A stretch of 64,000 bases of DNA from Paracoccus sp. (in: a-proteobacteria) (GTDB lineage Bacteria > Pseudomonadota > Alphaproteobacteria > Rhodobacterales > Rhodobacteraceae). Shown here one piece after another: positions 1 to 64,000 of the stretch. The stretch is from positions 72-64,071 of the forward strand of contig NZ_DATMFA010000022.1 in the NCBI RefSeq assembly GCF_035556475.1. Reading direction: 5' to 3'. Every line of letters starts with the position of its first letter. The stretch's first letter is position 1. The notes below the pieces were generated by a model, which did no database searches, had not been told where the DNA came from, and worked only from the letters and a program-made list of their open reading frames with translations. A program made the position numbers and the translations under genes.

Positions 1-2
1 TT

Positions 3-398
3 CGGCTTGAGGTTTCGACCGATGCGCCGGACACGGATTTCACCGCGAAGCTGGTCGACGTCTATCCGCCCAGCCCGGATTACCCGCGCGGCTATGCGCT
101 GATCATCTCGGACGGGATCTTCCGCCTGCGCTATCGCAAGGGCTGGGACCGGCCCGAGCCGGTCGCGCCGGATGAAGGGATCATGGAGATCGAGATCAAC
201 CCCTTCGCCACGGCGAACCTGTTTGCCAAGGGGCACCGGCTGCGGCTGGACATCTCGTCCTCGAACTATCCGAAATTCGACGTGAACCCGAATACCGGCG
301 CGCCCGAGGGCACCTCGCGCATGACCCGGATCGCCCGGAACCAGGTCCATCTGGGGCAGGGCACCCGGATCGAGCTGATGCGCCTGCCGCAAGGCTGA
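3..398 (+). CDS. CocE/NonD family hydrolase, C-terminal part (5' truncated by window edge)
   Basis: Frame is open from base 3: RLEVSTDAPDTDFTAKLVDVYPP...SDGIFRLRYR...GHRLRLDISSSNYPKFDVNPNTG, typical of the CocE/PepX C-terminal domain. Confidence 0.85.
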   Translation, partial: RLEVSTDAPDTDFTAKLVDVYPPSPDYPRGYALIISDGIFRLRYRKGWDRPEPVAPDEGIMEIEINPFATANLFAKGHRLRLDISSSNYPKFDVNPNTGAPEGTSRMTRIARNQVHLGQGTRIELMRLPQG

Positions 399-468
399 GG
401 CTTTTCGCCCCGCCCGCGACCAGCGTGTCGATGTCGTCGCCGCGTCATGGAGTTCCTTCAAGAATATG

Positions 469-1368
469 TCACGCGGCAGGCCATCCCGGTCCGGTATGTC
501 CTGCGGAGAGGCCGATCGCGGCGAGGATGGTCTGAAAGCTGCGCCGGGCGCGGTCGCTTTCGCGCCGGGCCCGCAGATAGCCGTGGGGGAGTTCCGGCTC
601 GTTGCGATAGCGCACGGGCACGCCCGCCTCGCGCAGCCGCGTGGCGTAAAGCCTGGCGTCGTCGCGCAGGGGGTCTACGTCGGCGCTGATGATGAATGCG
701 GGGGCGCAGCCGCGCAGGTCCGATACCAGCAACGGCGCGGCCATCGGGTCGGTTGGCGGCTCGTCGCCGTGCAGCGCGCGACGATAGACAACAAGGTCGC
801 TGGTCCGCAGCAGCGGTGCCTCGGCGTTCTCGGCATAGGACGGCGCATCGCCCATGCCCCCGAGCCCCGGATAGATCAGCACCTGCGCGAGTGGCGGATG
901 CCCGCCGCGTTCCGAGAGGCACAGCGCCGCCGCCAACAAGCCGCCGGCGCTGTCACCGGCCACGATCCCGGGGCGTGAGATCGCACGCCAGACTGCCTGC
1001 ACATCCGCGAGGGGCGCGGGCCAGCGATGCTCGGGCGCCAGCCGGTAATCCACCGCAATCACCTGCAAGCCGGTGGCATCCGCGATCTCGGCGCAGATAT
1101 CGTCATGACTGTCCAGACCGCCGACCATGAAGCCGCCGCCATGCAGGTAAAGCACGAAGACTTCGGACGGTGCGCCATAAAACCGGCAGGGGACGCCCGC
1201 GACGCGGCGATCCATGACTGCCAGCCCATCGGGGCGCGGGGCGCGGAAGCGGGCGCACATCGCGTCATAGTGGCGGCGATTATCGGCGGCGCTGGCCTGG
1301 TTCGCGTCGGCGGGATAAGCGGCCTCGGTCCGGGCGATGAAATCCAGCACCTGCGGATCGCGGATCAT
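469..1368 (-). CDS. HSL-family alpha/beta hydrolase (esterase), candidate acylcarnitine hydrolase
   Basis: HGGG oxyanion motif, GDSAG nucleophile, DPLRDD and HGY; start MIRDPQV overlaps the upstream stop (ATGA at 1368-1365). Confidence 0.85.
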   Translation of the reverse strand: MIRDPQVLDFIARTEAAYPADANQASAADNRRHYDAMCARFRAPRPDGLAVMDRRVAGVPCRFYGAPSEVFVLYLHGGGFMVGGLDSHDDICAEIADATGLQVIAVDYRLAPEHRWPAPLADVQAVWRAISRPGIVAGDSAGGLLAAALCLSERGGHPPLAQVLIYPGLGGMGDAPSYAENAEAPLLRTSDLVVYRRALHGDEPPTDPMAAPLLVSDLRGCAPAFIISADVDPLRDDARLYATRLREAGVPVRYRNEPELPHGYLRARRESDRARRSFQTILAAIGLSAGHTGPGWPAA

Positions 1369-2963
1369 CGGACACCCTCGGCGATGCGCCGGGTCAGCCA
1401 ATCGGGATCGGGCTGCGGGACCGAGGCCAGAAGCTGCCTCGTATAATCGTGCCGGGGCTGGTCCATCACCGCCGAGCGCGTGCCGCTGTCCATCACCCGT
1501 CCGTTGCGCATGACCACCACCTCATCGGCGATGGCGCGAACGGTTTCGATGTCATGGGTAATGAACATGTAGGACAGCCCCTGTTCGTCCTGCAGCCGGC
1601 TCAGCAGCCTCAGGATGCCTTCGGCCACCAAATGGTCCAGCGCGCTGGTCACCTCGTCGCAGATGATGAAGCGCGGTTCGGCGGCCAAAGCGCGGGCGAT
1701 GCCGATGCGCTGTTTCTGCCCACCCGACAGTTCACCCGGGCGGCGGTCGAGAAAGCGCCTCGGCTCCAGCTCGATCTGGTCCATCAGCTGGTGCAGGCGC
1801 TCGTCCCGGGCGCGGCCGGTCAGGCCCAGATAGAAACCCAGCGGCCGCGACAGGATCTGGCGGATGGTCTGGCGCGGGTTCAGCGCGGTATCGGCCATCT
1901 GGTAGATCATCTGCACCATGCGCAATTGCTCGCGCGAGCGGTCGGCGAGGCGCGGGGGCAGCGGTTGGCCGTCCAGCTCGACCCGACCGGCTCTGGGCGG
2001 CAGCAGGCCGGTGATGACCCGCGCCGTGGTGGATTTGCCCGAGCCGGATTCCCCCACTACCGCCACCGTCGCCCCGCTTGGCACGGCGAAATCGACATCC
2101 TCCAGCACGTTCCGCGTGCCATAGCTTGCCGTCACCCCGGCCACGCGGATCACCGGGCCTCCGCCGGGTAGTTCCCGCGCCGGGCGCCGAAACTCGCGCA
2201 CTGCCCAAAGCGAGCGGGTGTAGTCCTGGGACGGGGCGGACATCATCTCGCGGGTCGGCGCCTCCTCGACCTCGCGGCCGTGGCGCATGACCTTGATGCG
2301 GTCGGCCATCTGCGCGACCACGGCCAGATCGTGGGTGATATAGATCGCGGCGGCTCCGTAGCTTTCCACCGCTTGCCGGATCGCGGCCAGCACGCCGATC
2401 TGCGTGGTCACGTCCAGCGCCGTCGTCGGCTCGTCAAAGACGATCAGATCGGGGCGGCAGGCCATCGCCATGGCGACCATGGCCCGCTGCAACTGCCCGC
2501 CCGAGACCTGATGCGGAAAGCGCAACCCGAACCGGTCGGGCTCGGGCAGCGACATCTGGGCGTAGAGTTCGCGGGCGAGGGCCTCGGCCTCGGACCGCGA
2601 GGCGGTATGGTGGATCTTCGGCCCCTCGCAGAACTGGTCGATCAGCCGCCAGGCCGGATTGAAGCTGGCCGCGGCCGATTGCGCGACATAGGCGACGCGG
2701 CGGCCCCGGAAGGCGGCGCGGCGGGCATCCGGCAAGGCCAGCAGATCGGTGCCGTCGAAACGCACGCTGCCGCCCGCGAAACGCAGCCCCGGCGCGACAT
2801 AGCCCATTGCGGCCAGCCCCAGCGTCGATTTGCCGGCGCCGGATTCGCCGATCAGCCCGACCACCTCGCCCTGGTTCACGGTCAGATCGACCCCGTGCAG
2901 GATCGGGGTCCAGCCGGCCTCGCCCCTCGCCTCGATCTTCAGGTCGCGGATGTCGAGCAGCAT
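1365..2963 (-). CDS. Dipeptide/oligopeptide-family ABC transporter ATP-binding protein (fused double NBD)
   Basis: Two Walker A motifs ([16 protein letters not shown]), two SGGQ signatures, DEPT/DEVT Walker B. Confidence 0.92.
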   Translation of the reverse strand: MLLDIRDLKIEARGEAGWTPILHGVDLTVNQGEVVGLIGESGAGKSTLGLAAMGYVAPGLRFAGGSVRFDGTDLLALPDARRAAFRGRRVAYVAQSAAASFNPAWRLIDQFCEGPKIHHTASRSEAEALARELYAQMSLPEPDRFGLRFPHQVSGGQLQRAMVAMAMACRPDLIVFDEPTTALDVTTQIGVLAAIRQAVESYGAAAIYITHDLAVVAQMADRIKVMRHGREVEEAPTREMMSAPSQDYTRSLWAVREFRRPARELPGGGPVIRVAGVTASYGTRNVLEDVDFAVPSGATVAVVGESGSGKSTTARVITGLLPPRAGRVELDGQPLPPRLADRSREQLRMVQMIYQMADTALNPRQTIRQILSRPLGFYLGLTGRARDERLHQLMDQIELEPRRFLDRRPGELSGGQKQRIGIARALAAEPRFIICDEVTSALDHLVAEGILRLLSRLQDEQGLSYMFITHDIETVRAIADEVVVMRNGRVMDSGTRSAVMDQPRHDYTRQLLASVPQPDPDWLTRRIAEGVR

Positions 2964-2966
2964 GGT

Positions 2967-3788
2967 TTACTCCTTCAGGCCCGAGGCGCGGTGCAAGAGC
3001 CAATCGACCACGAAATTGACCGAGACCGTCAGCAGCGCGATGCAGGCGGCGGGCAGTAGCGGCGTGGAATCGCCGAAGGTGATCAGGGCCGCATTGTCGC
3101 GCACCATGCCGCCCCAGTCGGCCATCGGCGGCGGCAATCCCAGCCCCAGAAAGCTGAGCGCCGAGATGGTCAGGAAGACGAAGCAGAAGCGCAGCCCGAA
3201 CTCGGCGATCAGCGGCGCGGTGATATTGGGCAGAACCTCATGGCGGATGATCCACCATGTGCCTTCGCCGCGCAGCCGGGCGGCCTCGACATAATCCATG
3301 ACCATGATGTTCATTGCCGAGGCCCGGGCCAGCCGGAAGACCCGGGTGGCGTCCAGCACGGCGATGACCATGATCAGGTTCCAGATCCCCGGCCCCAGCG
3401 CCGACAGCGCCAGCAACGTGAAGATCAGCGAGGGCACGGCCATCAGCACATCGACCAGCCGCGATAGCAGCATATCGACCCAGCCGGGCAGCGCCGCGGC
3501 CAGAAGCCCGGCAATCGACCCCAGCAGGAAGGCCAGCAGCGTCGTCAGCAAGGCGACGCCCACGGTATTGCGCGCCCCCCAGATCAGCCGCGACAGCATG
3601 TCCCGGCCCAGATTGTCGGTGCCGAGCAGGTAATCTCCGCCCCATGGCAGGAACTGGTCGCCGACGATCTGCGCCTCGCCATAGGGGGCGATCAGGGGGG
3701 CGAGAATGCCGACCAGCGCATAGGCCACGATGAGGACCAGCCCCAGCAGGGCGGTAGGCGGGATCTGCCGCAGCGAGGCAAGTGTCAT
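2967..3788 (-). CDS. ABC transporter permease (DppC/OppC type)
   Basis: LLGTDNLGRD motif, EAA loop YVEAARLRG, hydrophobic segments. Confidence 0.9.
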   Translation of the reverse strand: MTLASLRQIPPTALLGLVLIVAYALVGILAPLIAPYGEAQIVGDQFLPWGGDYLLGTDNLGRDMLSRLIWGARNTVGVALLTTLLAFLLGSIAGLLAAALPGWVDMLLSRLVDVLMAVPSLIFTLLALSALGPGIWNLIMVIAVLDATRVFRLARASAMNIMVMDYVEAARLRGEGTWWIIRHEVLPNITAPLIAEFGLRFCFVFLTISALSFLGLGLPPPMADWGGMVRDNAALITFGDSTPLLPAACIALLTVSVNFVVDWLLHRASGLKE

Positions 3789-3791
3789 GTC

Positions 3792-4766
3792 TTACCTCGG
3801 ATGCAGCAGGCGCGGATTGGTCGCAATGGCCAGCACATCCGCGATCAGGTTCAGCAACACATAGACCGCCGCGAAGATCAGCGCACAGGCCTGCACCACC
3901 GGCATATCGCGGTTGCTGACGCTGTCCACCATCAGCTGGCCGAGGCCGGGATAGACGAAGACCACCTCGACGATGACGACGCCGGTGATCAGCCAGGCGA
4001 CGTTCAGCGCGATGACGTTGATGATCGGCGCCAGCGCATTGGGCAGCGCGTGCCGGGTAATGATCCGCCAGCGCGACACGCCCTTCAGCCGCGCCATGGC
4101 GATATAGGGCGCGCCCAGCACATTGACCACTGCCGCCCGTGTCATCCGCATCATATGTGCCGTCACGACCAGCACCAGCGTCACGGCGGGCAGGAAGGCC
4201 TTGCCCAGCAGGTCCGCCAGCGAAGGGTTCGCGCCGGGGTCGGCCATCGACGGGAACCAGCCCAGCCGCACCGACAGCCAGAACATCAGGATATAGGCGA
4301 TGAAGAACTCGGGGAACGAAATCGCCGAGAGGCTGATCACGTTCACGCAGCGATCGAACCACGATCCGCGCCACAGCGCCGCCAGCAGGCCAAGGGTCAC
4401 CGCCAGCGGCACCGCGATCACCGCCGCATAGGCGGCAAGGAGCATGGTATTGCCCAGCCGCGCCGCCAGAAGGTCGGCGACCGGGCGGCCATTGGCCAGC
4501 GAGCGGCCGAAATCCCCGGTCAGGATGCCGCCGATCCAGGCGAAATAGCGGGTGATCAGCGGCTGGTCCAAGCCCAGTTCCCGGCGCAGCGCCGCCACGG
4601 TTTCCGTGGTCGCCGACTGGCCCAGGATCTGCTGGGCGATGTCGCCCGGCAGCAGGCTGACCGCCAGAAACACCAGAACCGAGATCACCAGCAGCGTGAA
4701 CAGCCCGATCCCCAGCCGCATCAGGATCATCCGGCGCAGCGGGTGGTCGCGCGGCCCGCCGCTCAT
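3792..4766 (-). CDS. ABC transporter permease (DppB/OppB type)
   Basis: LPGD...LGLDQPL..RY..W..G.LTGDFG.S pattern, ARLKG EAA loop, HALPNAL. Confidence 0.9.
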   Translation of the reverse strand: MSGGPRDHPLRRMILMRLGIGLFTLLVISVLVFLAVSLLPGDIAQQILGQSATTETVAALRRELGLDQPLITRYFAWIGGILTGDFGRSLANGRPVADLLAARLGNTMLLAAYAAVIAVPLAVTLGLLAALWRGSWFDRCVNVISLSAISFPEFFIAYILMFWLSVRLGWFPSMADPGANPSLADLLGKAFLPAVTLVLVVTAHMMRMTRAAVVNVLGAPYIAMARLKGVSRWRIITRHALPNALAPIINVIALNVAWLITGVVIVEVVFVYPGLGQLMVDSVSNRDMPVVQACALIFAAVYVLLNLIADVLAIATNPRLLHPR

Positions 4767-6217
4767 GTCGCGACCTCGCGCGGGCGGATGTCGCGGATGC
4801 CCCTGCCTGCGTGATCGGGATGGGCGCCGGCGTCCTGCGCCGCGATCCGGTCCAGCGCTTGCAGCAGCCCGTCGGGCAAGGGGGTGGCGCGGCCCTGATC
4901 GGTGCTGACATGCATCAGCATGTGTTCGGCGGTGGCGGCCTCGGTGCCGTCCTCGCGCAGGATGGCGTGATGCAGGCGGATGCGCTTGGCGTCATGGCCC
5001 AGCAGCCGGGTTTCGACCATCAGCTGCTCGTTCGCGCCGATCTCGGCCAGATGGCGGATATGGGTCTCGACCGTATAGGCCGAGAAGCCGGCATTGCGAT
5101 AAGCCTCGCCCAGACCGATATGGATCAGGAACGCATCGGTCGCATCGCCGAAGACCTGCAGATAGCGGAATTCGGTCATATGGCCGTTATAGTCCAGCCA
5201 CGAGCCACCGACCCGCGCCCGGTGCAGGCGCAGGGGATAGCCCGAGGGCGCCTCGACCTGACGGGCATAAAGCCGGTTCTCGGCCTCGCGCAGCGTCTTG
5301 CCGGCCCCCCAGTCATTGGCCTTCAGAGCGTGGAAGATGCCGACCAGATTGTCGTCGCGGATACACTCCAGTTCGCGGATGGAATGGGCGCCGGACTGGG
5401 CGTCCGACTGGCTGGCGATGGTGTCGATCAGCGCGTCGTCCAGATCGGGAACATCCATCAGCTTGGTCCAGGGCCATTTCAGCGCCGGACCGAACTGGGC
5501 CAGGAAATGCTTCATCCCGGCCTCGCCGCCGGCGATGCGATAGGTCTCGAATAGGCCCATCTGCGCCCAACGCAACCCGAAGCCAAAGCGGATGATGTCG
5601 TCGATTTCCTCGGTGGTGGCGATGCCGTCCTTGACCAGCCACAGCGCCTCGCGCCAGACCGCTTCCAGCAGGCGGTCGCCGATATGGGCGTCGATCTCGC
5701 GCGCGACGGTGACGGGCTTCATGCCGATCGCCGTCAGGATCGCGCAGGCACGATCCGCCGCCTCGCCGCCGCCCACGACCTCGACCACGGGCAGCAGATA
5801 GACCGGGTTGAAGGGATGCGCGACAAGGATCCGGTCGGGATGCCGCGCGCCCTGCCGCAGTTCCGAGGGCTTGAACCCCGAGGTCGAGGAGCAGATCAGC
5901 GCCGTTTCAGGCGCCGCCGCCGCGATCTCGGCAATGACGCGATGCTTGAGGTCCAGCCGCTCCGGCACGCTTTCCTGGACGAAATCCGCGCCCGTTACGG
6001 CATCGGCGACGGTTTTGGCCCAGATCAGCCGGCCGGGCTCCGGCAGCGGCGCCTGGAACAGCCGGTCATAGGCGCGGCTGGCATTGGCCAGCACCTCGCC
6101 CACGATGCGGGCGGCCTCGGGATGGGGGTCGAAGACATGGACGTCATGCCCGTTCAGGATGAAGCGCGCGATCCAGCCTCCGCCGATCACGCCGCCGCCG
6201 ATTGCCGCGATCTTCAT
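4763..6217 (-). CDS. cdhA: L-carnitine 3-dehydrogenase fused to a C-terminal thioesterase (hot-dog) domain
   Basis: GGGVIG Rossmann motif, QESVPE, SSTSG, AHPFNPVYLLP, GLRWAQMG; C-terminal WLDYNGHMTE thioesterase motif; start at ATGA overlap 6217. Confidence 0.88.
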   Translation of the reverse strand: MKIAAIGGGVIGGGWIARFILNGHDVHVFDPHPEAARIVGEVLANASRAYDRLFQAPLPEPGRLIWAKTVADAVTGADFVQESVPERLDLKHRVIAEIAAAAPETALICSSTSGFKPSELRQGARHPDRILVAHPFNPVYLLPVVEVVGGGEAADRACAILTAIGMKPVTVAREIDAHIGDRLLEAVWREALWLVKDGIATTEEIDDIIRFGFGLRWAQMGLFETYRIAGGEAGMKHFLAQFGPALKWPWTKLMDVPDLDDALIDTIASQSDAQSGAHSIRELECIRDDNLVGIFHALKANDWGAGKTLREAENRLYARQVEAPSGYPLRLHRARVGGSWLDYNGHMTEFRYLQVFGDATDAFLIHIGLGEAYRNAGFSAYTVETHIRHLAEIGANEQLMVETRLLGHDAKRIRLHHAILREDGTEAATAEHMLMHVSTDQGRATPLPDGLLQALDRIAAQDAGAHPDHAGRGIRDIRPREVAT

Positions 6218-7767
6218 GCCGCATACCACCTTTCGACCAGCTTCCAGCCGTCGAAGAAGCGATCCCCCGCCACCTCGCCATGCGCCACCTTGTCGTTATG
6301 CGCATCGACATAATTGACGAAGACCGGGATGATGGTGCCGCCGTCCTGGCTGACCAGCCCCTGCATGTCGGCATAGATCTCGCGGCGCAGATCGTCGTTC
6401 AGCTCGGCCCGGGCCTGCAACAGCAATTCGTTGAAGCGGGCATTGTCCCAATGGCTTTCGTTCCATTCGACGCCGCGCGCATAGACGAGGCTGAACATGT
6501 CGTCCTCGGTCGGGCGGCCGTTCCAGTAGCCGACGCAGAAGGGTTTCTTCAGCCAGACATTGGACCAGTAGCCGTCCTCGGGCTCGCGCTTGACGTTGAT
6601 ATTGATGCCCGCCGCCTTGGCCGATTGCTGGAACAACTGCGCCGCGTCCACCGCCCCGGTAAAGGCCGCGTTCGAGGTCGACAGGTCCACCGAAAGCTCG
6701 CTGAGCCCGGCCTGTTTCAGATAGTGTTTGGCCTTGTCGGGATCGTAGCTGTTCTGCGGCAGGTCGGCCGAGAAATAGCGGTTCGCCGGCGTGATGGGGC
6801 TGTCATTGGCGACCTTGCCATAGCCTCGCAGCACCTTTTCGACGATTTCGTCGCGGTTGATGGCATGTTTCAGCGCCAGCCGGACGTTGACGTCGTTGAA
6901 GGGCGCCGCGTCACAGAACATCGGCATGGTGTAATGCGCGGTTCCCGTCGTCTCGACCATGGTGATCCCGGGCCGGCGCTGCAACAGGTGGATGGTCGAG
7001 AGGTCCGGGCCGTTGATCGCATCGACCTCGCCCGTCATCAGCGCGTTCTGCCGCGCGGTCGGGTCGTTGATGGTCATCAGCGTCACATCGTCGAACCAGG
7101 CGCGGTCCGGCTTCCAGTAGTCGTCGCGCCGCTTCAGGGTGATGCGCACGCCGGGCTCGTGATCGACCAGCGTATAGCCGCCGGTGCCAAGGCCCGATTG
7201 CCAGTCGAGCGAGCCGTCCTCCTTGGCGGGCATGATGATGAAATGATAGTCCGAGGTCAGGAAGGCAAAATCCGCATTGCCGCTTTCCAGTTCGAACACC
7301 ACCACATTGTCGCCATCGGCGCGGATATCCTTGACCTGCGCCAGCGCCCCCTTGGCGCCCGAGACGGAATTCTCGCCCCGGTGATGGTTGAACGAGGCGA
7401 TGACGTCGCGCGCGGTGACCTTGCGCCCGTCGCCGAAAGCGGCATCGCGGATGCGAAAGGTCCAGATGCGCGCCTCGGCATCGGGCTCATAGCTTTCGGC
7501 CAGTTCGGGCACGGCCTGGCCCTTGGCGTCGATCTCGACCAGATTGTTGCAGACTGCCAGCATCGCCGTCACCACCGGGCCGGCGGCAAAGGTCGCCGGG
7601 TCGATGGTGTCCGAGGTGGCGCCACCGGAATGACCGATACGGAACTGTCCGCCCTTTTGCGGCGTGGCCTGCGCCCGCGCCCCGCGCGGCAGGATCAGCC
7701 CTGCCGCAGTGATTCCCGCCGCACCTGCAAGCAGGCCACGACGCGAGATTCCCTTGTGGATGGTCAT
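6214..7767 (-). CDS. Family-5 ABC substrate-binding protein with Tat signal
   Basis: SRRGLL twin-arginine motif, GTGGY, DYWK, WN.S.W.N motifs of DppA-like proteins. Confidence 0.88.
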   Translation of the reverse strand: MTIHKGISRRGLLAGAAGITAAGLILPRGARAQATPQKGGQFRIGHSGGATSDTIDPATFAAGPVVTAMLAVCNNLVEIDAKGQAVPELAESYEPDAEARIWTFRIRDAAFGDGRKVTARDVIASFNHHRGENSVSGAKGALAQVKDIRADGDNVVVFELESGNADFAFLTSDYHFIIMPAKEDGSLDWQSGLGTGGYTLVDHEPGVRITLKRRDDYWKPDRAWFDDVTLMTINDPTARQNALMTGEVDAINGPDLSTIHLLQRRPGITMVETTGTAHYTMPMFCDAAPFNDVNVRLALKHAINRDEIVEKVLRGYGKVANDSPITPANRYFSADLPQNSYDPDKAKHYLKQAGLSELSVDLSTSNAAFTGAVDAAQLFQQSAKAAGININVKREPEDGYWSNVWLKKPFCVGYWNGRPTEDDMFSLVYARGVEWNESHWDNARFNELLLQARAELNDDLRREIYADMQGLVSQDGGTIIPVFVNYVDAHNDKVAHGEVAGDRFFDGWKLVERWYAA

Positions 7768-7802
7768 GACTTTCTTCTCCCCCTATTGTGGCGCCCGTCC
7801 GT

Positions 7803-8690
7803 TTATCGGCGGGTCAGCTTCAGCTTTTCGCGGACCTCGGCCGGGCCGAGGATACGGCATCCCATATTGGTCAGGATCGTCGCGGCGCGTTCGACCAGAT
7901 CGCCGTTGCGGGCCAGGACACCGCGATCCAGCCAGATATTGTCCTCAAGACCCACGCGGACATTACCCCCGGCCAGCACCGCCTGTGCGGCATAGGGTAT
8001 CTGCATCCGCCCGATCGAGAACATGGAATAGACCCAGCCCGGCGGGATGTTGTTGACCATCGCCATCAGGCTGTTCGGGTCGCTGGGCGCGCCGTAGGGA
8101 ATGCCCATGCAAAGCTGGATCATCACCGGATCGTCGATCAGCCCCTCGTCCACCAGCGTCTTAGCCAGCCACAGATGGCCGGTGTCGAAGACCTCGATTT
8201 CCGGGCGCACCCCGGCAGCCTGAATGCGGGCAGCCATGGCGCGCAGGGTGCCGGGCGTGTTGGTCATGACGTAATCGGCCTCGGCGAAATTCATCGTGCC
8301 GCAGTCGAGGGTGCAGATCTCGGGCAAAAGCTCCTCGACATGGACCAGCCGCTCGGTGGCGCCGACGATGTCGGATTGCGGCGACAGCGGCAGCGGCGCC
8401 TCGGCCGAACCCAGCACGATGTCGCCGCCCATGCCAGCCGTCAGGTTCAGCACCACGTCCACATCCGAGGACCGCACCCGTTCCACCACCTCGCGATACA
8501 GCGCCGGATCGCGCGAGGGCGCGCCGGTTTCGGGATCGCGGACATGCACATGCGCGATGGCGGCGCCGGCCCGGGCGGCCTCGATGCAGGCATCGGCGAT
8601 CTGGGCGGGGGTGATCGGCACGAGATGGGATTTCTTGTGGCTCTGCCCCGATCCGGTGACGGCGCACGTGATGAAGACGTCGTGATTCAT
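7803..8690 (-). CDS. cdhC: BKACE (DUF849) 3-dehydrocarnitine cleavage enzyme
   Basis: [15 protein letters not shown] Zn-binding motif, [22 protein letters not shown]; adjacent to carnitine dehydrogenase. Confidence 0.85.
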
Positions 8691-8713
8691 CTGATTCCTC
8701 GGAGAAGTATTCC

Positions 8714-8759
8714 CTTCAGGTTACGAGGATTTGGCTGGCATGATATGCGAATTAGGCCA
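8714..8759 (-). promoter_or_regulatory. Divergent promoter region between cdhC and its regulator, sharing motifs with 13697-13743
   Basis: CTTCAGG...GGCAT..ATGC..ATT(A)GGCCA occurs in both short divergent intergenic regions at 41 vs 42 nt spacing. Confidence 0.45.
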
Positions 8760-8765
8760 TAATAT

Positions 8766-9713
8766 TTGCTTATGCAGTCAATATCGCCGTTTCACCTGAC
8801 TTTCCTGCTGCTCGACGGCTTTTCCAACATGGTGCTGGCCAGCGCGATCGAGCCGTTGCGCGCGGCCCGCGATCTCAGCGGGAAACGGCTGTTTTCATGG
8901 CAGGTCGCCTCGGTCGATGGTGGGCCGGCGGTCAGCTCCTCACGCCTGTCCTTGGGGGTGGATATCCCCCTATCCCGCGTCGGTGCGACGGATGGGCTGA
9001 TCGTGGTCGCGGGCTATGGAGCGCGGGATCATGCCCGGCGCGAGACATTGCAACTGGTGCGTTCCAAGGGGCGTGGCCTTCCGGTGGTTGGCGGGATCGA
9101 CACCGGCGCCTGGCTGCTGGCCGAGGCTGGGCTGCTTGCGGGGCGTCGCGCGTCCATTCATTGGATGGAGGCGCAGGCCATGGCGGAAGCCTTCCCCGAG
9201 GTCGATGTCGTGCAGTCCGAATGGGTCGCCGACGGCAATACCGTGACCTGCGGCGGGGCGCAGGGGGTGCTCTCATGGTCGCTGGATCTGATCGGCCGCC
9301 ACGGTGACGAGGCGCTGCGTTATGACGTTGCCAATATGTTTGGCCGCAGCCAGATGCGGATGCCGGAGAGCGGCAGCAACCGGATGGTGGACCGCGCATT
9401 GCCCCCCGGTCTTCAGCGCGCAGTGCTGGCCATGCGGGAGACCGCGGAAAACCCAAAGCCGCTGGCCGCGATCGCCGCGCGTGCGGCACTGTCGCCGCGC
9501 ACGATGGACCGGCTGTTCCACAAGCATCTGGGCATGGCGGCAGGCGGCTATTATCGCACCATCCGCATGTCCCACGCCCGCGCGCTGGCCATCGAGACGG
9601 GCCATACTCTGGATGAGATCGCGGCGCGCACCGGGTTTTCCTCTGCCACCACGTTGGCCCGTGCCTATCGTGCGAGCTTCGGACAGACCATTCGGGCGAC
9701 TCGGCGCAGCTAG
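8766..9713 (+). CDS. GlxA/CdhR-type AraC family transcriptional regulator
   Basis: N-terminal DJ-1-like domain (IEPLRAA, GIDTGAWLLAEAGLL) plus AraC HTH (LSPRTMDRLF, GFSSATTLARAYRASFG). Confidence 0.88.
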   Translation: MLMQSISPFHLTFLLLDGFSNMVLASAIEPLRAARDLSGKRLFSWQVASVDGGPAVSSSRLSLGVDIPLSRVGATDGLIVVAGYGARDHARRETLQLVRSKGRGLPVVGGIDTGAWLLAEAGLLAGRRASIHWMEAQAMAEAFPEVDVVQSEWVADGNTVTCGGAQGVLSWSLDLIGRHGDEALRYDVANMFGRSQMRMPESGSNRMVDRALPPGLQRAVLAMRETAENPKPLAAIAARAALSPRTMDRLFHKHLGMAAGGYYRTIRMSHARALAIETGHTLDEIAARTGFSSATTLARAYRASFGQTIRATRRS

Positions 9714-10489
9714 CGCCCTTTCCAGACCGGATCACGTTTCTCGGCGAATGCGCGCGCCCCTTCCAGTTGATCCTCGGAACGGTAGAGCCGTTCGACGGTC
9801 TCCAGTTGGCTCTTGGTGATGCGGTTCAGCGCGTCCTGGAACTTCATGTCCTCGGCCTCGCGGACGATTTCCTTGATCGCTGCGAAAACCAGCGGTGGGC
9901 CCGAGGACAGTTCGTCGGCGAGCGCCCGGGCGGCGGCCATCAGCCCGTCGGCGGGGAGGATGCGGTTGATAAGGCCCCAGCGCGCGGCCTCATCGGCATC
10001 CAGCCAGCGTCCGGTCAGCAGCATCTCCATCGCGATGTGATAGGGGATGCGCTTCGGGAGCTTGATCGAGGCCGCGTCGGCGACGGTGCCCGAGCGGATC
10101 TCGGGCAAAGCGAAACGCGCATGTTCAGCGGCGAGGATGATGTCCCCCGACAGCGCCAGTTCCAACCCGCCGCCGCAGCAGATGCCATTCACCGCCACGA
10201 TCACCGGCTTGTTCAGACCGCGCAGCTCCTGCAAGCCGCCAAACCCTCCGACACCATAGTCGCCATCCACTGAATCGCCGCCCGCCGCCGCCTTCAAGTC
10301 CCAGCCGGGGCAGAAAAACTTCTCGCCCGCGGCTGTCAGGATGGCGACGCGCAGGTCGGGGTCATCGCGGAAACGGGTAAAGACCTCGCCCATGATGCGG
10401 CTGGTGGCAAGGTCGATGGCATTGGCCTTGGGCCGGTTCAGAGTGACCTCCAGCACATGACCGCGCGTCTCGGTTCGGATCGGGTTCAT
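9710..10489 (-). CDS. caiD: Crotonobetainyl-CoA hydratase / carnitinyl-CoA dehydratase (crotonase family)
   Basis: NRPKANAID, FFCPGWDLKAAA, GGFGGLQE, GGGLELAL, LPKRIPYHIAME match the CaiD/BcoD type. Confidence 0.85.
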   Translation of the reverse strand: MNPIRTETRGHVLEVTLNRPKANAIDLATSRIMGEVFTRFRDDPDLRVAILTAAGEKFFCPGWDLKAAAGGDSVDGDYGVGGFGGLQELRGLNKPVIVAVNGICCGGGLELALSGDIILAAEHARFALPEIRSGTVADAASIKLPKRIPYHIAMEMLLTGRWLDADEAARWGLINRILPADGLMAAARALADELSSGPPLVFAAIKEIVREAEDMKFQDALNRITKSQLETVERLYRSEDQLEGARAFAEKRDPVWKGR

Positions 10490-12516
10490 GGCAGCTCCCT
10501 TCGGATCAGCGCATCTACGGCGACGGCATCGTGTTCGCGGCAGATGAGCGGGTTGATTTCAATTTCGGTCAGTCCCGGCGTGGTGCGAACATAGTCCTGC
10601 ACCGCCATGACGGCATCGGCGATGGCATCCAGGTTGGCGGGTGGCGCGCCGCGCCAGCCTTGCAGCAGCGGCCAGATTTTCAACCCGCGCAAAATGGCGA
10701 TCACGTCATCGCGCGAGACCGGAAGCAGAGCCGAGGCGCTGTCGCGCAAAAGCTCGGTCAGCACACCGCCGGAACCGATGGTCAGCAGCCAGCCATGCGC
10801 CGGGTCGCGCGTGACGCCGATCAGGATTTCGGCGAGGCCCCCGGTCACCATTTCCTCGATCAGGAAAGATGTCGCGCCCATGCGGCGTGCCGCTGCCCTG
10901 ACCGCCTCGGCATCGTTCAGGCTCAGGACGACGGCGCCAGCCTCGGTCTTATGGGCAAAGCCCTCGCCCTTGAGCGCCACCGGAAAGCCGGGCGCCTCGG
11001 CAGCGGCTTCCTCGGGCGAGGTTACCCGGCGCGAGGCCGGGACGCGCAGACCGTGGGCCGCCAGCTCGGCCTTGGCCTGCGCCTCGGTCATGAGCGCGGG
11101 CAACACCGCCGGATCGGGGGGCAGGGGCCAGACCGGCTCAGGTTTGCCGGGCAGCGGGCTCGCGGCAAGCGCGATGGCGGTCATCGCTTCCGTTATGCCG
11201 CAAAGCGGGGTGATGCCCATGGCGATGCAGCGCCGCGCGACCTCCTCCGGCAGGTTCTCGGGCAGCGAGGCGATCAGCGCCAGCGGCATCGCGGGTGCCG
11301 GGCTGCCGGTCAGGGAGGCATCCATCGCCGCCACCACCTCGTCCCACGCGCCGACCGTGCATCGGTCGGCGCGGGGAAAGTCCAGCACGACGCAGGCCAT
11401 GGCCAATGTCGGGTCGGCGACAGCGCGAAAGCAGGCCGCCATCGCGTCACGGTCACCCCAGACATAGGTGTTATAGTCCAGCGGATTGGAAAGCGCGACC
11501 TTGGGCCCGAGCGCCTGGCGCAGGGCGCATTTCTGGACCGCATTCAGCGCGGGAAACTCCACGCCATGCGCCAGTCCGGCATCGGCCATCAGGCTGGCCT
11601 CTCCGCCCGAACAGGACAAGGACGCGATGCGGCGCGAGGCCAGAGGCCCCGCCACATGCAAGAGCTTCAGCGTTTCCAGCAGGGCCGGCAGGCTGTCGAC
11701 CTGCGCGATCCCCAGTCGGCGCAGCAATGCACGGCCACCCGCATCCGACCCGGCCAGCGAGGCGGTATGCGACACCGTCGCCGTCTGGGCCTGCGCCGAG
11801 GCGCCGACCTTCAGCGCCACGATGCGCTTGCCCAAAGCACGCGCGGTGGCGGCCAGCGCCTCGAAGCCGGGCACATCGCCGATGCCCTCGATATGCAGGC
11901 CAAGCGCGGTGACGCGCGGATCCGCCAGCAGCACCTTTCCGACCTCGGCAAAGCCCAACCGGGCCTGATTGCCCAGGGTAACGACATAGCCGAGCGGCAG
12001 GCCCCGCCGCTGCATGGTCAGGTTGATCGCGATATTCGAGGACTGGGTGATGATGGCGACACCCCGGTCCACGCGCTCGCAGCCATGCTGGTCGGGCCAG
12101 AGCGCAGCACCATCCAGCGCGTTGATGAAACCGTAACAGTTCGGTCCCAGGAACGGCATGTCACCCGCTGCCGCGACGAGGCGCTCCTGCATGGAGGCGC
12201 CATCGGCCAGCTCGGCGGTGGCCTCGCGGAAACCGGCGGCAAAGCAGACCGCGCCGCCTGCCCTCATCGTCGCCAACTCGGTCATCACTGAAATGGAGCT
12301 GTCGCGGTTCACGCCGACAAAGACCGCGTCCGGGGGCGATGGCAGGTCGGCCAGCCGGGCAAAGGCGCGCAGCCCGCCGATTTCGGCCTTGCCGGGGTTG
12401 ACCGGCCAGATCGGCCCATCAAAGCCGATGCGCTGGGAGGCGCTGATGATATTCCCGCACCACCCGCTGCCACCGATGGCGGCGATAGAGCGGGGACGAA
12501 ACAACCGCTCCATCAC
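10486..12516 (-). CDS. Acetate-CoA-ligase family acyl-CoA synthetase (NDP-forming), BcoA/B-like
   Basis: CoA-binding domain, LGPNCYG, SCSGG, NPLDY, HKTEAGAV ATP-grasp; lies between ACAD and caiD. Confidence 0.8.
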   Translation of the reverse strand: MMERLFRPRSIAAIGGSGWCGNIISASQRIGFDGPIWPVNPGKAEIGGLRAFARLADLPSPPDAVFVGVNRDSSISVMTELATMRAGGAVCFAAGFREATAELADGASMQERLVAAAGDMPFLGPNCYGFINALDGAALWPDQHGCERVDRGVAIITQSSNIAINLTMQRRGLPLGYVVTLGNQARLGFAEVGKVLLADPRVTALGLHIEGIGDVPGFEALAATARALGKRIVALKVGASAQAQTATVSHTASLAGSDAGGRALLRRLGIAQVDSLPALLETLKLLHVAGPLASRRIASLSCSGGEASLMADAGLAHGVEFPALNAVQKCALRQALGPKVALSNPLDYNTYVWGDRDAMAACFRAVADPTLAMACVVLDFPRADRCTVGAWDEVVAAMDASLTGSPAPAMPLALIASLPENLPEEVARRCIAMGITPLCGITEAMTAIALAASPLPGKPEPVWPLPPDPAVLPALMTEAQAKAELAAHGLRVPASRRVTSPEEAAAEAPGFPVALKGEGFAHKTEAGAVVLSLNDAEAVRAAARRMGATSFLIEEMVTGGLAEILIGVTRDPAHGWLLTIGSGGVLTELLRDSASALLPVSRDDVIAILRGLKIWPLLQGWRGAPPANLDAIADAVMAVQDYVRTTPGLTEIEINPLICREHDAVAVDALIRRELP

Positions 12517-13673
12517 GCCCCCAAAGGCCGGAACAGCTCGCGCCCGATGATATGGCGCTGGATCTCTGACGTGCCGTCCCAGATCCGCTCGACACGGGCA
12601 TCACGCCAGAAGCGTTCGACAGGGAAATCGTCCATCAGCCCCATGCCGCCATGGATCTGCAGCGTCGCATCGGTGACGCGGGCCAGCATCTCGGATGCAT
12701 AAAGCTTGGCGCTGGCAATCTCGCGGTTCGCGGGCAGGTTCTGGTCCAGCCGCCACGCGCCGGAAAGCGTCAGCCAGTCGGCGGCGTCGATCTCGGTGAT
12801 CATGTCCGCGATCTGGAAGCTGATGCCCTGAAACCGGGCGATGGGCTGGCCGAACTGCTGCCGCTCTGCCGCATAGCTGACGGCATGGTCAAAGCAGCGC
12901 CTCGCCCGCCCGACGCAGAAGGCCGCGACCGTCAATCGCGTGGCATAGAGCCATTCGTTCATCACCGCAAAGCCGCCATCGACCTCGCCCAGCACCTGCG
13001 TATCCGGCAGGCGGCAACCGTCGAAATACAGCGTGTAATTGCGATAGCCGCGATGCGAAACCGAGTTGTAGCCGTCGCGCACCTCGAATCCCGGCGTGCC
13101 GCGATCGACCAGAAAGCAGGTGATGCGCTTTTTCGGTCCCTGCGGCGTGTCGTCCAACCCGGTCGCCACGAAGACAATGAAGAAATCCGCATGTTCCGCA
13201 CCGGAGATGAAGTGTTTCGAGCCATTCACCACCCAGTCGCCGCCATCGCGCACCGCCGTGCATTTCATGCCGCGCACGTCCGAACCCGCGTCAGGCTCGG
13301 TCATGGCCAGCGCGTCCATCCGCTCGCCCCGCACGGTGGGCAGCAGGTAACGTTCGCGCTGCTCGTCCTTGCAGGCCATCAGGATATTCTGCGGCCGGCC
13401 AAAGAAATGCGTCAGCGCCATCGAGCCGCGACCCAGCTCGCGCTCAACCAGCGTCATGCTCAGATGCGACAGGCCGGCGCCACCGACCTCCTCCGGGAAG
13501 TTGCAGGCATAGAAGCCCAGTTCGATGACCTTGCGCTTGATCTCTTCGCCAAGTTCACGCGGCACCTGACCCGTCCGTTCGACCAGCACCTCATGCGGGT
13601 AGATCTCGTTTTCCACGAAACTGCGCACGGTGGAAACGATCATCTGCTGTTCATCGTCCAGCCCGAAATCCAT
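12513..13673 (-). CDS. Acyl-CoA dehydrogenase, BcoC-like (gamma-butyrobetainyl-CoA dehydrogenase)
   Basis: AMTEPDAGSD, NGSKHFIS, RQQFGQPI, QIHGGMG, RIWDGTSEIQ; start trimmed to MDFGLDDEQ. Confidence 0.85.
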   Translation of the reverse strand: MDFGLDDEQQMIVSTVRSFVENEIYPHEVLVERTGQVPRELGEEIKRKVIELGFYACNFPEEVGGAGLSHLSMTLVERELGRGSMALTHFFGRPQNILMACKDEQRERYLLPTVRGERMDALAMTEPDAGSDVRGMKCTAVRDGGDWVVNGSKHFISGAEHADFFIVFVATGLDDTPQGPKKRITCFLVDRGTPGFEVRDGYNSVSHRGYRNYTLYFDGCRLPDTQVLGEVDGGFAVMNEWLYATRLTVAAFCVGRARRCFDHAVSYAAERQQFGQPIARFQGISFQIADMITEIDAADWLTLSGAWRLDQNLPANREIASAKLYASEMLARVTDATLQIHGGMGLMDDFPVERFWRDARVERIWDGTSEIQRHIIGRELFRPLGA

Positions 13674-13696
13674 GAAGAAACCCCTTGTCGATTCGA

Positions 13697-13743
13697 CTTC
13701 AGGATGGAACATCTCGGCGGAGGGCATCATGCAGGATTGGCCA
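13697..13743 (-). promoter_or_regulatory. Divergent promoter region between bcoC-like gene and its regulator
   Basis: Same motif arrangement as 8714-8759. Confidence 0.45.
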
Positions 13744-13749
13744 ATGGTC

Positions 13750-14694
13750 ATGCAGAGTTGGAATGAAAAAGATCCAGCTTGGCAGGTCGACGTGTTGCTC
13801 TTCGACCATTTCTCGAACCATTGTTTGGCCAATGCGATCGAGCCATTGCGCGCCGCCAATACCCTTTCGCGCAAATCGCTGTATCGCTGGCGCTTCCTTG
13901 GTATCGACGGGGCGCCGGTGCAGTCCTCCAGCGGGTTGCCGGTGACGCCCGAGGCCGCATTGCGTCATGTGGACGGCGGTGATTGCCTGATCGTCATGCC
14001 GAGCTACGGCTTTCGTGCCCATGCCTCGGTCGCCTGTCTGCACGCCTTGCGCGCCGCCGCGCGGCGCTACGGCATGCTGGTCGGCATGGATACCGGCGCA
14101 TGGTTGCTGGCCGCAGCCGGCCTTCTGGATGGGCGTCGCGCAACCATCCACTGGGACGAGATCGGCACCCTGGCCGAGACCTTCCCCGAGGTCGAGGTCA
14201 TCTCGGACCGCTTCACCATCGACGGCAACCGGCTGTGCTGCGGCGGCGTGACCACGGCCTTCGACCTCATCCTGCATCTGATCGGCGAACAGCACGGCTC
14301 CATGCTGGCGTTGGAGGTCGCCGCATTGTTCATGCACGGCACCCGAGAGCACGCCAGCCAATACCGCGCCACGCCCGACGCCGCCGTCCATGCCGTGGTG
14401 TCGCTGATGCGTCGCAACATCGAGGCACCCCTGCCGATCCCCGAGATCGCCGCCCGCGCCGGGCTGAGCCGCAAGCGTCTGGAAACATTGTTTCGCGACC
14501 GTCTTCGCATGACCCCGCAGGCCGTCTATCGCGCCATCCGGTTGCGCGAGGCGCGACGGCTGGCTGAATACAGCCGCCAGAGCATCTCGGAGATCGCCAG
14601 CCGTTGCGGATATGACGATGCCACGGCGATGACACGCGCCTTTCGGTCGGAATTCGGATGCACTCCCACTTCGTTGAGAGGGTCGGGATTGTAG
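13750..14694 (+). CDS. Second GlxA-type AraC family regulator
   Basis: FSNHCLANAIEPLRAAN, GMDTGAWLLAAAGLL, AraC HTH; start 13750 or 13744. Confidence 0.87.
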   Translation: MQSWNEKDPAWQVDVLLFDHFSNHCLANAIEPLRAANTLSRKSLYRWRFLGIDGAPVQSSSGLPVTPEAALRHVDGGDCLIVMPSYGFRAHASVACLHALRAAARRYGMLVGMDTGAWLLAAAGLLDGRRATIHWDEIGTLAETFPEVEVISDRFTIDGNRLCCGGVTTAFDLILHLIGEQHGSMLALEVAALFMHGTREHASQYRATPDAAVHAVVSLMRRNIEAPLPIPEIAARAGLSRKRLETLFRDRLRMTPQAVYRAIRLREARRLAEYSRQSISEIASRCGYDDATAMTRAFRSEFGCTPTSLRGSGL

Positions 14695-14702
14695 CGGGGG
14701 TA

Positions 14703-14834
14703 TGGAATTTTCGAGGGCTACCACCGGGATCGGTCACGCGGGCGGCTGGAAAAGCCGCAGCTGGAGGTGGGGTCACGGCCGTCGCCAAGTCCATGCAGAC
14801 CTTTGTTGTCGAGGAGCGCATTGGCGCAATCTGA
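14703..14834 (+). pseudogene. Possible 3' remnant of an unidentified gene
   Basis: Coding-like codons ...GGGVTAVAKSMQTFVVEERIGAI-stop with no credible start; sits between convergent genes. Confidence 0.3.
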
Positions 14835-14894
14835 CCCTACCCTCGAGGGGAGAATGCCGCTCGAGGCCGCCGATGCAGTCCGCACATTACCCGG

Positions 14895-15665
14895 TCAGGG
14901 GTTATGAAACGCGAGCCGACTGGCAAGATCCCGAGCGATCTCGGCGAAATGAGCAGGACCGTGCATCTCGGCCTCGGCCTCGGTCATCGAGATAGCCAGA
15001 CCCGCAGCCACTGCCCCTCCAGCCTCGCGGATCGGCACGCCGACACAGACCATTCCCACCCGGATTTCGCCGCAATCGAGCGCAAAGCCCCGTGCCGCCG
15101 CCTCATCCAACTGCGTCTCGAGGCTTTGGGCGTCAGAGACGCTGGCCGGGGTAAAGGCCTCGGGCCAGGTCGTTGGCAGGATCGCCTGCCGCGCGGCGGT
15201 GGCAAGCGTCGACAGAATCGCCTTGCCTGTGGCCGAGAAAACTGCAGGCACGCGCATGCCGGTGCGAAAGGTGAAGCCGAGTGGCCGCACCGAGTTGCGG
15301 CAGCCGATGTAAACGACATCCGCCTGGTCCAGTACCGAGAGTGTCACCGTATAATCGGCCAGCCGCATATCCTGCGTCATCAGATGGTCGAAGGCGCGGA
15401 CAAGATCATTGCGGCCGAGATAAGCCGCGCTCCATTGCAGCACATGCGGACCGAGAGCAAACCCCCCGGCCTCGACTTGCAATAGCCCGAGCCGCACCAA
15501 GGTTTCGCACAGGCCATGCAGCGTGCTTTTCGCAATCTGGAGGCGTTGCGACAATTCCGACAGGCGTAAGGGCCCCGTCTCCTCCGCCAAAAGGTCAAGC
15601 ACTGCCACCGCACGGCCAAGGGCTGGCACCACAAGCTTCTGACGCGGAGCAGACAGGTTGTCCAT
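14895..15665 (-). CDS. blcR: IclR family regulator, BlcR/AttJ-like (succinic semialdehyde sensor)
   Basis: VPALGRAV HTH start; YTVTLSVLDQADVVYIGCRNSVRPLGFTFRTGMRVPAVFSATGK closely follows my recollection of Agrobacterium BlcR; divergent from an SSADH gene. Confidence 0.75.
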   Translation of the reverse strand: MDNLSAPRQKLVVPALGRAVAVLDLLAEETGPLRLSELSQRLQIAKSTLHGLCETLVRLGLLQVEAGGFALGPHVLQWSAAYLGRNDLVRAFDHLMTQDMRLADYTVTLSVLDQADVVYIGCRNSVRPLGFTFRTGMRVPAVFSATGKAILSTLATAARQAILPTTWPEAFTPASVSDAQSLETQLDEAAARGFALDCGEIRVGMVCVGVPIREAGGAVAAGLAISMTEAEAEMHGPAHFAEIARDLASRLAFHNP

Positions 15666-15773
15666 GACTCGATCCTCGTTCGTCCCGGCTTGTAAGGACA
15701 GGCCTTCGTTTCCGACAGGTGCGACTGGCTCTGACAAGTTGACAGAAGGCGCCAGGCTTTCTAATGTCCCATC

Positions 15774-15809
15774 GTTCGGTATATTGATTACTGTTCATAA
15801 TATCGAACA
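15774..15809. promoter_or_regulatory. Tandem IclR-type operator (two imperfect inverted repeats)
   Basis: GTTCGGTATATTGATT-ACT-GTTCATAATATCGAAC between divergent blcR and gabD. Confidence 0.65.
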
Positions 15810-15879
15810 CAACAGCCTGTCAATGAACTTCTATCGCCGCCACGCCTTTGGCTTCATCCGCTCCAACCGGGAATACACC

Positions 15880-17325
15880 ATGCTTCATCTCGCCGATCCG
15901 TCGCTTCTGCGTTCAGCCTGCCTCGTGAATGGAGAATGGCGGCAAAGCGTGTCGGGCAGATTGATCGATGTCACCAACCCGGCCGATGGATCGGTCGTGG
16001 GGCAAGTGCCTCGCTTTGATCACGATGAGATCGCCGAGGTGATCACGGCCGCCGAGCAGGCGCAGAAACCTTGGGCGGCGCGTACGGCCAAGGACCGCTC
16101 GGGCGTTCTGCGCAGATGGTTCGAGCTGATAGTCGCCAATGCCGAAGATATTGCGCTGATCATGACCTCCGAGCAGGGCAAGCCGCTGGCCGAGGCGCGG
16201 GGCGAGGTGATCTATGCCGCCTCCTTCATCGAGTGGTTTGCCGAAGAGGCCAAGCGCATCTATGGCGAGACCGTTCCCGCGCCGCTGACGAGTCAACGCA
16301 TCACGGTGCTGAAGCAGCCGATTGGCGTCACGGCAGCAATTACGCCGTGGAACTTCCCGGCGGCCATGATCACCCGCAAGGTCGGTCCGGCATTGGCGGC
16401 GGGCTGCACGATGATCGTTCGTCCAGCCGACCTGACGCCACTGACCGCATTGGCGCTTGGCGCGCTGGCCGAGCGGGCTGGGATACCGGCAGGCGTGTTG
16501 CAGATCGTCACGGGATCTTCGACCGGGATCGGCAAGGCACTGACCGAAAGCGATATTGTGCGCAAGCTGTCCTTCACCGGTTCGACCGAGGTGGGCCGGC
16601 TGCTGATGGCGCAATGCGCACCGACGATCAAGAAAGTCAGCCTCGAATTGGGGGGCAACGCGCCCTTCATCGTTTTTGACGATGCCGACCTTGATGCGGC
16701 GGTCGAAGGGGCGATCATCTCGAAATTCCGCAATGCCGGGCAGACTTGCGTCTGCGCCAATCGCTTTCTGGTCCAGGACGGTGTCTACGATGCCTTCGCC
16801 GAGAAGCTGGCCGAGCGCGTTGCGGGTTTGAGAGTCGGAAACGGGATCACGAAGGGCACCGATCTTGGCCCGCTGATCGAGGAAAAGGCGCTGCAGAAAG
16901 TCGAGGATCATATTGCCGATGCGCTGTCGAAAGGGGCAGAGCTGGTGCAAGGGGGCAAGCGTCTGGGCGGGCTCTACATGTCACCTGCCGTCGTGACCGG
17001 GGTGACCCCGGCGATGAAGGTGGCGCAAGAGGAAACCTTTGGGCCGCTGGCCCCTCTGTTCCGCTTCAAGACCGAGGACGAAGCCTTGCGGCTGGCCAAT
17101 GACACTATCTTTGGACTGGCCGCCTATTTCTATACCCGCGACCATGCCCGGGTCATTCGCGTCAGCGAGGGGCTGGAATATGGTATGGTTGGCCATAATA
17201 CCGGCATGATCTCGAATGAGGTGGCTCCGTTCGGCGGGGTCAAACAATCGGGTCTCGGCCGCGAGGGCTCTCACCACGGCATCGAGGACTATCTCGAGAT
17301 CAAATACATCTGCTCGGCAATCTGA
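15880..17325 (+). CDS. gabD: NAD(P)-dependent succinate-semialdehyde dehydrogenase (GabD/BlcA type)
   Basis: ITPWNFPAAMITRK, SFTGSTEVG, LELGGNAP, GQTCVCANR, EETFGP, FGGVKQSGLGREGS. Confidence 0.92.
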   Translation: MLHLADPSLLRSACLVNGEWRQSVSGRLIDVTNPADGSVVGQVPRFDHDEIAEVITAAEQAQKPWAARTAKDRSGVLRRWFELIVANAEDIALIMTSEQGKPLAEARGEVIYAASFIEWFAEEAKRIYGETVPAPLTSQRITVLKQPIGVTAAITPWNFPAAMITRKVGPALAAGCTMIVRPADLTPLTALALGALAERAGIPAGVLQIVTGSSTGIGKALTESDIVRKLSFTGSTEVGRLLMAQCAPTIKKVSLELGGNAPFIVFDDADLDAAVEGAIISKFRNAGQTCVCANRFLVQDGVYDAFAEKLAERVAGLRVGNGITKGTDLGPLIEEKALQKVEDHIADALSKGAELVQGGKRLGGLYMSPAVVTGVTPAMKVAQEETFGPLAPLFRFKTEDEALRLANDTIFGLAAYFYTRDHARVIRVSEGLEYGMVGHNTGMISNEVAPFGGVKQSGLGREGSHHGIEDYLEIKYICSAI

Positions 17326-17391
17326 AACAGCAGATCAGGACCAGGTCTTGGGGAGGCTTCATAAATGGGGCCTCGCCCTGTTTGCGGTCGG

Positions 17392-17516
17392 GGCATCAGT
17401 CGGTTCTGTAAGGAAACGACAAGGGGGTCGAGGCTTTCCCTCACCCGTCCGATCGAGGTGAATACCCCCTCTGGATCGACGCGACGTATCTCAAGATCCG
17501 CCAGAGCGGCCGGATC
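17392..17516 (+). mobile_element. Decayed IS256-family transposase fragment
   Basis: Across frameshifts reads SRFCKE-[I]DKGVEAF-[L]TRPIEGEYP-LWIDATYLKIRQSGRI, the IS256 region around the first catalytic Asp. Confidence 0.75.
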
Positions 17517-17621
17517 ACGGCCACGCTCTTGGATTCCTCGAGATGCTGATGAAACCCGCAGGTCACCTGCAAGGCAGAAGCAGGTGAGTCTCAGAAATCC
17601 CACAATTCGATAGAGCTATTT

Positions 17622-17638
17622 TTCATATTGATAATGAA
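17622..17638. promoter_or_regulatory. Candidate operator upstream of tctB
   Basis: Inverted repeat TTCAT-N7-ATGAA in an AT-rich patch. Confidence 0.35.
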
Positions 17639-17753
17639 GCCTGCTTGAAGTAGAGCCTGCCCTGCTCTTGGAGAAGGAGCTGGTCACTTTCTTGATCTTG
17701 GTCTGCATGACTGCGCCTTCCCCAATGATCTGAAAAGCCTGGGGAGGAGCAAG

Positions 17754-18200
17754 GTGCTAAACGTTCGGTTATCGCAAGATCTGCTTGCAGCACTGATATT
17801 CATTTTGATCGGCAGTTCCGCACTGTGGTTTGGACGGATGCTGGAACCCGGCACTTCGGCCGAGATGGGGCCGGGATATCTGCCCCGCGCCCTCGGCTGG
17901 CTCATTCTCGGTTTTGGCATTATCACAATGCTGCGAAGCGTCTGGATCGCGTCGCCGCGTGTGGGAGGCATCAAGCTGCGTCCGATCCTCGTGGTCATGG
18001 GCGCGGTGGGTCTGTTTGCCTTGCTTGTCGAGCCAGCTGGTTTCATCCCGGCGAGTGTCGCGGTCGTCTTGCTTTCGACCTTCGGGATGGGTCGCCCCTC
18101 GCTGCCATACCTGCTTGGCCAGAGCATCCTGTTGCCGGCTGCGCTGGCGGTCGTCTTTGTGCTGGGCCTGGGCCTGCCCTTCGACCTGTGGTGGTTCTGA
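17754..18200 (+). CDS. tctB: Tripartite tricarboxylate transporter small membrane subunit TctB
   Basis: Four TM segments, MGPGYLP motif, GFIPA; directly upstream of tctA. Confidence 0.85.
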   Translation: MLNVRLSQDLLAALIFILIGSSALWFGRMLEPGTSAEMGPGYLPRALGWLILGFGIITMLRSVWIASPRVGGIKLRPILVVMGAVGLFALLVEPAGFIPASVAVVLLSTFGMGRPSLPYLLGQSILLPAALAVVFVLGLGLPFDLWWF

Positions 18201-18201
18201 C

Positions 18202-19707
18202 ATGATGGACCTGTTGAACAATCTCGCCATCGGGTTCTCCGGCGCGGCCACGCTCGAGAATATCCTTTACGCATTCTGTGGCTGTCTTCTGGGCACGCTG
18301 GTGGGCGTATTGCCGGGCATCGGCGTTGTGCCCACGGTGGCGATGTTGCTGCCCCTGACCTTCGGGATTGATCCGCTTTCGGGCCTGATCATGCTGGCCG
18401 GCATCTATTACGGTGCACAATATGGCGGATCCACCGCGGCAATCCTGGTCCGCATGCCGGGTGAGGCAGGCTCGATCGTGACCGCGATCGACGGCTACGA
18501 GATGGCCCGGAAGGGGCGCGCCGGGGCTGCCTTGTCGATCGCCGCGATTGCGTCGTTCTTTGCCGGGACCGTGGCGACACTGCTGATTGCCGGCTTTGCG
18601 CCTTCGCTCGCGAAGGTCGCCGCGCTGTTTCATTCCGCCGACTATTTCTCGCTGATGGTGCTGGGCCTGACCATGTCCATCGTCCTTGCCCACGGTTCGA
18701 TCTTCAAGGCCATCGCAGTGATGCTGATCGGGTTCCTTTTTGGCTTGGTCGGCATCGACATCAATTCGGGCGAGCAGCGTTTCACCTTCGAGCTGCCCGA
18801 ACTCTGGGAGGGCATCAGCTTTCTTGCCATCTCGATCGGCCTGTTCGGTCTGGTCGAAGTGGTGCGAAATCTGGAATTTCCCGAGCCGACGCTGGGCTCG
18901 ATCAAGACCTCGCTGCGCGACATCTATCCGACGCGTGAGGAGGTGCGGGACGCGGCGCCTGCCGCAGTCCGGGGCACGTTGGTCGGCTCGATCCTTGGCA
19001 TTCTGCCCGGCGGAGGGGCCATCCTCGCTTCGTTTGCGAGCTATACGCTTGAGAAGAAGCTGTCGAAGAATCCGGCCAGCTTCGGCAAGGGCGCACCAGC
19101 CGGGGTTGCAGCGCCCGAGGCCGCCAACAATGCCGGGGCGCAGACAAGCTTCATCCCGTTGCTGACACTGGGGCTGCCGTCAAATCCGATCATGGCATTG
19201 CTGATGGGCGCAATGATGATCCACGGCATCGCGCCCGGCACGGCCGTCATCTCCGACCGACCCGAGCTGTTCTGGGGCCTCGTCGCCTCGATGTGGATCG
19301 GAAATCTGCTGCTGGTCGTGCTGAACCTTCCGCTGGTCGGGCTATGGGTCAAGCTGCTGACGATCTCCTACAAGCTGCTCTTTCCGGCGATCATCATGTT
19401 CTGCCTGATTGGGGTCTATTCCGAGGGTGGCAATGCCCTCCAGATTCTCCTGCTCGGCGCCTTTACCCTGCTGGGCTATCTGCTGTCGCGCTGCAATTGC
19501 GAGCCGGCGCCAATGATCCTTGGCTTTATCCTTGGCCCGATGATGGAGGAGAACCTGCGGCGAGCGCTGACCGTCTCGGAGGGGGATTACTCGATCTTCG
19601 TCACGCGGCCCATCTCGCTCTCGCTTCTGATCATGGCGGTGCTGCTTGTGCTGGCGGTCACGTTGCCGGGCCTGCGCAGGTCGCGCGAAGCGGTCTTCGA
19701 GGAATAG
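18202..19707 (+). CDS. tctA: Tripartite tricarboxylate transporter large membrane subunit TctA
   Basis: GTLVGVLPGIG, YYGAQYGGS, PGEAGS, APEAANNA, LTLGLPS motifs. Confidence 0.93.
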   Translation: MMDLLNNLAIGFSGAATLENILYAFCGCLLGTLVGVLPGIGVVPTVAMLLPLTFGIDPLSGLIMLAGIYYGAQYGGSTAAILVRMPGEAGSIVTAIDGYEMARKGRAGAALSIAAIASFFAGTVATLLIAGFAPSLAKVAALFHSADYFSLMVLGLTMSIVLAHGSIFKAIAVMLIGFLFGLVGIDINSGEQRFTFELPELWEGISFLAISIGLFGLVEVVRNLEFPEPTLGSIKTSLRDIYPTREEVRDAAPAAVRGTLVGSILGILPGGGAILASFASYTLEKKLSKNPASFGKGAPAGVAAPEAANNAGAQTSFIPLLTLGLPSNPIMALLMGAMMIHGIAPGTAVISDRPELFWGLVASMWIGNLLLVVLNLPLVGLWVKLLTISYKLLFPAIIMFCLIGVYSEGGNALQILLLGAFTLLGYLLSRCNCEPAPMILGFILGPMMEENLRRALTVSEGDYSIFVTRPISLSLLIMAVLLVLAVTLPGLRRSREAVFEE

Positions 19708-19786
19708 CGCAAAGGCTTCGTTTTCTGCTCACTATCCTGCCGGGTGCATTCCGGCGGGCCTTCTTCTCAACCCCGGAGTATTAGAA

Positions 19787-20734
19787 ATGGCCAATCTTGT
19801 CGGCATTGCCGCCTTGTCACATTCTCCGTCCTGGGATCTCTCGCGGGATCTGGAGGGTCCAGGCGCAGCCTTCGTCGCGGCGGTCGAACGACTGCGCAAG
19901 TTCAACGGCCAGAAGGTCGACGCAATCGTATTGTTCGGGCCGGATCACTATCGCAACTTCTTCTATGACCAGATGCCGCAATTCTGCATTGGCGTGGAAA
20001 AGCTGGATGGATACGGCGACTATGACAGTCCGGCCGGTCCCCTGCCGGTGCAGCGGGAACTGGGCAAGCATGTGCTTGACCGGCTGATGTCCTCGGGCTT
20101 CGATCCGGCGGTGTCGCTGAACATGTGTGTGGATCATGGCCACACCCAGCCTTATGCAGCGGTCAACCCGGCGCTCGACATTCCGGTCGTGCCGATCATG
20201 ATCAACTGCCAGGGCGGTCCGCGGCCGACCTACCGCCGCGTCATGGATTTCGGCCGCGTGGTCGGCGAAGCAATCCGCTCGTTTCCGGCGGAGATGAATG
20301 TCATCGTCATGGGTTCCGGCGGGCTTTCGCACTTCCTGCCAAAGATGTCTGCCGACGACACGGCTACCCCGGAAAATACCCGCGACTACATCATCAACGG
20401 CCGCGAACGCTCGCGCGAGGTGAATGCCGAGAAGGAGCGCGTTTCGAAGGAACGCCGCGCCGAAAAACGCACGGGCAAGGTTTCCGAAGCGTGGGATGCT
20501 TGGTTTCTGAATCTGGTCGAGACCGGAAACTTCGAGCCGCTGCATCTCATGTCCGATGCCGAAATCGAGGAGGCTGCTGGCAATGGCGCGCATGAGTTGC
20601 GCACCTGGCTGGCCGCGGCCGCGGCCTGGGGCCGCGACATAAGGACCGTGGGCTACGAGGCCGTGCCAACCTGGATCACCGGCATGGGCGTGATCGGCGG
20701 TGGCATCTGCCTGCCGCAAGACAAACAAGGCTGA
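19787..20734 (+). CDS. mhpB: LigB/MhpB-class extradiol dioxygenase (2,3-dihydroxyphenylpropionate 1,2-dioxygenase-like)
   Basis: LSHSP, PDHY..FFYD.MP.FC.GV, VDHG, GSGGLSH, HELRTW match the MhpB layout; 315 aa. Confidence 0.8.
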   Translation: MANLVGIAALSHSPSWDLSRDLEGPGAAFVAAVERLRKFNGQKVDAIVLFGPDHYRNFFYDQMPQFCIGVEKLDGYGDYDSPAGPLPVQRELGKHVLDRLMSSGFDPAVSLNMCVDHGHTQPYAAVNPALDIPVVPIMINCQGGPRPTYRRVMDFGRVVGEAIRSFPAEMNVIVMGSGGLSHFLPKMSADDTATPENTRDYIINGRERSREVNAEKERVSKERRAEKRTGKVSEAWDAWFLNLVETGNFEPLHLMSDAEIEEAAGNGAHELRTWLAAAAAWGRDIRTVGYEAVPTWITGMGVIGGGICLPQDKQG

Positions 20735-20749
20735 ACGCGGAGTATCGCC

Positions 20750-21622
20750 ATGATCGAACAAAACCAGGACTACCGCTCGCTTTGGACAGGGCTGCGCGAA
20801 ACGGCCTTTGAACAGGGCTTCACGCGCGTCAACGGTCTGAATACGCGCTATGCCCATGCCGGCACCCGGGGCAAGCCCGCGATCGTCATGCTGCATGGCA
20901 CCGCGGGCCATTGGGAAGCCTTCTCGTCCAATTTCCGGGCCCATGCCGAGGATTTCGACCTTTATGCGCTGGACATGGTCGGCTGCGGCTTCACTGACAA
21001 GCCGGATCACCCGCTGGAGGTGAAGCATTACATGGCGCATGTGATCGGCTTCATGGACGCCATGGGGCTGGACCGTGCCCATCTGATGGGTTGCTCGCTC
21101 GGGGCATGGATCTCGGCCACCATCGCCTTGCGCCATCCCGAGCGTGTCAACAAGCTGGTTCTGCTTTCGGCTTCGGGCTATTTCTCCTCGGCGGAAAATC
21201 GCGGGCGCATCATCTCGCAGCGGACCAAGGCGGTGGACGATCCCTCATGGGACAACGTCAAGGCGATCTTCAACAAACTCCTCGCAAAAGAGGAAAGCCG
21301 CATCGACGATCTGGTCGCCCACCGCCAGGCCATCTATCGGATGCCCGAGATGAAGCGCGGCATGATCAATATTCTTGCGCTACAGGATCCCGAAATCCGG
21401 GAACGCAATCTGCTGAAGGACGATGATTGGAGGTCGATCACCGCCCCGGCGCTCGTGGTGGGATCGTTGGCAGATGCCGATGAGTATCTGCGCACAGCCC
21501 GGATCGTCTCCAGGCTGATGCCAAACGCGGAATATGTCGAAATGGAAGGGGTTGGCCATTGGCCGCAATTCGAAGATCCCAAGACCTTCAACCAGTTGAG
21601 TCTTGAATTCCTCACCGCCTGA
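20750..21622 (+). CDS. mhpC: Meta-cleavage-product C-C hydrolase (MhpC/HppC-like alpha/beta hydrolase)
   Basis: LHGTAGH, DMVGCGFTDKP, GCSLG nucleophile elbow, GHWPQFE; follows the extradiol dioxygenase. Confidence 0.72.
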   Translation: MIEQNQDYRSLWTGLRETAFEQGFTRVNGLNTRYAHAGTRGKPAIVMLHGTAGHWEAFSSNFRAHAEDFDLYALDMVGCGFTDKPDHPLEVKHYMAHVIGFMDAMGLDRAHLMGCSLGAWISATIALRHPERVNKLVLLSASGYFSSAENRGRIISQRTKAVDDPSWDNVKAIFNKLLAKEESRIDDLVAHRQAIYRMPEMKRGMINILALQDPEIRERNLLKDDDWRSITAPALVVGSLADADEYLRTARIVSRLMPNAEYVEMEGVGHWPQFEDPKTFNQLSLEFLTA

Positions 21623-21632
21623 AGCAATTGGA

Positions 21633-21660
21633 AACGCCCCGTGGAGACCCGCGGGGCGTT
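21633..21660. terminator. Bidirectional hairpin terminator
   Basis: AACGCCCCGTGG-agac-CCGCGGGGCGTT between convergent genes. Confidence 0.75.
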
Positions 21661-21684
21661 CTGCGATGAAGTGGTCGCACCGGC

Positions 21685-22476
21685 TCAAGTCTCGTATTCG
21701 GCCAGTTCGCGCGTGATTGCCTGGACGGCCTGAAGCACCTCGTCAGTCATTTCGGCCAGATTGTTTCCGACAAAACGGAAAGCCGGTCCGCCAAGCGCGA
21801 TGCAGTAGGTCAGGCGACCGCCGGAAAAGATCGGCCCCGCCACACCGCTGACCCCTTCGTCGCGCTCTTCGTTCGAGATTGCGAAACCCTGCTTGCGGAC
21901 GCGCTCCAACTCGCGTTCCAGAAGGGTGGGGTCGGTGATCGTGTTTGGCGTATAGGCGCGCGGGGTGAAGTTGCGGAACATCTCCTTGACCTCGTTCGGC
22001 GGCAGGAATGCCAGCATGACCTTTGCGCCGGCGGTGGCCGGCCAGGGCAGGGTGGTATTGCGCAGATAGGGAATGCGGACATGATGTCGGCAATCGATGC
22101 GGTCCAACGGCACGAGTTCGGGGCCGATCAATTCACGCAGCGAGGTGAATTCGCCGAATTTTTCGGACAGCCGCTCCAGATAGGGGCGGGCAATGCGCAG
22201 CACAGTCGAGTTGCCCTTAGCCACGCGCGCAAGCTCGACGATCTTGGCGGAAAGCTGAAACCCACCCTCGCGGTCCTCGATGATCAGCCCATAATGCTTC
22301 AGGCTGTTGAAATATCGGTAGATCGTCGAGCGGGGCATGTTGAGGTGCTGCGCCAGCGCCGTCGGCGTCCAGACCGGGTGCGCGGCGTCGAAAGCCAGCA
22401 GGATCTCGATAGCGCGATCGGCGGTAGAATTCGCGCTCGTCAACTTGTCCTCACCTCTGAGAGTGCTCGCCATCAT
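21685..22476 (-). CDS. IclR family regulator (pathway regulator, MhpR-like position)
   Basis: STADRAIEIL HTH, PRSTIYR, TAGAKVMLA, GFAISNEERDEGVSGVAGPIF; start could instead be TTG at 22443. Confidence 0.87.
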   Translation of the reverse strand: MMASTLRGEDKLTSANSTADRAIEILLAFDAAHPVWTPTALAQHLNMPRSTIYRYFNSLKHYGLIIEDREGGFQLSAKIVELARVAKGNSTVLRIARPYLERLSEKFGEFTSLRELIGPELVPLDRIDCRHHVRIPYLRNTTLPWPATAGAKVMLAFLPPNEVKEMFRNFTPRAYTPNTITDPTLLERELERVRKQGFAISNEERDEGVSGVAGPIFSGGRLTYCIALGGPAFRFVGNNLAEMTDEVLQAVQAITRELAEYET

Positions 22477-22635
22477 CTTTCCTGTGTCGTATTTCAGCCA
22501 ATGCCATCTCATATTATGAAGAAATTCCGACCGACTTCCAGTGCGTTGTAGCTTTGCCGGCAGAGTTCGTCACAAATCATCTTTATATGATAAGATAGTT
22601 ATCGTATTACGGCCGCAAGATGAGGAGGAAACATC

Positions 22636-23610
22636 TTGTTCCGAAACTTGTGTATTACCCGCCGGACTGTTCTTTCGGCTGGGCTCGGTCTTGCGGTCAT
22701 GGCTGGTGCGGCGATTGCCGGTGATGCCTATCCCGACCGTCCGGTCACTCTGGTCGTTCCCTTTGCCGCTGGGGGGACCACCGACGCCATTGCCCGTCTG
22801 ATCGCCGAAGAATTGCAGACCCGCTGGGGCTCTGCCGTCGTGGTGGAGAACAAGCCGGGCGCTGGCGGAGCCATCGCGACGCAGGCTGTAGCACGTTCGA
22901 AACCCGACGGCACCCAGATCCTGTTCAATGACATCGGCATTGCATTGAATGAAGTGACAATGTCGAAGCGGCCCTACGACCTGTCGAAGGATTTGCGTCC
23001 GATCGTCGCCGCGGGTGAATGGCCGTTGGCGGTCGTCGTCAGCAATTCCACGGGCATCAAAACGCTGCCGGAGTTGGTCGAAGCCACGAAAACCAAGAGC
23101 TTGAGTTTCGGCACTTTCGGGCCGGCGTCCTCTCCGCATCTGGCGGCGGAACTGCTGATGTCGCTGACCGACGCGAAGCTGAAGATCGTGCATTTCAAGG
23201 GCGTTGGCCCGGTCATTCAGGCCCTTGCATCGGACGAGGTCGAGGTCAGCGTCTTTGGCGCGGGCGCCGCGGCTGCCGAAGTGACCAAGGGCACGATGAA
23301 TGTTCTCGCGCTGGACTATCGTTCGCCGCTTATGCCGGATGTGCCCACCTATGCCGAAGCAGGGGTCGAGGGAATGCGCTCGATCGCTTGGTGGGGTCTT
23401 TTCGCGCCCGCTGCCACGCCCGACGACATCGTGGACGAGGTCAATGCCGGCGTGAACGATGCCCTCAAGTCGCAGCGCGTGACCGAGTATCTCGAGAAGA
23501 ACGGCTATACGCCGGTCGGAGGCCGGCCGGAAGCACTTCAGCAACGGGTTGATGAAGCGATCGCTCTTTGGGGGCCGTTGATCGAGAAAGCCGGCATCCG
23601 CACGAACTGA
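22636..23610 (+). CDS. tctC: TTT substrate-binding protein TctC/Bug
   Basis: YPDRPVTLVVPFAAGGTTD, VENKPGAGG, PDVPT..EAG, WWGLFAPAATP; TTG start with GAGGAGG RBS. Confidence 0.9.
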   Translation: MFRNLCITRRTVLSAGLGLAVMAGAAIAGDAYPDRPVTLVVPFAAGGTTDAIARLIAEELQTRWGSAVVVENKPGAGGAIATQAVARSKPDGTQILFNDIGIALNEVTMSKRPYDLSKDLRPIVAAGEWPLAVVVSNSTGIKTLPELVEATKTKSLSFGTFGPASSPHLAAELLMSLTDAKLKIVHFKGVGPVIQALASDEVEVSVFGAGAAAAEVTKGTMNVLALDYRSPLMPDVPTYAEAGVEGMRSIAWWGLFAPAATPDDIVDEVNAGVNDALKSQRVTEYLEKNGYTPVGGRPEALQQRVDEAIALWGPLIEKAGIRTN

Positions 23611-23640
23611 ACGCGCGCGGTCACAAGCTGTGACTGGACG

Positions 23641-23669
23641 GGCCGCCCCTTGGGGCGGCCTTTCTTCTT
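23641..23669 (+). terminator. Intrinsic terminator after tctC
   Basis: GGCCGCCCC-tt-GGGGCGGCC followed by TTTCTTCTT. Confidence 0.75.
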
Positions 23670-23769
23670 GGGTGTCGGTCTTGGACAACAATTACTGTAT
23701 TGCGGTAATAGCATTATCGAAATAGAGACAAGCATATGCTTGGCACTTCCCAGCCGGAGAGAGAACTTG

Positions 23770-25401
23770 ATGACCACATCCTCCCAATTCGATGCCGCTG
23801 TGATCATTGTCGGGGCAGGTCCGGCGGGGACGACGCTGGCCAACCTGCTTGGTGGCTACGGTGTTTCGACCATCGTGCTGGAGCGCGAGCAGGAGATCAT
23901 CGACTATCCGCGCGCCGTCGGGATGGATGATGAGGCGCTTCGCGCCTTCCAGACCGTCGACCTGGCCGAACCGCTATTGCGCGACATGATCCAGAACACG
24001 CTGCTGCGCTATCACCACTCCAACGGCCGGATGTTTGCCGAGGTCGGTCCCAAGGCAAAGCCGTTCGGCTGGCCGCGCCGGAACCTTTTCATCCAGCCGC
24101 TATCCGAGAAAGTGATCCGCAGCGGAATTGACCGGTTTGACCACGTCAAGATTCTGCAGGGCCACGAAGTCATCGGACTCGATCAGAACGAAGATTGTGT
24201 AACGCTGACCGTGAGAACCGCTGACGGCAGCAAGATCATGCGCGCGCCCTATGTGGTGGGATGTGACGGTGGGAAGTCGTTCATCCGCAAAGGCCTCGGC
24301 ATCAAGCTTCTGGGCGATACTCATCCGTGGCGGTGGCTGGTGGTCGATCTGAAGAACGACGACCGCTTCGAGCCCTATTCGGCGATCTATTGCGACCCCA
24401 GGAACCCGTATATCGTGATTGATCTGCCCTACGGTCATCGCCGCTTCGAGTTCCGGTTGCGCCCCGAGGATACGGACGAGAAAATGTCGGATCCCAAGGA
24501 AGTCGACAAGTTGCTGCGCAAGCGCCTTGGCGAAGATGAAAAGCCCGAGGTCATCCGTGCCCGCATCTATACCCATCATTCGCGGATCGCTGAATCCTTC
24601 GGCAAGGGCAGGGTCTTCATCGCCGGAGATGCGGCGCATCTGCAGCCACCTTTTTTCGGCCAGGGTCTGAACTCTGGCCTGCGGGATGTGATGAACCTGT
24701 CGTGGAAGCTCGCTATGGTCACGCAGGGTCAGGCCGGGCCGGTGCTGCTGCAAACCTACGAGCAGGAGCGCAAGCATCATGCCGAAAAGATGGTGAAGTT
24801 CGCGACGGGCATCGGCAAGTTCTATGCACCCTACAGCTATCTGACCGAATATTTCCGCAAGGCCTTCTTCTGGGGCGTTCACCGCTTGCCGTCCCTGCGC
24901 GATTATGTGCTGCAGATGAAATTCAAACCGATGCCCTTCTACGAACGAGGTGTCGTCGATTTCGCCAATGCAGGCGGCAAGGAAAAGGTTGGTCGCATGA
25001 TCAACCAACCCAAGGTTGCCGATGCCGAGGGGCGTGCCATGCTGCTCGACAATGCCATCGGCAAGGGCTTTGCCGTCATTGGCATCAACGAGGATCCGGC
25101 GGCACAACTCTCGGCCATAGACCGCGCGTTCGTGAATTCCATCGGGCGCCTCGTTCAGGTGAACCGCTCGCGGCGCGGCACCGCCGGCTGGCAGGCGAGT
25201 CCCGATACGCTGGTCATAGACGATCTGGATGGTGTCTTCCGCGATATGCTCCTCAAGGCGCCAAAGCAGAGGTTTTTCATCCTGCGCCCGGATCGCTATG
25301 TCTTCGCGATCTGTGACCGCGACGAACTTTCATCATCGGTCGATCGTCTGCGCAAGCAGTTGGGTAGACCGGCGACCTCATTTGAACTGGCAGCGGAGTG
25401 A
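23770..25401 (+). CDS. mhpA: Single-component FAD monooxygenase, MhpA-like (hydroxyphenyl-alkanoate hydroxylase)
   Basis: GAGPAG, PRAVGMDDEALR, FGWPRRN.F.QP, GCDGG.S..R, GDAAH..PPF.GQG.NSG.RD. Confidence 0.82.
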   Translation: MTTSSQFDAAVIIVGAGPAGTTLANLLGGYGVSTIVLEREQEIIDYPRAVGMDDEALRAFQTVDLAEPLLRDMIQNTLLRYHHSNGRMFAEVGPKAKPFGWPRRNLFIQPLSEKVIRSGIDRFDHVKILQGHEVIGLDQNEDCVTLTVRTADGSKIMRAPYVVGCDGGKSFIRKGLGIKLLGDTHPWRWLVVDLKNDDRFEPYSAIYCDPRNPYIVIDLPYGHRRFEFRLRPEDTDEKMSDPKEVDKLLRKRLGEDEKPEVIRARIYTHHSRIAESFGKGRVFIAGDAAHLQPPFFGQGLNSGLRDVMNLSWKLAMVTQGQAGPVLLQTYEQERKHHAEKMVKFATGIGKFYAPYSYLTEYFRKAFFWGVHRLPSLRDYVLQMKFKPMPFYERGVVDFANAGGKEKVGRMINQPKVADAEGRAMLLDNAIGKGFAVIGINEDPAAQLSAIDRAFVNSIGRLVQVNRSRRGTAGWQASPDTLVIDDLDGVFRDMLLKAPKQRFFILRPDRYVFAICDRDELSSSVDRLRKQLGRPATSFELAAE

Positions 25402-25405
25402 TTAC

Positions 25406-26215
25406 ATGGCCGGCATGACCCCTGAAGACCACCAGCGTCTTGGAACTGCGCTTTTCGACGCCGAAAAGTCCGGCGTCCAAATTCCGCTGTTGTCACAAGA
25501 ATTCCCGCAAATGGGTCTGGACGATGCCTATGCGGTCCAGGATCGGGTGCTGGCCGCGCGGGACGCTGCAGGATTGCGGCGCATTGGCTGGAAGGTCGGC
25601 CTGACGTCGCGCGCCATGCAGGAGGCGCTGCAGATCACGTCCCCGGATTCGGGCGTGCTGTATGACGACATGCTATTCGCCAATGGCGCATCCATTCCCG
25701 CGGGCCGCTTCATCCAGCCGCGGGTCGAGGCAGAAATTGCCTTCGTTCTCAAAGAGGATCTGGCAGGCCGAAACCTGACCCGGGCCGACGTGCTCAGGGC
25801 GACAGATTTCGTGACCCCGGCACTGGAGCTGCTCGATACCCGGATCAGGCGCCGGGATGCGGCAACAGGTGCGATCCGCACGGTAATGGACACGATCGCG
25901 GATAACGCCGCGAATGGGGGGCTGGTCCTGGGTTCGGGCCGCTTCGCCGTTGATGAAGCGGATCTGCGTTGGATGGGCTGCATTCTGAAGCGCGACGGCG
26001 TGGTCGAAGAGACAGGCCTTGGGGCCGGGGTTCTCGACGATCCGGTCGCAGGGATCATCTGGCTGGCCGGCCGTATTGCTGATTATGGTCAATGCCTAAG
26101 GGCCGGCGACGTCGTCCTGTCCGGGTCGTTCATTCGGCCGGTCGAAGCCCCGCAGGGCTCAAGGTTCTCGGCCGATTACGGCCCATTCGGAGAGGTGAAT
26201 TGTGAGTTCCTCTGA
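25406..26215 (+). CDS. hpaH: 2-oxo-hept-3-ene-1,7-dioate hydratase
   Basis: GWKVGLTSRAMQ, PDSGVLYDDM, QPRVEAEIAF, IADNAANGG, EETGLGAGVL, LSGSFIRP are HpaH/HpcG-specific. Confidence 0.85.
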   Translation: MAGMTPEDHQRLGTALFDAEKSGVQIPLLSQEFPQMGLDDAYAVQDRVLAARDAAGLRRIGWKVGLTSRAMQEALQITSPDSGVLYDDMLFANGASIPAGRFIQPRVEAEIAFVLKEDLAGRNLTRADVLRATDFVTPALELLDTRIRRRDAATGAIRTVMDTIADNAANGGLVLGSGRFAVDEADLRWMGCILKRDGVVEETGLGAGVLDDPVAGIIWLAGRIADYGQCLRAGDVVLSGSFIRPVEAPQGSRFSADYGPFGEVNCEFL

Positions 26216-26999
26216 TAATCCCGATCGCGCACTGCTTGCCCCCCGTAACGGATTTCGCGATGCGTTGCGCCAGGGCGAGGTCAGGATCGGCTTCTGGCAG
26301 GCGCTGACCTCGACGGAAACGGTCGAGATCAGCTCGCGCGCAGGTTTTGACTGGCTGCTCTTTGATGGCGAACATGCGCCGAATGACATGGCCATGCTGC
26401 GGGACCAGTTGCGCGCAAGCCAGGGCGGCTCGGCGCATCCCATCATTCGGGTCGTATCGGGTGAGCCCTGGATGCTGAAACAGGCGCTTGATATCGGCTT
26501 TCAAACGGTTCTGGTTCCGATGATCAACACGGCCGAGCAGGCCCGGCAGGCTGTCGCCGCCTGCCTTTATCCACCGGAAGGCTGCCGGGGGGTGGGTGCA
26601 GCGCTGGCCCGGGCCTCCGACTTTGGCCGCCGTTCAGGCTATCTTTCCAATGCCAATGACGAGATCTGTATTCTGCTGCAGGTCGAAAGCCGGCAGGCGC
26701 TGGAAAATCTGGACGAGATACTGGCGGTGCCGCGGATTGATGGCATCTTCATCGGTCCGGCGGATCTGTCGGCCGACATGGGCTATCGCGGTCAGGCGAC
26801 CCATCCCGAAATGCGCCGCATCCTGCGCGAGACCACTCGCCGGATCCGCGCGGCCGGCATCGCGCCGGGCATCCTGCTGGGCGCCCCCCAACATGTTGCG
26901 GAAGCCCGCGAGGATGGCGCACAGTTCATCGCGATCGGTTCGGATGTTGGGCTGTTCATGCGGGCGGCCGGCGAACTCGCGGCGCAATATCGGGTCTAA
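26202..26999 (+). CDS. hpaI: 4-hydroxy-2-oxoheptanedioate aldolase (class II pyruvate aldolase)
   Basis: [50 protein letters not shown]. Confidence 0.85.
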
Positions 27000-27179
27000 A
27001 AGCCGGGCATCGGGCGCGACGGAGGCGTTCGCCCAGATGCGCTTCAGATTGGCGCGGCGGTAGCCGCGCCAAGAATATCGGGCCTTGAACACCTTGGCCG
27101 GGTGCGGACACCAAGGCTTCGCCGCGCATCGCTTGAACGGCGTCAACGACCGGCCCGAGCCTTCTGCCTTTGGCGCAGT

Positions 27180-28565
27180 TCAGACGACTGGGGCCGCCTC
27201 GTCCCTGACGGCGCGGGTATCCGGGGCGGGGGATGCCTTTTCGGATTGCCGGGCGGGTGACGCCCCATGTGGGAGGCCATACCGCTCGCGGATGGTTTCG
27301 CCCGGCTTGTAGTGCCGGCGATAGACTCCACGCGACTGGAGGATCGGCACGACCTGATCGACGAAGATGGCGGTGTCCTCGGGGCTGCGGGGTGGCTGCA
27401 CCGTGTAGCCGTCCACCGTTCCATCCGCCCAGAGGTCGATCAACTGGTCCGCAACCTCAGAAGGGGTGCCAAGGACGATGCGATGATGCCCGGCCGAGCG
27501 CCGGGCCGCCTGCCGGGGGGTCAGGTCTTCGTGCCGCAGCAATTCGACCATCCCCAGCAGGAATCCGAGCGCGCCGCCCTGCTCGGGGTCGGGCATCACG
27601 TCATCGGCGCTGAGGACGCGATCGAAGTCGACCTTGGCGGGATCCAGCCCGAACTGGCGCAGGAAGGCCGCGACCAGCTCATCTTCGTTGCGGACGCCGC
27701 TCAGGCGCTCATGCAGGCGCAAAGCGGCCTCGCGGGTCTCGGCGACGAAGGGCACGACGCCGGGCACCAGCAGGATACCCGCCGGATCGCGCCCGTATTC
27801 CGCAGCCTTGTCGAGCAGGCGCTTGCGGAAGGCGAGGCCGGCCTGCCGGGACAGGATATTGGCATAGATGATCTCTCCATGCCGCGCCGCGAAGTCGATC
27901 CCGCTGTCCGAGCCGCCGGCCTGCGCGATGACCGGATGGGTCTGTGGGCTGACCGGGACATTCAGCGGCCCCTTGGCGACGAAGTGATTTCCCGCGAAAT
28001 TCACCGGCTCAGCCTGCCAGCCGGACCAGAAGTTATCGGACGCGCCGGCATCCTTTCCCGGCTTCCAGCTTTGCCAGAGCTGTTTCACCAGATCGAGGAA
28101 TTCCTGCGCGCGCTCATAGCGCTGCTTGCGGGGCGGCAGAGGATCACTGCCGAAATTCGCGGCGACGTCGGGGTTGAAGGAGCTGACCATATTCACGATC
28201 AGCCGCCCCCCGCTCAGCACATCAACGCTCTGGCTGCTGCGGGCAAGGTTATAGGGCGTGTTGTAGGTCGTGGACATGGTCGCGACCAGCCCGATATCGG
28301 GAACCTGCGCCGCCAGATGCGTCAGCAGGATCAGCGGCTCGATCGTGTGAAAGGGGCGGGTGCCAGGGCCTGTGCGCAAGGCCGGATGATCCGAAAGAAA
28401 CAGCGCGTCGAAGCGCCCGCGATGCGCCAGCCGCGCGATCCCGAGGTAAAACTCCGGGTCGTTGACGTCGCGCATCCGGGCCGAGCCATGCGGCCATGCG
28501 CTTTCCAGATAGCCGGTGGTGTTCAGGCCGATATTCAGATGCAACTCGCGCGGGCGGTTCGACAT
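27180..28565 (-). CDS. NtaA/DmoA/DszA-family FMNH2-dependent monooxygenase
   Basis: FDALFLSD, EPLILL, IGLVATMSTTYNTPYNLAR, GPLNVP.SPQ.HPVIAQAGGS. Confidence 0.87.
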   Translation of the reverse strand: MSNRPRELHLNIGLNTTGYLESAWPHGSARMRDVNDPEFYLGIARLAHRGRFDALFLSDHPALRTGPGTRPFHTIEPLILLTHLAAQVPDIGLVATMSTTYNTPYNLARSSQSVDVLSGGRLIVNMVSSFNPDVAANFGSDPLPPRKQRYERAQEFLDLVKQLWQSWKPGKDAGASDNFWSGWQAEPVNFAGNHFVAKGPLNVPVSPQTHPVIAQAGGSDSGIDFAARHGEIIYANILSRQAGLAFRKRLLDKAAEYGRDPAGILLVPGVVPFVAETREAALRLHERLSGVRNEDELVAAFLRQFGLDPAKVDFDRVLSADDVMPDPEQGGALGFLLGMVELLRHEDLTPRQAARRSAGHHRIVLGTPSEVADQLIDLWADGTVDGYTVQPPRSPEDTAIFVDQVVPILQSRGVYRRHYKPGETIRERYGLPHGASPARQSEKASPAPDTRAVRDEAAPVV

Positions 28566-28589
28566 TCTGCTGTCCTTGTGATGATTTCG

Positions 28590-29015
28590 TCAGGCCGGGC
28601 GGAGCATGTTCAGCGCCAGACGGAGGTTCTGCGCCTCGGCCAGCGAGGGATTGCGGCGCATGACCAGACTGCTCCACGCCCGTGCATGTCTTCGGACCGC
28701 CTCGGGCGCGTCGGTCAGGATGACGGTGGGATAGGGCAGCGGCATCAGGGGCAGGCGGCTGCTGTCACCGGGACAGATCAGCACCGCGGCGTTGACGCAA
28801 AGCTCCAGATGCCGCGTGGTCAGGTTCAGCAGCGTCGGAACCCAATGGTTCGTGGCGATGATCGTGGCCCAGGGCAGGGCCTCAAGCAGACGACGCAAAG
28901 GCTCCTTGCGGGGGCGCGTGGGGTCGATGCCATGATCCAGCGGCGCCACGACCCTGTCGCCGGAAAGAAGCACCTGCGCTGCGTCTGCCGCATCAAGGCT
29001 GTGGAAATCAGGCAT
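28590..29015 (-). CDS. Short degenerate RBBP9/YdeN-like alpha/beta protein lacking the catalytic serine
   Basis: AAVLICPGD...LPYPTVIL...ARAWSS resembles the YdeN family, but AHSLG is replaced by ATNHW. Confidence 0.5.
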   Translation of the reverse strand: MPDFHSLDAADAAQVLLSGDRVVAPLDHGIDPTRPRKEPLRRLLEALPWATIIATNHWVPTLLNLTTRHLELCVNAAVLICPGDSSRLPLMPLPYPTVILTDAPEAVRRHARAWSSLVMRRNPSLAEAQNLRLALNMLRPA

Positions 29016-29198
29016 CGTCGTCTCGTAAAAATATGCAGGAAAACTATAGGCATTTGCTGGGCAGGTCTATTTCACAGATCGCGCCGTGACAGCATCCGGC
29101 TTCCCCATATGCGCCCATGAACAGAATGAATTGCCTTATTTTCCGGCTTCCCTACCCGATCCATAGAAGCTGCTGTCCGATCGCTGAGGGCGCGATTA

Positions 29199-29221
29199 AT
29201 GTATATTGCACAAGTAGATTT
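29199..29221. promoter_or_regulatory. Candidate Rrf2 operator 1
   Basis: ATGTATAT-N7-GTAGATTT, 18 nt upstream of the 29239 start. Confidence 0.65.
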
Positions 29222-29238
29222 ATCTTATGGGATGACCG

Positions 29239-30477
29239 ATGCAAAACCCCGTCCGCGCAAACCTGCATGTCGAGGCGAAGGCGCCCCGGCTGGACCAGAT
29301 CCTCGCCTCGCTGCCAGCGCTGGTGGATCGCATCAGGGCCGGTGCGGCGCAAAGGGACCGCGAGCGTATCCTGCCCTTCGAGGCGTTCGACTGGCTCCGG
29401 CAGGCGGGGATAGGAACGCTTCTGGTGCCGAGGGAGCGCGGCGGTCCGGGCGGCAAGCTTGCCGATTATATCGAGGTGATCCGTCAGCTTGGCGAGGGCG
29501 ACAGCAACGTGGCCCATGCGCTGCGCAGCCATTTCAACTTTGCGCAGGCCATCGTGCTGCGCTCGGTCGACCAGCCCGACGATCTGGCCTTTCAGCGATT
29601 GCTGTCCGGCGCGATCTTTGGCGGGGCGCATACCGAGAACCTGACCCGCCATCCCGGCGATATCGGCACCACCCTGACCCGGCAGGGCGATCACTACCGC
29701 CTGAATGGCCGCAAGCATTACGCGACCGGCACGGCATTTGCCGATTTCGCCTCGATCAGCGCGACGGATGAGCAGGGCGAGCTGGTCTTTGCCATGATCC
29801 CGACCGACCGCGAGGGGGTCGAGATTCTGGATGACTGGGACGGCATGGGCCAGCGGCTGACCGCCTCGGGCGGGATCGTCCTGCGTGACGTGCGGGTTGA
29901 GGTCGAGGAGATCGGCCAGCGCGACATCAACAGCTTCATCGGTCGCCACACCTCGACCATGCGGCAGCTGCATCTTGCGGCTTCAGCGGCCGGGGCGGTG
30001 GCGGCGGCGCTGCATGACGGGCGGGACTATGTGCTGAACCACGGGCGCGCGGCGACGCATAGCCATGCGGATTTCGCCCGCGACGACTTCTTCGTGCAGA
30101 AGGTGTTGGGCGATATTGCCGCGCTTTCCTATGGCGTCGATGCCGCGATCCGTGAGGCCGCGCGCGAGCAGGAGGCGGTGGCCGACGCGATCCTGTCCCG
30201 CGCCTCGGATGAGCAGGTCGAGCGGCTGCTGGTGCAGGCCTCGATCAACGGCGCAAGGGCGCAGCTTGTCTCGGGTCAGCTGGCGCTTGAGGCGGCGGGC
30301 CGGATCTTTGAGCTGGGCGGCGGCTCGGCGACCTCGCAGCGGTTCAACCTGGACCGGCATTGGCGCAATATCCGCACGGTCCTGAACCACAACCCGCTGA
30401 ACCACAAGGCGCGGGTCATCGGGGATTATCTGCTGAATGGCACCACGACCCACCTGCTGGAAGGCAAGGTGTTCTGA
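29239..30477 (+). CDS. DszC/SfnB-like flavin-dependent monooxygenase (ACAD fold)
   Basis: LNGRKHYATG, DDWDGMGQRLTASG, NLDRHWRNIRTVLNHNP; no TEP..GSD ACAD motif. Confidence 0.82.
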   Translation: MQNPVRANLHVEAKAPRLDQILASLPALVDRIRAGAAQRDRERILPFEAFDWLRQAGIGTLLVPRERGGPGGKLADYIEVIRQLGEGDSNVAHALRSHFNFAQAIVLRSVDQPDDLAFQRLLSGAIFGGAHTENLTRHPGDIGTTLTRQGDHYRLNGRKHYATGTAFADFASISATDEQGELVFAMIPTDREGVEILDDWDGMGQRLTASGGIVLRDVRVEVEEIGQRDINSFIGRHTSTMRQLHLAASAAGAVAAALHDGRDYVLNHGRAATHSHADFARDDFFVQKVLGDIAALSYGVDAAIREAAREQEAVADAILSRASDEQVERLLVQASINGARAQLVSGQLALEAAGRIFELGGGSATSQRFNLDRHWRNIRTVLNHNPLNHKARVIGDYLLNGTTTHLLEGKVF

Positions 30478-30481
30478 AAAG

Positions 30482-30506
30482 ACGGCCCGCCGGTCTGGCG
30501 GGCCGT
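30482..30506. terminator. Bidirectional hairpin terminator
   Basis: ACGGCCCGCC-ggtct-GGCGGGCCGT flanked by AAAA and TTT. Confidence 0.78.
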
Positions 30507-30513
30507 TTCCGTC

Positions 30514-31560
30514 TTAGCCGCGCGCGCGCAGGAATGCCGGTTCCTGCCCCGAGCCGCGGCTGACGCGACCCTCGATCGGGTGGCTCGGATCGTTGAAGCC
30601 ATGGGTCGAGGCATGGCCGGGCGTGACCAGCCCGTCGACCAGCGCCTCGTCCTCGGCGGTCAGCTTGGTGCCAAGCGCCTCGACATAGCCATCCCAATGC
30701 TCCTCGGTGCGCGGCCCCGCGATGGTCGAGGTGACGAGGCGGTTCTCCAGCACCCAGGCCAGCGCGAATTGCGTGGGCGTCAGGCCCCGCGCGCGGGCAT
30801 GTTCGGCGACCTGATGGGCGATCTGGACCGATTCAGGCCGCCATTCGGTTTCAAGGAGGCGCTTGTCACCGCGACCGGCACGGGTGTCCGCTGCCGGAGC
30901 CTCGCCGGGGACGTATTTCCCGGTCAGGACGCCACGTGCGAGGGGGGAATAGGTGACCGCACCCAGACCGAAGTAACTCGCGGCCGGCAGTTCCTCGCGT
31001 TCCGCCGCGCGGGTGACGATGTTGTAGAGCGGCTGGCTGGCGATGGGGCGGTCGATGCCCAGCTTGTCGGCAAGATGCGCCACCTCGGCGATGCGCCAGG
31101 CACGGAAGTTCGAGACGCCGAAATAGCGCAGCTTACCCTGCTGGATCAGGTCGCCGATGGCGCGCAGCGGCTCCTCCAGCGGGGCGTCGAAAATGGCGCG
31201 GTGGAAATACAGCAGGTCGATATAGTCGGTGTTCAGGCGCTTCAGCTGGCCCTCGACGTTCTGGATGATCCATTTGCGCGACTGCCCGCCAAGGTTCGGC
31301 CCAACGGTCTTGGAGTTGGTGAACTTGGTCGCCACGACCCAATGGTCGCGATGCTTGGCAATGCCCTTGCCCACGGTCGTTTCAGAGGCGCCATCGTGAT
31401 AGACGTCAGCGGTGTCGATGAAGTTGATGCCCTGTTCGCGGGCCTTGTCGATGATGCGGAAGGCCACATCGTCCGGGGTCGGGCCGCCGAACATCATCGT
31501 GCCGAGCGTGATGGGGGAAACTTTCAGGGCGCTGCGTCCCAGATAGCGATATTCGACCAT
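30514..31560 (-). CDS. Aldo/keto reductase
   Basis: YRYLGRSALKVSPITLGTMMFG, IDTADVY, VATKF, YFHR, YSPLARGVLTGKY; start trimmed to MVEY. Confidence 0.9.
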   Translation of the reverse strand: MVEYRYLGRSALKVSPITLGTMMFGGPTPDDVAFRIIDKAREQGINFIDTADVYHDGASETTVGKGIAKHRDHWVVATKFTNSKTVGPNLGGQSRKWIIQNVEGQLKRLNTDYIDLLYFHRAIFDAPLEEPLRAIGDLIQQGKLRYFGVSNFRAWRIAEVAHLADKLGIDRPIASQPLYNIVTRAAEREELPAASYFGLGAVTYSPLARGVLTGKYVPGEAPAADTRAGRGDKRLLETEWRPESVQIAHQVAEHARARGLTPTQFALAWVLENRLVTSTIAGPRTEEHWDGYVEALGTKLTAEDEALVDGLVTPGHASTHGFNDPSHPIEGRVSRGSGQEPAFLRARG

Positions 31561-31745
31561 GATGGTCTCCTGTCCTGGCCCCGAGGGGGCCTTGCTGCGT
31601 GCGTCCTTGCAGCGGTCGCGGGATAGCGAATCTGCTGCGAGAGTGGTGGTCCGCGACCGTTTTCTTTTCCCGGCGGCGGGCGAGATGGAAGAATTCCGGC
31701 GTTCTTGTTCCAAGGCGGCCCGAGCGTCCATTCTGGCGCGCCTAT

Positions 31746-31768
31746 TTGTTGACTAACTTTGTGTATAT
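31746..31768. promoter_or_regulatory. Candidate Rrf2 operator 2
   Basis: TTGTTGAC-N7-GTGTATAT between the divergent AKR and SBP genes. Confidence 0.6.
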
Positions 31769-31839
31769 TGTCAATAAATGTGGCTATCAGATGGCGCGCC
31801 AGAAGCCCGCATCGCAACCTGACAAGCGACGGTAATCAT

Positions 31840-33447
31840 ATGGAATACAGTGAAAATATCTCTCGCCGTGGCATATTGCTCGGCTCTGCCGCGCTGGCTG
31901 CCGGAATGGTTTTCCCCGTGGGTAAAATCCTTGCACAGCAGGGCAAATCCGGCGGCACTGCGGTCATCGCGATCAGCTCGGAGCCGCCGGTGATCTCGGC
32001 CCTTGGCCATACCGCCTATTATACGGTCCTCGTCTCGGCCAAGACGAACGAAGGGCTGCTGACCTATGATTTCGACCTGACGCCCAAGCCGCAGCTGGCG
32101 ACGGAATGGAAGATCAGCGATGACGGCCTGCGCTATGACTTCACCCTGCGGCAGGGGGTCAAATGGCATGACGGCCAGCCCTTCACCGCCAAGGATGTGG
32201 CCTTCTCGATCAATACGATCCGCGAGGTTCACCCGCGCGGCCGCAATACCTTTGCCAATCTCGACCGGATCGAGGTGCAGGACGACCATCACGTCAGCCT
32301 GATCCTGCGCGCCCCCGCGCCCTATCTGATCCGCGCCCTTGCCGCATCGGAAACGCCCATCGTCGCTGCCCATGTCTATGCCGAGGGCAAGCCGCTGGAA
32401 AATCCCGCGCAGAACGCGCCCATCGGCACCGGACCCTACCTTTTCCGCGAATGGGTGCGCGGCAGCCATATCGTCTATGATCGCAACCCGGATTACTGGG
32501 ACGCGCCGAAGCCCGCCATCGACCAACTGGTCATCCGCTTCTTGCCCGACGCCGCCGCACGCACCGCCGCGATCGAATCCGGCGAGGTGCATGTCGCGCC
32601 GGGCGAGCCCATCCCTCTGGCCGATCTGGCGCGGATCGAGCAGAACCCGGAGCTGGGGCTGGAATGGAACGGCTATCAATATGCGAACGGCGTCCGCCGG
32701 GTCGAGTTCAACCTCGACCGCCCGATCTTTCAGGACCGCCGGGTGCGCAAGGCATTCGCCCATGTGATCGACCCGCAGGTTCTGCTGAACCTCACGAATT
32801 ACGGCTATGGCGCGGTGCTGAACGGCCCGATCCACCCGGCGCTGAAGGATTATCACTTCGCCGACCTGCCCCTGCACGAGATCAGCCCCGAGAAGGCCGA
32901 GGCGCTGCTGGATGAGGCGGGCCATCCGCGCGGCGCGGACGGCACGCGCTTCAGCGTCGCCCTCGACTACGTTCCAGGCAACGAGGGCACGCGACGCGGC
33001 GCAGAATATATCCGGCAGGCGCTGCAACAGGTCGGGGTTGATGCGCAGATCCGCGCGCAGGATTTCGCGACCTATACCAAGCGCGTCTATACCGACCGCG
33101 ACTGGGATTTCCTGTATAACGGCATGTCGAACCTGTTCGACCCGCAAGTGGGTGTGCAGCGGCTTTATTGGTCGAAGAACTTCAAGCCCGGCATCCCGTT
33201 CAGCAATGGCGCCCATTACCAGAACGCCGAGGTCGATCGGCTGCTGGAATCCTCGGCCGTGCAGAACGACCATGAGGCCCGGCGTCAGGAATGGCGGCGC
33301 GTGCAGGAGATCCTGCATGAGGACGTGCCGTCGATCTATACCGTGACCAGCCCCGAACACACGGTTTTCAGCCGCAGGCTGGCCGGGCACACGCCCGACG
33401 GCACCGGCCTTTTCGGCAATGCCGCCGATCTGCATTTCGTCGCATGA
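31840..33447 (+). CDS. Family-5 ABC substrate-binding protein (Tat signal), paralog 1
   Basis: SRRGIL, LRQGVKWHDGQPFTAKDVAFS, IGTGPY, YWSKNFKPGIPFSNGAHY. Confidence 0.9.
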   Translation: MEYSENISRRGILLGSAALAAGMVFPVGKILAQQGKSGGTAVIAISSEPPVISALGHTAYYTVLVSAKTNEGLLTYDFDLTPKPQLATEWKISDDGLRYDFTLRQGVKWHDGQPFTAKDVAFSINTIREVHPRGRNTFANLDRIEVQDDHHVSLILRAPAPYLIRALAASETPIVAAHVYAEGKPLENPAQNAPIGTGPYLFREWVRGSHIVYDRNPDYWDAPKPAIDQLVIRFLPDAAARTAAIESGEVHVAPGEPIPLADLARIEQNPELGLEWNGYQYANGVRRVEFNLDRPIFQDRRVRKAFAHVIDPQVLLNLTNYGYGAVLNGPIHPALKDYHFADLPLHEISPEKAEALLDEAGHPRGADGTRFSVALDYVPGNEGTRRGAEYIRQALQQVGVDAQIRAQDFATYTKRVYTDRDWDFLYNGMSNLFDPQVGVQRLYWSKNFKPGIPFSNGAHYQNAEVDRLLESSAVQNDHEARRQEWRRVQEILHEDVPSIYTVTSPEHTVFSRRLAGHTPDGTGLFGNAADLHFVA

Positions 33448-33454
33448 GGTGAAC

Positions 33455-34474
33455 ATGGATACGCTTTGGTATACACGCTGCCCGGTTCCGACTCCGGTAG
33501 GGCTGGCTGTGCAGCTTGGCCTGCTGGATCGCGCCTTTGCGGCCAAGGGGGTCGAGCTTGCCTCGATCATCGACAGCAAGGACCGCAATATCCGGCAAAG
33601 CCATTTCAACCACACCCTGAAATGGTCGTTCCGCCTTGGCGGTAACGTGCCCCCGATCCGCGCCCGGTCCGAGGGGCGGAATACCCGGCTGATCGGCGTC
33701 ACCTGGACCGACGAGTATCAAGCGATCATCGCGCTGCCGGAAAGCGGCATCCGCAGCGCCTCGGATCTGGAAGGGCGCAGGCTGGGCGTCCCGAAACAAC
33801 CCGAGGGTGATGTTTTCGTCGTCGATTTCTGGCGGGCCAGTGCGCTCAAGGCCTTCGATTCCGCCCTGACCATCGCCGGTCTGGCGCGCAGCGAGGTCGA
33901 GCTGGTCGACATCGCCTTCTCGGAGAGCGTGCTGGATAGCCACGAGGCCGACCGCTTCGGCCTTGCCCGCCGCATCCCCTATGGCCCGGAAATCGCGGCG
34001 CTGTTCCGGGGCGAGGTCGATGCGATCTTCGTCAAGGGTGCCTCGGGGATTGCCGCCGCGAACCTTATCGCGGCGCAGGAGGCGGTGTCCTTCGGCTTCC
34101 ATGACGATCCCGCGATCCGCATAAATTCGGGGACGCCGCGCCTCCTGACCGTCGATGCGGCGCTGCTGGACGAACGGCCCGATCTGGCGGCGACCCTGAT
34201 CGGGACCATCCGGCAGGCGGGCGAATGGGCCGCCGCCCATCCCGACGACACCGCCCGCTTTGCCGCCCGTGAAACAGGCGCCAGCGAAGAGCAGATCCAT
34301 GTGGCCCACGGCCCGCGCTTTGCCCAGAGCTTCGGTCTGTCGCTGGAGCCCGAGGCCCTGGCCGCGGTGGAAAGCTACAAGGATTTCCTGCTGGCCGAGG
34401 GTTTCCTTGCCGCCGATTTCAGCATTGCGGATTGGGTGGACCGCCGCGCATGGGATCAGGCGCTGGCCGCCTGA
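33455..34474 (+). CDS. DszB-like arylsulfinate desulfinase homologue 1 (cytoplasmic)
   Basis: DTLWYTRCPVP, SHF, FRLGGNVPP align with DszB Cys27/His60/Arg70/Gly73; no signal peptide. Confidence 0.72.
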   Translation: MDTLWYTRCPVPTPVGLAVQLGLLDRAFAAKGVELASIIDSKDRNIRQSHFNHTLKWSFRLGGNVPPIRARSEGRNTRLIGVTWTDEYQAIIALPESGIRSASDLEGRRLGVPKQPEGDVFVVDFWRASALKAFDSALTIAGLARSEVELVDIAFSESVLDSHEADRFGLARRIPYGPEIAALFRGEVDAIFVKGASGIAAANLIAAQEAVSFGFHDDPAIRINSGTPRLLTVDAALLDERPDLAATLIGTIRQAGEWAAAHPDDTARFAARETGASEEQIHVAHGPRFAQSFGLSLEPEALAAVESYKDFLLAEGFLAADFSIADWVDRRAWDQALAA

Positions 34475-34917
34475 TCCTCGCCCGTAAGCGGACCGCTCAG
34501 CGGGACCGAGCTGCAAAGATCCTGCAGGGTGCGATGCTCCAGAATGGCCAGCATCGCATCGCGCACTTCCAGCATCAGCAAACGGATCTCGCAGGCGCTT
34601 TGCGTCGGGCAATCGTGGCATTTGCGATAGGCGGTCTTGCTGACGCAGGAAATCGGCGCGATCGGCCCGTCGATCACGCGCAGGATCTGGGCCACGCTGA
34701 TCGTGTCGGCCGGCCGGGCAAGGGAATACCCGCCCGAGCGGCCCTTGCGCGTCTGGATCAGACCAGCCTGACGCAAATCGGCAAGGATGGTGTCCAGAAA
34801 CTTCTTGGGAATGCCGTTCGCGTTGGCGATGGCAGTCGACTGCCGCACTTCGCCCGGATCAAGGCGCGCCAGCTCGATAAGCGCCTTGATGCCGTATTTC
34901 CCCTTCATGGTCAGCAT
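34456..34917 (-). CDS. Rrf2 family transcriptional regulator with a four-Cys C-terminal motif
   Basis: MLTMKGKYGIKAL, IPKKFLDTIL, GRSGGYSLARP, CVS..YRKCHDC....C. Confidence 0.9.
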   Translation of the reverse strand: MLTMKGKYGIKALIELARLDPGEVRQSTAIANANGIPKKFLDTILADLRQAGLIQTRKGRSGGYSLARPADTISVAQILRVIDGPIAPISCVSKTAYRKCHDCPTQSACEIRLLMLEVRDAMLAILEHRTLQDLCSSVPLSGPLTGEDQAASA

Positions 34918-34946
34918 GGATGATCCGCGTTTCGCAATGTTCCCCA

Positions 34947-34969
34947 TGCTCTACCATGATGGTGGATAT
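34947..34969. promoter_or_regulatory. Candidate Rrf2 operator 3 (autoregulatory position)
   Basis: TGCTCTAC-N7-GTGGATAT, 30 nt upstream of the rrf2 start. Confidence 0.65.
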
Positions 34970-34986
34970 TACGAAAGCCGGCTGGG

Positions 34987-36189
34987 CTATTGATGCGGCA
35001 AAGGCGGGGGCAGCTTGCCGCTGAGCGCATGCTCTCCGATCTGGGCATATTTCCACCAACTTGCGTCATGCAGGGTATGGACGCGCAGGTTGCGCCAGAG
35101 CCGGTCGAGGCCGAGCGTCCGGTTCGCCGCGCCGGCGCCGCCGAACTCGAAAAGGTCGCTGGCCATGCGCAGCGCAACCTCGCCGCCAAAGGTCTTGGCC
35201 TTGGCGATCTCCAGCGTCGCGCGGCCGATCGCCTCGGCATCGTCGCTGTCGATGACGGCATCCAGCCCACGCGCCCCGTCCTCTTGCAGCAGTTCCGCCG
35301 CCTTCTGGCGGGTTTCCCATTCACCGAAGCGGTAGAGAATATGGGTGTCGTCCAGATAGCTCGCATGGCCGTGGCCGATCGCCTCCGGGGCCAGCCTGCC
35401 GCGCGCCGCAATCAATTCGCGCGCGGCATCAAGCGCGGCGCGGCCCATGCCGATGTCGATGGCGGAATGAACCAGCATGAAGGTCGCCCAAAGCGGCAGG
35501 AAGGGCCCGGCGCCCTCGTGCTTGTGCAGGACGCGGTCGGCAGGCACGCGCACATTGTCGAAGGTGATCGACATGCTGGCCGTGCCCTTTTGCCCGAACA
35601 GATCCCAGTCATGGCCAAAGCTCAGCCCGGCCGCGTCGCGGGGCACGATGGCGAAGGTGAAGCGCTCCTCCTCGTCCGTGGCCGAGACGCGGATCCAGTC
35701 GCCGTTCCAGGCGCCGGTCGTATAGAATTTCTGGCCGCTGAGGACGTAATCGTCGCCGTCCCGAAGGATACGGACATTCGGCAGGCCCACGCCGCGCTGG
35801 CCGCGCTCGACCTGCGCGTTGCCAAAGACCGCGCCCTTCAGCATCAGGTCAAAGACCCATTGCCGCTGTTCGGGGCTGCCAAAGGTGCGCAAGGCGTCGA
35901 TGGTGCCGAAATGGGTCTGGGTTGTCTGGGCCAGCGCGCCATCGGCCTCGGCGACGATCTGGATCATGCGTGACAGCTCGGCATAGCCCAAGCCCGGCCC
36001 GCCATTCGCCTTCGGGATGGTCAGGGTCAGAAGGCCGGTCCGGCCCCAGGCGATGAATTCGCGCCTGAGGTCGTGGTTTTCGGCATCGCGACGCACGGCG
36101 TCCCTTGCCACCTCGGCGGCAAAGGCGCGCGCCGTTTCCAGATAGGTGTCGCGCGTCGGCAGCGGGATGATCGGGGCAAGATGGGTCAT
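34987..36189 (-). CDS. DszC/SfnB-like flavin-dependent monooxygenase
   Basis: LSGQKFYTTG, DWDLFGQKGTAS, GLDRLWRNLRVHTLHD. Confidence 0.82.
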   Translation of the reverse strand: MTHLAPIIPLPTRDTYLETARAFAAEVARDAVRRDAENHDLRREFIAWGRTGLLTLTIPKANGGPGLGYAELSRMIQIVAEADGALAQTTQTHFGTIDALRTFGSPEQRQWVFDLMLKGAVFGNAQVERGQRGVGLPNVRILRDGDDYVLSGQKFYTTGAWNGDWIRVSATDEEERFTFAIVPRDAAGLSFGHDWDLFGQKGTASMSITFDNVRVPADRVLHKHEGAGPFLPLWATFMLVHSAIDIGMGRAALDAARELIAARGRLAPEAIGHGHASYLDDTHILYRFGEWETRQKAAELLQEDGARGLDAVIDSDDAEAIGRATLEIAKAKTFGGEVALRMASDLFEFGGAGAANRTLGLDRLWRNLRVHTLHDASWWKYAQIGEHALSGKLPPPLPHQ

Positions 36190-37184
36190 GCGGCCCGATC
36201 CGCATTCGGCAGGTCGTTCCAGTCGAGCGCCCAGCCCGCGACATCGACATGTTCGGGGATGAGGCCCTGCGCCAGCAGGAAATCCGCCTGATCCTGCAAC
36301 GCGGCCAGACGGTCGACCGTCAGCGAGGGCAGCAGGTTTTCCGGCACGAAGGACTGGAATGCGGCCTCGGCATCCTCGGGCGACTGGCCGGTTTCGCCGG
36401 CAAGGATCGCCCAGAGCCGCGCCCGGTCCTGCGCGATGCGCGCCACCGCGCCTTGAGCGTCGGCAAGGATGCGGCGCACCACCTCGGGCCGGGCGGCGAT
36501 GAAATCGGCATGGAAGGTCAGCGTGCGGGGCGTCCCGTTATTGACCCGCAAGAGCGGATCGGAGAGCTGGTCGATCCGCAGCACCGCGCGATAGCGTCCG
36601 CTGCGCAGCGCCGCGACTCCGGCGGCGCTTTTCAGCCAGACCGCATCGACGTGGCCTTGATCCAGCAGCGCCAGTTCCGCGTCGAAGCTTTCGCCGCCGG
36701 TCTGGCCGGGCAGCACCCCGCGCAGGTCGCGCGCATCGACCAGCGTGACCGCGTCGAGCCCCAGCCCGGCATAGCGCAACGCCTGCTGGATGCCGCGGAC
36801 CGAGGTGATGCGCGACACGTCCAGCCGATGGCCCGAGGAAAGCGGCAGCGCGAAGCGGTGCCCGCCGAGCGACGCGACATCGGTGAATTCGCTGTCCTCG
36901 CGCACGATCACCGCCTGGAATTCGTCCAGCCAGGTGATGCCCAGAAGCCGCGTGTCCGCCCCGTGCGAGCGCGCCCAGATCGCAGGGATATTGCCGCCCT
37001 CGCGCATCAGATTCGCGATGCCATGTTCGAAATGATGACGCCGGATCTCGGGGTCGGGGATGTCCTGAAGCGCCCGCGCGTCAAGGCCGTGGTCGCGCAG
37101 GCCTGCCTGAAGGATCCCCAGCCCGGCGCTGACCCCGGTTGAGGTCGGAGCGGGGCAGCGCGTGTAATGGAAGATGTCGGTCAT
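36186..37184 (-). CDS. DszB-like arylsulfinate desulfinase homologue 2
   Basis: YTRCPAP, HHFEH, MREGGNIPA; ATGA-coupled to the upstream SBP; no signal peptide. Confidence 0.72.
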   Translation of the reverse strand: MTDIFHYTRCPAPTSTGVSAGLGILQAGLRDHGLDARALQDIPDPEIRRHHFEHGIANLMREGGNIPAIWARSHGADTRLLGITWLDEFQAVIVREDSEFTDVASLGGHRFALPLSSGHRLDVSRITSVRGIQQALRYAGLGLDAVTLVDARDLRGVLPGQTGGESFDAELALLDQGHVDAVWLKSAAGVAALRSGRYRAVLRIDQLSDPLLRVNNGTPRTLTFHADFIAARPEVVRRILADAQGAVARIAQDRARLWAILAGETGQSPEDAEAAFQSFVPENLLPSLTVDRLAALQDQADFLLAQGLIPEHVDVAGWALDWNDLPNADRAA

Positions 37185-38767
37185 TGGGTCACCTCGTCCT
37201 TGATCCAGGCATCGGCAAGACTGCCATTGATGCCCTCGGCATCGGTCACGGCATCCTGCACGCGGCCGTTGATGATGGAGAAATTGAAATCCGACAGCAG
37301 GTTGATATCGGGAAGATCCGCGATCACCTGCGTCTGGATCTGGTCCCACAGCGCCTTGCGTTTTGCCGGATCGGTCTCGACCGCGGTGGCCTCCAGCAGC
37401 GCGTCGGTCTGCGGATTGGCGTAATGCGCCCCGTTGGTGAAGGGCACGCCGGGGCGGAAGTTCTTCGACCAATAGAGCCGCTGGACACCGACGGTCGGGT
37501 CGAAGGTATTGGTCATGGAATTGACGGTGAAGGCAAAGTCGCGGTCGGTATAGACGCGCCGGGTATAGGTCGGGAAATCCTGCACCCGAACCTCGATGGC
37601 GATGCCAACCTGCGCCAGTGCCTGTTTGACGTAATCGGCGGTGCGGCGGTCGCCCTCGGTCGCGGGACGGAAATCCAGCGGCAGCGAAAAGCGGATGCCG
37701 TTCGCGCCGCGCGGATAGCCGGCCTCGTCCAGCAGGGCTTCGGCCTTCGCCGGATCGAAGGCATGGTCCGGCAGGCCCTCGGCCCGGAAGGGCGACAGGT
37801 CCGGGCTGATCGGTCCCGAAACGGGCTGGCCATAGCCATACCAGATCACGTTGCGGATGGTGTCGCGGTCAATCGCATGGGCGACAGCCTGACGCACGCG
37901 GAGATCCTTGAAATGCGGCTCGTCCAGATTGAATTCGATCCGCTTCACCCCGGCCTCGAAGATGGTGCCGCGCTCCTCGATGCGGATATGGCGCAGGGCG
38001 CGAACCCGCTCCAGATCGGCCATCGGGATCAGGTTGCCGGTGGTCAGGTCGGCCTCGCCCGTCTCGACCGCGACGGCGCGGGCGGCAGCGTCGGGCAGGA
38101 TGCGAAAGACCACGCCGTCCAGATAGGGCTTGCCCTTGTCCCAGTAATCCGGGTTGCGTTCCAGCCGCAGGAAGCTGCCGCCCTGCAACTCGGCAAAGCG
38201 GAACGGGCCGGTGCCCACGGGCTTCTGGTTCCACGGATTGGTCAGCGGATCGCTGCCCTCGTAAAGATGCCTGGGCAGGATCGGGCTTTCGACGGCGGCG
38301 AGGGCGCGGATCAGATAGGGCGCGGGCCGGGACAGGCGCAGGATCAGGCTGTGATCGTCGGGCGTCTCGATCGCGGTGACATTGGCGAAGGTCGTGCGCC
38401 CGCGCGGGTGATATTCCTTCAGCAGCTGGATCGAGAAAGCCGCATCCGCCGCGGTGAAGGGCTGGCCGTCGTGCCATTTGACCCCCTGCCGGATGTCGAA
38501 GCGGTATTCGAGGCCATCGTCCGACACATGCCAGCCCGTCGCCAGCGCCGGCAGCGGGTTCAGGTCGAAGTCATAGCGCAGCAGGCCCTCGACGATCTTC
38601 GGCCCGGTCGAACGTGAGCCGTCCGGCGACAACGGCACCAGCATCGGCGGTTGCAGGGCAAGCACCTGCGTCAGCGTGCCACCACGCTGCGGAGACTGGG
38701 CAAGGGCGGGCAGGGCCGTAAGGCCAGCCAACACAAGCGGCATGAGCCAGCGGGAGAGTTTCGGCAT
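37181..38767 (-). CDS. Family-5 ABC substrate-binding protein (Sec-type signal), paralog 2
   Basis: IRQGVKWHDGQPFTA, VGTGPF, YWSKNFRPGVPFTNGAHY; start trimmed to MPKLSRW. Confidence 0.9.
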   Translation of the reverse strand: MPKLSRWLMPLVLAGLTALPALAQSPQRGGTLTQVLALQPPMLVPLSPDGSRSTGPKIVEGLLRYDFDLNPLPALATGWHVSDDGLEYRFDIRQGVKWHDGQPFTAADAAFSIQLLKEYHPRGRTTFANVTAIETPDDHSLILRLSRPAPYLIRALAAVESPILPRHLYEGSDPLTNPWNQKPVGTGPFRFAELQGGSFLRLERNPDYWDKGKPYLDGVVFRILPDAAARAVAVETGEADLTTGNLIPMADLERVRALRHIRIEERGTIFEAGVKRIEFNLDEPHFKDLRVRQAVAHAIDRDTIRNVIWYGYGQPVSGPISPDLSPFRAEGLPDHAFDPAKAEALLDEAGYPRGANGIRFSLPLDFRPATEGDRRTADYVKQALAQVGIAIEVRVQDFPTYTRRVYTDRDFAFTVNSMTNTFDPTVGVQRLYWSKNFRPGVPFTNGAHYANPQTDALLEATAVETDPAKRKALWDQIQTQVIADLPDINLLSDFNFSIINGRVQDAVTDAEGINGSLADAWIKDEVTQ

Positions 38768-38786
38768 CAAGGAACCTCGGGGAATG

Positions 38787-39734
38787 TCAGGCCGTGAGGG
38801 GCAGCGGGTGATGGCAGGCGAAGGCATGGGCATCGCCATTCTCGGGGATCAGCGGCTCGACCTTGCGGCACAGGTCGGTGGCATGGGGGCAGCGCGGGTG
38901 GAAACGGCAGCCTCCGGGCAGGTTCTGGACACCGGGCAGATCGCCCGAGAGGGGCGCGACCTCGCGCGGGTTGCCTGCATCGGGCAGAGCGTCGATCAGC
39001 GCGCGGGTATAGGGATGGCGCGGATTGTCCCAGACCTCGCGCGTCGGACCGCTTTCGACGATCCGGCCCAGATACATGACCAGCACGCGGTCGGTGAAAT
39101 AGCGCACCACCGAAAGGTCATGGCTGATGAACAGATAGGACAGCCCGTATTCGCGTTTGAGTTCGGCCAGCAGGTTGATGATCTGGGCCTGAATCGACAG
39201 GTCCAGCGCCGAAACCGGCTCGTCACAGACGATCATCTGCGGGCGCAGGATCAGGGCCCGGGCAATGCCGATGCGCTGGCGCTGACCGCCGCTGAACTCA
39301 TGCGGGTAACGGTCCAGCGCATCCGGGGGCAGGCCGACGCGGCTCACGATCTCTTCGGCGATGCGGTTGCGCTCGGCGCGACTGGCGACGCCGTGGATCT
39401 TCAGCGGCCCGGTCAGGATGCGGCGGATGCTGTGGCGCGGGTTCAGCGATGCGAAGGGATCCTGAAAGATCATCTGCAATTTTCGCCGCACCGGCATCAA
39501 ATCGCGGCCCTGCGCGGTGGTGATCTCGTCCCCGTCCAGCCGGACGCTGCCCTCGTCCGAGGGCACGAGCCGCATCAGCGTCTTGCCCAGCGTGGACTTG
39601 CCGCAGCCGGATTCGCCGACAAGGCCCACCGTCTCGCCCTGTGCGACGGAAAAGCTGACGCCTTCCAGCGCGCGGAAGCGGCCATGCGGCGTGTCATAGG
39701 CGGTGGCGAGGTTCTCAAGCGAAAGCAGCGACAT
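38787..39734 (-). CDS. ABC ATP-binding protein (OppF/DppF)
   Basis: GESGCGKS, FSGGQRQRIGIARAL, CDEPVSALD, C-terminal GCRFHPRC. Confidence 0.92.
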   Translation of the reverse strand: MSLLSLENLATAYDTPHGRFRALEGVSFSVAQGETVGLVGESGCGKSTLGKTLMRLVPSDEGSVRLDGDEITTAQGRDLMPVRRKLQMIFQDPFASLNPRHSIRRILTGPLKIHGVASRAERNRIAEEIVSRVGLPPDALDRYPHEFSGGQRQRIGIARALILRPQMIVCDEPVSALDLSIQAQIINLLAELKREYGLSYLFISHDLSVVRYFTDRVLVMYLGRIVESGPTREVWDNPRHPYTRALIDALPDAGNPREVAPLSGDLPGVQNLPGGCRFHPRCPHATDLCRKVEPLIPENGDAHAFACHHPLPLTA

Positions 39735-40722
39735 GTCTTGCCTCCTCGGTCAGGATGCCGGGAAAATGGCAGGCGACCAGCCGGTCGCCCCGATACGCGA
39801 CGGGAGGGGGCACGACCGCGCCGCAAACCTCGCGCGCGGCGGGGCAACGCGGACGAAACGGGCAGCCCGCCTCTGCGCGGGCCGAGGCGATGGAGCCGGG
39901 GATCTCGGCCAGCGGCGCATCGCGATAGGTCAGCCCCTCGGCATTGCGGGGCGAGGCCGCAAGCAACCCGTGGCTGTAGGGGTGCAGCGGATCGGCGAAA
40001 AGCTGGGCGGGCGTCGCCTCCTCGACATGTAGGCCGGCATACATGACCACGACGCGGTCGGCCCATTGCGAGACGACGCCAAGGTCATGGGTGATCAGCA
40101 CCACGGCCACGTCCAGTTCGCGCCGCAGATTGTCGAGAAGTTGCAGGATCTGCGCCTGAATGGTCACGTCCAGCGCCGTCGTCGCCTCATCCGCGATCAG
40201 GATGCGGGGGCGGCAGGCCACGGCCATCGCGATCATTACGCGCTGGCGCATGCCCCCGGACAATTGGTGCGGATAGTCGTCGATGCGCCGCGCCGCGTCG
40301 GGGATGCGGACGAGGTTCATCAGTTCCCGCACCCGTGCGCGGCGGGCGGCGCGGTCCAGATCCTCATGCGCGATCAGCGTCTCTTCGATCTGGCGGCCGA
40401 TCGTGTGGACCGGGTTCAGCGAGGTCATCGGTTCCTGAAACACCATCGCGATCTGCTTGCCGCGCAAAAGGCGGCGGCGGCGTTCGGGCAAGGCCAGCAT
40501 GTCGACCCGACCCCGCGGCGTGCGGATCAGGATCTGGCCCGAGGCCCTGGCGTTGCGGGGCAGCAGGCCCATCATCGACAGCGCGGTCAGCGATTTGCCC
40601 GAGCCGGATTCGCCCACGATGGCCAGCGTCTCGCGCGGGTTGACGTGAAAGCTCACGCGCTCGACCGGCCGGGCGGGGCCGAAGGCGACGGACAGGTTTT
40701 CGACGGCAAGAACGGCGCTCAC
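39715..40722 (-). CDS. ABC ATP-binding protein (OppD/DppD)
   Basis: [39 protein letters not shown]; GTG start overlaps the permease stop (GTGA). Confidence 0.9.
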
Positions 40723-41708
40723 AGGCGATCCTCCGAAAAGCGGGGGTTCAGGGCGTCGTTCAGGCCGTCGCCGATCAGGTTCAGCGCGAGCACCGTTACG
40801 ACAATGGCAAGGCCGGGCAGGGCGGTCAGATACCAGGCGGTGCGGATCATCTCGCGCCCGCCGCCGATCATCGACCCCCAGGAGACCACATTGGGATCGC
40901 CAAGGCCCATGAAGGACAGCGCCGATTCCATCAGGATCGCCCCCGCGACCATGACCGAACTGGTCACGATGATCGGCGGCAGCGCGTTCGGCAGGATCTC
41001 GCGAAAGATGATATGGCCGTGGCCAAAGCCCAGACTGCGCGCGGCGGTGACGAAGTCGTTCTGGCGCAGGCTGCGGAACTCGGCCCGGGTCAGGCGGGCG
41101 ACGGTGGGCCAGGTGACGATCGCGATTGAAAGCGTGATCGTCGTCGCATTTGGCCCGAGGATCGCGACGAGGACTACGACAAGGACAAAGCTGGGCAAGG
41201 TCTGGAAGATCTCGATCAGGCGCGACAGCACCCGGTCGGTCACGCCGCCGAAATAGCCCGCGAGCGCACCGACGACGATGCCCACGCCCAGCCCCAGCGC
41301 GGTCGCGGCGACGCCGACGTAAAGCGAGATGCGCGCGCCATGGACCAGCCCGGCCAGCACGTCGCGGCCCATGGAATCCGTCCCCAGCGGAAAGGCGGGA
41401 TCCTGTCCGGGCCACAGAAAGGGCCGCCCCACCATCGCCAGCGGATCGCGCGGGAAAAGCAGGGGCGCGGTCAGCGCGCAAATGGCCATCGCCAGCAGCA
41501 CCACGATGCCGAAGATGGCATTCGGATTGCGCAGGAACAGCTTCAGCTCGGCATAGCCCTGTCGCGGCGGCAGGTGTGCCGTGGTCGCGCTGCGGGCGTC
41601 CGGGGCGTGGATATGGCGCCATTCGGGCTGCGGGGCGGGCGACTGGGGCGCGTTGCGCGCGGCGGGGGTCGCCAGCGCCTTGTGAAGCGTGCTGTCGGCG
41701 GGCATCAA
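40719..41708 (-). CDS. ABC permease (OppC/DppC)
   Basis: FPLGTDSMGRD, FVTAARSLG, ILPNALPP. Confidence 0.9.
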   Translation of the reverse strand: MMPADSTLHKALATPAARNAPQSPAPQPEWRHIHAPDARSATTAHLPPRQGYAELKLFLRNPNAIFGIVVLLAMAICALTAPLLFPRDPLAMVGRPFLWPGQDPAFPLGTDSMGRDVLAGLVHGARISLYVGVAATALGLGVGIVVGALAGYFGGVTDRVLSRLIEIFQTLPSFVLVVVLVAILGPNATTITLSIAIVTWPTVARLTRAEFRSLRQNDFVTAARSLGFGHGHIIFREILPNALPPIIVTSSVMVAGAILMESALSFMGLGDPNVVSWGSMIGGGREMIRTAWYLTALPGLAIVVTVLALNLIGDGLNDALNPRFSEDRL

Positions 41709-42691
41709 TTCGCTCCTATCCGGGGGTCGAGGCGGGACTGAAGCAGGTCCACCAGCCCGTTGACCACGATCACGACCAGCGAGGACAGCAGCAGGATTCC
41801 CAGGAGGACGTTGAAATCCCGCGCCATCACCGCCTCGAAGGCCAGCCGTCCAAGGCCGGGCCAGCTGAACACCGTTTCGACTACGACGGCGCCGCCCAGC
41901 ATGTTTCCGAAATGCATCCCCGCCATGGTCGTGACCGGGATCAGCGCGTTGCGCAGGATATGCGAAAGGGTGATCCGCAGCGGCGACAGGCCCTTGGCGC
42001 GCGCGGTGCGGACATAGTCCTGATTGCGGATCTCGAGCATCGCGGCGCGGGTCAGCCGGGCGTAGATCGCGACATAGAACAGCGACAGCGACATCGCGGG
42101 CAGGATCATGTAGCGCGCGTTGTCCAGCACGGCCGCCCAGCCGGTCAGGCTGCTGCCGATGGTGCCCGACCCGCCCGAGGGCAGCCAGCCCAACTTGACC
42201 GAGAACAGCAGGATCAGCATCAGCCCGATCCAGAAGCCGGGGATGGAATAGAAGAGCAGCGACAGGACCGACAGCAGGCGGTCGGGGATGCGGCCGGCGA
42301 AACTGGACATCACCGCGCCAAGCGCGACGCCCAGCACCACGGCCAGCCCCAGCGCCGTCGCCATCAGGATCAGCGTGCCGGGCAGTCGCTGCATGATCAG
42401 GTCAAGCACGGGCATGGCGTAGCGGGGGGAGTGCCCCAGATCGAGCTGCGCGAGATGCAGAAGATAGGTCTTGAGCTGTTCGAGAACGGAGAGGTCCAGC
42501 CCCATACTGCGGCGCAGCGCGGCCATTGTCTCCTCGGTCGCCGATCCCGCCTCGGCCGCGATCACGTCCGCTGCATCACCGGGCGCCAGTTGCAGCAGCA
42601 GGAAGTTCAGCACGACGATGCCCAGCACGGTGGGAATGGCGTGAAGGAAGATGCGCCAGATCTGGCGCGGGACGGATTTTCTTTGCGCCAT
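41705..42691 (-). CDS. ABC permease (OppB/DppB)
   Basis: LAPGDAAD, DYVRTARAKGLS, HILRNAL, ETVFSWPGLG. Confidence 0.92.
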   Translation of the reverse strand: MAQRKSVPRQIWRIFLHAIPTVLGIVVLNFLLLQLAPGDAADVIAAEAGSATEETMAALRRSMGLDLSVLEQLKTYLLHLAQLDLGHSPRYAMPVLDLIMQRLPGTLILMATALGLAVVLGVALGAVMSSFAGRIPDRLLSVLSLLFYSIPGFWIGLMLILLFSVKLGWLPSGGSGTIGSSLTGWAAVLDNARYMILPAMSLSLFYVAIYARLTRAAMLEIRNQDYVRTARAKGLSPLRITLSHILRNALIPVTTMAGMHFGNMLGGAVVVETVFSWPGLGRLAFEAVMARDFNVLLGILLLSSLVVIVVNGLVDLLQSRLDPRIGAN

Positions 42692-42744
42692 GATCGGCCT
42701 CGCTGCGTTTCTGCGGCTGCCCCGTCAACCGGGGATGGGGTTCA

Positions 42745-42767
42745 AAATACACATGAACAGTAGACTA
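42745..42767. promoter_or_regulatory. Candidate Rrf2 operator 4
   Basis: AAATACAC-N7-GTAGACTA, 54 nt upstream of the transporter operon. Confidence 0.65.
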
Positions 42768-43166
42768 TCAAATTGCGCATCGGACAGGTCAGGGGGCGGG
42801 CCTGGCCCGAAACCGCCCGGACGAATGCCCTGATCTGATATGCCCATGCGGCAGAGGTGAGATTTGCGATATGGCCGCAAAGTTTGGATTGTTATTCCCT
42901 GAGAAAAAATGCGCGTGAGGCGCAGATCCTGACGTGGGAGATTCGCATCGCGCGGAACCGTTCGGGCGCGGGGAAAACCTTGCCGATCCACGGCGGGGCA
43001 TCGGCGCGAAGTTGTCATGCTTCGGTCGGGTCAAACAAGGGAAAGACCATCTTTCGAGTATTCGATAACCTGCGCTCATCAGGATTGCCGCACATGCATC
43101 GTGCGGCATCAAGCGCGCCCCGTGCCGGGGAACGCGCCTGTCCTCCCCTTACCGCAGAGAAGATCC

Positions 43167-44759
43167 ATGACCCTTTCCCGACGCCAGTTTCACCAGATCA
43201 TCCTTGCCGCCGGTGCCTATGTGGCGCTGCCCGGCGGCGGCCATGCCGCGACCGAAGGGCCGGTCAGTGGCGGCACGCTGAAGATCGCCTATTTCCCCGA
43301 GCCGTCGCAGCTTGTCGCCATCAACACCAGCGCGGGCGGCGCGCAATTCGTGGGCTCCAAGATCTTCGACGGGCTGCTGACCTATGACTATGACCTGACG
43401 CCCCGACCCAGCCTTGCGCGGGAATGGACGGTGACGCCGGACGGGCTGGAATATGTCTTCCAGCTTCAGCCCGATGCGAAATTCCATGACGGGCAGCCGC
43501 TGACCTCGGCCGATGTGGCCTTTTCGATCCTGCGTCTGAAGGAGGCGCATCCGCGCGGTCGCATCACCTTCGCGCATGTCGAAAGCATCGACAGTTCGGA
43601 CCCGCATGTCGTTCGGATCGAGCTGGCAAAGCCCGCGCCGGCGCTGCTGTCGGCGCTCGCCGCCTCGGAATCGCCGGTCGTTCCCAGGCATGTCTTCGAG
43701 GGGCTGGAACCCGGCCAGAATCCCGGTCCGGGGCAGATCATCGGCAGTGGGCCTTTTGTCCTGAAGGAATGGACCCCCGGCAGCCATATCACGCTGGACC
43801 GCAATGCCGATTACTGGGCCGAGGGGCAGCCGCACCTAGACAGGGTGATCATCCGCCTGATCGGCGATGCCGGGGCGCGGGCGGCGGCGCTTGAGACGGG
43901 CGAGGTCGATATCGGCGAAAACCCCGTCGCGCTCGCCGATATCGAGCGGTTCCGCTCGGTCCCCACCCTCAGGGTCGATGACCGGGTCTATACCTATTCC
44001 GGGCTGCTGAACCAGTTGGTCCTGAATCTGGACACGCCCGAGTTGAAAGAGCTGAAGGTCCGGCAGGCCATAGCCCATGCGATCGACGTGAAGGCGCTGA
44101 TCAACCTCGTGCTTTACGGCTATGCCATCCCTTCGCCGACGCCGATCCCGCCCAGCTTCAAGCAGTTCCACAACCCCGATATCGGCTTTGCGGCTTTCGA
44201 CACCGCGCTGGCCGAAAAGCTGCTGGACGAGGCGGAGTTCCCACGCAAGAAGGATGGCAGCCGGTTCAGGCTGCGGGTGACGACGAACCCGTTCAACGCG
44301 CCGGCCTATTCCGATTTCATCGCGCAATCGCTGATCGCCATCGGGATCGCGGCGGAGATCCAGCGCTTTGATTTCGCGACCTATGTGAAGACCGTCTATA
44401 CCGACCGGGCCTGGGATCTGTCGGTGGAATCGCTCTCTTCGACCTTCGATCCGACGGTTGGCGTCCAGCGTGTCTATTGGAGCAAGAACTTCAAGCTCGG
44501 CTTGCCGTTCTCGAACGCGAGCCATTATGCAAACCCCGAGGTCGACCGCCTGCTGGAGGCCGCCGCGATCGAGCCTGACGTGGAAAAACGCGCGCAATAT
44601 TTCAAGGAATTCCAGCAGATCATCGCGCAGGACTTGCCGGTGATCAATCTGGCCGTGCCGGTGCAGCCCGTGGTCAGCAGCCTGCGCGTTCACGACTATG
44701 CGCCGGGCGCAGCCGGGCTTGGCGGCAACGTCGCCCGCACCTGGATCGGCGAGGTCTGA
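43167..44759 (+). CDS. Family-5 ABC substrate-binding protein (Tat signal), paralog 3
   Basis: SRRQF, KFHDGQPLTSADVAFS, IGSGPF, YWSKNFKLGLPFSNASHY; start trimmed to MTLSRR. Confidence 0.9.
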   Translation: MTLSRRQFHQIILAAGAYVALPGGGHAATEGPVSGGTLKIAYFPEPSQLVAINTSAGGAQFVGSKIFDGLLTYDYDLTPRPSLAREWTVTPDGLEYVFQLQPDAKFHDGQPLTSADVAFSILRLKEAHPRGRITFAHVESIDSSDPHVVRIELAKPAPALLSALAASESPVVPRHVFEGLEPGQNPGPGQIIGSGPFVLKEWTPGSHITLDRNADYWAEGQPHLDRVIIRLIGDAGARAAALETGEVDIGENPVALADIERFRSVPTLRVDDRVYTYSGLLNQLVLNLDTPELKELKVRQAIAHAIDVKALINLVLYGYAIPSPTPIPPSFKQFHNPDIGFAAFDTALAEKLLDEAEFPRKKDGSRFRLRVTTNPFNAPAYSDFIAQSLIAIGIAAEIQRFDFATYVKTVYTDRAWDLSVESLSSTFDPTVGVQRVYWSKNFKLGLPFSNASHYANPEVDRLLEAAAIEPDVEKRAQYFKEFQQIIAQDLPVINLAVPVQPVVSSLRVHDYAPGAAGLGGNVARTWIGEV

Positions 44760-44768
44760 CACCGGACG

Positions 44769-44793
44769 CTGGAATCCCTCGCAGGGGTTCCGG
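44769..44793 (+). terminator. Stem-loop after SBP gene (terminator or mRNA stabiliser)
   Basis: CTGGAATCCCT-cgc-AGGGGTTCCGG. Confidence 0.5.
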
Positions 44794-44878
44794 TGTTCTC
44801 CGCGAGCCGGGCGAAGGGACTTTTCATCACTGTTTTTCAGGGAAATACGCAAACCCGCATCCCTAGACGAGGCAATAA

Positions 44879-44901
44879 TCGTCCATATGATCAGTGTATA
44901 T
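44879..44901. promoter_or_regulatory. Candidate Rrf2 operator 5
   Basis: TCGTCCAT-N7-GTGTATAT, 17 nt upstream of the 44918 start. Confidence 0.65.
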
Positions 44902-44917
44902 TTAAGGGGATAGCAGC

Positions 44918-46276
44918 ATGACCCGCATCGTTTCCAGCTCTGCCCGGATGTCGCTGGGCCTGTTCCTGATGGGGGCGGGGCATCACATTGCGGCTTGGCG
45001 CCTGCCCGACGCACCGCCGGGCGCCGCGACCTCATTCGACCATTACCGCGAGATCGCGAAGGCTGCCGAGGCGGCGAAGTTCGACATGGTCTTTCTGGCC
45101 GACAGCGCCTCGATCCGCGAGTTCGGTCAATCCTCCATCGGATCGGACGAACGCGCCGTGCGGCTGGAGCCGCTGACGCTGCTTTCGGCGCTGAGTGTCG
45201 CGACGGATCGCATCGGCTTGGTCGCCACGGCCTCGACCACTTATAACGAGCCCTTCAACCTCGCGCGGCGCTTCGCCTCGCTCGACCTGCTGAGCGGCGG
45301 GCGCGCGGGCTGGAATCTGGTCACAACCTCGAATGCCGAGGACGGGCCGAACTATTCGCTCGACGCGCATCCGCCCCATGCCGAACGCTATGCCCGCGCC
45401 GAGGAGTTCGAGGAGGTTGTCCGCGGCCTTTGGCACAGTTGGCAGGGGGGCGACGCTTTCCCGATCGACAAGGCGGCCGGGCGGCTCTTCAACCCGGAGA
45501 ACCTCCACCCGCTCGCCCATCGTGGGCGTCATTTCAGCGTGCGGGGGCCGCTGGGGGTTCCGCCCTCGGCGCAGGGGCATCCGGTGATCGTGCAGGCCGG
45601 CGCCTCGGATGCGGGGCGCGAGATCGCGGCGCGCTCCGCCGAGGTGATCTTTGCCGCGCATCAGAATTTCGACGATGCTTTCCAGTTCTATCAGGACGTC
45701 AAGGGCAGGATGGCGCGATACGGCCGCGCGCCCGACAGCCTGCGCATCCTGCCCGGCGTCTCGCCCTATATCGGGCGCACGCGGGCCGAGGCGCAGGCGG
45801 CATTCGACGAATTGCAGGCACTGGTCACGCATGAGGTGGGGTTGAAACTGCTGCAACCCTTTGCCGGCGGGCTGGACCTGCGCGACCATGACCCGGACGG
45901 TCCGCTGCCCGATCTGCCGCCGACGAAGGACGCCATAGGCCGCCAGAAGCTGCTGGTCGATCTGGCGCGGCGCGAGAACCTGACCATCCGCGAGCTTTAC
46001 CTGCATATCGCGGGCGCGCGCGGCCATTGGCAACTGGTCGGCACCGCCTCGGATATTGCTGATGAGTTGGAGCATTATTTCAGGAACGGCGCGGCGGACG
46101 GGTTCAACATCATGCCGCCCGCGCTGCCGCGTTCGCTGGGGCCGATCAGCGAGCTTTTGCTGCCGGAACTGCGCCGGCGGGGGCTTTTCCGCGACGACTA
46201 TACCGGCAGCACCCTGCGCGAGCATTTGGACCTGCCGCGCCCCGATCTGCCCGCATTCCCGCAATCCGCCGCATGA
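44918..46276 (+). CDS. NtaA/DmoA/DszA-family FMNH2-dependent monooxygenase
   Basis: GHHIAAWR, FDMVFLAD, EPLTLLSAL, STTYNEPFNLARRFASLD, GHPVIVQAGAS, ADGFNIMP. Confidence 0.9.
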   Translation: MTRIVSSSARMSLGLFLMGAGHHIAAWRLPDAPPGAATSFDHYREIAKAAEAAKFDMVFLADSASIREFGQSSIGSDERAVRLEPLTLLSALSVATDRIGLVATASTTYNEPFNLARRFASLDLLSGGRAGWNLVTTSNAEDGPNYSLDAHPPHAERYARAEEFEEVVRGLWHSWQGGDAFPIDKAAGRLFNPENLHPLAHRGRHFSVRGPLGVPPSAQGHPVIVQAGASDAGREIAARSAEVIFAAHQNFDDAFQFYQDVKGRMARYGRAPDSLRILPGVSPYIGRTRAEAQAAFDELQALVTHEVGLKLLQPFAGGLDLRDHDPDGPLPDLPPTKDAIGRQKLLVDLARRENLTIRELYLHIAGARGHWQLVGTASDIADELEHYFRNGAADGFNIMPPALPRSLGPISELLLPELRRRGLFRDDYTGSTLREHLDLPRPDLPAFPQSAA

Positions 46277-46285
46277 GGACATGAG

Positions 46286-47647
46286 ATGAGCCGCAAAATC
46301 GCCCTCGGGGCCTTTCTCCATCCCTCCGGCCATCATGTCGCCGCGTGGCGCCACCCCGCTGCGCGGGCCGATGCGGGGATCAATATCCGCAACTATATCC
46401 GGCTGGCGCAACTGGCCGAGGCGGCAAGCTTCGATCTGGTGTTCCTGGCCGACCAGATCGCGGTGCCGTCGTCCAATCTGGACTATGCCAGCCGCACAAC
46501 TCGCGCGACCTATTTCGAGCCGTTGACCTTGATTGCGGCCATCGCGGCGGCGACCCAGCGGATCGGGCTGGTCGCGACGGTCTCGACCAGCTTCAACAGC
46601 CCCTACAACATGGCGCGCTATATCGCGTCGATCGACCATATCTCGGGCGGACGGGCAGGGTGGAACCTTGTCACCTCCGGCTCGGAACTGGAGGGTGAGA
46701 ATTTCGGCCTCGGCGACGATTACCGCCTTCATGCCAATCGCTACCGGCAGGCGGCCGAGTTTGCCGAAGTGGTCCGTGGCCTCTGGGACAGTTTCGAGGC
46801 TGGCGCGGTGGCGGATGACCGCGCCGCCGGGCGCTATCTGGATGAGGGGCGCGTCCATGCCCTGCACCATCGGGGCGAGCATTTCCGGGTGAAAGGGCCA
46901 TTGTCGCAGCCCCGTTCTCCGCAGGGCCAGCCGGTGCTGGTGCAGGCCGGTTCCTCGCCCGCCGGGCGCGATCTGGCGGCGCGCTCGGCCGAGCTGGTCT
47001 TTACCGCGCAGCCCACACTGGCGCAGGCGCAGGAATTCTATGCCGACGTCAAGGCCCGCGCGGTGGCATTCGGCCGCGCGCCCGAGGACATCCTGATCCT
47101 GCCCGGCGTCTTTCCGGTCGTCGGCCGGTCCGATGACGAGGCGCAGGAGAAATTCGCCACGCTGCAAAACCTCATCACCCCCGAGGTTGGGCGCGAATAC
47201 CTGTCGCTGCATCTTGGCGGCATCGACCTCTCCGGCCATTCCGACGACGATCCGGTTCCCGAGGTCGAGGTGGGCGAGCGTGGCCATGTCTCGCGCCCGC
47301 TGTTGCTGCTGCAAAAGGCCCGCAGCCGGAACCTGACGATCCGCGACCTTTATCTGGAAATCGCCGGCGCGCGCGGCCATTGGCAGATCGTCGGCACGCC
47401 CGAAACCATTGCCGATGAGCTTGAGGCCTATTTCACCCAAGGTGGCGCGGACGGCTTCAACATCATGCCGCCCTCACCCACCGGGCTCGACGATTTCATT
47501 GAGCTGGTCCTGCCCGAATTGCGCCGGCGCGGGCTGATCCGCGACCAATACGACGCCCATACCCTGCGCGGCCATCTTGGGCTGAAGATCCCGGCCAACC
47601 GCTTTGCTGCCGCGACCGCCCGGCCGCGCGAACAGGCTTTGGCCTGA
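46286..47647 (+). CDS. NtaA/DmoA/DszA-family FMNH2-dependent monooxygenase (tandem paralog)
   Basis: GHHVAAWRHP, FDLVFLAD, EPLTLIAAI, PQGQPVLVQAGSS, ADGFNIMP. Confidence 0.9.
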   Translation: MSRKIALGAFLHPSGHHVAAWRHPAARADAGINIRNYIRLAQLAEAASFDLVFLADQIAVPSSNLDYASRTTRATYFEPLTLIAAIAAATQRIGLVATVSTSFNSPYNMARYIASIDHISGGRAGWNLVTSGSELEGENFGLGDDYRLHANRYRQAAEFAEVVRGLWDSFEAGAVADDRAAGRYLDEGRVHALHHRGEHFRVKGPLSQPRSPQGQPVLVQAGSSPAGRDLAARSAELVFTAQPTLAQAQEFYADVKARAVAFGRAPEDILILPGVFPVVGRSDDEAQEKFATLQNLITPEVGREYLSLHLGGIDLSGHSDDDPVPEVEVGERGHVSRPLLLLQKARSRNLTIRDLYLEIAGARGHWQIVGTPETIADELEAYFTQGGADGFNIMPPSPTGLDDFIELVLPELRRRGLIRDQYDAHTLRGHLGLKIPANRFAAATARPREQALA

Positions 47648-47671
47648 ACCTTTCAACGACATGAGCATCCT

Positions 47672-48937
47672 ATGGCACAGTTTATCGAAGCCCTTCCCGT
47701 CAGCGCCCGCTATGAGGCTTTTGCCGCGAAGGCCCGGCCCTTTCTGGAGCAGGTTCGCGCCGAGGCGGTCGATCGCGAGGCCAAGCACCGGCTGCTGCAT
47801 CAGGAAGTTGCCGAAGCGATCCGGCTGGGCCTGACCCGGCTTCGCCTGCCCGAGGCGCAAGGCGGGGCAGGTTTCGATCTGGTCGAATTCTTCGCCGCCG
47901 TCATCGAACTGGGCGCGGCTGACCCGAACCTTGCCAATGCGCTGCGTGCCAATGCCGGGATCCTCGAGGATGCGCTGGCGCGGCCCGGCCTTGCATGGAG
48001 CCAGTTGGTCGCGGCCGAGATCGCCTCGGGCAAGCTGGTCGGCAGCGGTGCGTCCGAAATCGGCGGCGCCACCAACCGCAGCTATGAGACGGTGCTGCGC
48101 CCGGATGGCGGCGACTATCGCCTCAGCGGGCGGAAGTTCTATACCACCGGTTCGCTCTATGGCGACTATCTCAACACCTATGCCCTGACGCCCGAAGGCG
48201 CGACGGTCACGCTGATCGTGCCGACCAAGGCCGATGGCGTGACGATCCTTGACGACTGGGATGGCTTTGGCCAGCAATTGACCGCCTCGGGCACCGCGTT
48301 GCTGGAGGATGTGGTGATCCGCCGCGAATGGGTGCGCCCGACTGCGGATCGCTTCCCCCATGCGCATGGTTTCTTCCAGCTTTACCACATCGCGACCATG
48401 GCCGGGATCGCGCGCACCATCGCAGAGGAGGCGACCGATCAGGTGATTGCGCGCAACCGCAGCTATCCCGGCCGCTCGAATGCCGAGCGCAGTGCGGACG
48501 ATCCCCAGATCCAGCAGGTGCTGGGGCGGCTGGCCTCGGTCGCCTATGTCACGCGGGCCGCGACGCTTCAGGCCGCGCGCGGGTTGCAGGACGTCCATGA
48601 CCGCGGCCGGGACGAGGTCGACGCGGAGCGGTTGAACGAACTCAGCGCCATCGCCGAGCTGCATGTCAGCCAGACGGTCACGATCGTGACCGATCTCGTG
48701 CTCGAGGCGGCGACGGTGCTGTTCGACACGCTGGGCGCCTCGGCTGCAAAACGCTCGCACGGGCTGGACCGGCATTGGCGCAATGCCCGCACGCTGGCCT
48801 CGCATAATCCGCGCATCTTCCACGACCGGCTGATCGGGCGCTTTGCCGCCACCGGGGCGATCCCGGATTCCTTCGGACTGCAGGCGCGTCCCATCGCCGG
48901 GCCGGTGCCCGGTCGCCCGCAACTCGTCACTGCATGA
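47672..48937 (+). CDS. DszC/SfnB-like flavin-dependent monooxygenase
   Basis: LSGRKFYTTGSLY, DDWDGFGQQLTASG, GLDRHWRNARTLASHNP. Confidence 0.83.
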   Translation: MAQFIEALPVSARYEAFAAKARPFLEQVRAEAVDREAKHRLLHQEVAEAIRLGLTRLRLPEAQGGAGFDLVEFFAAVIELGAADPNLANALRANAGILEDALARPGLAWSQLVAAEIASGKLVGSGASEIGGATNRSYETVLRPDGGDYRLSGRKFYTTGSLYGDYLNTYALTPEGATVTLIVPTKADGVTILDDWDGFGQQLTASGTALLEDVVIRREWVRPTADRFPHAHGFFQLYHIATMAGIARTIAEEATDQVIARNRSYPGRSNAERSADDPQIQQVLGRLASVAYVTRAATLQAARGLQDVHDRGRDEVDAERLNELSAIAELHVSQTVTIVTDLVLEAATVLFDTLGASAAKRSHGLDRHWRNARTLASHNPRIFHDRLIGRFAATGAIPDSFGLQARPIAGPVPGRPQLVTA

Positions 48938-48944
48938 GGCCGCG

Positions 48945-50123
48945 ATGACCCTGCAATATGCCCCAGAGGCCGCCCGGACGACCCATCTGCCCGGTCCGGC
49001 CGATTTTCCCGACAGTCCGCTGTCCCGCGCCTTGCGCCAACCGACGCTGCTGGGCCTGTTCCTGCCGATTCAGGCCGGAGGCTGGACGGATTCCACGCTG
49101 CCCCGCAGCACCGACTGGCGCTTTGACTATAACCGCGATCTGGTGCTGGAGGCCGAGCGGCAAGGCTTCGATCTGGTCTTTGCGCTCAGCCAGTGGTTGC
49201 CGAAGGGTGGCTATGGCGAGGTGCTGAACGGTCAGGCGCTGGACAGTTTCATCACCACGGCGGCACTGGCGGCGGTGACGCAGCGGATCATGCTGATTTC
49301 CACGATCCATGTCCTCTATGGTCCGTGGCACCCGCTGCATCTGGCGAAATTCGGGGCGACGCTGGACCATATCAGCCGCGGACGCTGGGGCATCAATGTC
49401 GTGACCGGCCACCGCGCCGTCGAGCATGAGATGTTCGGTTGGACGAGGATCGAGCATGACCGGCGCTATGAGCTGGCCGCCGATTTCCTCGATGCGGTCG
49501 GCCAGCTTTGGGCCGCGGATGAAAACTATTCCCATGTCGGCGAGCGCTGGCAGATGAAGGATGCCTTCGTCACGCCGAAGCCGAATTTCGGGCGCCCGAT
49601 TCTGGTCAATGCCACCGGATCCGATGCCGGGCTGGATCTGGCGGCGCGCTATTCGGACATCGTTTTCGTGACCTCACCGGGCGGAGCGGACATCGCCTCG
49701 GCGCTGGAGACCTTGCCGGACCACACGGCCAAGGCCAAGGCGCGCGCCCGCGCCCAGGGGCGCGAAATCCGCACGCTGCTGAACCCGCTGATCGTGGCCC
49801 GCGATACCGAGGCCGAGGCGCTTGCCTATGCCGATGGCATCGTCGCGCATCACGGCGGGCGCAAGCCGATGGGCGCTGGCCGCTTCGACAGCGATGCGCA
49901 GGCCTGGAAAGGGCATATGGCGAAGAACGACCCCTATGCGAAGGTTGGCGGCAATATCTACCTGATCGGAACGCCCGAGCAGATCGTCGAGAATCTGGTC
50001 AGGCTGAAGGCAGCGGGCGTCGATGGCTTCCAGCTGTCCTTCTATGACTTCGCGCCCGACCTCGCCTATTTCGGCGACCGGATCCTGCCGCTGATGAAAG
50101 AGGCCGGATTGCGGCATGGCTAG
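48945..50123 (+). CDS. SfnG/SsuD-like luciferase-class monooxygenase
   Basis: GGW...TDW.FDYN, GPWHPLHLAK..ATLDHIS.GRWG.NVVTG, GTPEQIV. Confidence 0.8.
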   Translation: MTLQYAPEAARTTHLPGPADFPDSPLSRALRQPTLLGLFLPIQAGGWTDSTLPRSTDWRFDYNRDLVLEAERQGFDLVFALSQWLPKGGYGEVLNGQALDSFITTAALAAVTQRIMLISTIHVLYGPWHPLHLAKFGATLDHISRGRWGINVVTGHRAVEHEMFGWTRIEHDRRYELAADFLDAVGQLWAADENYSHVGERWQMKDAFVTPKPNFGRPILVNATGSDAGLDLAARYSDIVFVTSPGGADIASALETLPDHTAKAKARARAQGREIRTLLNPLIVARDTEAEALAYADGIVAHHGGRKPMGAGRFDSDAQAWKGHMAKNDPYAKVGGNIYLIGTPEQIVENLVRLKAAGVDGFQLSFYDFAPDLAYFGDRILPLMKEAGLRHG

Positions 50124-50218
50124 CCGCTTGTCCTGCCCGCAGGCGCGGCTTCAACGATCGCCGTGTTGAACGGCCGCACCGGGGCAATGGGGTCAGTCAG
50201 TATTTGATTTCCAAATTC

Positions 50219-50233
50219 TATCGGCCGCCGATA
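50219..50233. promoter_or_regulatory. Palindrome upstream of the CoA-transferase operon
   Basis: TATCGG-CCG-CCGATA. Confidence 0.3.
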
Positions 50234-50309
50234 TCATACCCGGCTATATTCCCCTGATCCCGCCGCCTGACCTAACCTGTCGGAAACCAGAACCAACAGG
50301 GGTAACGAC

Positions 50310-51512
50310 ATGGGCGCGTTGGACGGCATTACGGTACTCAGCTTCAACCATTTTCTCTCAGGACCGGCCGCGGCGCAGTTCCTTGGCGACATCGGCGCGG
50401 ATGTCATCGCGGTCGAGCCGCTGGGAGGGGCGTTCCAGCGCAACTGGGCCGTCGGCAACCGTTTCGTGGATGAAACCAGCGTCAATCACATGACGACCGG
50501 GCGCAACAAGCGCTCGATCGCGGTGGACCTGAAGTCGCCCGACGGGCTTGCCGCCGTGCGCCGCCTGATCGCGCGCGCCGATGTGGTGATGGAAAATTTC
50601 CGCCCCGGCACTCTGGAGAGGCTGGGCCTGTCCGAGGCCGCGATGCGCGCGATCAACCCGCGTCTGATCTATGCGGCGACCACCGGTTACGGCGGCGACG
50701 GCCCCTATCGCGACCGGCCCGGTCAGGACGTGCTGCTGCAGGCGATGTCCGGCCTTGCGGCCCATACCGGTAGTATGGAAAGCGGCCCGGTCGCCATCGG
50801 AACGGTTCCGATCGACCACCATGCCGCCGCGCTGACCGTGGCGGGGATCCTGGCCGCGCTCTACGAGCGTGAGCGGACCGGCGAGGGCAAGCGCATCGAA
50901 GTCAACATGCTGCAGGCTGCGCTGGACCTGCAGGGGGAATCGATCACCGCATGGATGAATGGCGCGGATCGCAGCGGTCCGCGTGGTCAGGCCGGAATGG
51001 CCAACTGGTTCAGCCCCGCGCCCTACGGAATTTACGCGGTCGCGGACGGTCATCTGATGATCTCGATGTCGAAACCCGCCGATCTGGCCGAGGCGCTGAA
51101 CCTGCCAGAATTGGCGGGGTTCAGCGAAAAAGACGGCTTCGACAGGCGGGCCGAGATTTCCACGCTGGTCGCGGGCGGCATGGCCGTGCTGACTGCGGCA
51201 GAGGCGCAGGAGCGCCTGGCGCAGGCCGGCGTCTGGCACGAATTGGTGCGCGATTACGACAGCCTTCGCGGCAACCCGCAGATCGAGCATCTGGGCGCCT
51301 TCATCGACGCCCGGACGCAGGGCGGCTCGCCCATGACGCTGCTGTCGCATCCGATCCGCTATGACGGCGCGCTGCCGGAGGTGCGGCTGACGCCGCAACC
51401 GCTGGGCGGCCAGACTCGTGAGATCCTGGCTGAGGTCGGGCTGAGCCAGGACGAAATCGACGCGCTGATCACCAGCGGGGCTGTCGCACAAACCGAAAAG
51501 ATGCGGGGCTGA
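50310..51512 (+). CDS. CaiB/BaiF family III CoA transferase
   Basis: GADVIAVEP, RNKRSIAVDLKS, ADVVMENFRPG, RPGQDVLLQAMSG with the catalytic Asp. Confidence 0.9.
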   Translation: MGALDGITVLSFNHFLSGPAAAQFLGDIGADVIAVEPLGGAFQRNWAVGNRFVDETSVNHMTTGRNKRSIAVDLKSPDGLAAVRRLIARADVVMENFRPGTLERLGLSEAAMRAINPRLIYAATTGYGGDGPYRDRPGQDVLLQAMSGLAAHTGSMESGPVAIGTVPIDHHAAALTVAGILAALYERERTGEGKRIEVNMLQAALDLQGESITAWMNGADRSGPRGQAGMANWFSPAPYGIYAVADGHLMISMSKPADLAEALNLPELAGFSEKDGFDRRAEISTLVAGGMAVLTAAEAQERLAQAGVWHELVRDYDSLRGNPQIEHLGAFIDARTQGGSPMTLLSHPIRYDGALPEVRLTPQPLGGQTREILAEVGLSQDEIDALITSGAVAQTEKMRG

Positions 51513-51513
51513 G

Positions 51514-52674
51514 ATGGATTTCGCGATTTCCGATGAAATGAAGATGGTGACCGAGGCGATCGGTCGCTTCGTGCGCGAAAAGGTCCAGCCGCTCGAGCAG
51601 GAGACCGAGGAGAACGCCCGCATTCCTGCCGACAAGCTGGCTGCGGTCCGGGCCGAGGCGCAGTCCCTGGGCTTCTATGCGCTGAACATGTCCGAAGAGG
51701 TCGGCGGCGGCGGCCTTGGCGTGCTCGACATGTGCCTTGTCGAGGAGCAGCTGGGCCAGACGTCGGATGCGCTGATCCGGCGCATCTTCGGGCAGGTTTA
51801 TCCGATGCTGGAACGCTTCGAGGGGCCGCTGCGCGACAAATACCTGTATCCGACCGTCAAGGGCGACAAGATCTGCGCCATGGCGATCACCGAGCCGGGT
51901 GCGGGTTCGGACGCGGCCGCGATCAAGACCAATGCCTGTCTGGACGGCGGCAAATGGGTGCTGAATGGCACCAAGCATTTCATCTCGGACGGGGACATCG
52001 CTGATTACGTCATCGTCATGGCGGTAACGGATGCCGAAAAGCGGGCGCGCGGCGGCATCAGCCTGCTGATCGTCGACAAGGACACGCCCGGCTTCAAGGT
52101 CACGCGCAGCCAGCCGATGATGGGCCATCGCGGCTATGGCCATGCCGAGCTGACATTCGACGATGTCCGCATCCCGAGGGAAAACGTGCTTGGTCCAGTG
52201 GGCGAGGGCTTCAAGGTGATGATGGCCAATGTCGGGGGCATTCGCCTCGGCCATATCGGGGCGCGCGCCGTGGGCATGGCCAGCCGCGTGGTCGAGCTGA
52301 TGCGCCAGTACGCCGCGACACGCCAGCAGTTCGGCCAGCCCATTGGTGACTTCCAGATGATCCAGCAGATGATCGCCGACAGCGCGATGGAGATCTTCGC
52401 CACCCGCATGATGGTGCTGAACACCGCGTGGGAGCAGGACCGGGGCATGGACCCGCGCGACAAGGTCAGCATGGTCAAGGTGCAGGCGTCGGAGATGCTC
52501 GGCCGCGTGGCCGACCGGGGCATTCAGGTCTTTGGCGGCTACGGCTTCACCAAGGAACTGCCGCTGGAGCGGATCTATCGCGATGCCCGCGTCACGCGGA
52601 TCTATGACGGCACCTCCGAGGTGCATCGCATGCTGATCGCCCGCTCGGTCATCAAGCGCGGCCTTGCCCTGTGA
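51514..52674 (+). CDS. Acyl-CoA dehydrogenase
   Basis: AITEPGAGSD, NGTKHFIS, RQQFGQPI, QVFGGYG, RIYDGTSEV. Confidence 0.92.
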   Translation: MDFAISDEMKMVTEAIGRFVREKVQPLEQETEENARIPADKLAAVRAEAQSLGFYALNMSEEVGGGGLGVLDMCLVEEQLGQTSDALIRRIFGQVYPMLERFEGPLRDKYLYPTVKGDKICAMAITEPGAGSDAAAIKTNACLDGGKWVLNGTKHFISDGDIADYVIVMAVTDAEKRARGGISLLIVDKDTPGFKVTRSQPMMGHRGYGHAELTFDDVRIPRENVLGPVGEGFKVMMANVGGIRLGHIGARAVGMASRVVELMRQYAATRQQFGQPIGDFQMIQQMIADSAMEIFATRMMVLNTAWEQDRGMDPRDKVSMVKVQASEMLGRVADRGIQVFGGYGFTKELPLERIYRDARVTRIYDGTSEVHRMLIARSVIKRGLAL

Positions 52675-52685
52675 AGGATCGGAAC

Positions 52686-53090
52686 ATGAGCGAACTTCCC
52701 GCCGTGGGTCAGTCGATGACCTTCCGCAAGACGATGACCGTGGCCGAGCAGGGCTTTTTCACCGGCATCTCGGGTAATATGGGCCGCGCCCATGTGGACC
52801 GCGCATTCGCGCGCAGTCAGGGCCAGCCCGACATGCTGGTCTTTGAACTTGCGGCAGCCGGCCTTTTCTCCACCGCTTTCAGCCGTCTCGCTGGTCCGGG
52901 CTTCCGCCTTGGCGGGATCGAGCTGCGCTTTGCCCGCGCCTTTCCCGTCGGCAGTTCGCTCGAGGCGACGGCGACGGTCGCCGAAAGCGCGGCGGATGGC
53001 GTCCGCTTCGACCTTTCCGCGACGCTCGACGGGATCGAGGTGATCACGGGCAAGGCGCGCCTCGTGCCGCTGGACGCATCCGATGTATGA
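52686..53090 (+). CDS. MaoC-like hot-dog protein with a degenerate hydratase motif
   Basis: SGNMGRAHVD in place of TGDxxPxH; LRFARAFPVG strand; possible GTG start at 52671. Confidence 0.65.
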   Translation: MSELPAVGQSMTFRKTMTVAEQGFFTGISGNMGRAHVDRAFARSQGQPDMLVFELAAAGLFSTAFSRLAGPGFRLGGIELRFARAFPVGSSLEATATVAESAADGVRFDLSATLDGIEVITGKARLVPLDASDV

Positions 53091-53517
53091 CATCCGCAAC
53101 ATCGACGAGTTTTCAGTCGGCGACCGGGTCAGCGTCGCCAAGACCGTGACCGAGGCCGATGGTGCGATGTATATCGCCGCGACCGGCGATTTCGGGCCGG
53201 TCCATGTGGATGAGGGCTATGCCTCGACCACGCGCTTTGGCGAGCGGCTGGCCCCCGGCATCCTTGTCGCGGGGATCTGCACCTCGGTCCTGACGGCTGA
53301 ACTGGTGGGCACGGTCGGCGTCTCGATCCGCGACTGTTTCTGGTTCACCGGCGCGGTCCGCTATGGCGACACGCTGACATTCGAGATCTGGATCTCGGCC
53401 ATCGACCCCGAGAACCGGACCGTCGACTGGCAGGCGAGTGCCCGGAACGAAGAGGGCGTCGAGGTGCTGAAGGCCGATGCCACACTCAAATTTCCAAGAA
53501 AGAAGGTCATCGCATGA
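53083..53517 (+). CDS. MaoC family (R)-specific enoyl-CoA hydratase
   Basis: ATGDFGPVHVD...TRFGERLAPG...FTGAVRYGDTL. Confidence 0.85.
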   Translation: MYDIRNIDEFSVGDRVSVAKTVTEADGAMYIAATGDFGPVHVDEGYASTTRFGERLAPGILVAGICTSVLTAELVGTVGVSIRDCFWFTGAVRYGDTLTFEIWISAIDPENRTVDWQASARNEEGVEVLKADATLKFPRKKVIA

Positions 53518-54443
53518 TTTCCGGCAAGGATCTTGGCGGCATTACCGTCGCAACCGTGCTTCCCTTTCATGAGGACGGCGCCGTCGACTGGGCGGGGTAC
53601 GAGGGCGTGCTGGCCCATTGCGCGCGCCCGGAGACGACGGATTGCGTCTTCGTGAACGGCCATGCCGGCGAGGCAACGGCGCTGACCGCTGAGGAACGCG
53701 CCGAGGTCATCCGCCGCACCCGCGACCATATCGGCAAGGATCGCGTCCTGCTGGCCGGGGTGGTCCCGACCGGCTACCCCGAGGCGATTGCGCAGGCCGA
53801 GGCCGCGCGGGAGGCCGGCGCCGATGTCGCGGTGATCTTCCCGGCCGAAGCGCTTGGCGGCGGCAACGCGAATACGGCCGCAGGCGTAAAGTTTATCGAG
53901 AAGCTGGGTGCGGAGCTGCAAATGCCTCTCTCGATCTTTCAGTTTCCGATCGCTTCGGGCTTTGGCTTCTCGACACCGGTTCTCGCCGAGATGGCCCGGA
54001 TCCCGGAGGTCGTCGCCATCAAGGAAGGCTCGGCCACGCTTCTCGCCTATGACGAGAACCGGCGCGCGGTGAAGGCGGCGGCACCCGATGTTGCCATTCT
54101 GCCCTCGAATTTCCACTGGTTCTTTGCGCAGGTGGCGCTTGGCGGCGATGGCATCCTGTCGGGGCTGGCAAGTCTTGTGCCGGACTTGCTGTCGGATCTT
54201 TGGAAAGCCTCGCAGGACATGGACCTTGGCCGGATGCGCGCGGCGAATGAGCGGCTCTATCCGGTGGTGCGTGCGGTCTACGGTCCTGCGCCCGTGGTCG
54301 ACATGCATACGCGGATGAAGGACGGGTTGCGCCTGATGGGCGTGATCAGGAATTCTGCCCCGCGTCTGCCCTTGCTCAAGCAATCCGATGATGTCGTCGA
54401 GGGCGTCCGCAAGGCGCTGGTCTCGGCAGGTGTGCTGCAATGA
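53514..54443 (+). CDS. DapA/NAL-superfamily class I aldolase, non-canonical (NGHAGE)
   Basis: VLPFHEDG.VD, NGHAGE, IFQF at the Tyr position, AIKEGS Schiff-base Lys. Confidence 0.8.
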   Translation: MISGKDLGGITVATVLPFHEDGAVDWAGYEGVLAHCARPETTDCVFVNGHAGEATALTAEERAEVIRRTRDHIGKDRVLLAGVVPTGYPEAIAQAEAAREAGADVAVIFPAEALGGGNANTAAGVKFIEKLGAELQMPLSIFQFPIASGFGFSTPVLAEMARIPEVVAIKEGSATLLAYDENRRAVKAAAPDVAILPSNFHWFFAQVALGGDGILSGLASLVPDLLSDLWKASQDMDLGRMRAANERLYPVVRAVYGPAPVVDMHTRMKDGLRLMGVIRNSAPRLPLLKQSDDVVEGVRKALVSAGVLQ

Positions 54444-55351
54444 ACGGCGGGCTTTACGCCGCCACGATCTGCACGATGACGTCCGACGGCCAGATCGACG
54501 CGGCGGCGCAGGAGAGGCATTTCGCCGCCGTGATGGCGACGCCGGGTCTGGACGGGCTGCTTCTGAACGGCCATGCGGGTGAGGGCGTTTTCACCTCGCG
54601 CGAGGAACAGGCGCAAATCGTGCGGATCGCGCGTGAGGTTTCGCCGAAGGCGCGCATCCTTGCCGCGGTCAGTTCGGAATCGACCATGCAGGCAGGCAAG
54701 GATGCCGAGGCCGCGCTGCATGCCGGTGCCGATGCGATCATGGTCTTTGCGCCCTTTTCATGGACGCTCGGGGCCGACCCGCGCGCGATCATCGCTCATC
54801 ATCGCGGCATCGCCGAGGTGGCGGGCGCGCCGATCTATCTGTTCCAGGGTTCGGTCGGTTCGGGAAAGCTGGCCTATACCCCTGACGTGCTGCGCGCGCT
54901 TCTCGACATCGAAGCCGTGGCTGGCATCAAGGAAGGCAGTTGGGAAACCCGTGCCTATGAGGTGACGCGTCGGATCACCCGCGCCGCGCGGCCTGATGTC
55001 GCGGTCATGGCTTCGGGGGACGAGCACCTTTATACCTGCTACGTGATCGGCAGCGATGGCAGCGCGGTCAGCCTTGCCGCCGTGGTTCCCGAGCTGATCG
55101 TGGCCCTTGATCGCCATGTCCGCGAAGGCCGCCACGCGCAGGCGCTGGCGATCCATGAGGCACTGTTCGACTTCGCGCGCCTCGTCTATGCCGCCCCCGG
55201 TCACATGGCCGCCGCGCGTCTGAAGGCCTGCCTGGTCGAGCTGGGCCGCATCCCCGACGATGCCTGCCGCGCACCGACCCCGCCGGTGCTGCCCGAAGAA
55301 CGCGCGGCGTTGATGGCCGCCCTGCGTCCCTGTCTGGAGCTTTCGCCGTGA
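54440..55351 (+). CDS. Second DapA/NAL-superfamily protein (NGHAGE)
   Basis: NGHAGE, LFQG, GIKEGS; ATGA-coupled to its paralog. Confidence 0.8.
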   Translation: MNGGLYAATICTMTSDGQIDAAAQERHFAAVMATPGLDGLLLNGHAGEGVFTSREEQAQIVRIAREVSPKARILAAVSSESTMQAGKDAEAALHAGADAIMVFAPFSWTLGADPRAIIAHHRGIAEVAGAPIYLFQGSVGSGKLAYTPDVLRALLDIEAVAGIKEGSWETRAYEVTRRITRAARPDVAVMASGDEHLYTCYVIGSDGSAVSLAAVVPELIVALDRHVREGRHAQALAIHEALFDFARLVYAAPGHMAAARLKACLVELGRIPDDACRAPTPPVLPEERAALMAALRPCLELSP

Positions 55352-55635
55352 CGGAACTGCAATCCCATATTGTCTTCGTCGATGTCGACCCCGAGCACGA
55401 GGCGGCCTTCGACGATTGGTACGACAACGTCCACCTGCCCGAGATCCTTGCTTGCCCCGGCTGGCTGGATGCACGACGCGAGAAATGCCTCGAGGGCGGC
55501 GCGCGACATGTCGCGATCTATACGATCACCGGCCCCGAGGTCTATGAAACGCCCGAGTTCAACGCTATCAAGGGGTTCGGGCCTTTTGCAGACAAGGTTC
55601 GGAACTTTCACCGCATCCGCCTGACGCGAAGCTGA
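55348..55635 (+). CDS. Small dimeric alpha/beta-barrel protein (EthD/DUF4286-like)
   Basis: FDDWYDNVHLPEILACPGW..ARR....RHVAIY. Confidence 0.6.
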   Translation: MTELQSHIVFVDVDPEHEAAFDDWYDNVHLPEILACPGWLDARREKCLEGGARHVAIYTITGPEVYETPEFNAIKGFGPFADKVRNFHRIRLTRS

Positions 55636-55666
55636 GGGGATGCACGCAAGGGAACGCGCGCGGGAC

Positions 55667-56584
55667 ATGCTGAACCTCAGGCAGCTCGAAATTCTGCGCG
55701 CGGTCGTCCAGTACCGCACCACCGTGGGCGCGGCCGAGCAGCTGGGGATGTCCCAGCCCTCGATTTCGAACACCATCCGACATGTCGAGACCTTGCTCGG
55801 GTTTCCGCTGTTCGAGCGGCAGTCGAACCGGCTGATCCCGACCGAGGAGACGATGATCCTCCTCGAGGAATCCGAGCCCCTCTTCCTGCTGCGCGACGCG
55901 GTCAATCAGCGCGCCGCCGACCTGCGCGCGGGACGGATCGGGCGGGTCCGCATCGCCTCGACCGCCGAGATCAGCGAGGCGGTGCTGCCCCGCGCCATCG
56001 CCGACTATGCGCGCCAATATCCCCAGATCCAGATTTCGCTTGAGACCCGACCGCTCGACAGCGTGCTTCAGGTCGTCGAGAACGGCCTGGCGGACGTGGC
56101 CTTCGTCATCTCGGCCTATGACCGGCAGGCGCTTGACTTCGAACTGATCGCGGAACTGCGCGCGGTCTGCATCTGCCCCGAGGGTCATCCTCTGGCGGCG
56201 CTGGCGCAGGTCACGCCGCGCGATCTGGAGGGCCATCCGCTGGTCGGGCCCCGCACTGCGAACCGGGTCGGTATGATGATCGCGGATTGTTTCCACGAAT
56301 GCGGGATGGAATACCGCCCTTCGATCGAAACCCGCTTCATGAACGCGGCCTCGCGCATCGTTGGCGAGGGCTGGGGCGTTGCTGTCGTGGACGAGCTTTC
56401 GGCCCATGTTGCGCTGCGCCCCGGGCTGACAGTTCGTCCCTTCCAGTCGCGGCTGCGCTTCAATCTGGTGGCCGCAACGCTGCGGACCAAGACCCTTTCG
56501 CGCCAGACCCGACGCTTCATGAAAGCTGTATCGGACCGGGTGAAGATGCAACTGGCAGAAATGCACGCTGCCTCGACCCCCTAG
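55667..56584 (+). CDS. LysR family regulator
   Basis: LRQLEILRAV...AAEQLGMSQPSIS...LFERQSNRLIPT; alternative start 55640. Confidence 0.92.
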   Translation: MLNLRQLEILRAVVQYRTTVGAAEQLGMSQPSISNTIRHVETLLGFPLFERQSNRLIPTEETMILLEESEPLFLLRDAVNQRAADLRAGRIGRVRIASTAEISEAVLPRAIADYARQYPQIQISLETRPLDSVLQVVENGLADVAFVISAYDRQALDFELIAELRAVCICPEGHPLAALAQVTPRDLEGHPLVGPRTANRVGMMIADCFHECGMEYRPSIETRFMNAASRIVGEGWGVAVVDELSAHVALRPGLTVRPFQSRLRFNLVAATLRTKTLSRQTRRFMKAVSDRVKMQLAEMHAASTP

Positions 56585-57348
56585 TTGCGCAGGCTGGCGA
56601 CCGCCTGGGCGCCCCCTGCGACCAGCAGGTTCGTGTCATTCGTCGCGACGATCAGCGAGGCGCCGGGTGCATGGCTTGCGACCAGATGCGCCGGCAAGCC
56701 CATGACCCCGAATGCCTTGGCGTGGCGCGCGGCGGCACCGGCGATCCGCCCAAAGGCAGCCAGCACCGCCGGGTGTTCGACCTGTCCTCTCAGCCCCAGA
56801 CCGTCGGCAAGGTCGTTCGTTCCGATGACGAGCATGTCGATCCCGTCGACGGCGGCGATTTCGTCGACCGCCCCCAACCCCGCCGCGCTTTCGATCATTG
56901 CCGCGATGCTGACCTCGCGCCCTGCCTGAACGCAAAAGTCCAGGGCAGGCAGCAGCGCATAGTCGAGTGCCGGCACCGGTCCGGGAATGCTGCGCCCGCC
57001 AAGGGGCGCAAAGCGGCAGGCGCGTACGATCTCGCGCGCTTGGGCCACGCTGTCCACATGCGGCACGATGAGCCCGGTTGCTCCGCAATCGAAGACGCGC
57101 GCGAGGTCGCCCGACCTTGGCCCGCCGACCCGGGCCCACACCGGAAAGCCTGCGGCGATCCCCGCCGCCGCCACCTGCCCGAGTGCATCCATGCCCAGCG
57201 GACCATGTTCCATGTCCACGACGGCAAAGTCGAATCCGGCACCACGCGCCAGCAGAACGGCCTCGGGCCGGCCCAGAATGCAAAAGGCGATGCCAATGCG
57301 CGGCGTATCGGGATTCTGTTTTTGCTCAGCATTTAGGCTGTTGGCCAT
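56581..57348 (-). CDS. HpcH/HpaI-family class II aldolase
   Basis: FDFAVVDMEHGP, GLIVPHV, FAPLGGRS, MIES, IGTNDL. Confidence 0.8.
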   Translation of the reverse strand: MANSLNAEQKQNPDTPRIGIAFCILGRPEAVLLARGAGFDFAVVDMEHGPLGMDALGQVAAAGIAAGFPVWARVGGPRSGDLARVFDCGATGLIVPHVDSVAQAREIVRACRFAPLGGRSIPGPVPALDYALLPALDFCVQAGREVSIAAMIESAAGLGAVDEIAAVDGIDMLVIGTNDLADGLGLRGQVEHPAVLAAFGRIAGAAARHAKAFGVMGLPAHLVASHAPGASLIVATNDTNLLVAGGAQAVASLRN

Positions 57349-57608
57349 TGCGTGTCCAAACCTCGGATTGGGGAACCCAAGGCTAACCCGATTGTCCGGG
57401 GATTATTCGCTGAAAGCGCGCGTTAAATACTTTGTATCAGGATATTTATAGTTGCGTGACTTCTTGAAGCCCTTTTTCCCGATAACCTATGAGCCATGGC
57501 AAAGAGCGCGCAAGCGCCGCAACCCGCCGACAGGTCGAAGGGGAATCAAGGATGGTCCATCCGTCAATTGCAGATACCTGCGTATCAGAAACTGCGCGCA
57601 ATCCATTG

Positions 57609-58106
57609 ATGCGCGTTGCCAATCGGGGACTCTGGATGCTGCGGCGCCTCGTCGACGGCGTCCTTCTGGCGCTGCTTGGCTATATGGCTCTGGCAATCCT
57701 CGCGCAGGTGGTAGGACGTTATTTTTTCAACTATTCGATCGCCTGGAGCGAGGAGACGGCGACCTTCGCACAGGTCTGGCTGACCCTCCTCGGGGCGGGT
57801 GTCGCGATGCGCTATAATCAACATGTCGGCGTGGATTTCCTGATCCTGAAGGCGCCGGTCGGGGTCCAGCGTATCGTCAACGGCGTGGCCTTCCTGCTGG
57901 GGATATGGTTTCTCGGCGTGGTGGTGGTCGGCTCGCTTTCGATGTTGTCGATCGGGCTGATGGTGAAATCGCCCGCATTGCGCCTGCCGATGGCGATTCC
58001 CTATTCGGCCCTGCCGGCGGGATTTGCCTATTTCCTGATCGAATTCGCGATCACTACCCTGCCGCGCGTCCTGCGCCCGGGTGCAACCACAAGCCAGGGG
58101 GACTGA
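57609..58106 (+). CDS. dctQ: TRAP transporter small permease
   Basis: QVVGRY, WSEE, HVGVD, SPAL..PM...Y; start uncertain (57609 or 57552). Confidence 0.85.
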   Translation: MRVANRGLWMLRRLVDGVLLALLGYMALAILAQVVGRYFFNYSIAWSEETATFAQVWLTLLGAGVAMRYNQHVGVDFLILKAPVGVQRIVNGVAFLLGIWFLGVVVVGSLSMLSIGLMVKSPALRLPMAIPYSALPAGFAYFLIEFAITTLPRVLRPGATTSQGD

Positions 58107-58108
58107 TC

Positions 58109-59389
58109 ATGGGCGTCGCACTGTCCGGCTTTCTCGTCCTTCTGGTTTCGGGAATGCCCATTGTCCTCGCGCTCGGCATCGCGGGGTTGATCGCGATCGA
58201 GCTGACCACCGGCGCACCGATTTCGATCGTCGCGCAGCGCATCTATGGCGGGATCAGTTCCTTCACGCTGATGGCGATCCCTTTCTTCGTCGCCTCGGGC
58301 CTGCTGATGGAGGCGGGTGGCATCGCGCGGCGCTTCGTCGCGCTGGCCGAGGCGCTGGTCGGCTGGATCACCGGCAGCCTCTATATGGTCGCGATCGTGA
58401 CCGGGACCGGGCTTGCCGCGATCTCGGGCTCAGGCTCGGCGGATACCGCAGCGATCAGCGCGGTCATGGTCCCCGAAATGAAAAAGCGGCGCTATAATAT
58501 TGATCTTGCCGCCTCGGTCATCGCGGCATCGGGCGCGCTGGCCTCGATCATTCCGCCCTCGATCGTGATGATCGTGATCGCGATCACGTCGAACCAGTCG
58601 ATCGGCGCAATGTTCCTTGGCGGCGTGGTGCCGGGCATGATGGTCATGATCTTCCTGATGGTCGGCTGCTGGCTTTACAGCCGCCGCCAGGGCGAGGTCT
58701 ATCGCGACGCCCGGGCCTTCACGCTGTCCCGGCTGTGGCGCGGCTTCGTCGATGCGGGACCGGGGCTGATGATCCCACTGATCGTGGTCGGCGGCATCGT
58801 CGGCGGCGTCTTCACCGCGACCGAGGCCGCCTGCGTCGCGCTGTTCGCCACGCTGATCATCACCATGCTGATCTATCGCGAGATCAGGCCTTCGGACCTG
58901 CCGCGTATTATGCTGAAGGCGATCAGCCTGTCGGCGACGGTGCTGATCATTGTCGCGACCGCCAGCGTATTTACCTGGGTCATCGCGACGGCCGGCCTGC
59001 CTGCCATGCTGAAAAACTGGCTGACCGGGATCACGCAAAGTCCCTGGGTATTCCTGCTGATCGTCAACCTGCTGCTGCTGGTCGTGGGCATGTTCATGGA
59101 AAGCATCTCGGCCGTGCTGATCCTGCTGCCGATCCTGTCGCCGATTGCGCAAAGCTTCGGAATCGACCCGGTGCATTTCGGGATCATCATATCGCTGAAC
59201 CTGTCGATCGGCCTGATCACGCCCCCCTATGGCATCTGCCTTTACGTCGCAGCCAGCGTTGCCGGCCGGCGGATCGAACAGGTCTCGCGCCAGATCTGGC
59301 TGCCGCTGGGGGCGATGCTGATCGTGCTGGGCCTCGTCACGTATGTGCCGGCGATCTCGCTCTGGTTGCCCGACGCCTTCATTCGCTAG
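58109..59389 (+). CDS. dctM: TRAP transporter large permease
   Basis: LMAIPFF, AISGSGSADTAA, IIPPSIVM, FTATEAA, DPVHFG, ITPPYG. Confidence 0.93.
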   Translation: MGVALSGFLVLLVSGMPIVLALGIAGLIAIELTTGAPISIVAQRIYGGISSFTLMAIPFFVASGLLMEAGGIARRFVALAEALVGWITGSLYMVAIVTGTGLAAISGSGSADTAAISAVMVPEMKKRRYNIDLAASVIAASGALASIIPPSIVMIVIAITSNQSIGAMFLGGVVPGMMVMIFLMVGCWLYSRRQGEVYRDARAFTLSRLWRGFVDAGPGLMIPLIVVGGIVGGVFTATEAACVALFATLIITMLIYREIRPSDLPRIMLKAISLSATVLIIVATASVFTWVIATAGLPAMLKNWLTGITQSPWVFLLIVNLLLLVVGMFMESISAVLILLPILSPIAQSFGIDPVHFGIIISLNLSIGLITPPYGICLYVAASVAGRRIEQVSRQIWLPLGAMLIVLGLVTYVPAISLWLPDAFIR

Positions 59390-59412
59390 CCATAACCAAC
59401 AGGGAACAAGAC

Positions 59413-60372
59413 ATGCTGAATCGACTGTTTGCCTCTGCCGTCCTTCTCGCCATCGTTGCGGGTCCGCTTGCGGCGCAGGAATACAAATTCAAGATCGGCC
59501 ATACCAATGCGTCCGACGAGGTGCAGGACAAAGGCCTGCAGAAGATGCGCGAGCTGCTTGAGGCCAAGACCAACGGCGCGGCGACGCTGGAGATCTTTCC
59601 GGGCGGCCAGCTTGGCGACGAATCCCAGTTGATCGAGGGGGTGATGCTTGGCAGCATCGACATGTCGATGACCTCGAACGCGCTGCTGTCGAACTATGTC
59701 GAGGATTACAAGGTCTTCGACATGCCCTTCCTGTTTCCCAGCATTGGCGAGTTGGGCGGCAAGATCGACGCGAACTGGGATCTGATGGAGGCATCTGCCA
59801 ACAATTCCGGTTTCCAGCTTCTGGGCGTCCATTCCTCGGGGCTGCGCCACCTGATGACCAAAAAGCCGGTCGAGGGCATCGGCGACCTGGCCGGGCTGAA
59901 GATCCGCACCATGCAGAACCCGGTTCATGTCGAGGCCTGGCGCGCCTATGGCGCGAACCCGACGCCGATGTCCTACAACGAGCTTTACGGCGCATTGCAA
60001 TCGGGCGTCGTGGATGGGGCAGAGGCCGCCTCGACCGGCTATGACGGGATGAAGTTCTATGAGGTCGCGCCTGATTTCGCGCAGGTCGGCTGGCTCAACA
60101 TGACCGCGCCGGTGGTGATGCAAAAGGGCGCATTCGACGCGCTGCCCGAAAACATCCAGGCCGCGCTGATGGAGGCAGGCCGGGAAGCCGCGGCATGGGA
60201 GCGCGGCTATGTCGAAGAGCAGGAGCAGCCGCTGATCGACAAGTTCAAGGCCGCCGGTGCGAATGTCACCCAGCCCGACCCAGCCCCGTTCCGCGAGGCG
60301 TCGAAGCCACTTTATGCAAGTCAACTCAGCACGCCCGGCCAGCAGGCGCTGCTGAAGGCCATGACCGAATAA
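59413..60372 (+). CDS. dctP: TRAP substrate-binding protein
   Basis: Signal peptide, IFPGGQLG, DMPFLF, GLKIRTM (carboxylate-binding Arg), ANPTPMSYNELYGALQSGVVDGAE. Confidence 0.92.
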   Translation: MLNRLFASAVLLAIVAGPLAAQEYKFKIGHTNASDEVQDKGLQKMRELLEAKTNGAATLEIFPGGQLGDESQLIEGVMLGSIDMSMTSNALLSNYVEDYKVFDMPFLFPSIGELGGKIDANWDLMEASANNSGFQLLGVHSSGLRHLMTKKPVEGIGDLAGLKIRTMQNPVHVEAWRAYGANPTPMSYNELYGALQSGVVDGAEAASTGYDGMKFYEVAPDFAQVGWLNMTAPVVMQKGAFDALPENIQAALMEAGREAAAWERGYVEEQEQPLIDKFKAAGANVTQPDPAPFREASKPLYASQLSTPGQQALLKAMTE

Positions 60373-60375
60373 GTC

Positions 60376-60407
60376 CGATGCGGCGTCCCGTCAGGGGCGC
60401 CGCATCG
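60376..60407. terminator. Hairpin after dctP
   Basis: CGATGCGGCGTCCC-gtca-GGGGCGCCGCATCG. Confidence 0.65.
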
Positions 60408-60429
60408 CGATGGCCAGGGGGCAGGCATT

Positions 60430-60530
60430 TTTGACACAGCCATCCGCAACGAGACCCTCATCATCGCCTGCGACCGCCACCGCGCCCAGTTCGTCGCGCT
60501 GTCGGCGATATGATTGACATCGGTGCCGAT
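60430..60530 (+). pseudogene. Possible N-terminal remnant of a dihydropyrimidinase/allantoinase-type amidohydrolase
   Basis: FDTAIRNETLIIACDRHRAQ resembles FDTVIRNGT.VTASD..RAD; followed by a stop/frameshift and a MIDIG-like segment. Confidence 0.4.
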
Positions 60531-60588
60531 GCCGATCCGACACTCCCGGATCCGGCGCGACGGCGAAGTTTGCTGCGGAAGTGCGGGC

Positions 60589-61257
60589 CTAGGCGTCAGG
60601 GGCGATCCGCGAGACGAGGTCTTCCATCATCGCCGCGTTCTGCATGCGCAGGATCGCCTCTGCCGCCACGTTGTCATGGCGGCGAAGGGCGTCGATCAGC
60701 AATTGCATCTCCTCGGCCATGACTCGCCTGCGGCCGGTGCCATAGCCATAGCCGCGGCGGAAGGCGAAGATGATGTCCCAGCCGCGCAGAAAGACGCGCA
60801 GCGCCTCGCGGTTGCCGCCGAACTCGACCAGCTTGGCGTTGAAGTCGCGGTTGACGCGGATCGCCTCCAGATCCTCGCCATGGTCCAGATGGTCGCGATA
60901 TTCCTGCGCCAACGCCTCAAGCGCGCGAATACGCTCCAGCGTCAACGTGGCCATGCCGCGCCTGACCGCGCAGATGCGCAGGTCGGTGTTCAGCTCGAAC
61001 AGGTCGGTGATATAGGCGCGGTCCAGCTTGCGGACCGTCGCGCCCCGGTTAGGCTCGATCTGGACCAGCCCTTCACCTTCAAGCTTCCGCAGCGCCTCGC
61101 GCAGGGGCATAGTGGACAGGCCAAGCCGCTGGGCCAGTTCTGCCGTCTTCAGCCGCTCGCCCGGCGCCATCTGCCCCGAAAGGATCGCCTCGCGGATCAG
61201 ACGGGTCGCCTGATCAGCCGAGTTCAGCGCGCTATCGAGCGGCTCGTTCATGATCAC
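60589..61257 (-). CDS. GntR family (FCD) regulator
   Basis: IREAILSG.MAPGERLK...LGLSTMPLREALRKLEGEGLV...PNRGA.V; GTGA-coupled to maoC. Confidence 0.9.
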   Translation of the reverse strand: MIMNEPLDSALNSADQATRLIREAILSGQMAPGERLKTAELAQRLGLSTMPLREALRKLEGEGLVQIEPNRGATVRKLDRAYITDLFELNTDLRICAVRRGMATLTLERIRALEALAQEYRDHLDHGEDLEAIRVNRDFNAKLVEFGGNREALRVFLRGWDIIFAFRRGYGYGTGRRRVMAEEMQLLIDALRRHDNVAAEAILRMQNAAMMEDLVSRIAPDA

Positions 61258-61688
61258 CCCCGCTTCCGAATCAGCGAGACATGCTCGGCGTCGATCACAG
61301 CCTCCTCGCCACGCAGAAGGCGCACGGCCTCGGTGACGACACCGCGCCCCTTGCTTTCGCGCTTGGCGGTGAAATCCATCTTGACATGGATCACGTCACC
61401 CGCAGCCAGCGGCTTCAGGAAGCGGACCTTGTCCCAGCCGAGCGAGGCGATCGAGCTTTCGTCGTAAAGATGTAGTTCGGTCTTCAGCCCCTCCATCAGC
61501 GCCAGACCGTATAGCCCATGAGCGATGATGCCGGGAAACCCGGCATCGCGCGCATAGTCGGCATCGGTGTGGAGGGGATGATGATCCCGCGTCAGACGGC
61601 AGAAGTCGGCGATGTCGGCCTCGGTGATGCGATGGGCGGGCGTGGTGTAGCTGCTCCCGATGTCGACATCCTCATAGAACAGGCTCAT
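61254..61688 (-). CDS. MaoC family dehydratase
   Basis: FYED..IG, ITEADIADF..LTRDHHPLHTD, IIAHG, VRFLKPL..GD.I. Confidence 0.87.
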   Translation of the reverse strand: MSLFYEDVDIGSSYTTPAHRITEADIADFCRLTRDHHPLHTDADYARDAGFPGIIAHGLYGLALMEGLKTELHLYDESSIASLGWDKVRFLKPLAAGDVIHVKMDFTAKRESKGRGVVTEAVRLLRGEEAVIDAEHVSLIRKRG

Positions 61689-62839
61689 GCGTATTGCTTT
61701 CCGACTTGTCGCGCGATGATCATGCGCTGGATCTGGTTTGTGCCTTCATAGATCTGGCTCAGCCGCACGTCACGGAAAAGCCGCTCGACGCGGAACTCGC
61801 GCGAATAGCCATTGCCGCCATGGATCTGCAGCGCGTTGGAAATATGGACCTGCGCCATGTCGGTGGTGAAAAGCTTGGCCTGCGCCGCCTCAAGCGCGAT
61901 GGGCTGACCGGCGTCGTAAAGCCGCGCGGCATGATGGATCAGCAGGCGGGCGGCGGCGATGTCCTTGGCCATGTCGGCGATCATGAACTGGATTGCCTGA
62001 AACTCGAAGATCGGCTTGCCGAACTGTCTGCGCTCATGCGCATAGGCGATCGCGTCCTCCATCGCCGCCTGCGCCATGCCAAGCGCCATCGACGACATCA
62101 TCAGGCGCGAGAAATTGAAGTTCTCCATCGCCATCTTGAAGGCGCCGTTCTCGGGCCCGATCCGGTTCGCGATCGGCACGCGAACCTGGTCGAGGGCGAT
62201 CATGCATTCGGCAAGGCCGTGCATTCCCAACAGTTCCTCGGACTTGCCGCGATGGACGCCGGGGCGGTCGGTCTCGACCAGAATGCAGGAAATCCCCCTG
62301 TGGCCCGCCGCGGGATCAGTCTTGGCAAAGACCATGATCACATCCGCGACCTGCCCGAACGTGACCCATGCCTTCGAGCCCGTGATCACATACTCATCCC
62401 CCTCGCGACGGGCGACGGTATTCATGCTGGCGACGTCCGAGCCATTGTCGGGCTCGGTCACCGCGGTCGCGGGAATCACACTGCCGTCAAGGATGCCGGG
62501 GATCAGGGCCTTGTGCTGGGCGTCGCCGTGATGGTTCAGGAATAGCGCCGCTTCGACCGGGATCGCGAAGGCATTGCCGACCGCGCCCGAGCCGCGCGCG
62601 ATCTCCTCCATCGCGATGCAGGCGGTCAGCGCGTCCATGCCGGCACCGCCGGCCTCCTCGGGCAGCGCCACGCCGAAAAGGCCAAGTTCGGCCAGTGCGA
62701 GATAGGCATCGCGGGGGAAGGCGTTCTCACGGTCGATCCGGGCGGCGATGGGCGCGACGACCTCATCCGAGAGCTTGCGCGCAGTGTCGCGCACCATGCG
62801 CTGCTCGTCACTCAAGAAGTGATCCAAAATAATCTCCAT
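61685..62839 (-). CDS. Acyl-CoA dehydrogenase
   Basis: AVTEPDNGSD, ITGSKAWVT, RRQFGKPI, QIHGGNGYS, IYEGTNQIQ. Confidence 0.92.
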   Translation of the reverse strand: MEIILDHFLSDEQRMVRDTARKLSDEVVAPIAARIDRENAFPRDAYLALAELGLFGVALPEEAGGAGMDALTACIAMEEIARGSGAVGNAFAIPVEAALFLNHHGDAQHKALIPGILDGSVIPATAVTEPDNGSDVASMNTVARREGDEYVITGSKAWVTFGQVADVIMVFAKTDPAAGHRGISCILVETDRPGVHRGKSEELLGMHGLAECMIALDQVRVPIANRIGPENGAFKMAMENFNFSRLMMSSMALGMAQAAMEDAIAYAHERRQFGKPIFEFQAIQFMIADMAKDIAAARLLIHHAARLYDAGQPIALEAAQAKLFTTDMAQVHISNALQIHGGNGYSREFRVERLFRDVRLSQIYEGTNQIQRMIIARQVGKQYA

Positions 62840-62869
62840 CAGGCAATAATTGATCTGTCATATTCGACT

Positions 62870-63235
62870 TCAGGTCGAGGGGATTCCGGCATGGAAGGCG
62901 TCTTCTGGGACGCGGTCCATAAAGTAGATGATGACGTTCTTGGCATCGGTCCCATAGGCCTCGGCTACAGCGGCAGTGATCAGCCGCGCGGCCTCGCCCT
63001 TGGCTTCGGCATCACGTGGGAATGCGTGGATTTTTATGAATATGCGGAAAATTTCGGCGGTTTTGCCGTGTTTTCCTGCATGTCCGTAGGAATAGTCGGG
63101 GGTCGAATTATAATAGCAGGTGACGATTTCAGGCTTGATCGCAAAGGCCTGGCACAGACCATCGGTCATTGAGCGGGTCGCAAGTTCGCGAATTTCCGGG
63201 CTTGGGCCGGAATCGGTGACTTCGATGAAAGGCAT
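62870..63235 (-). CDS. Tautomerase superfamily protein (Pro1, double beta-alpha-beta)
   Basis: MPFIEV N-terminus; 121 aa with two repeats (..K.E.ARLITAAVAEAYG....NV.IYF). Confidence 0.7.
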   Translation of the reverse strand: MPFIEVTDSGPSPEIRELATRSMTDGLCQAFAIKPEIVTCYYNSTPDYSYGHAGKHGKTAEIFRIFIKIHAFPRDAEAKGEAARLITAAVAEAYGTDAKNVIIYFMDRVPEDAFHAGIPST

Positions 63236-63287
63236 GGGGTTATCCGTCCATTGGTCAGTCGATCAGATGTGATCCAACATGTTTCTA

Positions 63288-63309
63288 TTGACACATTATC
63301 TGATCAGAT
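63288..63309. promoter_or_regulatory. TTGACA -35 followed by a perfect 12-bp palindrome (candidate GntR operator)
   Basis: TTGACA at 63288; ATCTGATCAGAT at 63298-63309; partial GATCAGAT copy at 63261. Confidence 0.6.
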
Positions 63310-63359
63310 CAAATCTGAAATCAACCTTGCTGATGTGATCGGGATCCGGGAGTGAAAGA

Positions 63360-64000
63360 ATGAAATTTCGCGGCAGCTATACCGTCTGCGTGACGCCCTT
63401 TGACGGGCAGGGGCAGCTGGATCTGGAGGCTTTGCGCCGCTATGTCGACTGGCAGATCGACGAGGGGGTCCATGGCCTGATCCCCCTTGGCAGCACGGGC
63501 GAATTCCTGTCGCTGACCCGTGACGAGCGCGCGGCCGTGGCCGAGACGACCATCAGGCAGGCCGCAGGCCGGGTACCCGTCCTGATCGGCACTGCCGCCG
63601 AATGGACCGACGAGGCTGTCGCGCTCAGCCGCGAGGCCGAAAGCCTTGGTGCGGATGGCGTGATGCTGGTGCCGCCCTATTACTCCTCGCCGACCGAGGC
63701 GGAACTTCTGGCTCATTTCACCCGCGTGGCCGAGGCGATCTCGATCCCGGTGATGCTCTACAACAACCCGTTCACGGCGAATGTGGATCTGACCGCCCCT
63801 CTGGTCGCGCGCCTCTCGGAGGTCGAGAACATCAGCTACATCAAGGACACGTCCAAGAACGTCCATCGCGTGACCGAGCTTCTGGATCTGTGCAAGGGCC
63901 GTATGACGGTTTTTGCGGGCTATTACCCGTGGGAGAGCTATCTGGCGGGGGCTGAGGGTTACAGTTCGGTCATGTCCAACATCTCGCCCTCGCTTTCGGC
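63360..64000 (+). CDS. DapA-family class I aldolase/lyase (3' truncated by window edge)
   Basis: VTPFD, PLGSTGEF, PYY, LYNNP, YIKDTS; ATG at 63360 is not listed in the ORF track because the stop lies outside the window. Confidence 0.88.
   Translation, partial: MKFRGSYTVCVTPFDGQGQLDLEALRRYVDWQIDEGVHGLIPLGSTGEFLSLTRDERAAVAETTIRQAAGRVPVLIGTAAEWTDEAVALSREAESLGADGVMLVPPYYSSPTEAELLAHFTRVAEAISIPVMLYNNPFTANVDLTAPLVARLSEVENISYIKDTSKNVHRVTELLDLCKGRMTVFAGYYPWESYLAGAEGYSSVMSNISPSLS

Follow-up and report, generated by a model that had tools for sequence, protein, structure and literature searches.

Near absence of cysteine and methionine from the soluble proteins of a probable organosulfur-scavenging gene cluster of Paracoccus

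The 64,000-nucleotide stretch of Paracoccus sp. DNA analysed here (the window) contains, at positions 27180-50123, a gene cluster for pulling sulfur from organic compounds, the soluble products of which are themselves almost free of sulfur. These 13 proteins, namely four luciferase-like monooxygenases (LLMs), three DszC/SfnB-like oxygenases, two DszB-like proteins, three family-5 substrate-binding proteins (SBPs) and one aldo-keto reductase (AKR), contain between them 39 sulfur residues (2 Cys and 37 internal Met) in 5603 amino acids (0.70%), against 445 in the 11602 amino acids (3.84%) of the 35 other window proteins. About 215 would be expected (Poisson P = 2.5e-49), and the ranges are disjoint, the top cluster value (1.53%) lying below the bottom control value (2.08%; Mann-Whitney P = 7e-8). 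The depletion also goes far below the wider family baseline, and the extreme sulfur sparing claimed in the original prediction is confirmed. Most probably this is an organosulfur-scavenging island, the soluble products of which have been stripped of sulfur by selection as they are needed, probably in high copy, when sulfur is lacking.

Genes were called using GC3 and ribosome-binding sites, and the called starts match the NCBI gene lengths in a syntenic cluster of Paracoccus laeviglucosivorans. All of the hand counts in the original prediction were reproduced, among them the lack of Cys in all four LLMs, all three DszC-like proteins, all three SBPs and the AKR. Three of the LLMs belong to the NtaA/DmoA family of FMN-dependent monooxygenases: LLM1 (27180-28565, minus strand; 461 aa, five internal Met, 1.08%; TIGR03860, 356 bits, above the cutoff of 279.7), LLM2 (44918-46276, plus; 452 aa, five Met, 1.11%; 533 bits) and LLM3 (46286-47647, plus; 453 aa, two Met, 0.44%; 533 bits), the nearest solved relatives of the last being 7E36_B, YtnJ/MoxC, 3SDO and DszA. 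LLM4 (48945-50123, plus; 392 aa, six Met, 1.53%) has SfnG as its top match (TIGR04021, 199 bits, below the cutoff of 383). For the DszC-like proteins the top NCBIfam match is SfnB (TIGR04022, cutoff 430.9), with subthreshold scores of 283 bits for DszC-like1 (29239-30477, plus; 412 aa, three Met, 0.73%), 340 bits for DszC-like2 (34987-36189, minus; 400 aa, six Met, 1.50%) and 220 bits for DszC-like3 (47672-48937, plus; 421 aa, Met1 and Met243 only, i.e. one internal Met, 0.24%). The nearest solved relatives of DszC-like3 are TdsC/DszC and the methanesulfinate monooxygenase 6U76.

The SBPs are SBP1 (31840-33447, plus; 535 aa, Tat-type signal SRRGIL, 0.37%), whose Met are residues 1, 23 and 429, the second of them lying within the signal peptide, which leaves a single Met in the mature protein; SBP2 (37181-38767, minus; 528 aa, Sec-type signal, four Met, 0.76%); and SBP3 (43167-44759, plus; 530 aa, Tat-type signal SRRQF, PF00496), in which the only sulfur residue is the initiator Met. 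At the background rate a 530-aa protein free of sulfur residues has a probability of about 1e-9. DszB-like1 (33455-34474, plus; 339 aa) contains only its initiator Met and Cys9, DszB-like2 (36186-37184, minus; 332 aa) has Cys10 and one internal Met (0.60%), and the AKR (30514-31560, minus; 348 aa; PF00248, E = 1e-64) has two Met (0.57%). Since the cluster paralogues share only 30-52% pairwise identity (33% for the two DszB-like proteins), they are not recent copies.

Interspersed with these are genes of ordinary composition: two Dpp/Opp-type ABC ATPases, DppF-like (38787-39734, minus; 315 aa, 6 Cys, 5 Met, 3.49%) and DppD-like (39715-40722, minus; 335 aa, 5 Cys, 10 Met, 4.48%); two permeases, DppC-like (40719-41705, minus; 328 aa, 1 Cys, 8 Met, 2.74%) and DppB-like (41705-42691, minus; 328 aa, no Cys, 14 Met, 4.27%); and, as the last gene of the minus-strand operon, a CymR/IscR-like Rrf2-family regulator (34456-34917, minus; 153 aa, 5 Cys, 3 Met, 5.23%), which scores 115 bits with TIGR00738, above the cutoff, and 77 bits with the CymR model, below its cutoff of 195. 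Upstream of LLM1 lies an orphan hypothetical gene, orf141 (28590-29015, minus; 2 Cys, 3 Met, 3.55%), which is likewise not depleted. It found no match in Pfam or NCBIfam and has three homologues only, including one at 71% in P. laeviglucosivorans.

The depletion is specific to sulfur residues and acts at the protein level. Only Cys (0.03-fold) and Met (0.24-fold) are depleted among the residues of the 13 proteins, and ATG, TGC and TGT are scarce in frame only, their frequencies in frames 2 and 3 being normal. The latter result bears on an artefact of nucleotide composition, either through horizontal transfer from a donor of odd composition or through avoidance of ATG and TGY in the DNA itself. 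The SBP2-DszB2-DszC2 module is missing from the syntenic P. laeviglucosivorans cluster and the island is therefore modular, which would suit such an origin; however, in addition to the out-of-frame trinucleotides, the GC content of the cluster (0.64-0.68) equals that of its flanks and the operon's other, interspersed genes contain a normal share of sulfur residues. We regard this explanation as extremely improbable and effectively refuted.

The boundaries of the depleted region are sharp, the flanking genes at 26202-26999 and 50310-51512 having 3.8% and 3.3% sulfur residues, respectively, and inside the operon the permeases, ATPases and Rrf2 regulator range from 2.7 to 5.2%. The controls named in the original prediction are correct as counted, with 10 Met and 3 Cys in the SBP at 6214-7767 and 23 Met and 3 Cys in the ACAD at 51514-52674. 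The in-window ACADs contain 4.9-6.5% sulfur residues versus 0.2-1.5% for the DszC-like proteins, and an FAD monooxygenase 3.1%. Such values can be set against the proposal that resistance to oxidation and sulfite is what has been selected, peroxide leaking from two-component flavin monooxygenases and the release of sulfite disfavouring Met and Cys that are oxidisable or prone to sulfitolysis. The cluster enzymes are assigned by family as FMNH2-dependent oxygenases and sulfite-releasing desulfinases, and a co-induction of antioxidant defences by sulfur starvation has been reported (PMC12581299). Yet the most depleted proteins are the periplasmic SBPs and the AKR, neither of which handles reduced flavin; His, Trp and Tyr, likewise prone to oxidation, show slight enrichment and no depletion; and the cytoplasmic ATPases of the same operon, like the other flavoenzymes of the window, are normal. 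We consider this proposal unlikely.

The sulfur-poor pattern is old and conserved, and belongs to whole clades rather than to the source genome, although the homologues counted are not phylogenetically independent of one another. Among the 120 closest homologues of SBP3 (50-98% identity), 64 lack both Cys and internal Met, and the clade as a whole lies at 0-0.2%, whereas the median is about 2% (some 9 Met and 2 Cys) for SBP_bac_5 representatives sharing 30-40% identity. In 77 loci taken from genomes of Alpha-, Beta- and Gammaproteobacteria, the family medians rise from SBP (0.19%) through DszB-like (0.30%), NtaA-LLM (0.46%), AKR (0.57%) and DszC-like (0.75%) to SfnG-like (1.29%), while permeases (2.1 and 3.4%) and ATPases (3.5 and 3.9%) encoded in the same operons have an ordinary sulfur content. 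The P. laeviglucosivorans cluster displays the same contrast. None of the 26 AKR homologues in related loci exceeds 0.88% or has any Cys; of four AKR structures counted, three, each further from the cluster AKR than is the nearest structure, 9WK1, lie at 1.9-3.9%. Non-sulfur baselines cover the SBP, ACAD and AKR families. Related loci also carry a sulfur-free GroEL paralogue.

Such breadth might be read as family heritage without current selection, the proteins having descended from low-sulfur ancestors and their composition being silent on expression in the source organism. The clade-wide occurrence of the trait agrees with this, as does the Rhodococcus DszB, which is also sulfur-poor (1 Cys and no Met in 333 aligned residues). 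But substitutions have affected 40-50% of sites, and under neutral drift about 3% of the changed sites would again have become Met or Cys. Relative to SBP3 these residues make up 0.14-0.77% of substituted sites in the 50-90% identity clade versus 2.7-3.5% in distant relatives, so that their regain has been selected against. Furthermore, all six unrelated families of the cluster are depleted, they share low sulfur only where located in such clusters, and wider family members are back at about 2%. Heritage of this kind is quite improbable, and selection has kept the depletion in place through 50% divergence in sequence.

The sulfur residues that remain are in part fixed functional positions. In a phmmer comparison DszB-like1 matches DszB (PDB 2DE2; E = 3e-19) with Cys27, His60 and Arg70 aligned, its Cys9 corresponding to the catalytic Cys27 as originally proposed; 117 of 120 homologues carry a single Cys, and 119 show the motif C[PA]xP at the N terminus. 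The Cys column is conserved in all 14 sequences for DszB-like2. Both Met of the AKR fall within a conserved GTMMFG motif, Met22 being kept in 26/26 homologues and Met23 in 25/26, and a further conserved survivor is the Met of the LLM motif IMPP. Residual counts therefore partly measure constraint and not abundance. With conserved functional residues discounted, SBP3, DszB-like1 and the AKR stand at one floor, with no dispensable sulfur residue, and mature SBP3 would contain no sulfur at all.

This weighs on the further claim that the degree of depletion ranks abundance, with SBPs and DszB homologues coming first among the products, which is possible but in our view doubtful. Those two families do have the lowest medians, in an order reproducible across the 77 loci; periplasmic SBPs as a rule greatly outnumber their own membrane components; and the normal sulfur content of the permeases and ATPases fits selection scaling with copy number. 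Within the window, however, heterogeneity among the 13 proteins is not significant (chi2 = 16.8, df 12, p = 0.16), depletion in DszC-like3 and LLM3 is as strong as in SBP1 and stronger than in SBP2, SBP2 is less depleted than the AKR, and there is the common floor just described. The order of the medians stands; its reading as one of abundance is conjectural.

Sulfur sparing under starvation would operate as follows. Three periplasmic SBPs would feed one Dpp/Opp-type importer, alongside four FMNH2-dependent monooxygenases, of which three are NtaA/DszA-type and one is SfnG-like, three DszC/SfnB-type flavin oxygenases, two DszB-type desulfinases, the AKR and the Rrf2 regulator. It is at times of sulfur shortage that the cell would require the soluble products, probably in many copies. 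Since every Cys or Met in them would then compete for the limiting element, selection would have replaced Met mostly by Leu, Val and Ile, and Cys mostly by Ala and Ser, down to the functionally required residues. Low-copy permeases, ATPases and the regulator would experience little such selection and keep their normal content. Part of that contrast could be due to functional constraint and not to copy number, examples being the four conserved Cys in the C-terminal oligo_HPY domain of the ATPases and the Met content of membrane helices.

Characterised members of the depleted families (NtaA/DmoA LLMs, SfnB/DszC-like, SfnG-like and DszB-like) serve in sulfur acquisition, and sulfate starvation induces them. 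From composition and this analogy we infer, with good support, that the cluster would be expressed under sulfur starvation; induction by sulfur limitation and high abundance would likewise be expected. The window derives from soil-metagenome assemblies, and no RNA run contains it. Counting against this reading, CysB, Cbl, SsuR and SfnR regulators were not recognised in the cluster, the Rrf2 protein being a generic family member only, and one short, weak promoter motif is shared within it.

Low-sulfur, sulfate-starvation-induced proteins were described in Pseudomonas putida (Scott et al. 2007, as cited in PMC8557817 and PMC7661421). Rhodococcus qingshengii IGTS8 has a sulfur-sparing proteome on dibenzothiophene, low Cys+Met being linked to induction without sulfate (PMC8557817), and in Gordonia NB4-1Y the oxygenases that are higher on organosulfur than on sulfate carry fewer sulfur amino acids, NtaA-type monooxygenase genes being among those turned on without sulfate (PMC7661421). 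In these organisms acquisition proteins made without sulfate (including SfnG, TauD, AtsA and NtaA-type oxygenases) contain few Cys and Met or none at all, and the Paracoccus cluster has the same enzyme families. It differs in being known from sequence alone, in a depletion that also takes in an AKR and a clade of family-5 (peptide/nickel-type) SBPs, unmentioned in PMC8557817 and PMC7661421, and in the conservation of this depletion across Alpha-, Beta- and Gammaproteobacteria beside normal co-operonic transporter subunits.

With the Rhodococcus Dsz system (DszA, DszB, DszC) it shares a DszA-type LLM, a DszC-type ACAD-fold oxygenase and a DszB-type desulfinase with the active-site residues noted above, but identities are low (94-171 bits with the DszC model, cutoff 850), there are multiple paralogues and a Dpp/Opp-type importer with three SBPs, and no flavin reductase is linked; the substrate is probably not dibenzothiophene. 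The SfnB, SfnG and 6U76 relationships recall the Pseudomonas Sfn/Msu dimethylsulfone-methanesulfinate-methanesulfonate pathway (SfnG, SfnB, MsuC, MsuD), although all cluster scores are below the equivalog cutoffs and no sigma-54 SfnR-type regulator is found in the cluster. Sparing of a limiting element in proteins expressed when it is scarce is also known elsewhere: Mazel and Marliere reportedly described, in 1989, sulfur-depleted phycobiliprotein isoforms made by cyanobacteria under sulfur deprivation, and Baudouin-Cornu et al. are said to have described, in 2001, sulfur-poor yeast isozymes and selection on atomic composition. There, housekeeping proteins are swapped for sulfur-poor paralogues, and the GroEL of related loci would be of this replacement type, whereas in the Paracoccus cluster it is the acquisition machinery that is poor in sulfur. 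The normal permeases, ATPases and regulator inside the operon, the clade-wide trait and the extent of prior documentation were absent from the original prediction. The cluster is a clean new instance of already documented sulfur sparing, not a new phenomenon, and the sulfur economy here is unusually complete and is conserved across many soil bacteria.

The region between 27180 and 50123 contains 19 genes, which were called using third-position GC, ribosome-binding sites and the lengths of homologues; the chosen starts agree with the NCBI gene lengths of the syntenic cluster of Paracoccus laeviglucosivorans, which lies on contig FXTK01000015.1 of assembly GCA_900182695.1. The products comprise four luciferase-like monooxygenases (LLMs; three NtaA/DmoA-family members above the curated cutoff and one SfnG-like), three DszC/SfnB-like proteins of the ACAD fold, two DszB-like proteins, three family-5 substrate-binding proteins (SBPs), the two permeases and two ATPases of a Dpp/Opp-type ABC importer, an aldo-keto reductase (AKR), an Rrf2 regulator and an orphan ORF (orf141). 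The transporter operon runs on the minus strand from 42691 to 34456 in the order permease B, permease C, ATPase D, ATPase F, SBP2 (38767-37181), DszB-like2, DszC-like2 and Rrf2. Among named organisms, P. laeviglucosivorans (87-88% identity) and Paenirhodobacter populi (75-81%) have the proteins most closely related to those of the cluster. A search of public runs for the window sequence returned only DNA assemblies from soil metagenomes and, in part, mosquito metagenomes, and no RNA run. The DNA probably derives from an uncultured, Paracoccus-like bacterium of the Rhodobacterales.

The soluble proteins of this cluster are almost devoid of sulfur. The original prediction rested on hand counts of Cys and Met, every one of which was matched exactly on recount. 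SBP3 (43167) has no Cys, and its only Met is the initiator; SBP1 (31840) has one Met in the signal peptide and another in the mature protein; the sulfur residues of DszB-like1 (33455) are Met1 and Cys9, and the Met residues of DszC-like3 (47672) are Met1 and Met243. Cys is absent from all four LLMs, the three DszC-like proteins, the three SBPs and the AKR. The control proteins at 6214 and 51514 each have 3 Cys, alongside 10 and 23 Met, respectively. Taken together the 13 soluble cluster proteins, with 5603 residues in all, possess 2 Cys and 37 internal Met (0.70%), compared with 445 Cys+Met in 11602 residues (3.84%) for the 35 non-cluster proteins of the window, which served as local controls. 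The 39 sulfur residues observed compare with approximately 215 expected (Poisson P = 2.5e-49), and the two distributions do not overlap, the cluster maximum of 1.53% lying below the non-cluster minimum of 2.08% (Mann-Whitney P = 7e-8). Cys (0.03x) and Met (0.24x) are the sole depleted residues, while His, Trp and Tyr are mildly enriched.

The deficit also holds against homologues with other roles, the baselines covering SBP_bac_5, the ACAD fold and the AKRs. SBP_bac_5 proteins of the cluster contain 0-0.76% Cys+Met versus a median near 2% for relatives at 30-40% identity and 2.3% for the paralogue in the window; the DszC-like proteins contain 0.2-1.5% versus 4.9-6.5% for other ACAD-fold family members in the window. 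The AKR (30514-31560, minus strand) has 0.57% versus 1.9-3.9% for the next solved relatives counted (4XK2, 6OVQ, 7UTF). Solved structures related to the cluster LLMs include the non-sulfur enzymes LadA, EmoA, RcaE and HcbA1.

A further control, on which the original prediction did not draw, lies within the transporter operon itself. Its permeases (4.27 and 2.74% Cys+Met), ATPases (4.48 and 3.49%) and Rrf2 regulator (5.23%) are normal, whereas SBP2, DszB-like2 and DszC-like2, which are co-transcribed with those subunits, contain 0.6-1.5%. The same contrast between normal transporter subunits and depleted soluble products recurs in related genomes. Part of it may be due to constraint, for example on a conserved Cys motif in the C-terminal domain of the ATPases. 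An artefact of DNA composition or of gene transfer is excluded by the normality of these co-operonic subunits, by the G+C content, which in this GC-rich window (ca. 65%) is the same in the cluster as in its flanks, and by the reading frame: only in frame are ATG, TGC and TGT missing, and when the cluster genes are read in either of the two other frames these triplets have their normal frequency. This places the signal at the level of protein and not of DNA composition.

The depletion could instead have been a heritage of the protein families, without continuing selection, and it is true that nearly all of the closest 120 homologues of SBP3 (50-98% identity) are sulfur-free, 64 of them lacking both Cys and internal Met. 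They are carried by Rhizobiaceae, Bradyrhizobium, Mesorhizobium, Paracoccus, Burkholderiaceae and others. The limits of the family were determined by a full HMMER scan of 1.84 billion representatives. Matches at roughly 42-47% identity are mostly still depleted, and relatives at 30-40% identity return to a median of about 2%, equivalent to some 9 Met and 2 Cys in a protein of 540 residues. Pure heritage is contradicted by this return in the wider family and by a deficit of Met and Cys gains within the clade: at sites substituted relative to SBP3, Met and Cys make up 0.14-0.77% of residues in the clade of 50-90% identity versus 2.7-3.5% in distant relatives. The exclusion of Met and Cys has thus lasted through approximately 50% divergence. 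Where distant relatives have Met, SBP3 has mostly Leu, Val or Ile, and where they have Cys, mostly Ala or Ser.

Seventy-seven genome loci around SBP3-like genes were fetched, and their ORFs were called and assigned to the families of the window. Median Cys+Met contents were 0.19% for SBPs (n=135), 0.30% for DszB-like proteins (n=13), 0.46% for NtaA-type LLMs (n=73), 0.57% for AKRs (n=26, all with zero Cys), 0.75% for DszC-like proteins (n=79) and 1.29% for SfnG-like proteins (n=38). Permease B (3.35%), permease C (2.12%), the ATPases (3.54 and 3.93%) and other genes (2.94%) were undepleted. An LLM, DszC-like or DszB-like gene lies within 10 kb of the SBP3-like gene in 61 of the loci, and in several Rhizobium and Agrobacterium loci the genes for permease B, permease C, ATPase D, ATPase F, the AKR and a DszC-like protein recur together as a block. 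In P. laeviglucosivorans the depletion pattern is repeated gene for gene. The module of SBP2, DszB-like2 and DszC-like2 (34987-38767 in the window) is absent from this otherwise syntenic cluster (locus L078, 5544-5618), where the Rrf2 gene comes straight after that of the ATPase. Complete modules of an SBP with its enzymes are thus gained or lost by the island. A glyoxalase-family protein with 0.66% Cys+Met flanks the cluster in that species.

Other sulfur-poor proteins (≤1%) recur as neighbours of SBP3-like genes, namely SsuA-like SBPs (9), amidohydrolase-like (7) and rhodanese-repeat proteins (7), FAD oxidoreductases (5), and TauD-like proteins, Sbp/CysP-like proteins, porins and TonB-dependent receptors (3 each); examples are at L011 16332-17423, L013 14545-15567 and L007 6742-7698. 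In Paraburkholderia and Caballeronia a GroEL paralogue of ca. 546 amino acids, with no Cys and the initiator as its only Met, adjoins SBP3-like and LLM genes (L056 14721-16412, L065 4409-6049, L066 13587-15227 and L067 4347-5987). The paralogue has a C-terminal tail ending in GGPGAGGPGFDF; a neighbouring GroES gene was not found in these four loci, and a literature search for such a paralogue found no report. From its sequence it looks like a sulfur-free replacement chaperonin.

The homologies of the cluster enzymes to NtaA/DmoA, SfnB/DszC, SfnG and DszB suggest a role in sulfur acquisition. LLM1 (356 bits), LLM2 (533 bits) and LLM3 (46286; 533 bits) all pass the TIGR03860 (NtaA/DmoA) cutoff of 279.7. 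LLM4 (48945) scores 198.9 bits against TIGR04021 (SfnG), below the equivalog cutoff of 382.95, and is by this measure SfnG-like and not an SfnG equivalog. SfnB (TIGR04022) is the best-scoring model for DszC-like1-3 (283, 340 and 220 bits), yet all are below its equivalog cutoff of 430.9; against the DszC model they score 94-171 bits (cutoff 850). DszB-like1 matches DszB (2DE2) over residues 2-328 (phmmer E = 3e-19), and its C9, the H of "sHF" and the R of "fRlGG" align with the catalytic C27, H60 and R70. It begins MDTLWYTRCP, with no leader or signal peptide. A single Cys is present in 117 of its closest 120 homologues, and the N-terminal motif C[PA]xP in 119. Among solved structures 9WK1 ("DON 3-epimerase chain D"; E = 2.5e-64) is the nearest to the AKR. 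It too is sulfur-poor, its 333 aligned residues including 2 Met and no Cys (0.60%), and AKRs that epimerise deoxynivalenol may be members of the same sulfur-starvation subfamily.

All seven cluster oxygenases should need reduced flavin, and no flavin reductase gene was found within 27180-50123. The product of orf141 (28590-29015, minus strand), which lies upstream of LLM1 and is apparently co-transcribed with it, was rejected for this function, having no domain match and only three close homologues, one of them in P. laeviglucosivorans. It is coding-like (GC3 0.80) and not sulfur-depleted. A sulfur-poor nitroreductase-like protein of ca. 285 amino acids occurs in four related loci (e.g. L019 17974-18840 and L022 7805-8677) and is a candidate flavin partner of the oxygenases.

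The regulator gene at the end of the transporter operon (34456-34917, minus strand) specifies a protein that is not sulfur-depleted and scores 76.9 bits against the CymR model NF047409 (cutoff 195) and 115 bits, above cutoff, against the Rrf2 superfamily model. It is best described from these scores as a generic Rrf2 protein with a Cys cluster (C-x8-C-x2-C-x5-C), so that it may bind an Fe-S cluster. It was rejected as a conserved regulator of such clusters, being absent from all 77 related loci and found only in the Paracoccus-type cluster, where it is conserved in P. laeviglucosivorans. The sequence TGTATATTG, allowing one mismatch, is present in four intergenic regions upstream of cluster genes (29200-29208, 31762-31770, 42743-42751 on the minus strand, and 44895-44903) and may be an operator or a -10-like element. 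The window contains seven matches, four of them in these regions, versus two expected; with so marginal an excess it was not accepted as a shared operator and is kept as a lead only. A search of six intergenic regions for a longer shared motif (14-mer, 3 mismatches) gave nothing stronger.

Elemental sparing is the best reading of the Cys and Met depletion: the soluble proteins of the cluster would be made when sulfur is limiting, so that selection would pare away their sulfur until a floor set by function was reached. That floor is visible in the Cys and Met residues which survive and are conserved, namely the DszB Cys, the Met-Met of GTMMFG in the AKRs (26/26 and 25/26) and the Met of "NIMPP" in the LLMs (56/76). 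Avoidance of oxidation or of sulfite could also remove Met and Cys, but is unlikely since the periplasmic SBPs and the AKR rank among the most depleted proteins, the other oxidisable residues are enriched, and the other flavoenzymes of the window have normal sulfur content.

On elemental sparing, the degree of depletion was also predicted to rank abundance, with the SBPs and DszB homologues as the most abundant products. Within the window this ranking is not supported: the 13 proteins show no significant heterogeneity (chi2 = 16.8, df 12, p = 0.16), depletion in DszC-like3 and LLM3 is as strong as in SBP1, and once conserved functional residues are discounted SBP3, DszB-like1 and the AKR stand at one floor with zero dispensable sulfur residues. 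Across the 77 loci the families have a reproducible order of sulfur content, with SBPs lowest and DszB-like proteins next. SBPs are usually in excess over membrane components, which fits their position, and the family order might, at well below even odds, reflect abundance.

The principle of sulfur sparing is already documented, and the cluster leaves the concept unchanged. Rhodococcus IGTS8 growing on dibenzothiophene has a sulfur-sparing proteome in which SfnG, TauD and AtsA have 0 or 1 sulfur residue (PMC8557817). In Gordonia NB4-1Y the oxygenases that are higher on organosulfur than on sulfate are poorer in sulfur amino acids than the proteome, and the genes turned on without sulfate include some for NtaA-type monooxygenases (PMC7661421). 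Both papers cite Scott et al. 2007 for low-sulfur-content proteins of Pseudomonas putida. Beyond these reports we add a whole clade of 530-residue family-5 SBPs predicted to be entirely sulfur-free in the mature form, a conserved sulfur-poor AKR in these clusters, and the same-operon control from normal subunits. Since the principle is established, what the cluster provides is a well-controlled instance of it and a tool for annotation, and not a new concept.

We propose, tentatively and at somewhat less than even confidence, that sulfur content alone marks a widespread, so far uncharacterised proteobacterial sulfur-starvation regulon, at the core of which a clade of completely sulfur-free family-5 (peptide/nickel-type) SBPs would feed a Dpp/Opp-type importer, together with a conserved AKR/DszC-like pair and NtaA-type oxygenases acting on organosulfur, and in some Burkholderiaceae with the replacement chaperonin. 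Cys+Met content is a sequence-only handle on regulation, and here it cleanly sets the soluble products, which are putatively expressed in starvation, apart from neighbouring proteins and from the low-copy subunits encoded in the same operon. The cluster is a clean case from nature of selection acting on individual atoms. Its sulfur content marks the family-5 SBP clade, the AKR and many DszC- and NtaA-like paralogues as sulfur-scavenging parts in soil Proteobacteria, a set which can guide substrate discovery in organosulfur cycling and desulfurisation biocatalysis.

Follow-up and report, generated by a model that had tools for sequence, protein, structure and literature searches.

Results

The window, that is, the whole 64,000-nt stretch of DNA analysed here, derives from soil metagenomes and sets the scope of the scan at 64 kb. 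A Paracoccus-like organosulfur-scavenging cluster of Dsz/Ssu-like character spans its 27-50 kb portion, and the target units, the single Rrf2 gene of the cluster (rrf2) and the candidate operators are collected in Table 1. The hypothetical gene hyp141 is kept in related clusters. The last gene of unit 5, sfnB_b, is separated by a gap of 69 nt from rrf2, which lies downstream of it, and transcriptional read-through from unit 5 into rrf2 is possible. No regulator gene besides rrf2 was found in the cluster, CysB/Cbl/SsuR and SfnR genes included, and the annotated related loci (L081-L087) hold none except a MarR gene in L087; neither a LysR gene nor any other regulator gene is consistently present across the cluster and these loci. 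Furthermore, no isc, suf, NO or iron-uptake genes were found in the cluster neighbourhood of rrf2.

Table 1. Target units, regulator gene and candidate operator sites in the window
Feature	Position	Strand	Content or site sequence	Place in sequence-only reading	PWM score (rank)	Local-shuffle p
Unit 1	27180-29015	-	hyp141 (28590-29015) and NtaA/DmoA-family FMN monooxygenase LLM_a (27180-28565)			
Rejected site	29031-29053		G in place of near-invariant A18	29031	low (outside top 30)	
O1	29201-29219		GTATAT-TGCACAA-GTAGAT	29199-29221	16.3 bits (1)	0.004
Unit 2	29239-30477	+	sfnB_a, SfnB-family (DszC-like) oxidoreductase			
Unit 3	30514-31731	-	aldo/keto reductase (AKR)			
O2 (composite, candidate)	31748-31779		half-sites GTTGAC-N7-GTGTAT-N7-ATAAAT	31746		0.022
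O2, first dyad	31748-31766				9.8 bits (10)	
O2, second dyad	31761-31779				13.1 bits (5)	
Unit 4	31841-34474	+	SBP_bac_5 binding protein SBP5_a (start 31841, Tat-like signal) and SsuA/DszB-fold protein (33419-34474)			
rrf2	34456-34917	-	regulator of 153 aa from an uncharacterised Rrf2 subfamily (start MLTMKGKYG at 34917)			
O3	34949-34967		CTCTAC-CATGATG-GTGGAT	34947-34969	8.7 bits (15)	0.059
Unit 5	34987-42691	-	dppB-dppC-dppD-dppF-SBP_bac_5-dszB-like (36186-37184)-sfnB_b			
O4	42747-42765		ATACAC-ATGAACA-GTAGAC	42745-42767	13.9 bits (3)	0.008
SBP5_c	43017-44759	+	SBP_bac_5 binding protein, divergent from dppB (regulon membership uncertain)			
O5	44881-44899		GTCCAT-ATGATCA-GTGTAT	44879-44901	15.5 bits (2)	0.002
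Unit 6	44918-50123	+	two NtaA/DmoA-family monooxygenases, SfnB-family sfnB_c and SfnG/SsuD-like monooxygenase			

By profile search, the rrf2 product is a genuine member of the Rrf2 superfamily, scoring 125.3 bits against Pfam PF02082 (cut-off 30) and 115.1 bits against NCBIfam rrf2_super TIGR00738 (cut-off 73.3). Identity with the named members of the superfamily was rejected in each case: the product falls below the models for CymR (NF047409, 76.9 bits with the cut-off at 195), IscR (TIGR02010, 67.5 against 207.55, with no isc/suf genes in the cluster and a different motif), NsrR (57.3 against 182) and RirA (66.3 against 193), the neighbours being organosulfur genes in the last two comparisons. 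Its closest PDB structure is CymR 2Y75 (E = 8e-18), with 3T8R and T. potens IscR also matched. Alignment of 19 orthologues with 49-88% identity shows a cysteine pattern, C-x8-C-x2-C-x5-C, whose four residues are all invariant; these cysteines occupy the loop between the wing and the dimerisation helix, where IscR and NsrR bind Fe-S clusters, and the insertion that holds them is missing from both CymR structures. Many rrf2 orthologues are paired with a gene for an FAD-NAD(P)-binding oxidoreductase.

A PWM was trained on 51 upstream regions of Rrf2 orthologues, with the window and its closest relative left out. The motif obtained, RTCTAY-N7-RTAGAY, has the same register as the sites of an earlier, sequence-only reading of the window, and over about 64,000 positions the PWM places the five sites at ranks 1, 2, 3, 5 (shifted 13 nt) and 15. 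In an intergenic-only test against shuffles preserving local composition, the five cluster promoter regions gave p-values of 0.002-0.059, four of them 0.002-0.022; the other 15 intergenic regions all gave p > 0.03, two of them (p = 0.038 and 0.058, adjoining AraC/IclR and TctA genes) standing apart from the remaining 13 (p >= 0.23). When the de novo search was cross-validated in two folds, the outcome was no more than moderately clean, with one fold converging on a different or shifted optimum and the other yielding at least 10 bits in 9/25 held-out rrf2 upstream regions versus 5/149 controls.

The informative core of the sites is 19 bp (6-7-6), which AT-rich flanks extend to the 8-7-8 format originally described. 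All six site strings quoted in the sequence-only reading are present where it placed them, and its five main sites do lie in promoters of the sulfur cluster, one in each of the five promoter-bearing intergenic regions. The palindrome it described is only approximate in this genome and the dyad degenerate (RTMYAY-N7-RTRKAY, with T2, A5, T15 and A18 always retained); the sites score 9-16 bits, whereas scores elsewhere reach 26 bits. Its consensus, WWRTMYAY-N7-RTRKAYWW, fits only two of the five sites exactly and is not decisive, because with up to three mismatches it finds 28 matches where 15.3 are expected. The weak sixth site it proposed at 29031 is rejected as an operator (Table 1), being also unconserved in the closest relative.

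O1 stands between sfnB_a and the divergent hyp141-LLM_a, 20 nt upstream of the start of sfnB_a, and O2 lies between the AKR gene and SBP5_a. At O2, three half-sites spaced 13 nt apart make two overlapping dyads, and the dyad first marked is the weaker of the two. Between dppB and the divergent SBP5_c, O4 is placed 56 nt upstream of dppB; membership of the regulon is uncertain for SBP5_c because O4 sits 252 nt upstream of it. O5 is 19 nt upstream of LLM_b. The centre of O3 is about 41 nt upstream of rrf2, in the 69-bp gap after sfnB_b, and the placement of this site upstream of the gene follows from a start at 34917 rather than 34947. O3 is a putative autoregulatory site, as had been suggested before: its position recurs upstream of rrf2 in many genomes, and in the window it is the weakest of the five and not significant by itself.

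Comparison with the closest relative (L001) points to footprint-like conservation, in which half-sites are kept while spacers drift. Half-site positions are kept in 53/60 cases (88%), compared with 21/35 (60%) for spacers and 538/789 (68%) for the rest of the intergenic DNA (Fisher p = 7e-4 and 2e-3), and the four key positions T2, A5, T15 and A18 are kept in 20/20. The half-sites of O1, O3 and O4 are all kept there, those of O3 within diverged flanks, and O5 is kept with a diverged spacer (17.0 bits in L001). Beyond this relative, L082 and L084 carry near-perfect palindromes at the orthologous places, the position of O1 reading GTCTATTCGTTGAATAGAC in L084 and GTCTATTCATAAGATAGAC in L082, and L082 has CTCTACATACTATATAGAT upstream of dppB; no clear O3 counterpart was found upstream of rrf2 in L082 or L084. 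The O2 block is 100% identical in L001 over ~38-40 nt, and its three half-sites are kept in L081, L084 and L086 with varying spacers. Since this fully conserved block also holds TTGAC(A/T) -35-like hexamers on both strands, as read from the sequence, operator and promoter are inseparable at O2.

The distance between site and start codon is 19-56 nt, which would put the sites over the core promoters or a little downstream of them. Minus-strand sigma-70-like hexamers flank O4 on either side (TTGATA-16-TATTTT, 42771..42744) and O5 overlaps a predicted -10 hexamer, TATGAT (44886-44891). Such hexamers were found at only 2/5 sites, and their region-wide count is no higher than in shuffles.

The same dyad emerges de novo upstream of rrf2 orthologues from many genera of Rhizobiales and Rhodobacterales, its centre 30-55 nt before the start codon, and the 19-bp palindromic motif is found upstream of rrf2 and adjacent genes in more than 30 related loci plus the window. 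Matches of at least 12 bits in 63 related loci number 94 in intergenic and 22 in coding DNA, the latter being 3.5 times longer. In the intergenic DNA of these loci that lay outside the training windows, sites reaching 14 bits number 30 (1.2 expected) and those reaching 16 bits number 18 (0.2 expected). The genes that carry the motif in related loci include rrf2, ssuD, msuE and SsuA-family, SfnB and luciferase-like monooxygenase (LLM) genes, and the ssuD assignment is genuine (647 bits against the SsuD model, cut-off 510).

Discussion

Here we find that the five sites are best explained, with high confidence, as predicted operators of the Rrf2 regulator encoded within the same cluster, which the sequence-only reading had also proposed and which the presence of the gene and the comparative genomics both support. 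The attribution is very probable because the motif recurs beside the same rrf2 gene in dozens of Alphaproteobacteria. On comparative grounds, the predicted regulon shows over-representation of the motif in promoters, conservation at orthologous positions and linkage to rrf2 across genomes. An Rrf2 dimer would bind each site, with each winged helix-turn-helix reading one half-site of RTCTAY-N7-RTAGAY. Dimers of this superfamily recognise inverted repeats of about 19-27 bp close to the promoters of adjacent genes and, often, of their own. Repression is suggested because two of the sites overlap sigma-70-like -35/-10 hexamers, and the most likely role of the protein is to repress six or seven transcription units for organosulfur import and desulfurisation. 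The regulator itself is probably self-repressed via O3, possibly also by way of read-through from the O4-controlled dpp operon. More speculatively, repression may hold when sulfur is plentiful and be relieved under sulfur limitation, with the signal perhaps read by the four invariant cysteines through an Fe-S cluster or a thiol/persulfide switch.

It could instead be that the dyads are real but bound by a factor encoded elsewhere, for example a LysR-type regulator resembling CysB, Cbl or SsuR, with rrf2 only a co-regulated neighbour. Control of ssu/tau genes by LysR regulators is established in beta- and gamma-proteobacteria, a T-N11-A core is present at positions 4 and 16 of TCTAY-N7-RTAGA, and the visible genome amounts to 64 kb only. 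We nevertheless judge this improbable: the motif emerged from the upstream region of rrf2 itself and follows that region through many genera of two orders, a LysR or other regulator gene is not a consistent feature of the cluster or of the related loci L081-L087, and a 19-bp palindrome is the usual format of Rrf2 operators (PMC1698941).

An equally slim chance attaches to the possibility that the Rrf2 protein does bind these sites, acting as an activator or dual regulator, or responding to a signal other than sulfur (redox, NO, or iron via Fe-S). The four invariant cysteines suggest a redox- or NO-sensitive cofactor, many orthologues are paired with the oxidoreductase gene, and IscR and some other Rrf2 proteins act as both activators and repressors. 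Set against this are a site geometry typical of repression, so near to start codons and over predicted core promoter elements, conserved targets (ssuD, msuE, ssuA, sfnB, LLM) that serve sulfur acquisition and are not redox, NO or iron genes, and a closest characterised relative, CymR, that is a repressor of sulfur metabolism. That the sites are no dedicated operators at all, and instead AT-rich promoter elements (-35/-10 or UP-like tracts) of a GC-rich genome, picked by eye and by an AT-rich PWM, is very improbable: the earlier consensus with mismatches barely exceeds shuffles, AT-rich PWM matches do occur outside the cluster (at 17614 and 14689), TTGAC hexamers are present in O2 and promoter-like ones coincide with O4 and O5, yet four regions stay significant against local-composition shuffles (p = 0.002-0.02), other AT-rich intergenic regions (GC 0.42-0.57) yield no scoring matches in the same test, the 7-nt spacer is fixed with four near-invariant positions, half-sites are kept as spacers drift, and other genomes repeatedly show perfect palindromes such as GTCTACATCTCTTATAGAC whose distance to the start codon varies.

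CymR, the Rrf2 master repressor of cysteine and sulfur metabolism in Bacillus subtilis and Staphylococcus aureus, is the closest solved structure by sequence. Both are Rrf2 winged-helix regulators with a sulfur-acquisition regulon (predicted here), probably acting by promoter occlusion and with autoregulation. CymR, however, belongs to Firmicutes rather than Alphaproteobacteria and is without the cysteine loop; it senses O-acetylserine when complexed with CysK, and the consensus of its operator differs from RTCTAY-N7-RTAGAY. The predicted regulon here, unlike that of CymR, comprises Dsz/Ssu-like monooxygenases and a Dpp-type importer. IscR, NsrR and RirA, including the alphaproteobacterial IscR-box and Iron-Rhodo-box systems, share the Rrf2 fold, a Cys-rich loop after the wing and 19-bp palindromic operators (PMC1698941). 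Their Fe-S ligands are three cysteines plus a histidine or aspartate, whereas the protein described here has four cysteines, and the IRO motif, TGA-N9-TCA, is unlike TCTAY-N7-RTAGA. The latter also differs from the IscR motif, ctTGActaanttacTCAgg, given in PMC1698941.

The LysR-type CysB, Cbl and SsuR and the regulator SfnR are functional analogues over genes that scavenge sulfonates and organosulfur compounds, from unrelated families and working by activation, not repression. Among them, CysB, Cbl and SsuR of gamma- and beta-proteobacteria as well as the sigma-54-dependent SfnR of Pseudomonas control ssuD, msuE, sfnB and others according to sulfur supply. We know of no CysB/Cbl-type circuit in Rhizobiales and Rhodobacterales, and the induction of genes for sulfonate and organosulfur scavenging in Alphaproteobacteria is poorly understood. 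An Rrf2 protein has been proposed, by annotation and proteomics, as a regulator of sulfur metabolism in a Dsz-type desulfurising bacterium (PMC8557817); that protein is actinobacterial and its operator was left undefined there, whereas the present cluster is alphaproteobacterial.

The evidence defines a candidate regulator subfamily, listed in databases under generic 'Rrf2 family' names alone, together with a candidate operator, RTCTAY-N7-RTAGAY, and a conserved target set (ssuD, msuE, ssuA-like, SfnB/DszC-like, DszA-like and DszB-like genes and a Dpp-type importer) in many genera associated with soil and plants. The regulation thereby becomes open to direct testing, and the annotation of sulfur regulons in genomes would improve. 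We tentatively propose, as a possibility rather than an expectation, that in Rhizobiales and Rhodobacterales the long-missing master regulator for the scavenging of sulfonates and organosulfur compounds is this four-cysteine Rrf2 subfamily, sensing sulfur status directly at its four-cysteine site, either through an Fe-S cluster whose assembly would depend on the supply of cysteine or sulfide or through a persulfide/thiol switch. If true, this sensing logic would differ from those of CymR-CysK, CysB and SfnR, and, should the four cysteines hold an Fe-S cluster, it would form a new link between Fe-S status and sulfur acquisition. The regulator also offers a way to lift the repression by sulfur that holds back biodesulfurisation pathways.

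Candidate operators in the organosulfur cluster

We retrieved 80 loci encoding relatives of the Rrf2 protein. A de novo EM motif search then took as input 51 non-redundant upstream regions of 200 nt; the window and L001, the syntenic Paracoccus laeviglucosivorans locus that carries the closest relative, were excluded. The search returned a 19-bp palindrome, rTCTAYa-N5-tRTAGAy, equivalent to RTCTAY-N7-RTAGAY (consensus form GTCTATAAAATTTATAGAC), in exactly the register that the sequence-only reading had assigned to its proposed Rrf2 operators. All six strings quoted in that reading, five 8-7-8 palindromes and a weak sixth site at 29031, are present where they were placed, and the quoted sites fall in the five promoter-capable intergenic regions of the cluster. 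Its IUPAC consensus, WWRTMYAY-N7-RTRKAYWW, fared less well, fitting two of the five sites exactly and failing at the other three; we also rejected it as a statistic, as 28 matches with at most three mismatches against 15.3 expected are not decisive.

The PWM from the EM search was run across all 64 kb of the window (Table). The site at 29031 lies outside the top PWM matches listed and was rejected as an operator, given its low score, a G in place of the near-invariant A18 and its lack of conservation in L001. Matches at 9152 (inside the AraC/DJ-1 gene), 17291 (end of the aldehyde dehydrogenase gene), 17614 (upstream of TctA) and 14689 (between the AraC and IclR regulator genes) have no link to sulfur and were treated as chance.

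Table. Genes, intergenic regions and PWM matches in the window, with putative operators O1 to O5.
Feature	Position	Strand	PWM score (bits)	Rank in window	Remarks
AraC-family regulator with DJ-1/PfpI domain	8766-9713	+			flanks acyl-CoA dehydrogenase block
AraC-family regulator with DJ-1/PfpI domain	13630-14694	+			flanks acyl-CoA dehydrogenase block
hyp141, 141-aa orphan	28590-29015	-			conserved, cluster-specific
SsuA/DszB-fold protein, second	33419-34474	+			paralogue of the 36186-37184 protein
SsuA/DszB-fold protein, DszB-like	36186-37184	-			match to desulfinase DszB (PDB 2DE2, E = 8e-9)
Intergenic region 1	29016-29238				between divergent genes
Intergenic region 2	31732-31840				between divergent genes
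Intergenic region 3	34918-34986				upstream of rrf2
Intergenic region 4	42692-43016				between divergent genes
Intergenic region 5	44760-44917				
PWM match (O1)	29201		16.3	1	
PWM match (O2, first dyad)	31748		9.8	10	
PWM match (O2, second dyad)	31761		13.1	5	
PWM match (O3)	34949		8.7	15	
PWM match (O4)	42747		13.9	3	
PWM match (O5)	44881		15.5	2	

Because any AT-rich spacer will attract a motif that is itself AT-rich when the genome around it is GC-rich (64.5% GC in the window), a second test was confined to intergenic regions, each shuffled locally. The five cluster regions gave, in coordinate order, p = 0.004, 0.022, 0.059, 0.008 and 0.002; the lowest values in the 15 intergenic regions elsewhere in the window were 0.038 and 0.058, beside AraC/IclR regulator genes and the TctA gene, and several intergenic regions richer in AT yielded nothing.

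The quoted site at 31746 is real but composite, and the register first proposed for it is the weaker one. In this divergent region, between the aldo/keto reductase gene and a binding-protein gene that starts at 31841 with a Tat-like signal, the half-sites ATTTAT-N7-ATMYAC-N7-GTCAAY are kept in L001 and in three further related loci (L081, L084 and L086). Since the three half-sites are conserved while the spacers vary, we read the block as two overlapping dyads; it also holds TTGAC hexamers, so that operator and promoter are inseparable here. Overlapping PWM matches offset by 9 or 13 nt (three half-sites) are frequent, both in the window (29201/29214, 31748/31761) and in other loci (L015 8387/8396, L017 8404/8413, L052 9116/9125, L053 9763/9772, L063 10641/10650). 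In part they arise because the half-site RTnnAY is self-complementary, and they may reflect tandem or alternative binding registers.

Conservation of the sites in relatives

Over the syntenic DNA, the window and L001 share 82-83% nucleotide identity. The alignment of the five intergenic regions shows conservation of 53/60 half-site positions (88%), as against 21/35 in the spacers (60%) and 538/789 in the rest of the intergenic DNA (68%), a difference that is significant for half-sites against the remaining intergenic DNA (Fisher p = 7e-4) and against spacers (2e-3); the near-invariant positions T2, A5, T15 and A18 are conserved 20/20. More distant relatives carry better palindromes than the window at orthologous places. 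For example, GTCTATTCGTTGAATAGAC in L084 and GTCTATTCATAAGATAGAC in L082 each lie 18 nt upstream of the orthologue of sfnB_a, an SfnB-family gene, and L082 has CTCTACATACTATATAGAT upstream of dppB. L001 likewise retains the putative autoregulatory site, with similarly positioned sites in L081 and L086. When the rrf2 upstream regions of L082 and L084 were aligned, no clear counterpart of the operator emerged; in L082 the dszB-like gene, with a site of its own upstream, precedes rrf2.

A second conserved block, GTCTAT-TTC-ACAGAT on the plus strand, occupies 29065-29085 in the divergent region between hyp141 and sfnB_a, 50-70 nt upstream of hyp141. It consists of two operator-like half-sites with a 3-nt gap instead of 7, is conserved in L001, L084 and partly L082, and may represent a variant site, a lone half-site or an element of a promoter.

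Linkage of the motif to rrf2 and sulfur genes across genomes

The 63 related loci contain 94 matches of at least 12 bits in their 259 kb of intergenic sequence, versus 22 in 907 kb of coding DNA. With training regions masked and expectations taken from local shuffles, the remaining intergenic DNA holds 30 sites of at least 14 bits versus 1.2 expected, and 18 of at least 16 bits versus 0.2. Strong sites lie directly upstream of rrf2 itself in many genera, centred 30-55 nt before it, as well as upstream of SfnB-family and luciferase-like monooxygenase genes, of a gene for an FAD-NAD(P)-binding protein that is often paired with it, and of an MsuE FMN reductase gene (L035); another lies directly upstream of a bona fide SsuD gene (L015; 647 bits, cut-off 510) that is divergent from an SsuA-family gene. 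From 67 such sites we obtained the refined motif wwwRTCTAYwwwwwwwRTAGAYwww. Its informative core is 6-7-6, and its AT-rich flanks justify the extra length of the 8-7-8 description. Two-fold cross-validation of the de novo search was only moderately supportive: one fold recovered GTCTAT-N7-ATAGAC, scoring at least 10 bits in 9/25 held-out regions versus 5/149 controls, and the other converged on a different or shifted optimum. For this reason we place more weight on recurrence outside the training set. Taken with the conservation in relatives, this independent comparative evidence supports the five sites as candidate operators of the local Rrf2 protein, as had been proposed.

In many Rhizobiales (L004, L005, L009, L012, L015, L017, L018, L027, L035 and others), the gene after the rrf2 orthologue encodes an FAD-NAD(P)-binding protein of 450-480 aa with weak similarity to YdhS/PRK09897; next often comes a gene for a 220-aa protein or an MsuE-like FMN reductase, with another putative operator in front of it; the window has no such FAD-NAD(P)-binding partner gene. 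In four Rhizobium/Ensifer-like loci (L044, L046, L047 and L048), strong palindromic sites of 19-22 bits at about 9.0 kb lie ahead of a gene for an Lrp/AsnC-type regulator, itself a short way upstream of rrf2, an arrangement that suggests a regulatory cascade in these genomes.

The Rrf2 protein

The window protein is a genuine Rrf2 member, 88% identical to its P. laeviglucosivorans counterpart, and scores under the curated thresholds set for CymR, IscR, RirA and NsrR; database names for the subfamily are generic only. An ORF start at 34947 was rejected in favour of 34917, since MLTMKGKYG begins every orthologue. Among solved structures, the nearest to the protein are B. subtilis CymR, T. potens IscR and S. 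aureus CymR. Four cysteines, C90, C99, C102 and C108 (C-x8-C-x2-C-x5-C), are shared without exception by 19 orthologues with 49-88% identity. The insertion that carries them is absent from the CymR structures and is located where Fe-S Rrf2 proteins have their ligands.

Gene content and surroundings of the cluster

The Rrf2-family gene, on the minus strand, is the sole regulator gene within a dense organosulfur cluster spanning about 27-50 kb of the window. The cluster encodes four luciferase-like FMN monooxygenases (one SfnG/SsuD-like and three of the NtaA/DmoA family, which we take to include DszA), three SfnB-family (DszC-like) oxidoreductases, one aldo/keto reductase, and a Dpp/Opp-type ABC importer with three SBP_bac_5 binding proteins. 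Its two SsuA-fold paralogues share 33% identity and appear cytoplasmic. Given the DszB match, along with SfnB proteins that are DszC-like and monooxygenases of the DszA type, the cluster resembles a Dsz-type desulfurisation pathway combined with a Dpp-type importer. The orphan hyp141 has no match in Pfam, NCBIfam or PDB and is conserved beside SfnB and luciferase-like monooxygenase genes in L001, L081, L082, L084, L085 and L086. A 3.8-kb segment (34987-38787; sfnB_b, the dszB-like gene and SBP_bac_5) is missing from the otherwise syntenic L001, where the putative operator and rrf2 come directly after dppF; in L081, L082 and L086 the dszB-like gene is immediately upstream of rrf2.

Outside the cluster, a stretch at about 14.9-27 kb has lower third-position GC (0.71-0.78 versus 0.80-0.90 elsewhere in the window) and encodes an IclR regulator, an aldehyde dehydrogenase, TctA and a LigB-type ring-cleavage dioxygenase; it resembles a block for aromatic-acid catabolism and may differ in origin. 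An Rfam scan of the whole window found no RNA families. DNA near-identical to the window was found in soil metagenome runs only, with weaker matches in mosquito metagenomes: nearly all sampled 31-mers of 28500-35100 are present in several 2018 soil metagenome runs and some 24% also in mosquito runs, all of them DNA metagenomes, with no RNA runs found to carry these 31-mers.

Proposed mechanism and relation to known systems

The sites sit 19-56 nt from start codons; O4 is flanked by sigma-70-like hexamers of the minus strand (TTGATA-16-TATTTT) and a TATGAT -10 overlaps O5, as judged by a simple consensus match in which the total count of hexamer pairs is not above that in shuffles. Both this layout and what characterised Rrf2 proteins do suggest repression by promoter occlusion. 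As rrf2 lies 69 nt past the last gene of the putative dpp-dszB-like-sfnB_b operon, autoregulation would be possible both from O3 and via read-through from the O4-controlled promoter. The four cysteines may form the sensory site, as an Fe-S cluster or a thiol/persulfide switch; speculatively, DNA binding would be kept when sulfur is plentiful and lost on sulfur limitation.

The operator differs in sequence from the IscR motif, ctTGActaanttacTCAgg (PMC1698941), and from the RirA and Iron-Rhodo boxes, while the 19-bp palindromic format is common to all. Our literature search, whose coverage is incomplete, found no paper on this Rrf2 subfamily or motif, which may already have been catalogued, and, within the same coverage, none describing an Rrf2 protein that regulates sulfonate or organosulfur genes in Alphaproteobacteria; closest to this came a proposed CymR-like Rrf2 protein in Rhodococcus (PMC8557817). 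The comparative evidence supports a CymR-like but Cys4 Rrf2 putative repressor in Alphaproteobacteria, with its own operator and a predicted Dsz/Ssu-type regulon, a system that we regard as a good lead rather than a surprise.

Follow-up and report, generated by a model that had tools for sequence, protein, structure and literature searches.

The rate of biodesulfurisation is limited by DszB, an enzyme that works slowly and is inhibited by its product; to our knowledge, very few of its natural variants have been studied. The model of its catalytic cluster includes five residues, namely Ser25, Cys27, His60, Arg70, and Gly73; the hydroxyl of Ser25 is hydrogen-bonded to His60, and the Cys27Ser substitution abolishes activity (PMC6100217). 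Slow turnover and inhibition by the product have been described for DszB (PMC12168087). The DszB/TdsB orthologs are 50–87% identical among themselves, according to the supplement of the Gordonia terrae paper (PMC3868597). A more distant protein, BdsA, is encoded in the bdsABC operon of Gordonia terrae C-6 (KC831580), where it was named a "desulfinase" at 23% identity to DszB; it is induced when an organosulfur source replaces sulfate, and extracts of E. coli with bdsABC turn benzothiophene into o-hydroxystyrene (PMC3868597).

Here, we analysed a window of 64,000 nucleotides from Paracoccus sp., in which a sequence-only reading had proposed two cytoplasmic DszB-like desulfinases, designated here W1 and W2.

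Organization of the sulfur island

W1 and W2 were located inside a 23-kb sulfur-scavenging island. Its enzymes are four luciferase-like monooxygenases (LLMs), three SfnB/DszC-like flavoenzymes, and one aldo-keto reductase; it also contains three family-5 substrate-binding proteins (SBPs), one Dpp-type ABC importer, and one Rrf2 regulator. The features are as follows:

27180–28565, minus strand: NtaA/DmoA-family (DszA-type) FMN-dependent LLM (TIGR03860, 356 bits; cut-off 279.7)
29239–30477, plus strand: second SfnB/DszC-like flavoenzyme (TIGR04022, 282.7 bits; DszC model, 170.8 bits)
30514–31560, minus strand: aldo-keto reductase, divergent from the pair of SBP 1 and W1 (Pfam Aldo_ket_red, E = 1e-64)
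31840–33447, plus strand: family-5 periplasmic SBP 1 with a twin-arginine-like signal (Pfam SBP_bac_5, E = 5e-87)
33455–34474, plus strand: W1, DszB-like protein type 1, predicted cytoplasmic desulfinase (339 aa)
34456–34917, minus strand: Rrf2-family transcriptional regulator (Pfam Rrf2, E = 2e-36; TIGR00738, 115 bits, above cut-off)
34987–36189, minus strand: SfnB/DszC-like flavin-dependent oxidoreductase with an acyl-CoA dehydrogenase fold (TIGR04022 SfnB, 339.6 bits)
36186–37184, minus strand: W2, DszB-like protein type 2, predicted cytoplasmic desulfinase (332 aa)
37181–38767, minus strand: family-5 periplasmic SBP 2 with a Sec-type signal (Pfam SBP_bac_5, E = 8e-89)
38787–42691, minus strand: Dpp/Opp-type ABC importer (permeases 41705–42691 and 40719–41708; ATPases 39715–40722 and 38787–39734)
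43167–50123, plus strand: rest of the island, with a third family-5 SBP, two NtaA/DmoA LLMs, a third SfnB-like enzyme, and an SfnG/RutA-like LLM (Pfam, NCBIfam)
44918–46276 and 46286–47647, plus strand: the two NtaA/DmoA LLMs of that part (TIGR03860, 533 bits each)

Three of the four LLMs thus scored above the NtaA/DmoA cut-off. The SfnB-like enzyme encoded next to W2 did not reach the SfnB cut-off of 430.9 and gave 150.7 bits with the DszC model. The N-terminus of SBP 1, SRRGILLGSAALAAG, is signal-peptide-like, with a weak TAT_signal match (17.8 bits; cut-off 22.7), and the scores of this protein against the NCBIfam peptide, nickel, and glutathione SBP models were all under their cut-offs. 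SBP 2 begins, from its likely start, with MPKLSRWLMPLVLAGLTALPALAQ, and its hydrophobic stretch LMPLVLAGLTALPALAQ is also signal-peptide-like. The Rrf2 gene closes the minus-strand operon, and its match to the CymR model (76.7 bits) was below the cut-off. The importer was recognised by the ABC Walker and signature motifs and by hydrophobic permease-like sequence in the ORF translations; a related Sinorhizobium meliloti locus has the same four importer genes (BPD_transp_1, ABC_tran with oligo_HPY). This Dpp-type system is the only transporter in the island, and no flavin reductase gene was seen there.

The two ORFs were confirmed at their positions, with the N-termini MDTLWYTRCPVPT for W1 and MTDIFHYTRCPAPT for W2, and the proteins were paralogs with 33% identity. 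In both genes, a GAGGTGA Shine-Dalgarno sequence lies 5–6 nt upstream of the ATG. W2 is translationally coupled on both sides by ATGA overlaps: its start codon overlaps the end of the preceding SBP gene, and its stop codon overlaps the start of the SfnB-like gene that follows. The predicted folds place strand 1 from residue 3–4 on and the conserved core from residue 3, and the motif Cys is residue 9 in W1 and residue 10 in W2; among 240 homologs, the median number of residues ahead of this Cys was 13. None of the upstream in-frame extensions of W1 and W2 encodes a signal peptide, and that of W2 is Arg/Gly-rich and overlaps the SBP gene. The proposed lack of a signal peptide was therefore borne out by the start-codon context, the start of the fold, and the homolog N-termini alike, and by sequence both proteins are predicted to be cytoplasmic. 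Each of them was also said to follow directly a family-5 SBP gene. This is correct at the Paracoccus locus but does not extend to a general rule: in 132 related gene copies, the nearest same-strand neighbour was an LLM in 30% and an SfnB-like gene in 20%; family-5 SBPs accounted for only 9%.

Relationship to DszB

The best sequence match of W1 in the PDB was DszB (2DE2, E = 3e-19, full length), and DszB was also the best match of W2 (E = 8e-9; HMMER in both cases); conversely, DszB scored 125.7 bits against the family profile. At these E values the alignment indicates homology and excludes a chance motif. The identity of W1 and W2 to DszB is only 26–27%. The AF2 models (pLDDT 93.8 for W1 and 92.4 for W2) adopt the type II periplasmic-binding-protein (SsuA-like) fold, and the leading Foldseek entries for both were the DszB structures 2DE3/2DE2, with TM values of 0.76–0.80 for W1, as against 0.61–0.71 for SsuA/TauA, and 0.75–0.78 for W2, as against 0.70 for SsuA.

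The motifs listed in the sequence-only reading, YTRCPVP, SHF, and FRLGG in W1 and YTRCPAP, HHF, and MREGG in W2, were all found, and HMMER placed them on Cys27, His60, and Arg70-x-Gly-Gly of DszB. Residues Ser25, Cys27, His60, Arg70, Gly72, and Gly73 of DszB thus correspond to Thr7, Cys9, His50, Arg60, Gly62, and Gly63 in W1 and to Thr8, Cys10, His51, Arg61, Gly63, and Gly64 in W2, where the Thr in place of Ser25 retains the hydroxyl. The W1 cluster was invariant or nearly so across the 240 homologs. In the alignment of 243 sequences, the Cys column held Cys in 242 and the Thr column held Thr in 240, while the His, the Arg, and both Gly of R-x-G-G (RLGG in W1, REGG in W2) were invariant. Among 149 representatives of clusters at 50% identity, the Cys was kept in 123, the His in 122, and the Arg in 141; Ser replaced Cys in 10 (~7%), so that some family members may do no more than bind a ligand. 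Sequence, predicted fold, and active-site residues together support the assignment of W1 and W2 to the DszB family. Orthology with DszB was considered and rejected, as 26–27% identity compares with ~50% or more among the characterised DszB/TdsB/BdsB; these are paralogous subfamilies instead.

The family also departs from DszB in a consistent way. Beside the catalytic residues, Asn26 of DszB is replaced by Arg, Tyr63 by His, and Glu74 by Asn, the new residues being invariant in the family. A distinct family-specific motif, R-x-N-x-G-T-P-R, was observed, and invariant residues absent from DszB include Arg8, Thr13, His53, Asn64, Trp84, Asp86, and Glu87, as well as Lys194, Arg222, Asn224, Arg229, and Glu273. 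In the alignment, the W1/W2 family has invariant charged residues at many sites where DszB is neutral. Since the invariant changes lie beside the catalytic residues, the chemistry or the substrate could differ from that of DszB. These polar differences and the Dpp-type importer suggest that the natural substrate is a polar compound and not hydroxybiphenyl sulfinate; W1 and W2 are unlikely to serve as drop-in replacements of DszB on the latter.

Distribution and genomic neighbourhoods of the family

The W1/W2 family was present in the genomes of at least 583 species and formed at least ~370 clusters at 50% identity. The clade is abundant in cultivable soil bacteria, including Paracoccus, Rhizobium, Sinorhizobium, Agrobacterium, Burkholderia, Pseudomonas, and many actinomycetes. 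Of 79 loci examined, about half had two or more copies; at distances of up to 10 kb from the DszB-like gene, these 79 loci contained an LLM (61%), a Dpp permease (53%), an aldo-keto reductase (46%), or an acyl-CoA dehydrogenase-fold enzyme (44%). Sulfur-scavenging neighbours recurred in Alphaproteobacteria, Betaproteobacteria, Actinobacteria, and Cyanobacteria, among them LLMs, SfnB-like enzymes, flavin reductases, TauD, and Ssu-type transporters. The S. meliloti pSymA cluster is flanked by a sulfite-oxidase-like Mo enzyme.

As anticipated from the sequence, most homologs carry the pipeline label "ABC substrate-binding protein." A minority are named "desulfurase" or "2'-hydroxybiphenyl-2-sulfinate desulfinase" in NCBI, UniRef, and JGI; the resemblance to DszB is therefore not new. 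We found no biochemical or activity data in the literature for any member of the W1/W2 clade.

Proposed function and alternative explanations

The best-supported function that we infer from sequence and models is that of a desulfinase. W1 and W2 would be cofactor-free cytoplasmic C–S hydrolases that belong to the aromatic desulfinase superfamily of DszB and that complete a "4S-like" pathway of organosulfur scavenging by releasing sulfite, a reading to which we assign a probability of roughly 0.62. We infer the reaction, the step order, and the substrates of such a pathway as follows. A polar organosulfur compound would be caught by the family-5 periplasmic SBPs and brought in by the Dpp-type ABC system, after which the SfnB/DszC-like flavoenzymes would oxygenate its sulfur. 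The NtaA/DmoA (DszA-type) monooxygenases would then cut one C–S bond to yield a sulfinate and an aldehyde, and the latter could be reduced by the aldo-keto reductase. W1 or W2 would hold the sulfinate group via Arg-x-Gly-Gly and His, and the Cys thiol would protonate the sulfinate-bearing carbon, as proposed for Cys27 of DszB, giving SO2/sulfite that can be assimilated. Through the Rrf2 regulator, expression is probably coupled to sulfur status.

The earlier desulfinase proposal thus stands with respect to family, cytoplasmic location by sequence, and the context of NtaA/DmoA LLMs and SfnB-like enzymes, a setting in which a desulfinase would be expected, whereas its link to biodesulfurisation is weak. 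Against the relevance claimed for that process are the low identity to DszB, the invariant polar differences, an importer of the Dpp type (peptide/opine/glutathione class), and a locus with nothing thiophene-like. The desulfinase reading itself has points against it as well: the low identity to DszB, the invariant changes beside the catalytic residues, the Ser variants of the family, and the island in which no flavin reductase gene was seen. Moreover, the carbon must be sp2 (aryl or vinyl) in the proton-transfer mechanism calculated for DszB, and a peptide-type importer would not obviously supply a substrate of this kind. The further proposal of a different sulfinate for each paralog is plausible, given their degree of divergence and the repeated occurrence of loci with two or three copies. 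A broader hypothesis, which we offer tentatively, is that W1 and W2 represent a large uncharacterised clade of cofactor-free desulfinases, with which bacteria of soil and rhizosphere complete a natural "4S-like" pathway; its substrates would be polar organosulfur compounds of biogenic origin that enter via peptide/opine-type importers. It would follow that the paralogs of one locus handle distinct sulfinates from one pathway and that the petroleum enzyme DszB is a specialised offshoot of the clade.

The alternative that survives best, although we consider it rather unlikely, is that these proteins do not hydrolyse sulfinates but catalyse another Cys/His-dependent organosulfur reaction on the DszB scaffold, such as sulfonate desulfonation, sulfenate or thiosulfonate cleavage, or a C–S lyase reaction on a heteroaryl thiol derivative. 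The family-specific invariant polar residues missing in DszB are in line with this, as are the enzymes of related loci that go beyond the needs of the 4S pathway (NmrA-like reductases and an FAD_binding_3 hydroxylase), a database protein that is a fusion of a hydroxylase with a DszB-like domain, and the unrelated chemistry found on the same fold in Thi5 and MqnD. However, the sulfinate-holding His and Arg-x-Gly-Gly and the proton-donor Cys of DszB are all kept, and the flavoenzyme partners are exactly the sulfinate makers of the characterised 4S pathway.

It is improbable that W1 and W2 are non-catalytic cytoplasmic binders, acting as sulfonate/sulfinate carriers to the monooxygenases or as sensors for Rrf2 or other regulators. 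Mere binding gives no reason for an invariant Cys/His/Arg/Gly-Gly set in 240 homologs from several phyla, and both W1 and W2 have the Cys, whose replacement by Ser in DszB kills activity (PMC6100217). The type II binding-protein fold, the Ser variants among the representatives, and the slow turnover and product inhibition of DszB itself (PMC12168087) would nevertheless agree with a binding role; so would the database protein P0252, in which the C-terminus of a sigma-54 activator with an HTH is joined to a Ser-variant domain, but which may be a gene-call artefact.

Finally, ordinary periplasmic SsuA/TauA-type SBPs with mis-called starts or non-classical export are hardly credible, despite the default transporter label and weak matches to the SsuA_fam and NMT1 models, considering that W1 and W2 scored 61.0 and 58.0 bits with SsuA_fam (TIGR01728), whose cut-off is 163.5, the N-termini and their upstream extensions encode no signal peptide, the adjacent Dpp-type transporter already has its own family-5 SBPs, the island lacks an SsuBC-type transporter, and DszB is the better structural match. 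The NMT1/THI5 model (PF09084) matched W1 with 34.9 bits (cut-off 20.5) over residues 69–128 only and W2 with 17.0 bits, below the cut-off; these matches reflect the shared fold and no Thi5 function.

Because of the transporter labels in hundreds of genomes, a probable sulfite-releasing enzyme is overlooked when organosulfur assimilation is modelled. In this clade, the catalytic residues of DszB are kept and the surrounding ones altered, which, together with its abundance in cultivable bacteria, makes it material for studying the role and specificity of the DszB scaffold. How far fuel desulfurisation could profit in practice is uncertain, since the compounds used in nature probably do not derive from thiophenes.

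Comparison with known systems

DszB shares with W1 and W2 the type II binding-protein fold, the lack of a signal peptide, and the motifs Y-[ST]-x-C-P-x-P with the proton-donor Cys, H-F, and the sulfinate-binding R-x-G-G, and its gene likewise lies among those of DszA-type and DszC-type flavin monooxygenases. However, dszABC is a compact operon, whereas the genes linked to W1 and W2 encode a Dpp-type importer, an aldo-keto reductase, and an Rrf2 regulator, and loci of their type, unlike that of DszB, often have two or three paralogs. The SsuA/TauA proteins (TIGR01728; PDB 2X26, 6SSY) have the same overall fold as W1 and W2 (TM 0.61–0.71) and a related glycine-rich anion-binding loop, but they are exported, non-catalytic, devoid of the N-terminal Cys motif, and partnered by SsuBC. 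BdsA, compared by its published description, is like W1 and W2 a distant homolog of DszB, and its gene adjoins those of an FMNH2-dependent monooxygenase, an LLM, and a sulfonate-type ABC transporter (PMC3868597). Unlike W1 and W2, it is actinobacterial and acts on a hydrophobic thiophenic substrate; by analogy, it may serve as a precedent for a desulfinase far from DszB.

Organization of the sulfur island and the flanking genes

Pfam and NCBIfam scans delimited a sulfur-acquisition island at 27.2 to 50.1 kb of the window. Four luciferase-like monooxygenases (LLMs) were encoded there, three of them above the cut-off of the NtaA/DmoA (DszA-type) model (356, 533, and 533 bits), together with three SfnB-like enzymes of the acyl-CoA dehydrogenase fold, which also matched the DszC model. 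The transport genes comprised three family-5 solute-binding proteins (SBP5) and one Dpp-type ABC importer, and the remaining named genes encoded an aldo-keto reductase (AKR) and an Rrf2 regulator. The two DszB-like proteins, type 1 (W1) and type 2 (W2), are listed with the other features below.

Features of the island and its flanks (window coordinates)
14895-27000: two IclR regulators, aldehyde dehydrogenase, TctA, alpha/beta hydrolase, FAD aromatic hydroxylase, HpcH-type aldolase
28590-29015, minus strand: unnamed ORF of 141 aa with coding-like GC3 (0.80), between an NtaA-type LLM and a divergent SfnB-like gene
33455-34474, plus strand: W1, complete ORF, 339 aa
36186-37184, minus strand: W2, complete ORF, 332 aa
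43167-50123, plus strand: third SBP5 (twin-arginine-like signal), two NtaA/DmoA-type LLMs, third SfnB-like enzyme, SfnG/RutA-like LLM (Pfam/NCBIfam scans)
50310-53517, plus strand: family III CoA-transferase, true acyl-CoA dehydrogenase, two MaoC dehydratase genes, abutting the island

The unnamed ORF had no match in Pfam or NCBIfam. Between 42691 and 34456, the minus strand carries, in this order, permease, permease, ATPase, ATPase, SBP5, W2, SfnB-like, and Rrf2 genes, which are tightly packed or overlapping; we read them as one putative operon. The Rrf2 and SfnB-like genes are situated between W1 and W2, and W1 and the Rrf2 gene converge, with a 19-nt overlap of their 3' ends (34456-34474). 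In scans for promoters and terminators, no signal exceeded the shuffled expectation; a single promoter-like site was seen upstream of the first permease gene. No sulfur-responsive riboswitch was found by the Rfam scan of the whole window.

The region at 14895-27000 had a lower GC content (about 0.60 vs. 0.65) and, judged by its genes, appears to be an aromatic-acid catabolic cluster of its own. On the other flank, the CoA-transferase/acyl-CoA dehydrogenase pair at 50.3-52.7 kb was considered as a 3-sulfinopropanoyl-CoA desulfinase system. Such a sulfinyl-CoA role was not supported, since the dehydrogenase scored 217 bits on the corresponding model, far under the cut-off of 600.

Translation starts and predicted localization

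The coding frames of the W1-W2 interval were borne out by GC3-based gene picking (the sequence has ~65% GC). The ATG of W1 lies 7 nt past the stop of the upstream SBP5 gene, with GAGGTGA ahead of it. The ATG of W2 overlaps the stop codon of its own upstream SBP5 gene (CAATGACC) and is likewise preceded by GAGGTGA. At the 3' end of W2, the stop codon in turn overlaps the SfnB-like ATG (GCATGACC). The upstream in-frame extension of W2 is Arg/Gly-rich, non-hydrophobic, and located inside the neighbouring gene. In addition, a median of 13 residues precedes the conserved Cys in 240 homologs, and beta-strand 1 begins at residue 3-4 in both AF2 models. Thus, neither protein has room for a signal peptide, and both are predicted to be cytoplasmic. 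The N-termini of both adjacent SBP5 proteins read as signals, the TAT_signal match of the first being below the Pfam cut-off.

The sequence-only reading had described W1 and W2 as lacking signal peptides and as each directly following an SBP5 gene. The first statement holds. The second is correct for both genes in the window but is not a rule: among 132 related copies, the immediate same-strand neighbour was an LLM gene in 30%, an SfnB-like gene in 20%, and an SBP5 gene in only 9%.

Relationship to DszB and conservation of the active site

W1 and W2 share 33% identity over their full length (E = 2e-51). Pfam returned only a partial NMT1 match for them, and NCBIfam only SsuA_fam at 61 and 58 bits, below the cut-off of 163.5. 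These matches account for the generic name "ABC transporter substrate-binding protein," which most homologs carry. A minority are already named "desulfurase" or "2'-hydroxybiphenyl-2-sulfinate desulfinase" (NCBI, UniRef, JGI). Among all PDB sequences, the top match of both proteins was DszB (2DE2), with E = 3e-19 for W1 (residues 2-328 on DszB 20-352) and E = 8e-9 for W2. The AF2 models were of high confidence (pLDDT 93.8 and pTM 0.92 for W1; 92.4 and 0.91 for W2), and Foldseek ranked DszB structures first (TM 0.76-0.80 and 0.75-0.78, respectively), followed by SsuA and TauA at TM 0.61-0.71 and then by Thi5 and others. DszB itself scored 125.7 bits against the profile built from the W1/W2 family. 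By these comparisons, DszB is a divergent member of the superfamily that includes W1 and W2.

In DszB, Cys27 is essential (C27S is inactive) and was calculated to be the proton donor to the sulfinate-bearing aromatic carbon; His60, oriented by Ser25, stabilises the thiolate; Arg70 belongs to a conserved R-x-G-G motif, and Gly73 touches the sulfinate (PMC6100217). The alignment placed Thr7, Cys9, His50, Arg60, and Gly63 of W1 and Thr8, Cys10, His51, Arg61, and Gly64 of W2 at the positions of Ser25, Cys27, His60, Arg70, and Gly73. Across the 240 homologs plus DszB, Cys was found in 242 of 243 sequences and Thr in 240 of 243; His, Arg, and both Gly were invariant. Two further points of the sequence-only reading were borne out, namely the generic pipeline label (for most homologs) and the retention of Cys, His, Arg, and Gly at DszB-equivalent positions.

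A second set of residues sets the clade, i.e., the W1/W2 homologs, apart from DszB. Arg8, Thr13, His53, and Asn64 (W1 numbering) are invariant in both subfamilies and correspond to Asn26, Asn31, Tyr63, and Glu74 of DszB. Likewise clade-invariant are Trp84, Asp86, and Glu87 (DszB Pro96, Leu98, and Gly99), Lys194 (Pro227), and Glu273 (Asn297), as well as the motif R-x-N-x-G-T-P-R with Arg222, Asn224, and Arg229, where DszB has D-E-R-N-A-Y-A-S. We take the segments with these residues to be those lining the inter-domain cleft in the type II binding-protein fold, and because of this position we infer that the W1/W2 pocket would be more polar and charged than the biphenyl site of DszB.

Distribution and genomic context of the homologs

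The genome scan revealed a relative in at least 583 species, and the exhaustive profile search yielded ~370 clusters at E <= 1e-30. W1 had its closest named ortholog in Paracoccus laeviglucosivorans (88% identity). For the W1-W2 region (33455-37184), the sequencing-run search returned DNA contigs from soil and mosquito metagenomes only, and no RNA run. Several soil-metagenome runs from 2018 contained near-identical sequence (up to 99% of the words sampled); the share was much lower in the mosquito runs.

Within 10 kb of the DszB-like gene, 79 loci contained LLM (61%), SBP5 (54%), Dpp permease (53%), AKR (46%), and SfnB-like (44%) genes, and 49% of these loci had two or three DszB-like copies. 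On pSymA of S. meliloti, the W1 ortholog (62% identity) is divergent from dpp-like, AKR, SBP5, and acyl-CoA dehydrogenase-fold genes; past it lie an SfnB-like gene, a second DszB-like gene, NmrA-like genes, a FAD hydroxylase, and an LLM. In Acetobacter, one such locus holds both a W1-type and a W2-type gene, the latter 60% identical to W2. In an actinomycete, Methylobacillus, and a cyanobacterium, the family members occur amid LLMs, acyl-CoA dehydrogenase-fold enzymes, flavin reductase, TauD, and sulfonate-type transporters.

Proposed function

We propose, with a probability of about 0.6, that W1 and W2 are cytoplasmic enzymes of the DszB superfamily that would release sulfite as the last step of a 4S-like pathway fed by the Dpp-type importer. 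A sulfite-oxidase-like molybdoenzyme (Oxidored_molyb plus Mo-co_dimer) adjoins the pSymA DszB-like cluster (17565-18959 of the fetched locus L001-L003), which agrees with sulfite as the product; it was seen in only one of 79 other loci. Since the proton-transfer mechanism computed for DszB needs an sp2 carbon (PMC6100217), the substrate is, on general chemical grounds, more likely to bear its sulfinate on an aryl, heteroaryl, or vinyl carbon, or beside a group that stabilises a carbanion, than to be a simple alkyl sulfinate.

The main rival is that the scaffold supports another Cys/His-dependent reaction. The clade-specific invariant residues suggest it, as do the accessory enzymes, including a database protein (P0326, 935 aa) in which an N-terminal region, by eye resembling a FAD-dependent aromatic hydroxylase, is fused to a Cys-bearing DszB-like domain. 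We regard this reading as possible, although unlikely beside sulfite release. Among 149 representatives at 50% identity, drawn from the exhaustive profile search, 123 retained the Cys, 122 the His, and 141 the Arg; 10 had Ser at the Cys position. In another database protein (P0252, 618 aa), an apparent sigma-54-activator C-terminus with its HTH is joined to a DszB-like domain that likewise has Ser for Cys. For W1 and W2 themselves, the role of a non-catalytic carrier or sensor seems improbable. The annotated function as periplasmic solute-binding proteins was rejected as very improbable, given the better match to DszB, the sub-threshold SsuA_fam scores, and the missing signal peptide.

Comparison with known desulfurization systems

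Bare resemblance to DszB is not new, because a minority of database names already show it. Full-text literature searches returned nothing on the clade; they were aimed at characterised members other than DszB/TdsB/BdsB, at work on rhizobia or pSymA, and at pathways of the sulfolane type. The present analysis adds that the catalytic set is fully conserved, that a polar signature of its own distinguishes the clade from DszB, that two subfamilies co-occur, that the linkage with Dpp-type importers and AKRs is conserved, and that no characterised clade member was found in the searchable literature.

The bdsABC operon of Gordonia terrae supports benzothiophene desulfurisation in cell extracts, which carried the whole operon; its BdsA, with 23% identity to DszB, is a homolog as distant as W1 and W2 (PMC3868597). 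BdsA was not matched when its N-terminus, taken from the published cloning primer, was compared with all fetched proteins, nor in a homolog search with an actinobacterial profile. Sinorhizobium sp. KT55 is cited as a benzothiophene-specific desulfuriser with undescribed genes (PMC3868597), and the pSymA DszB-like cluster would be an obvious candidate for them.
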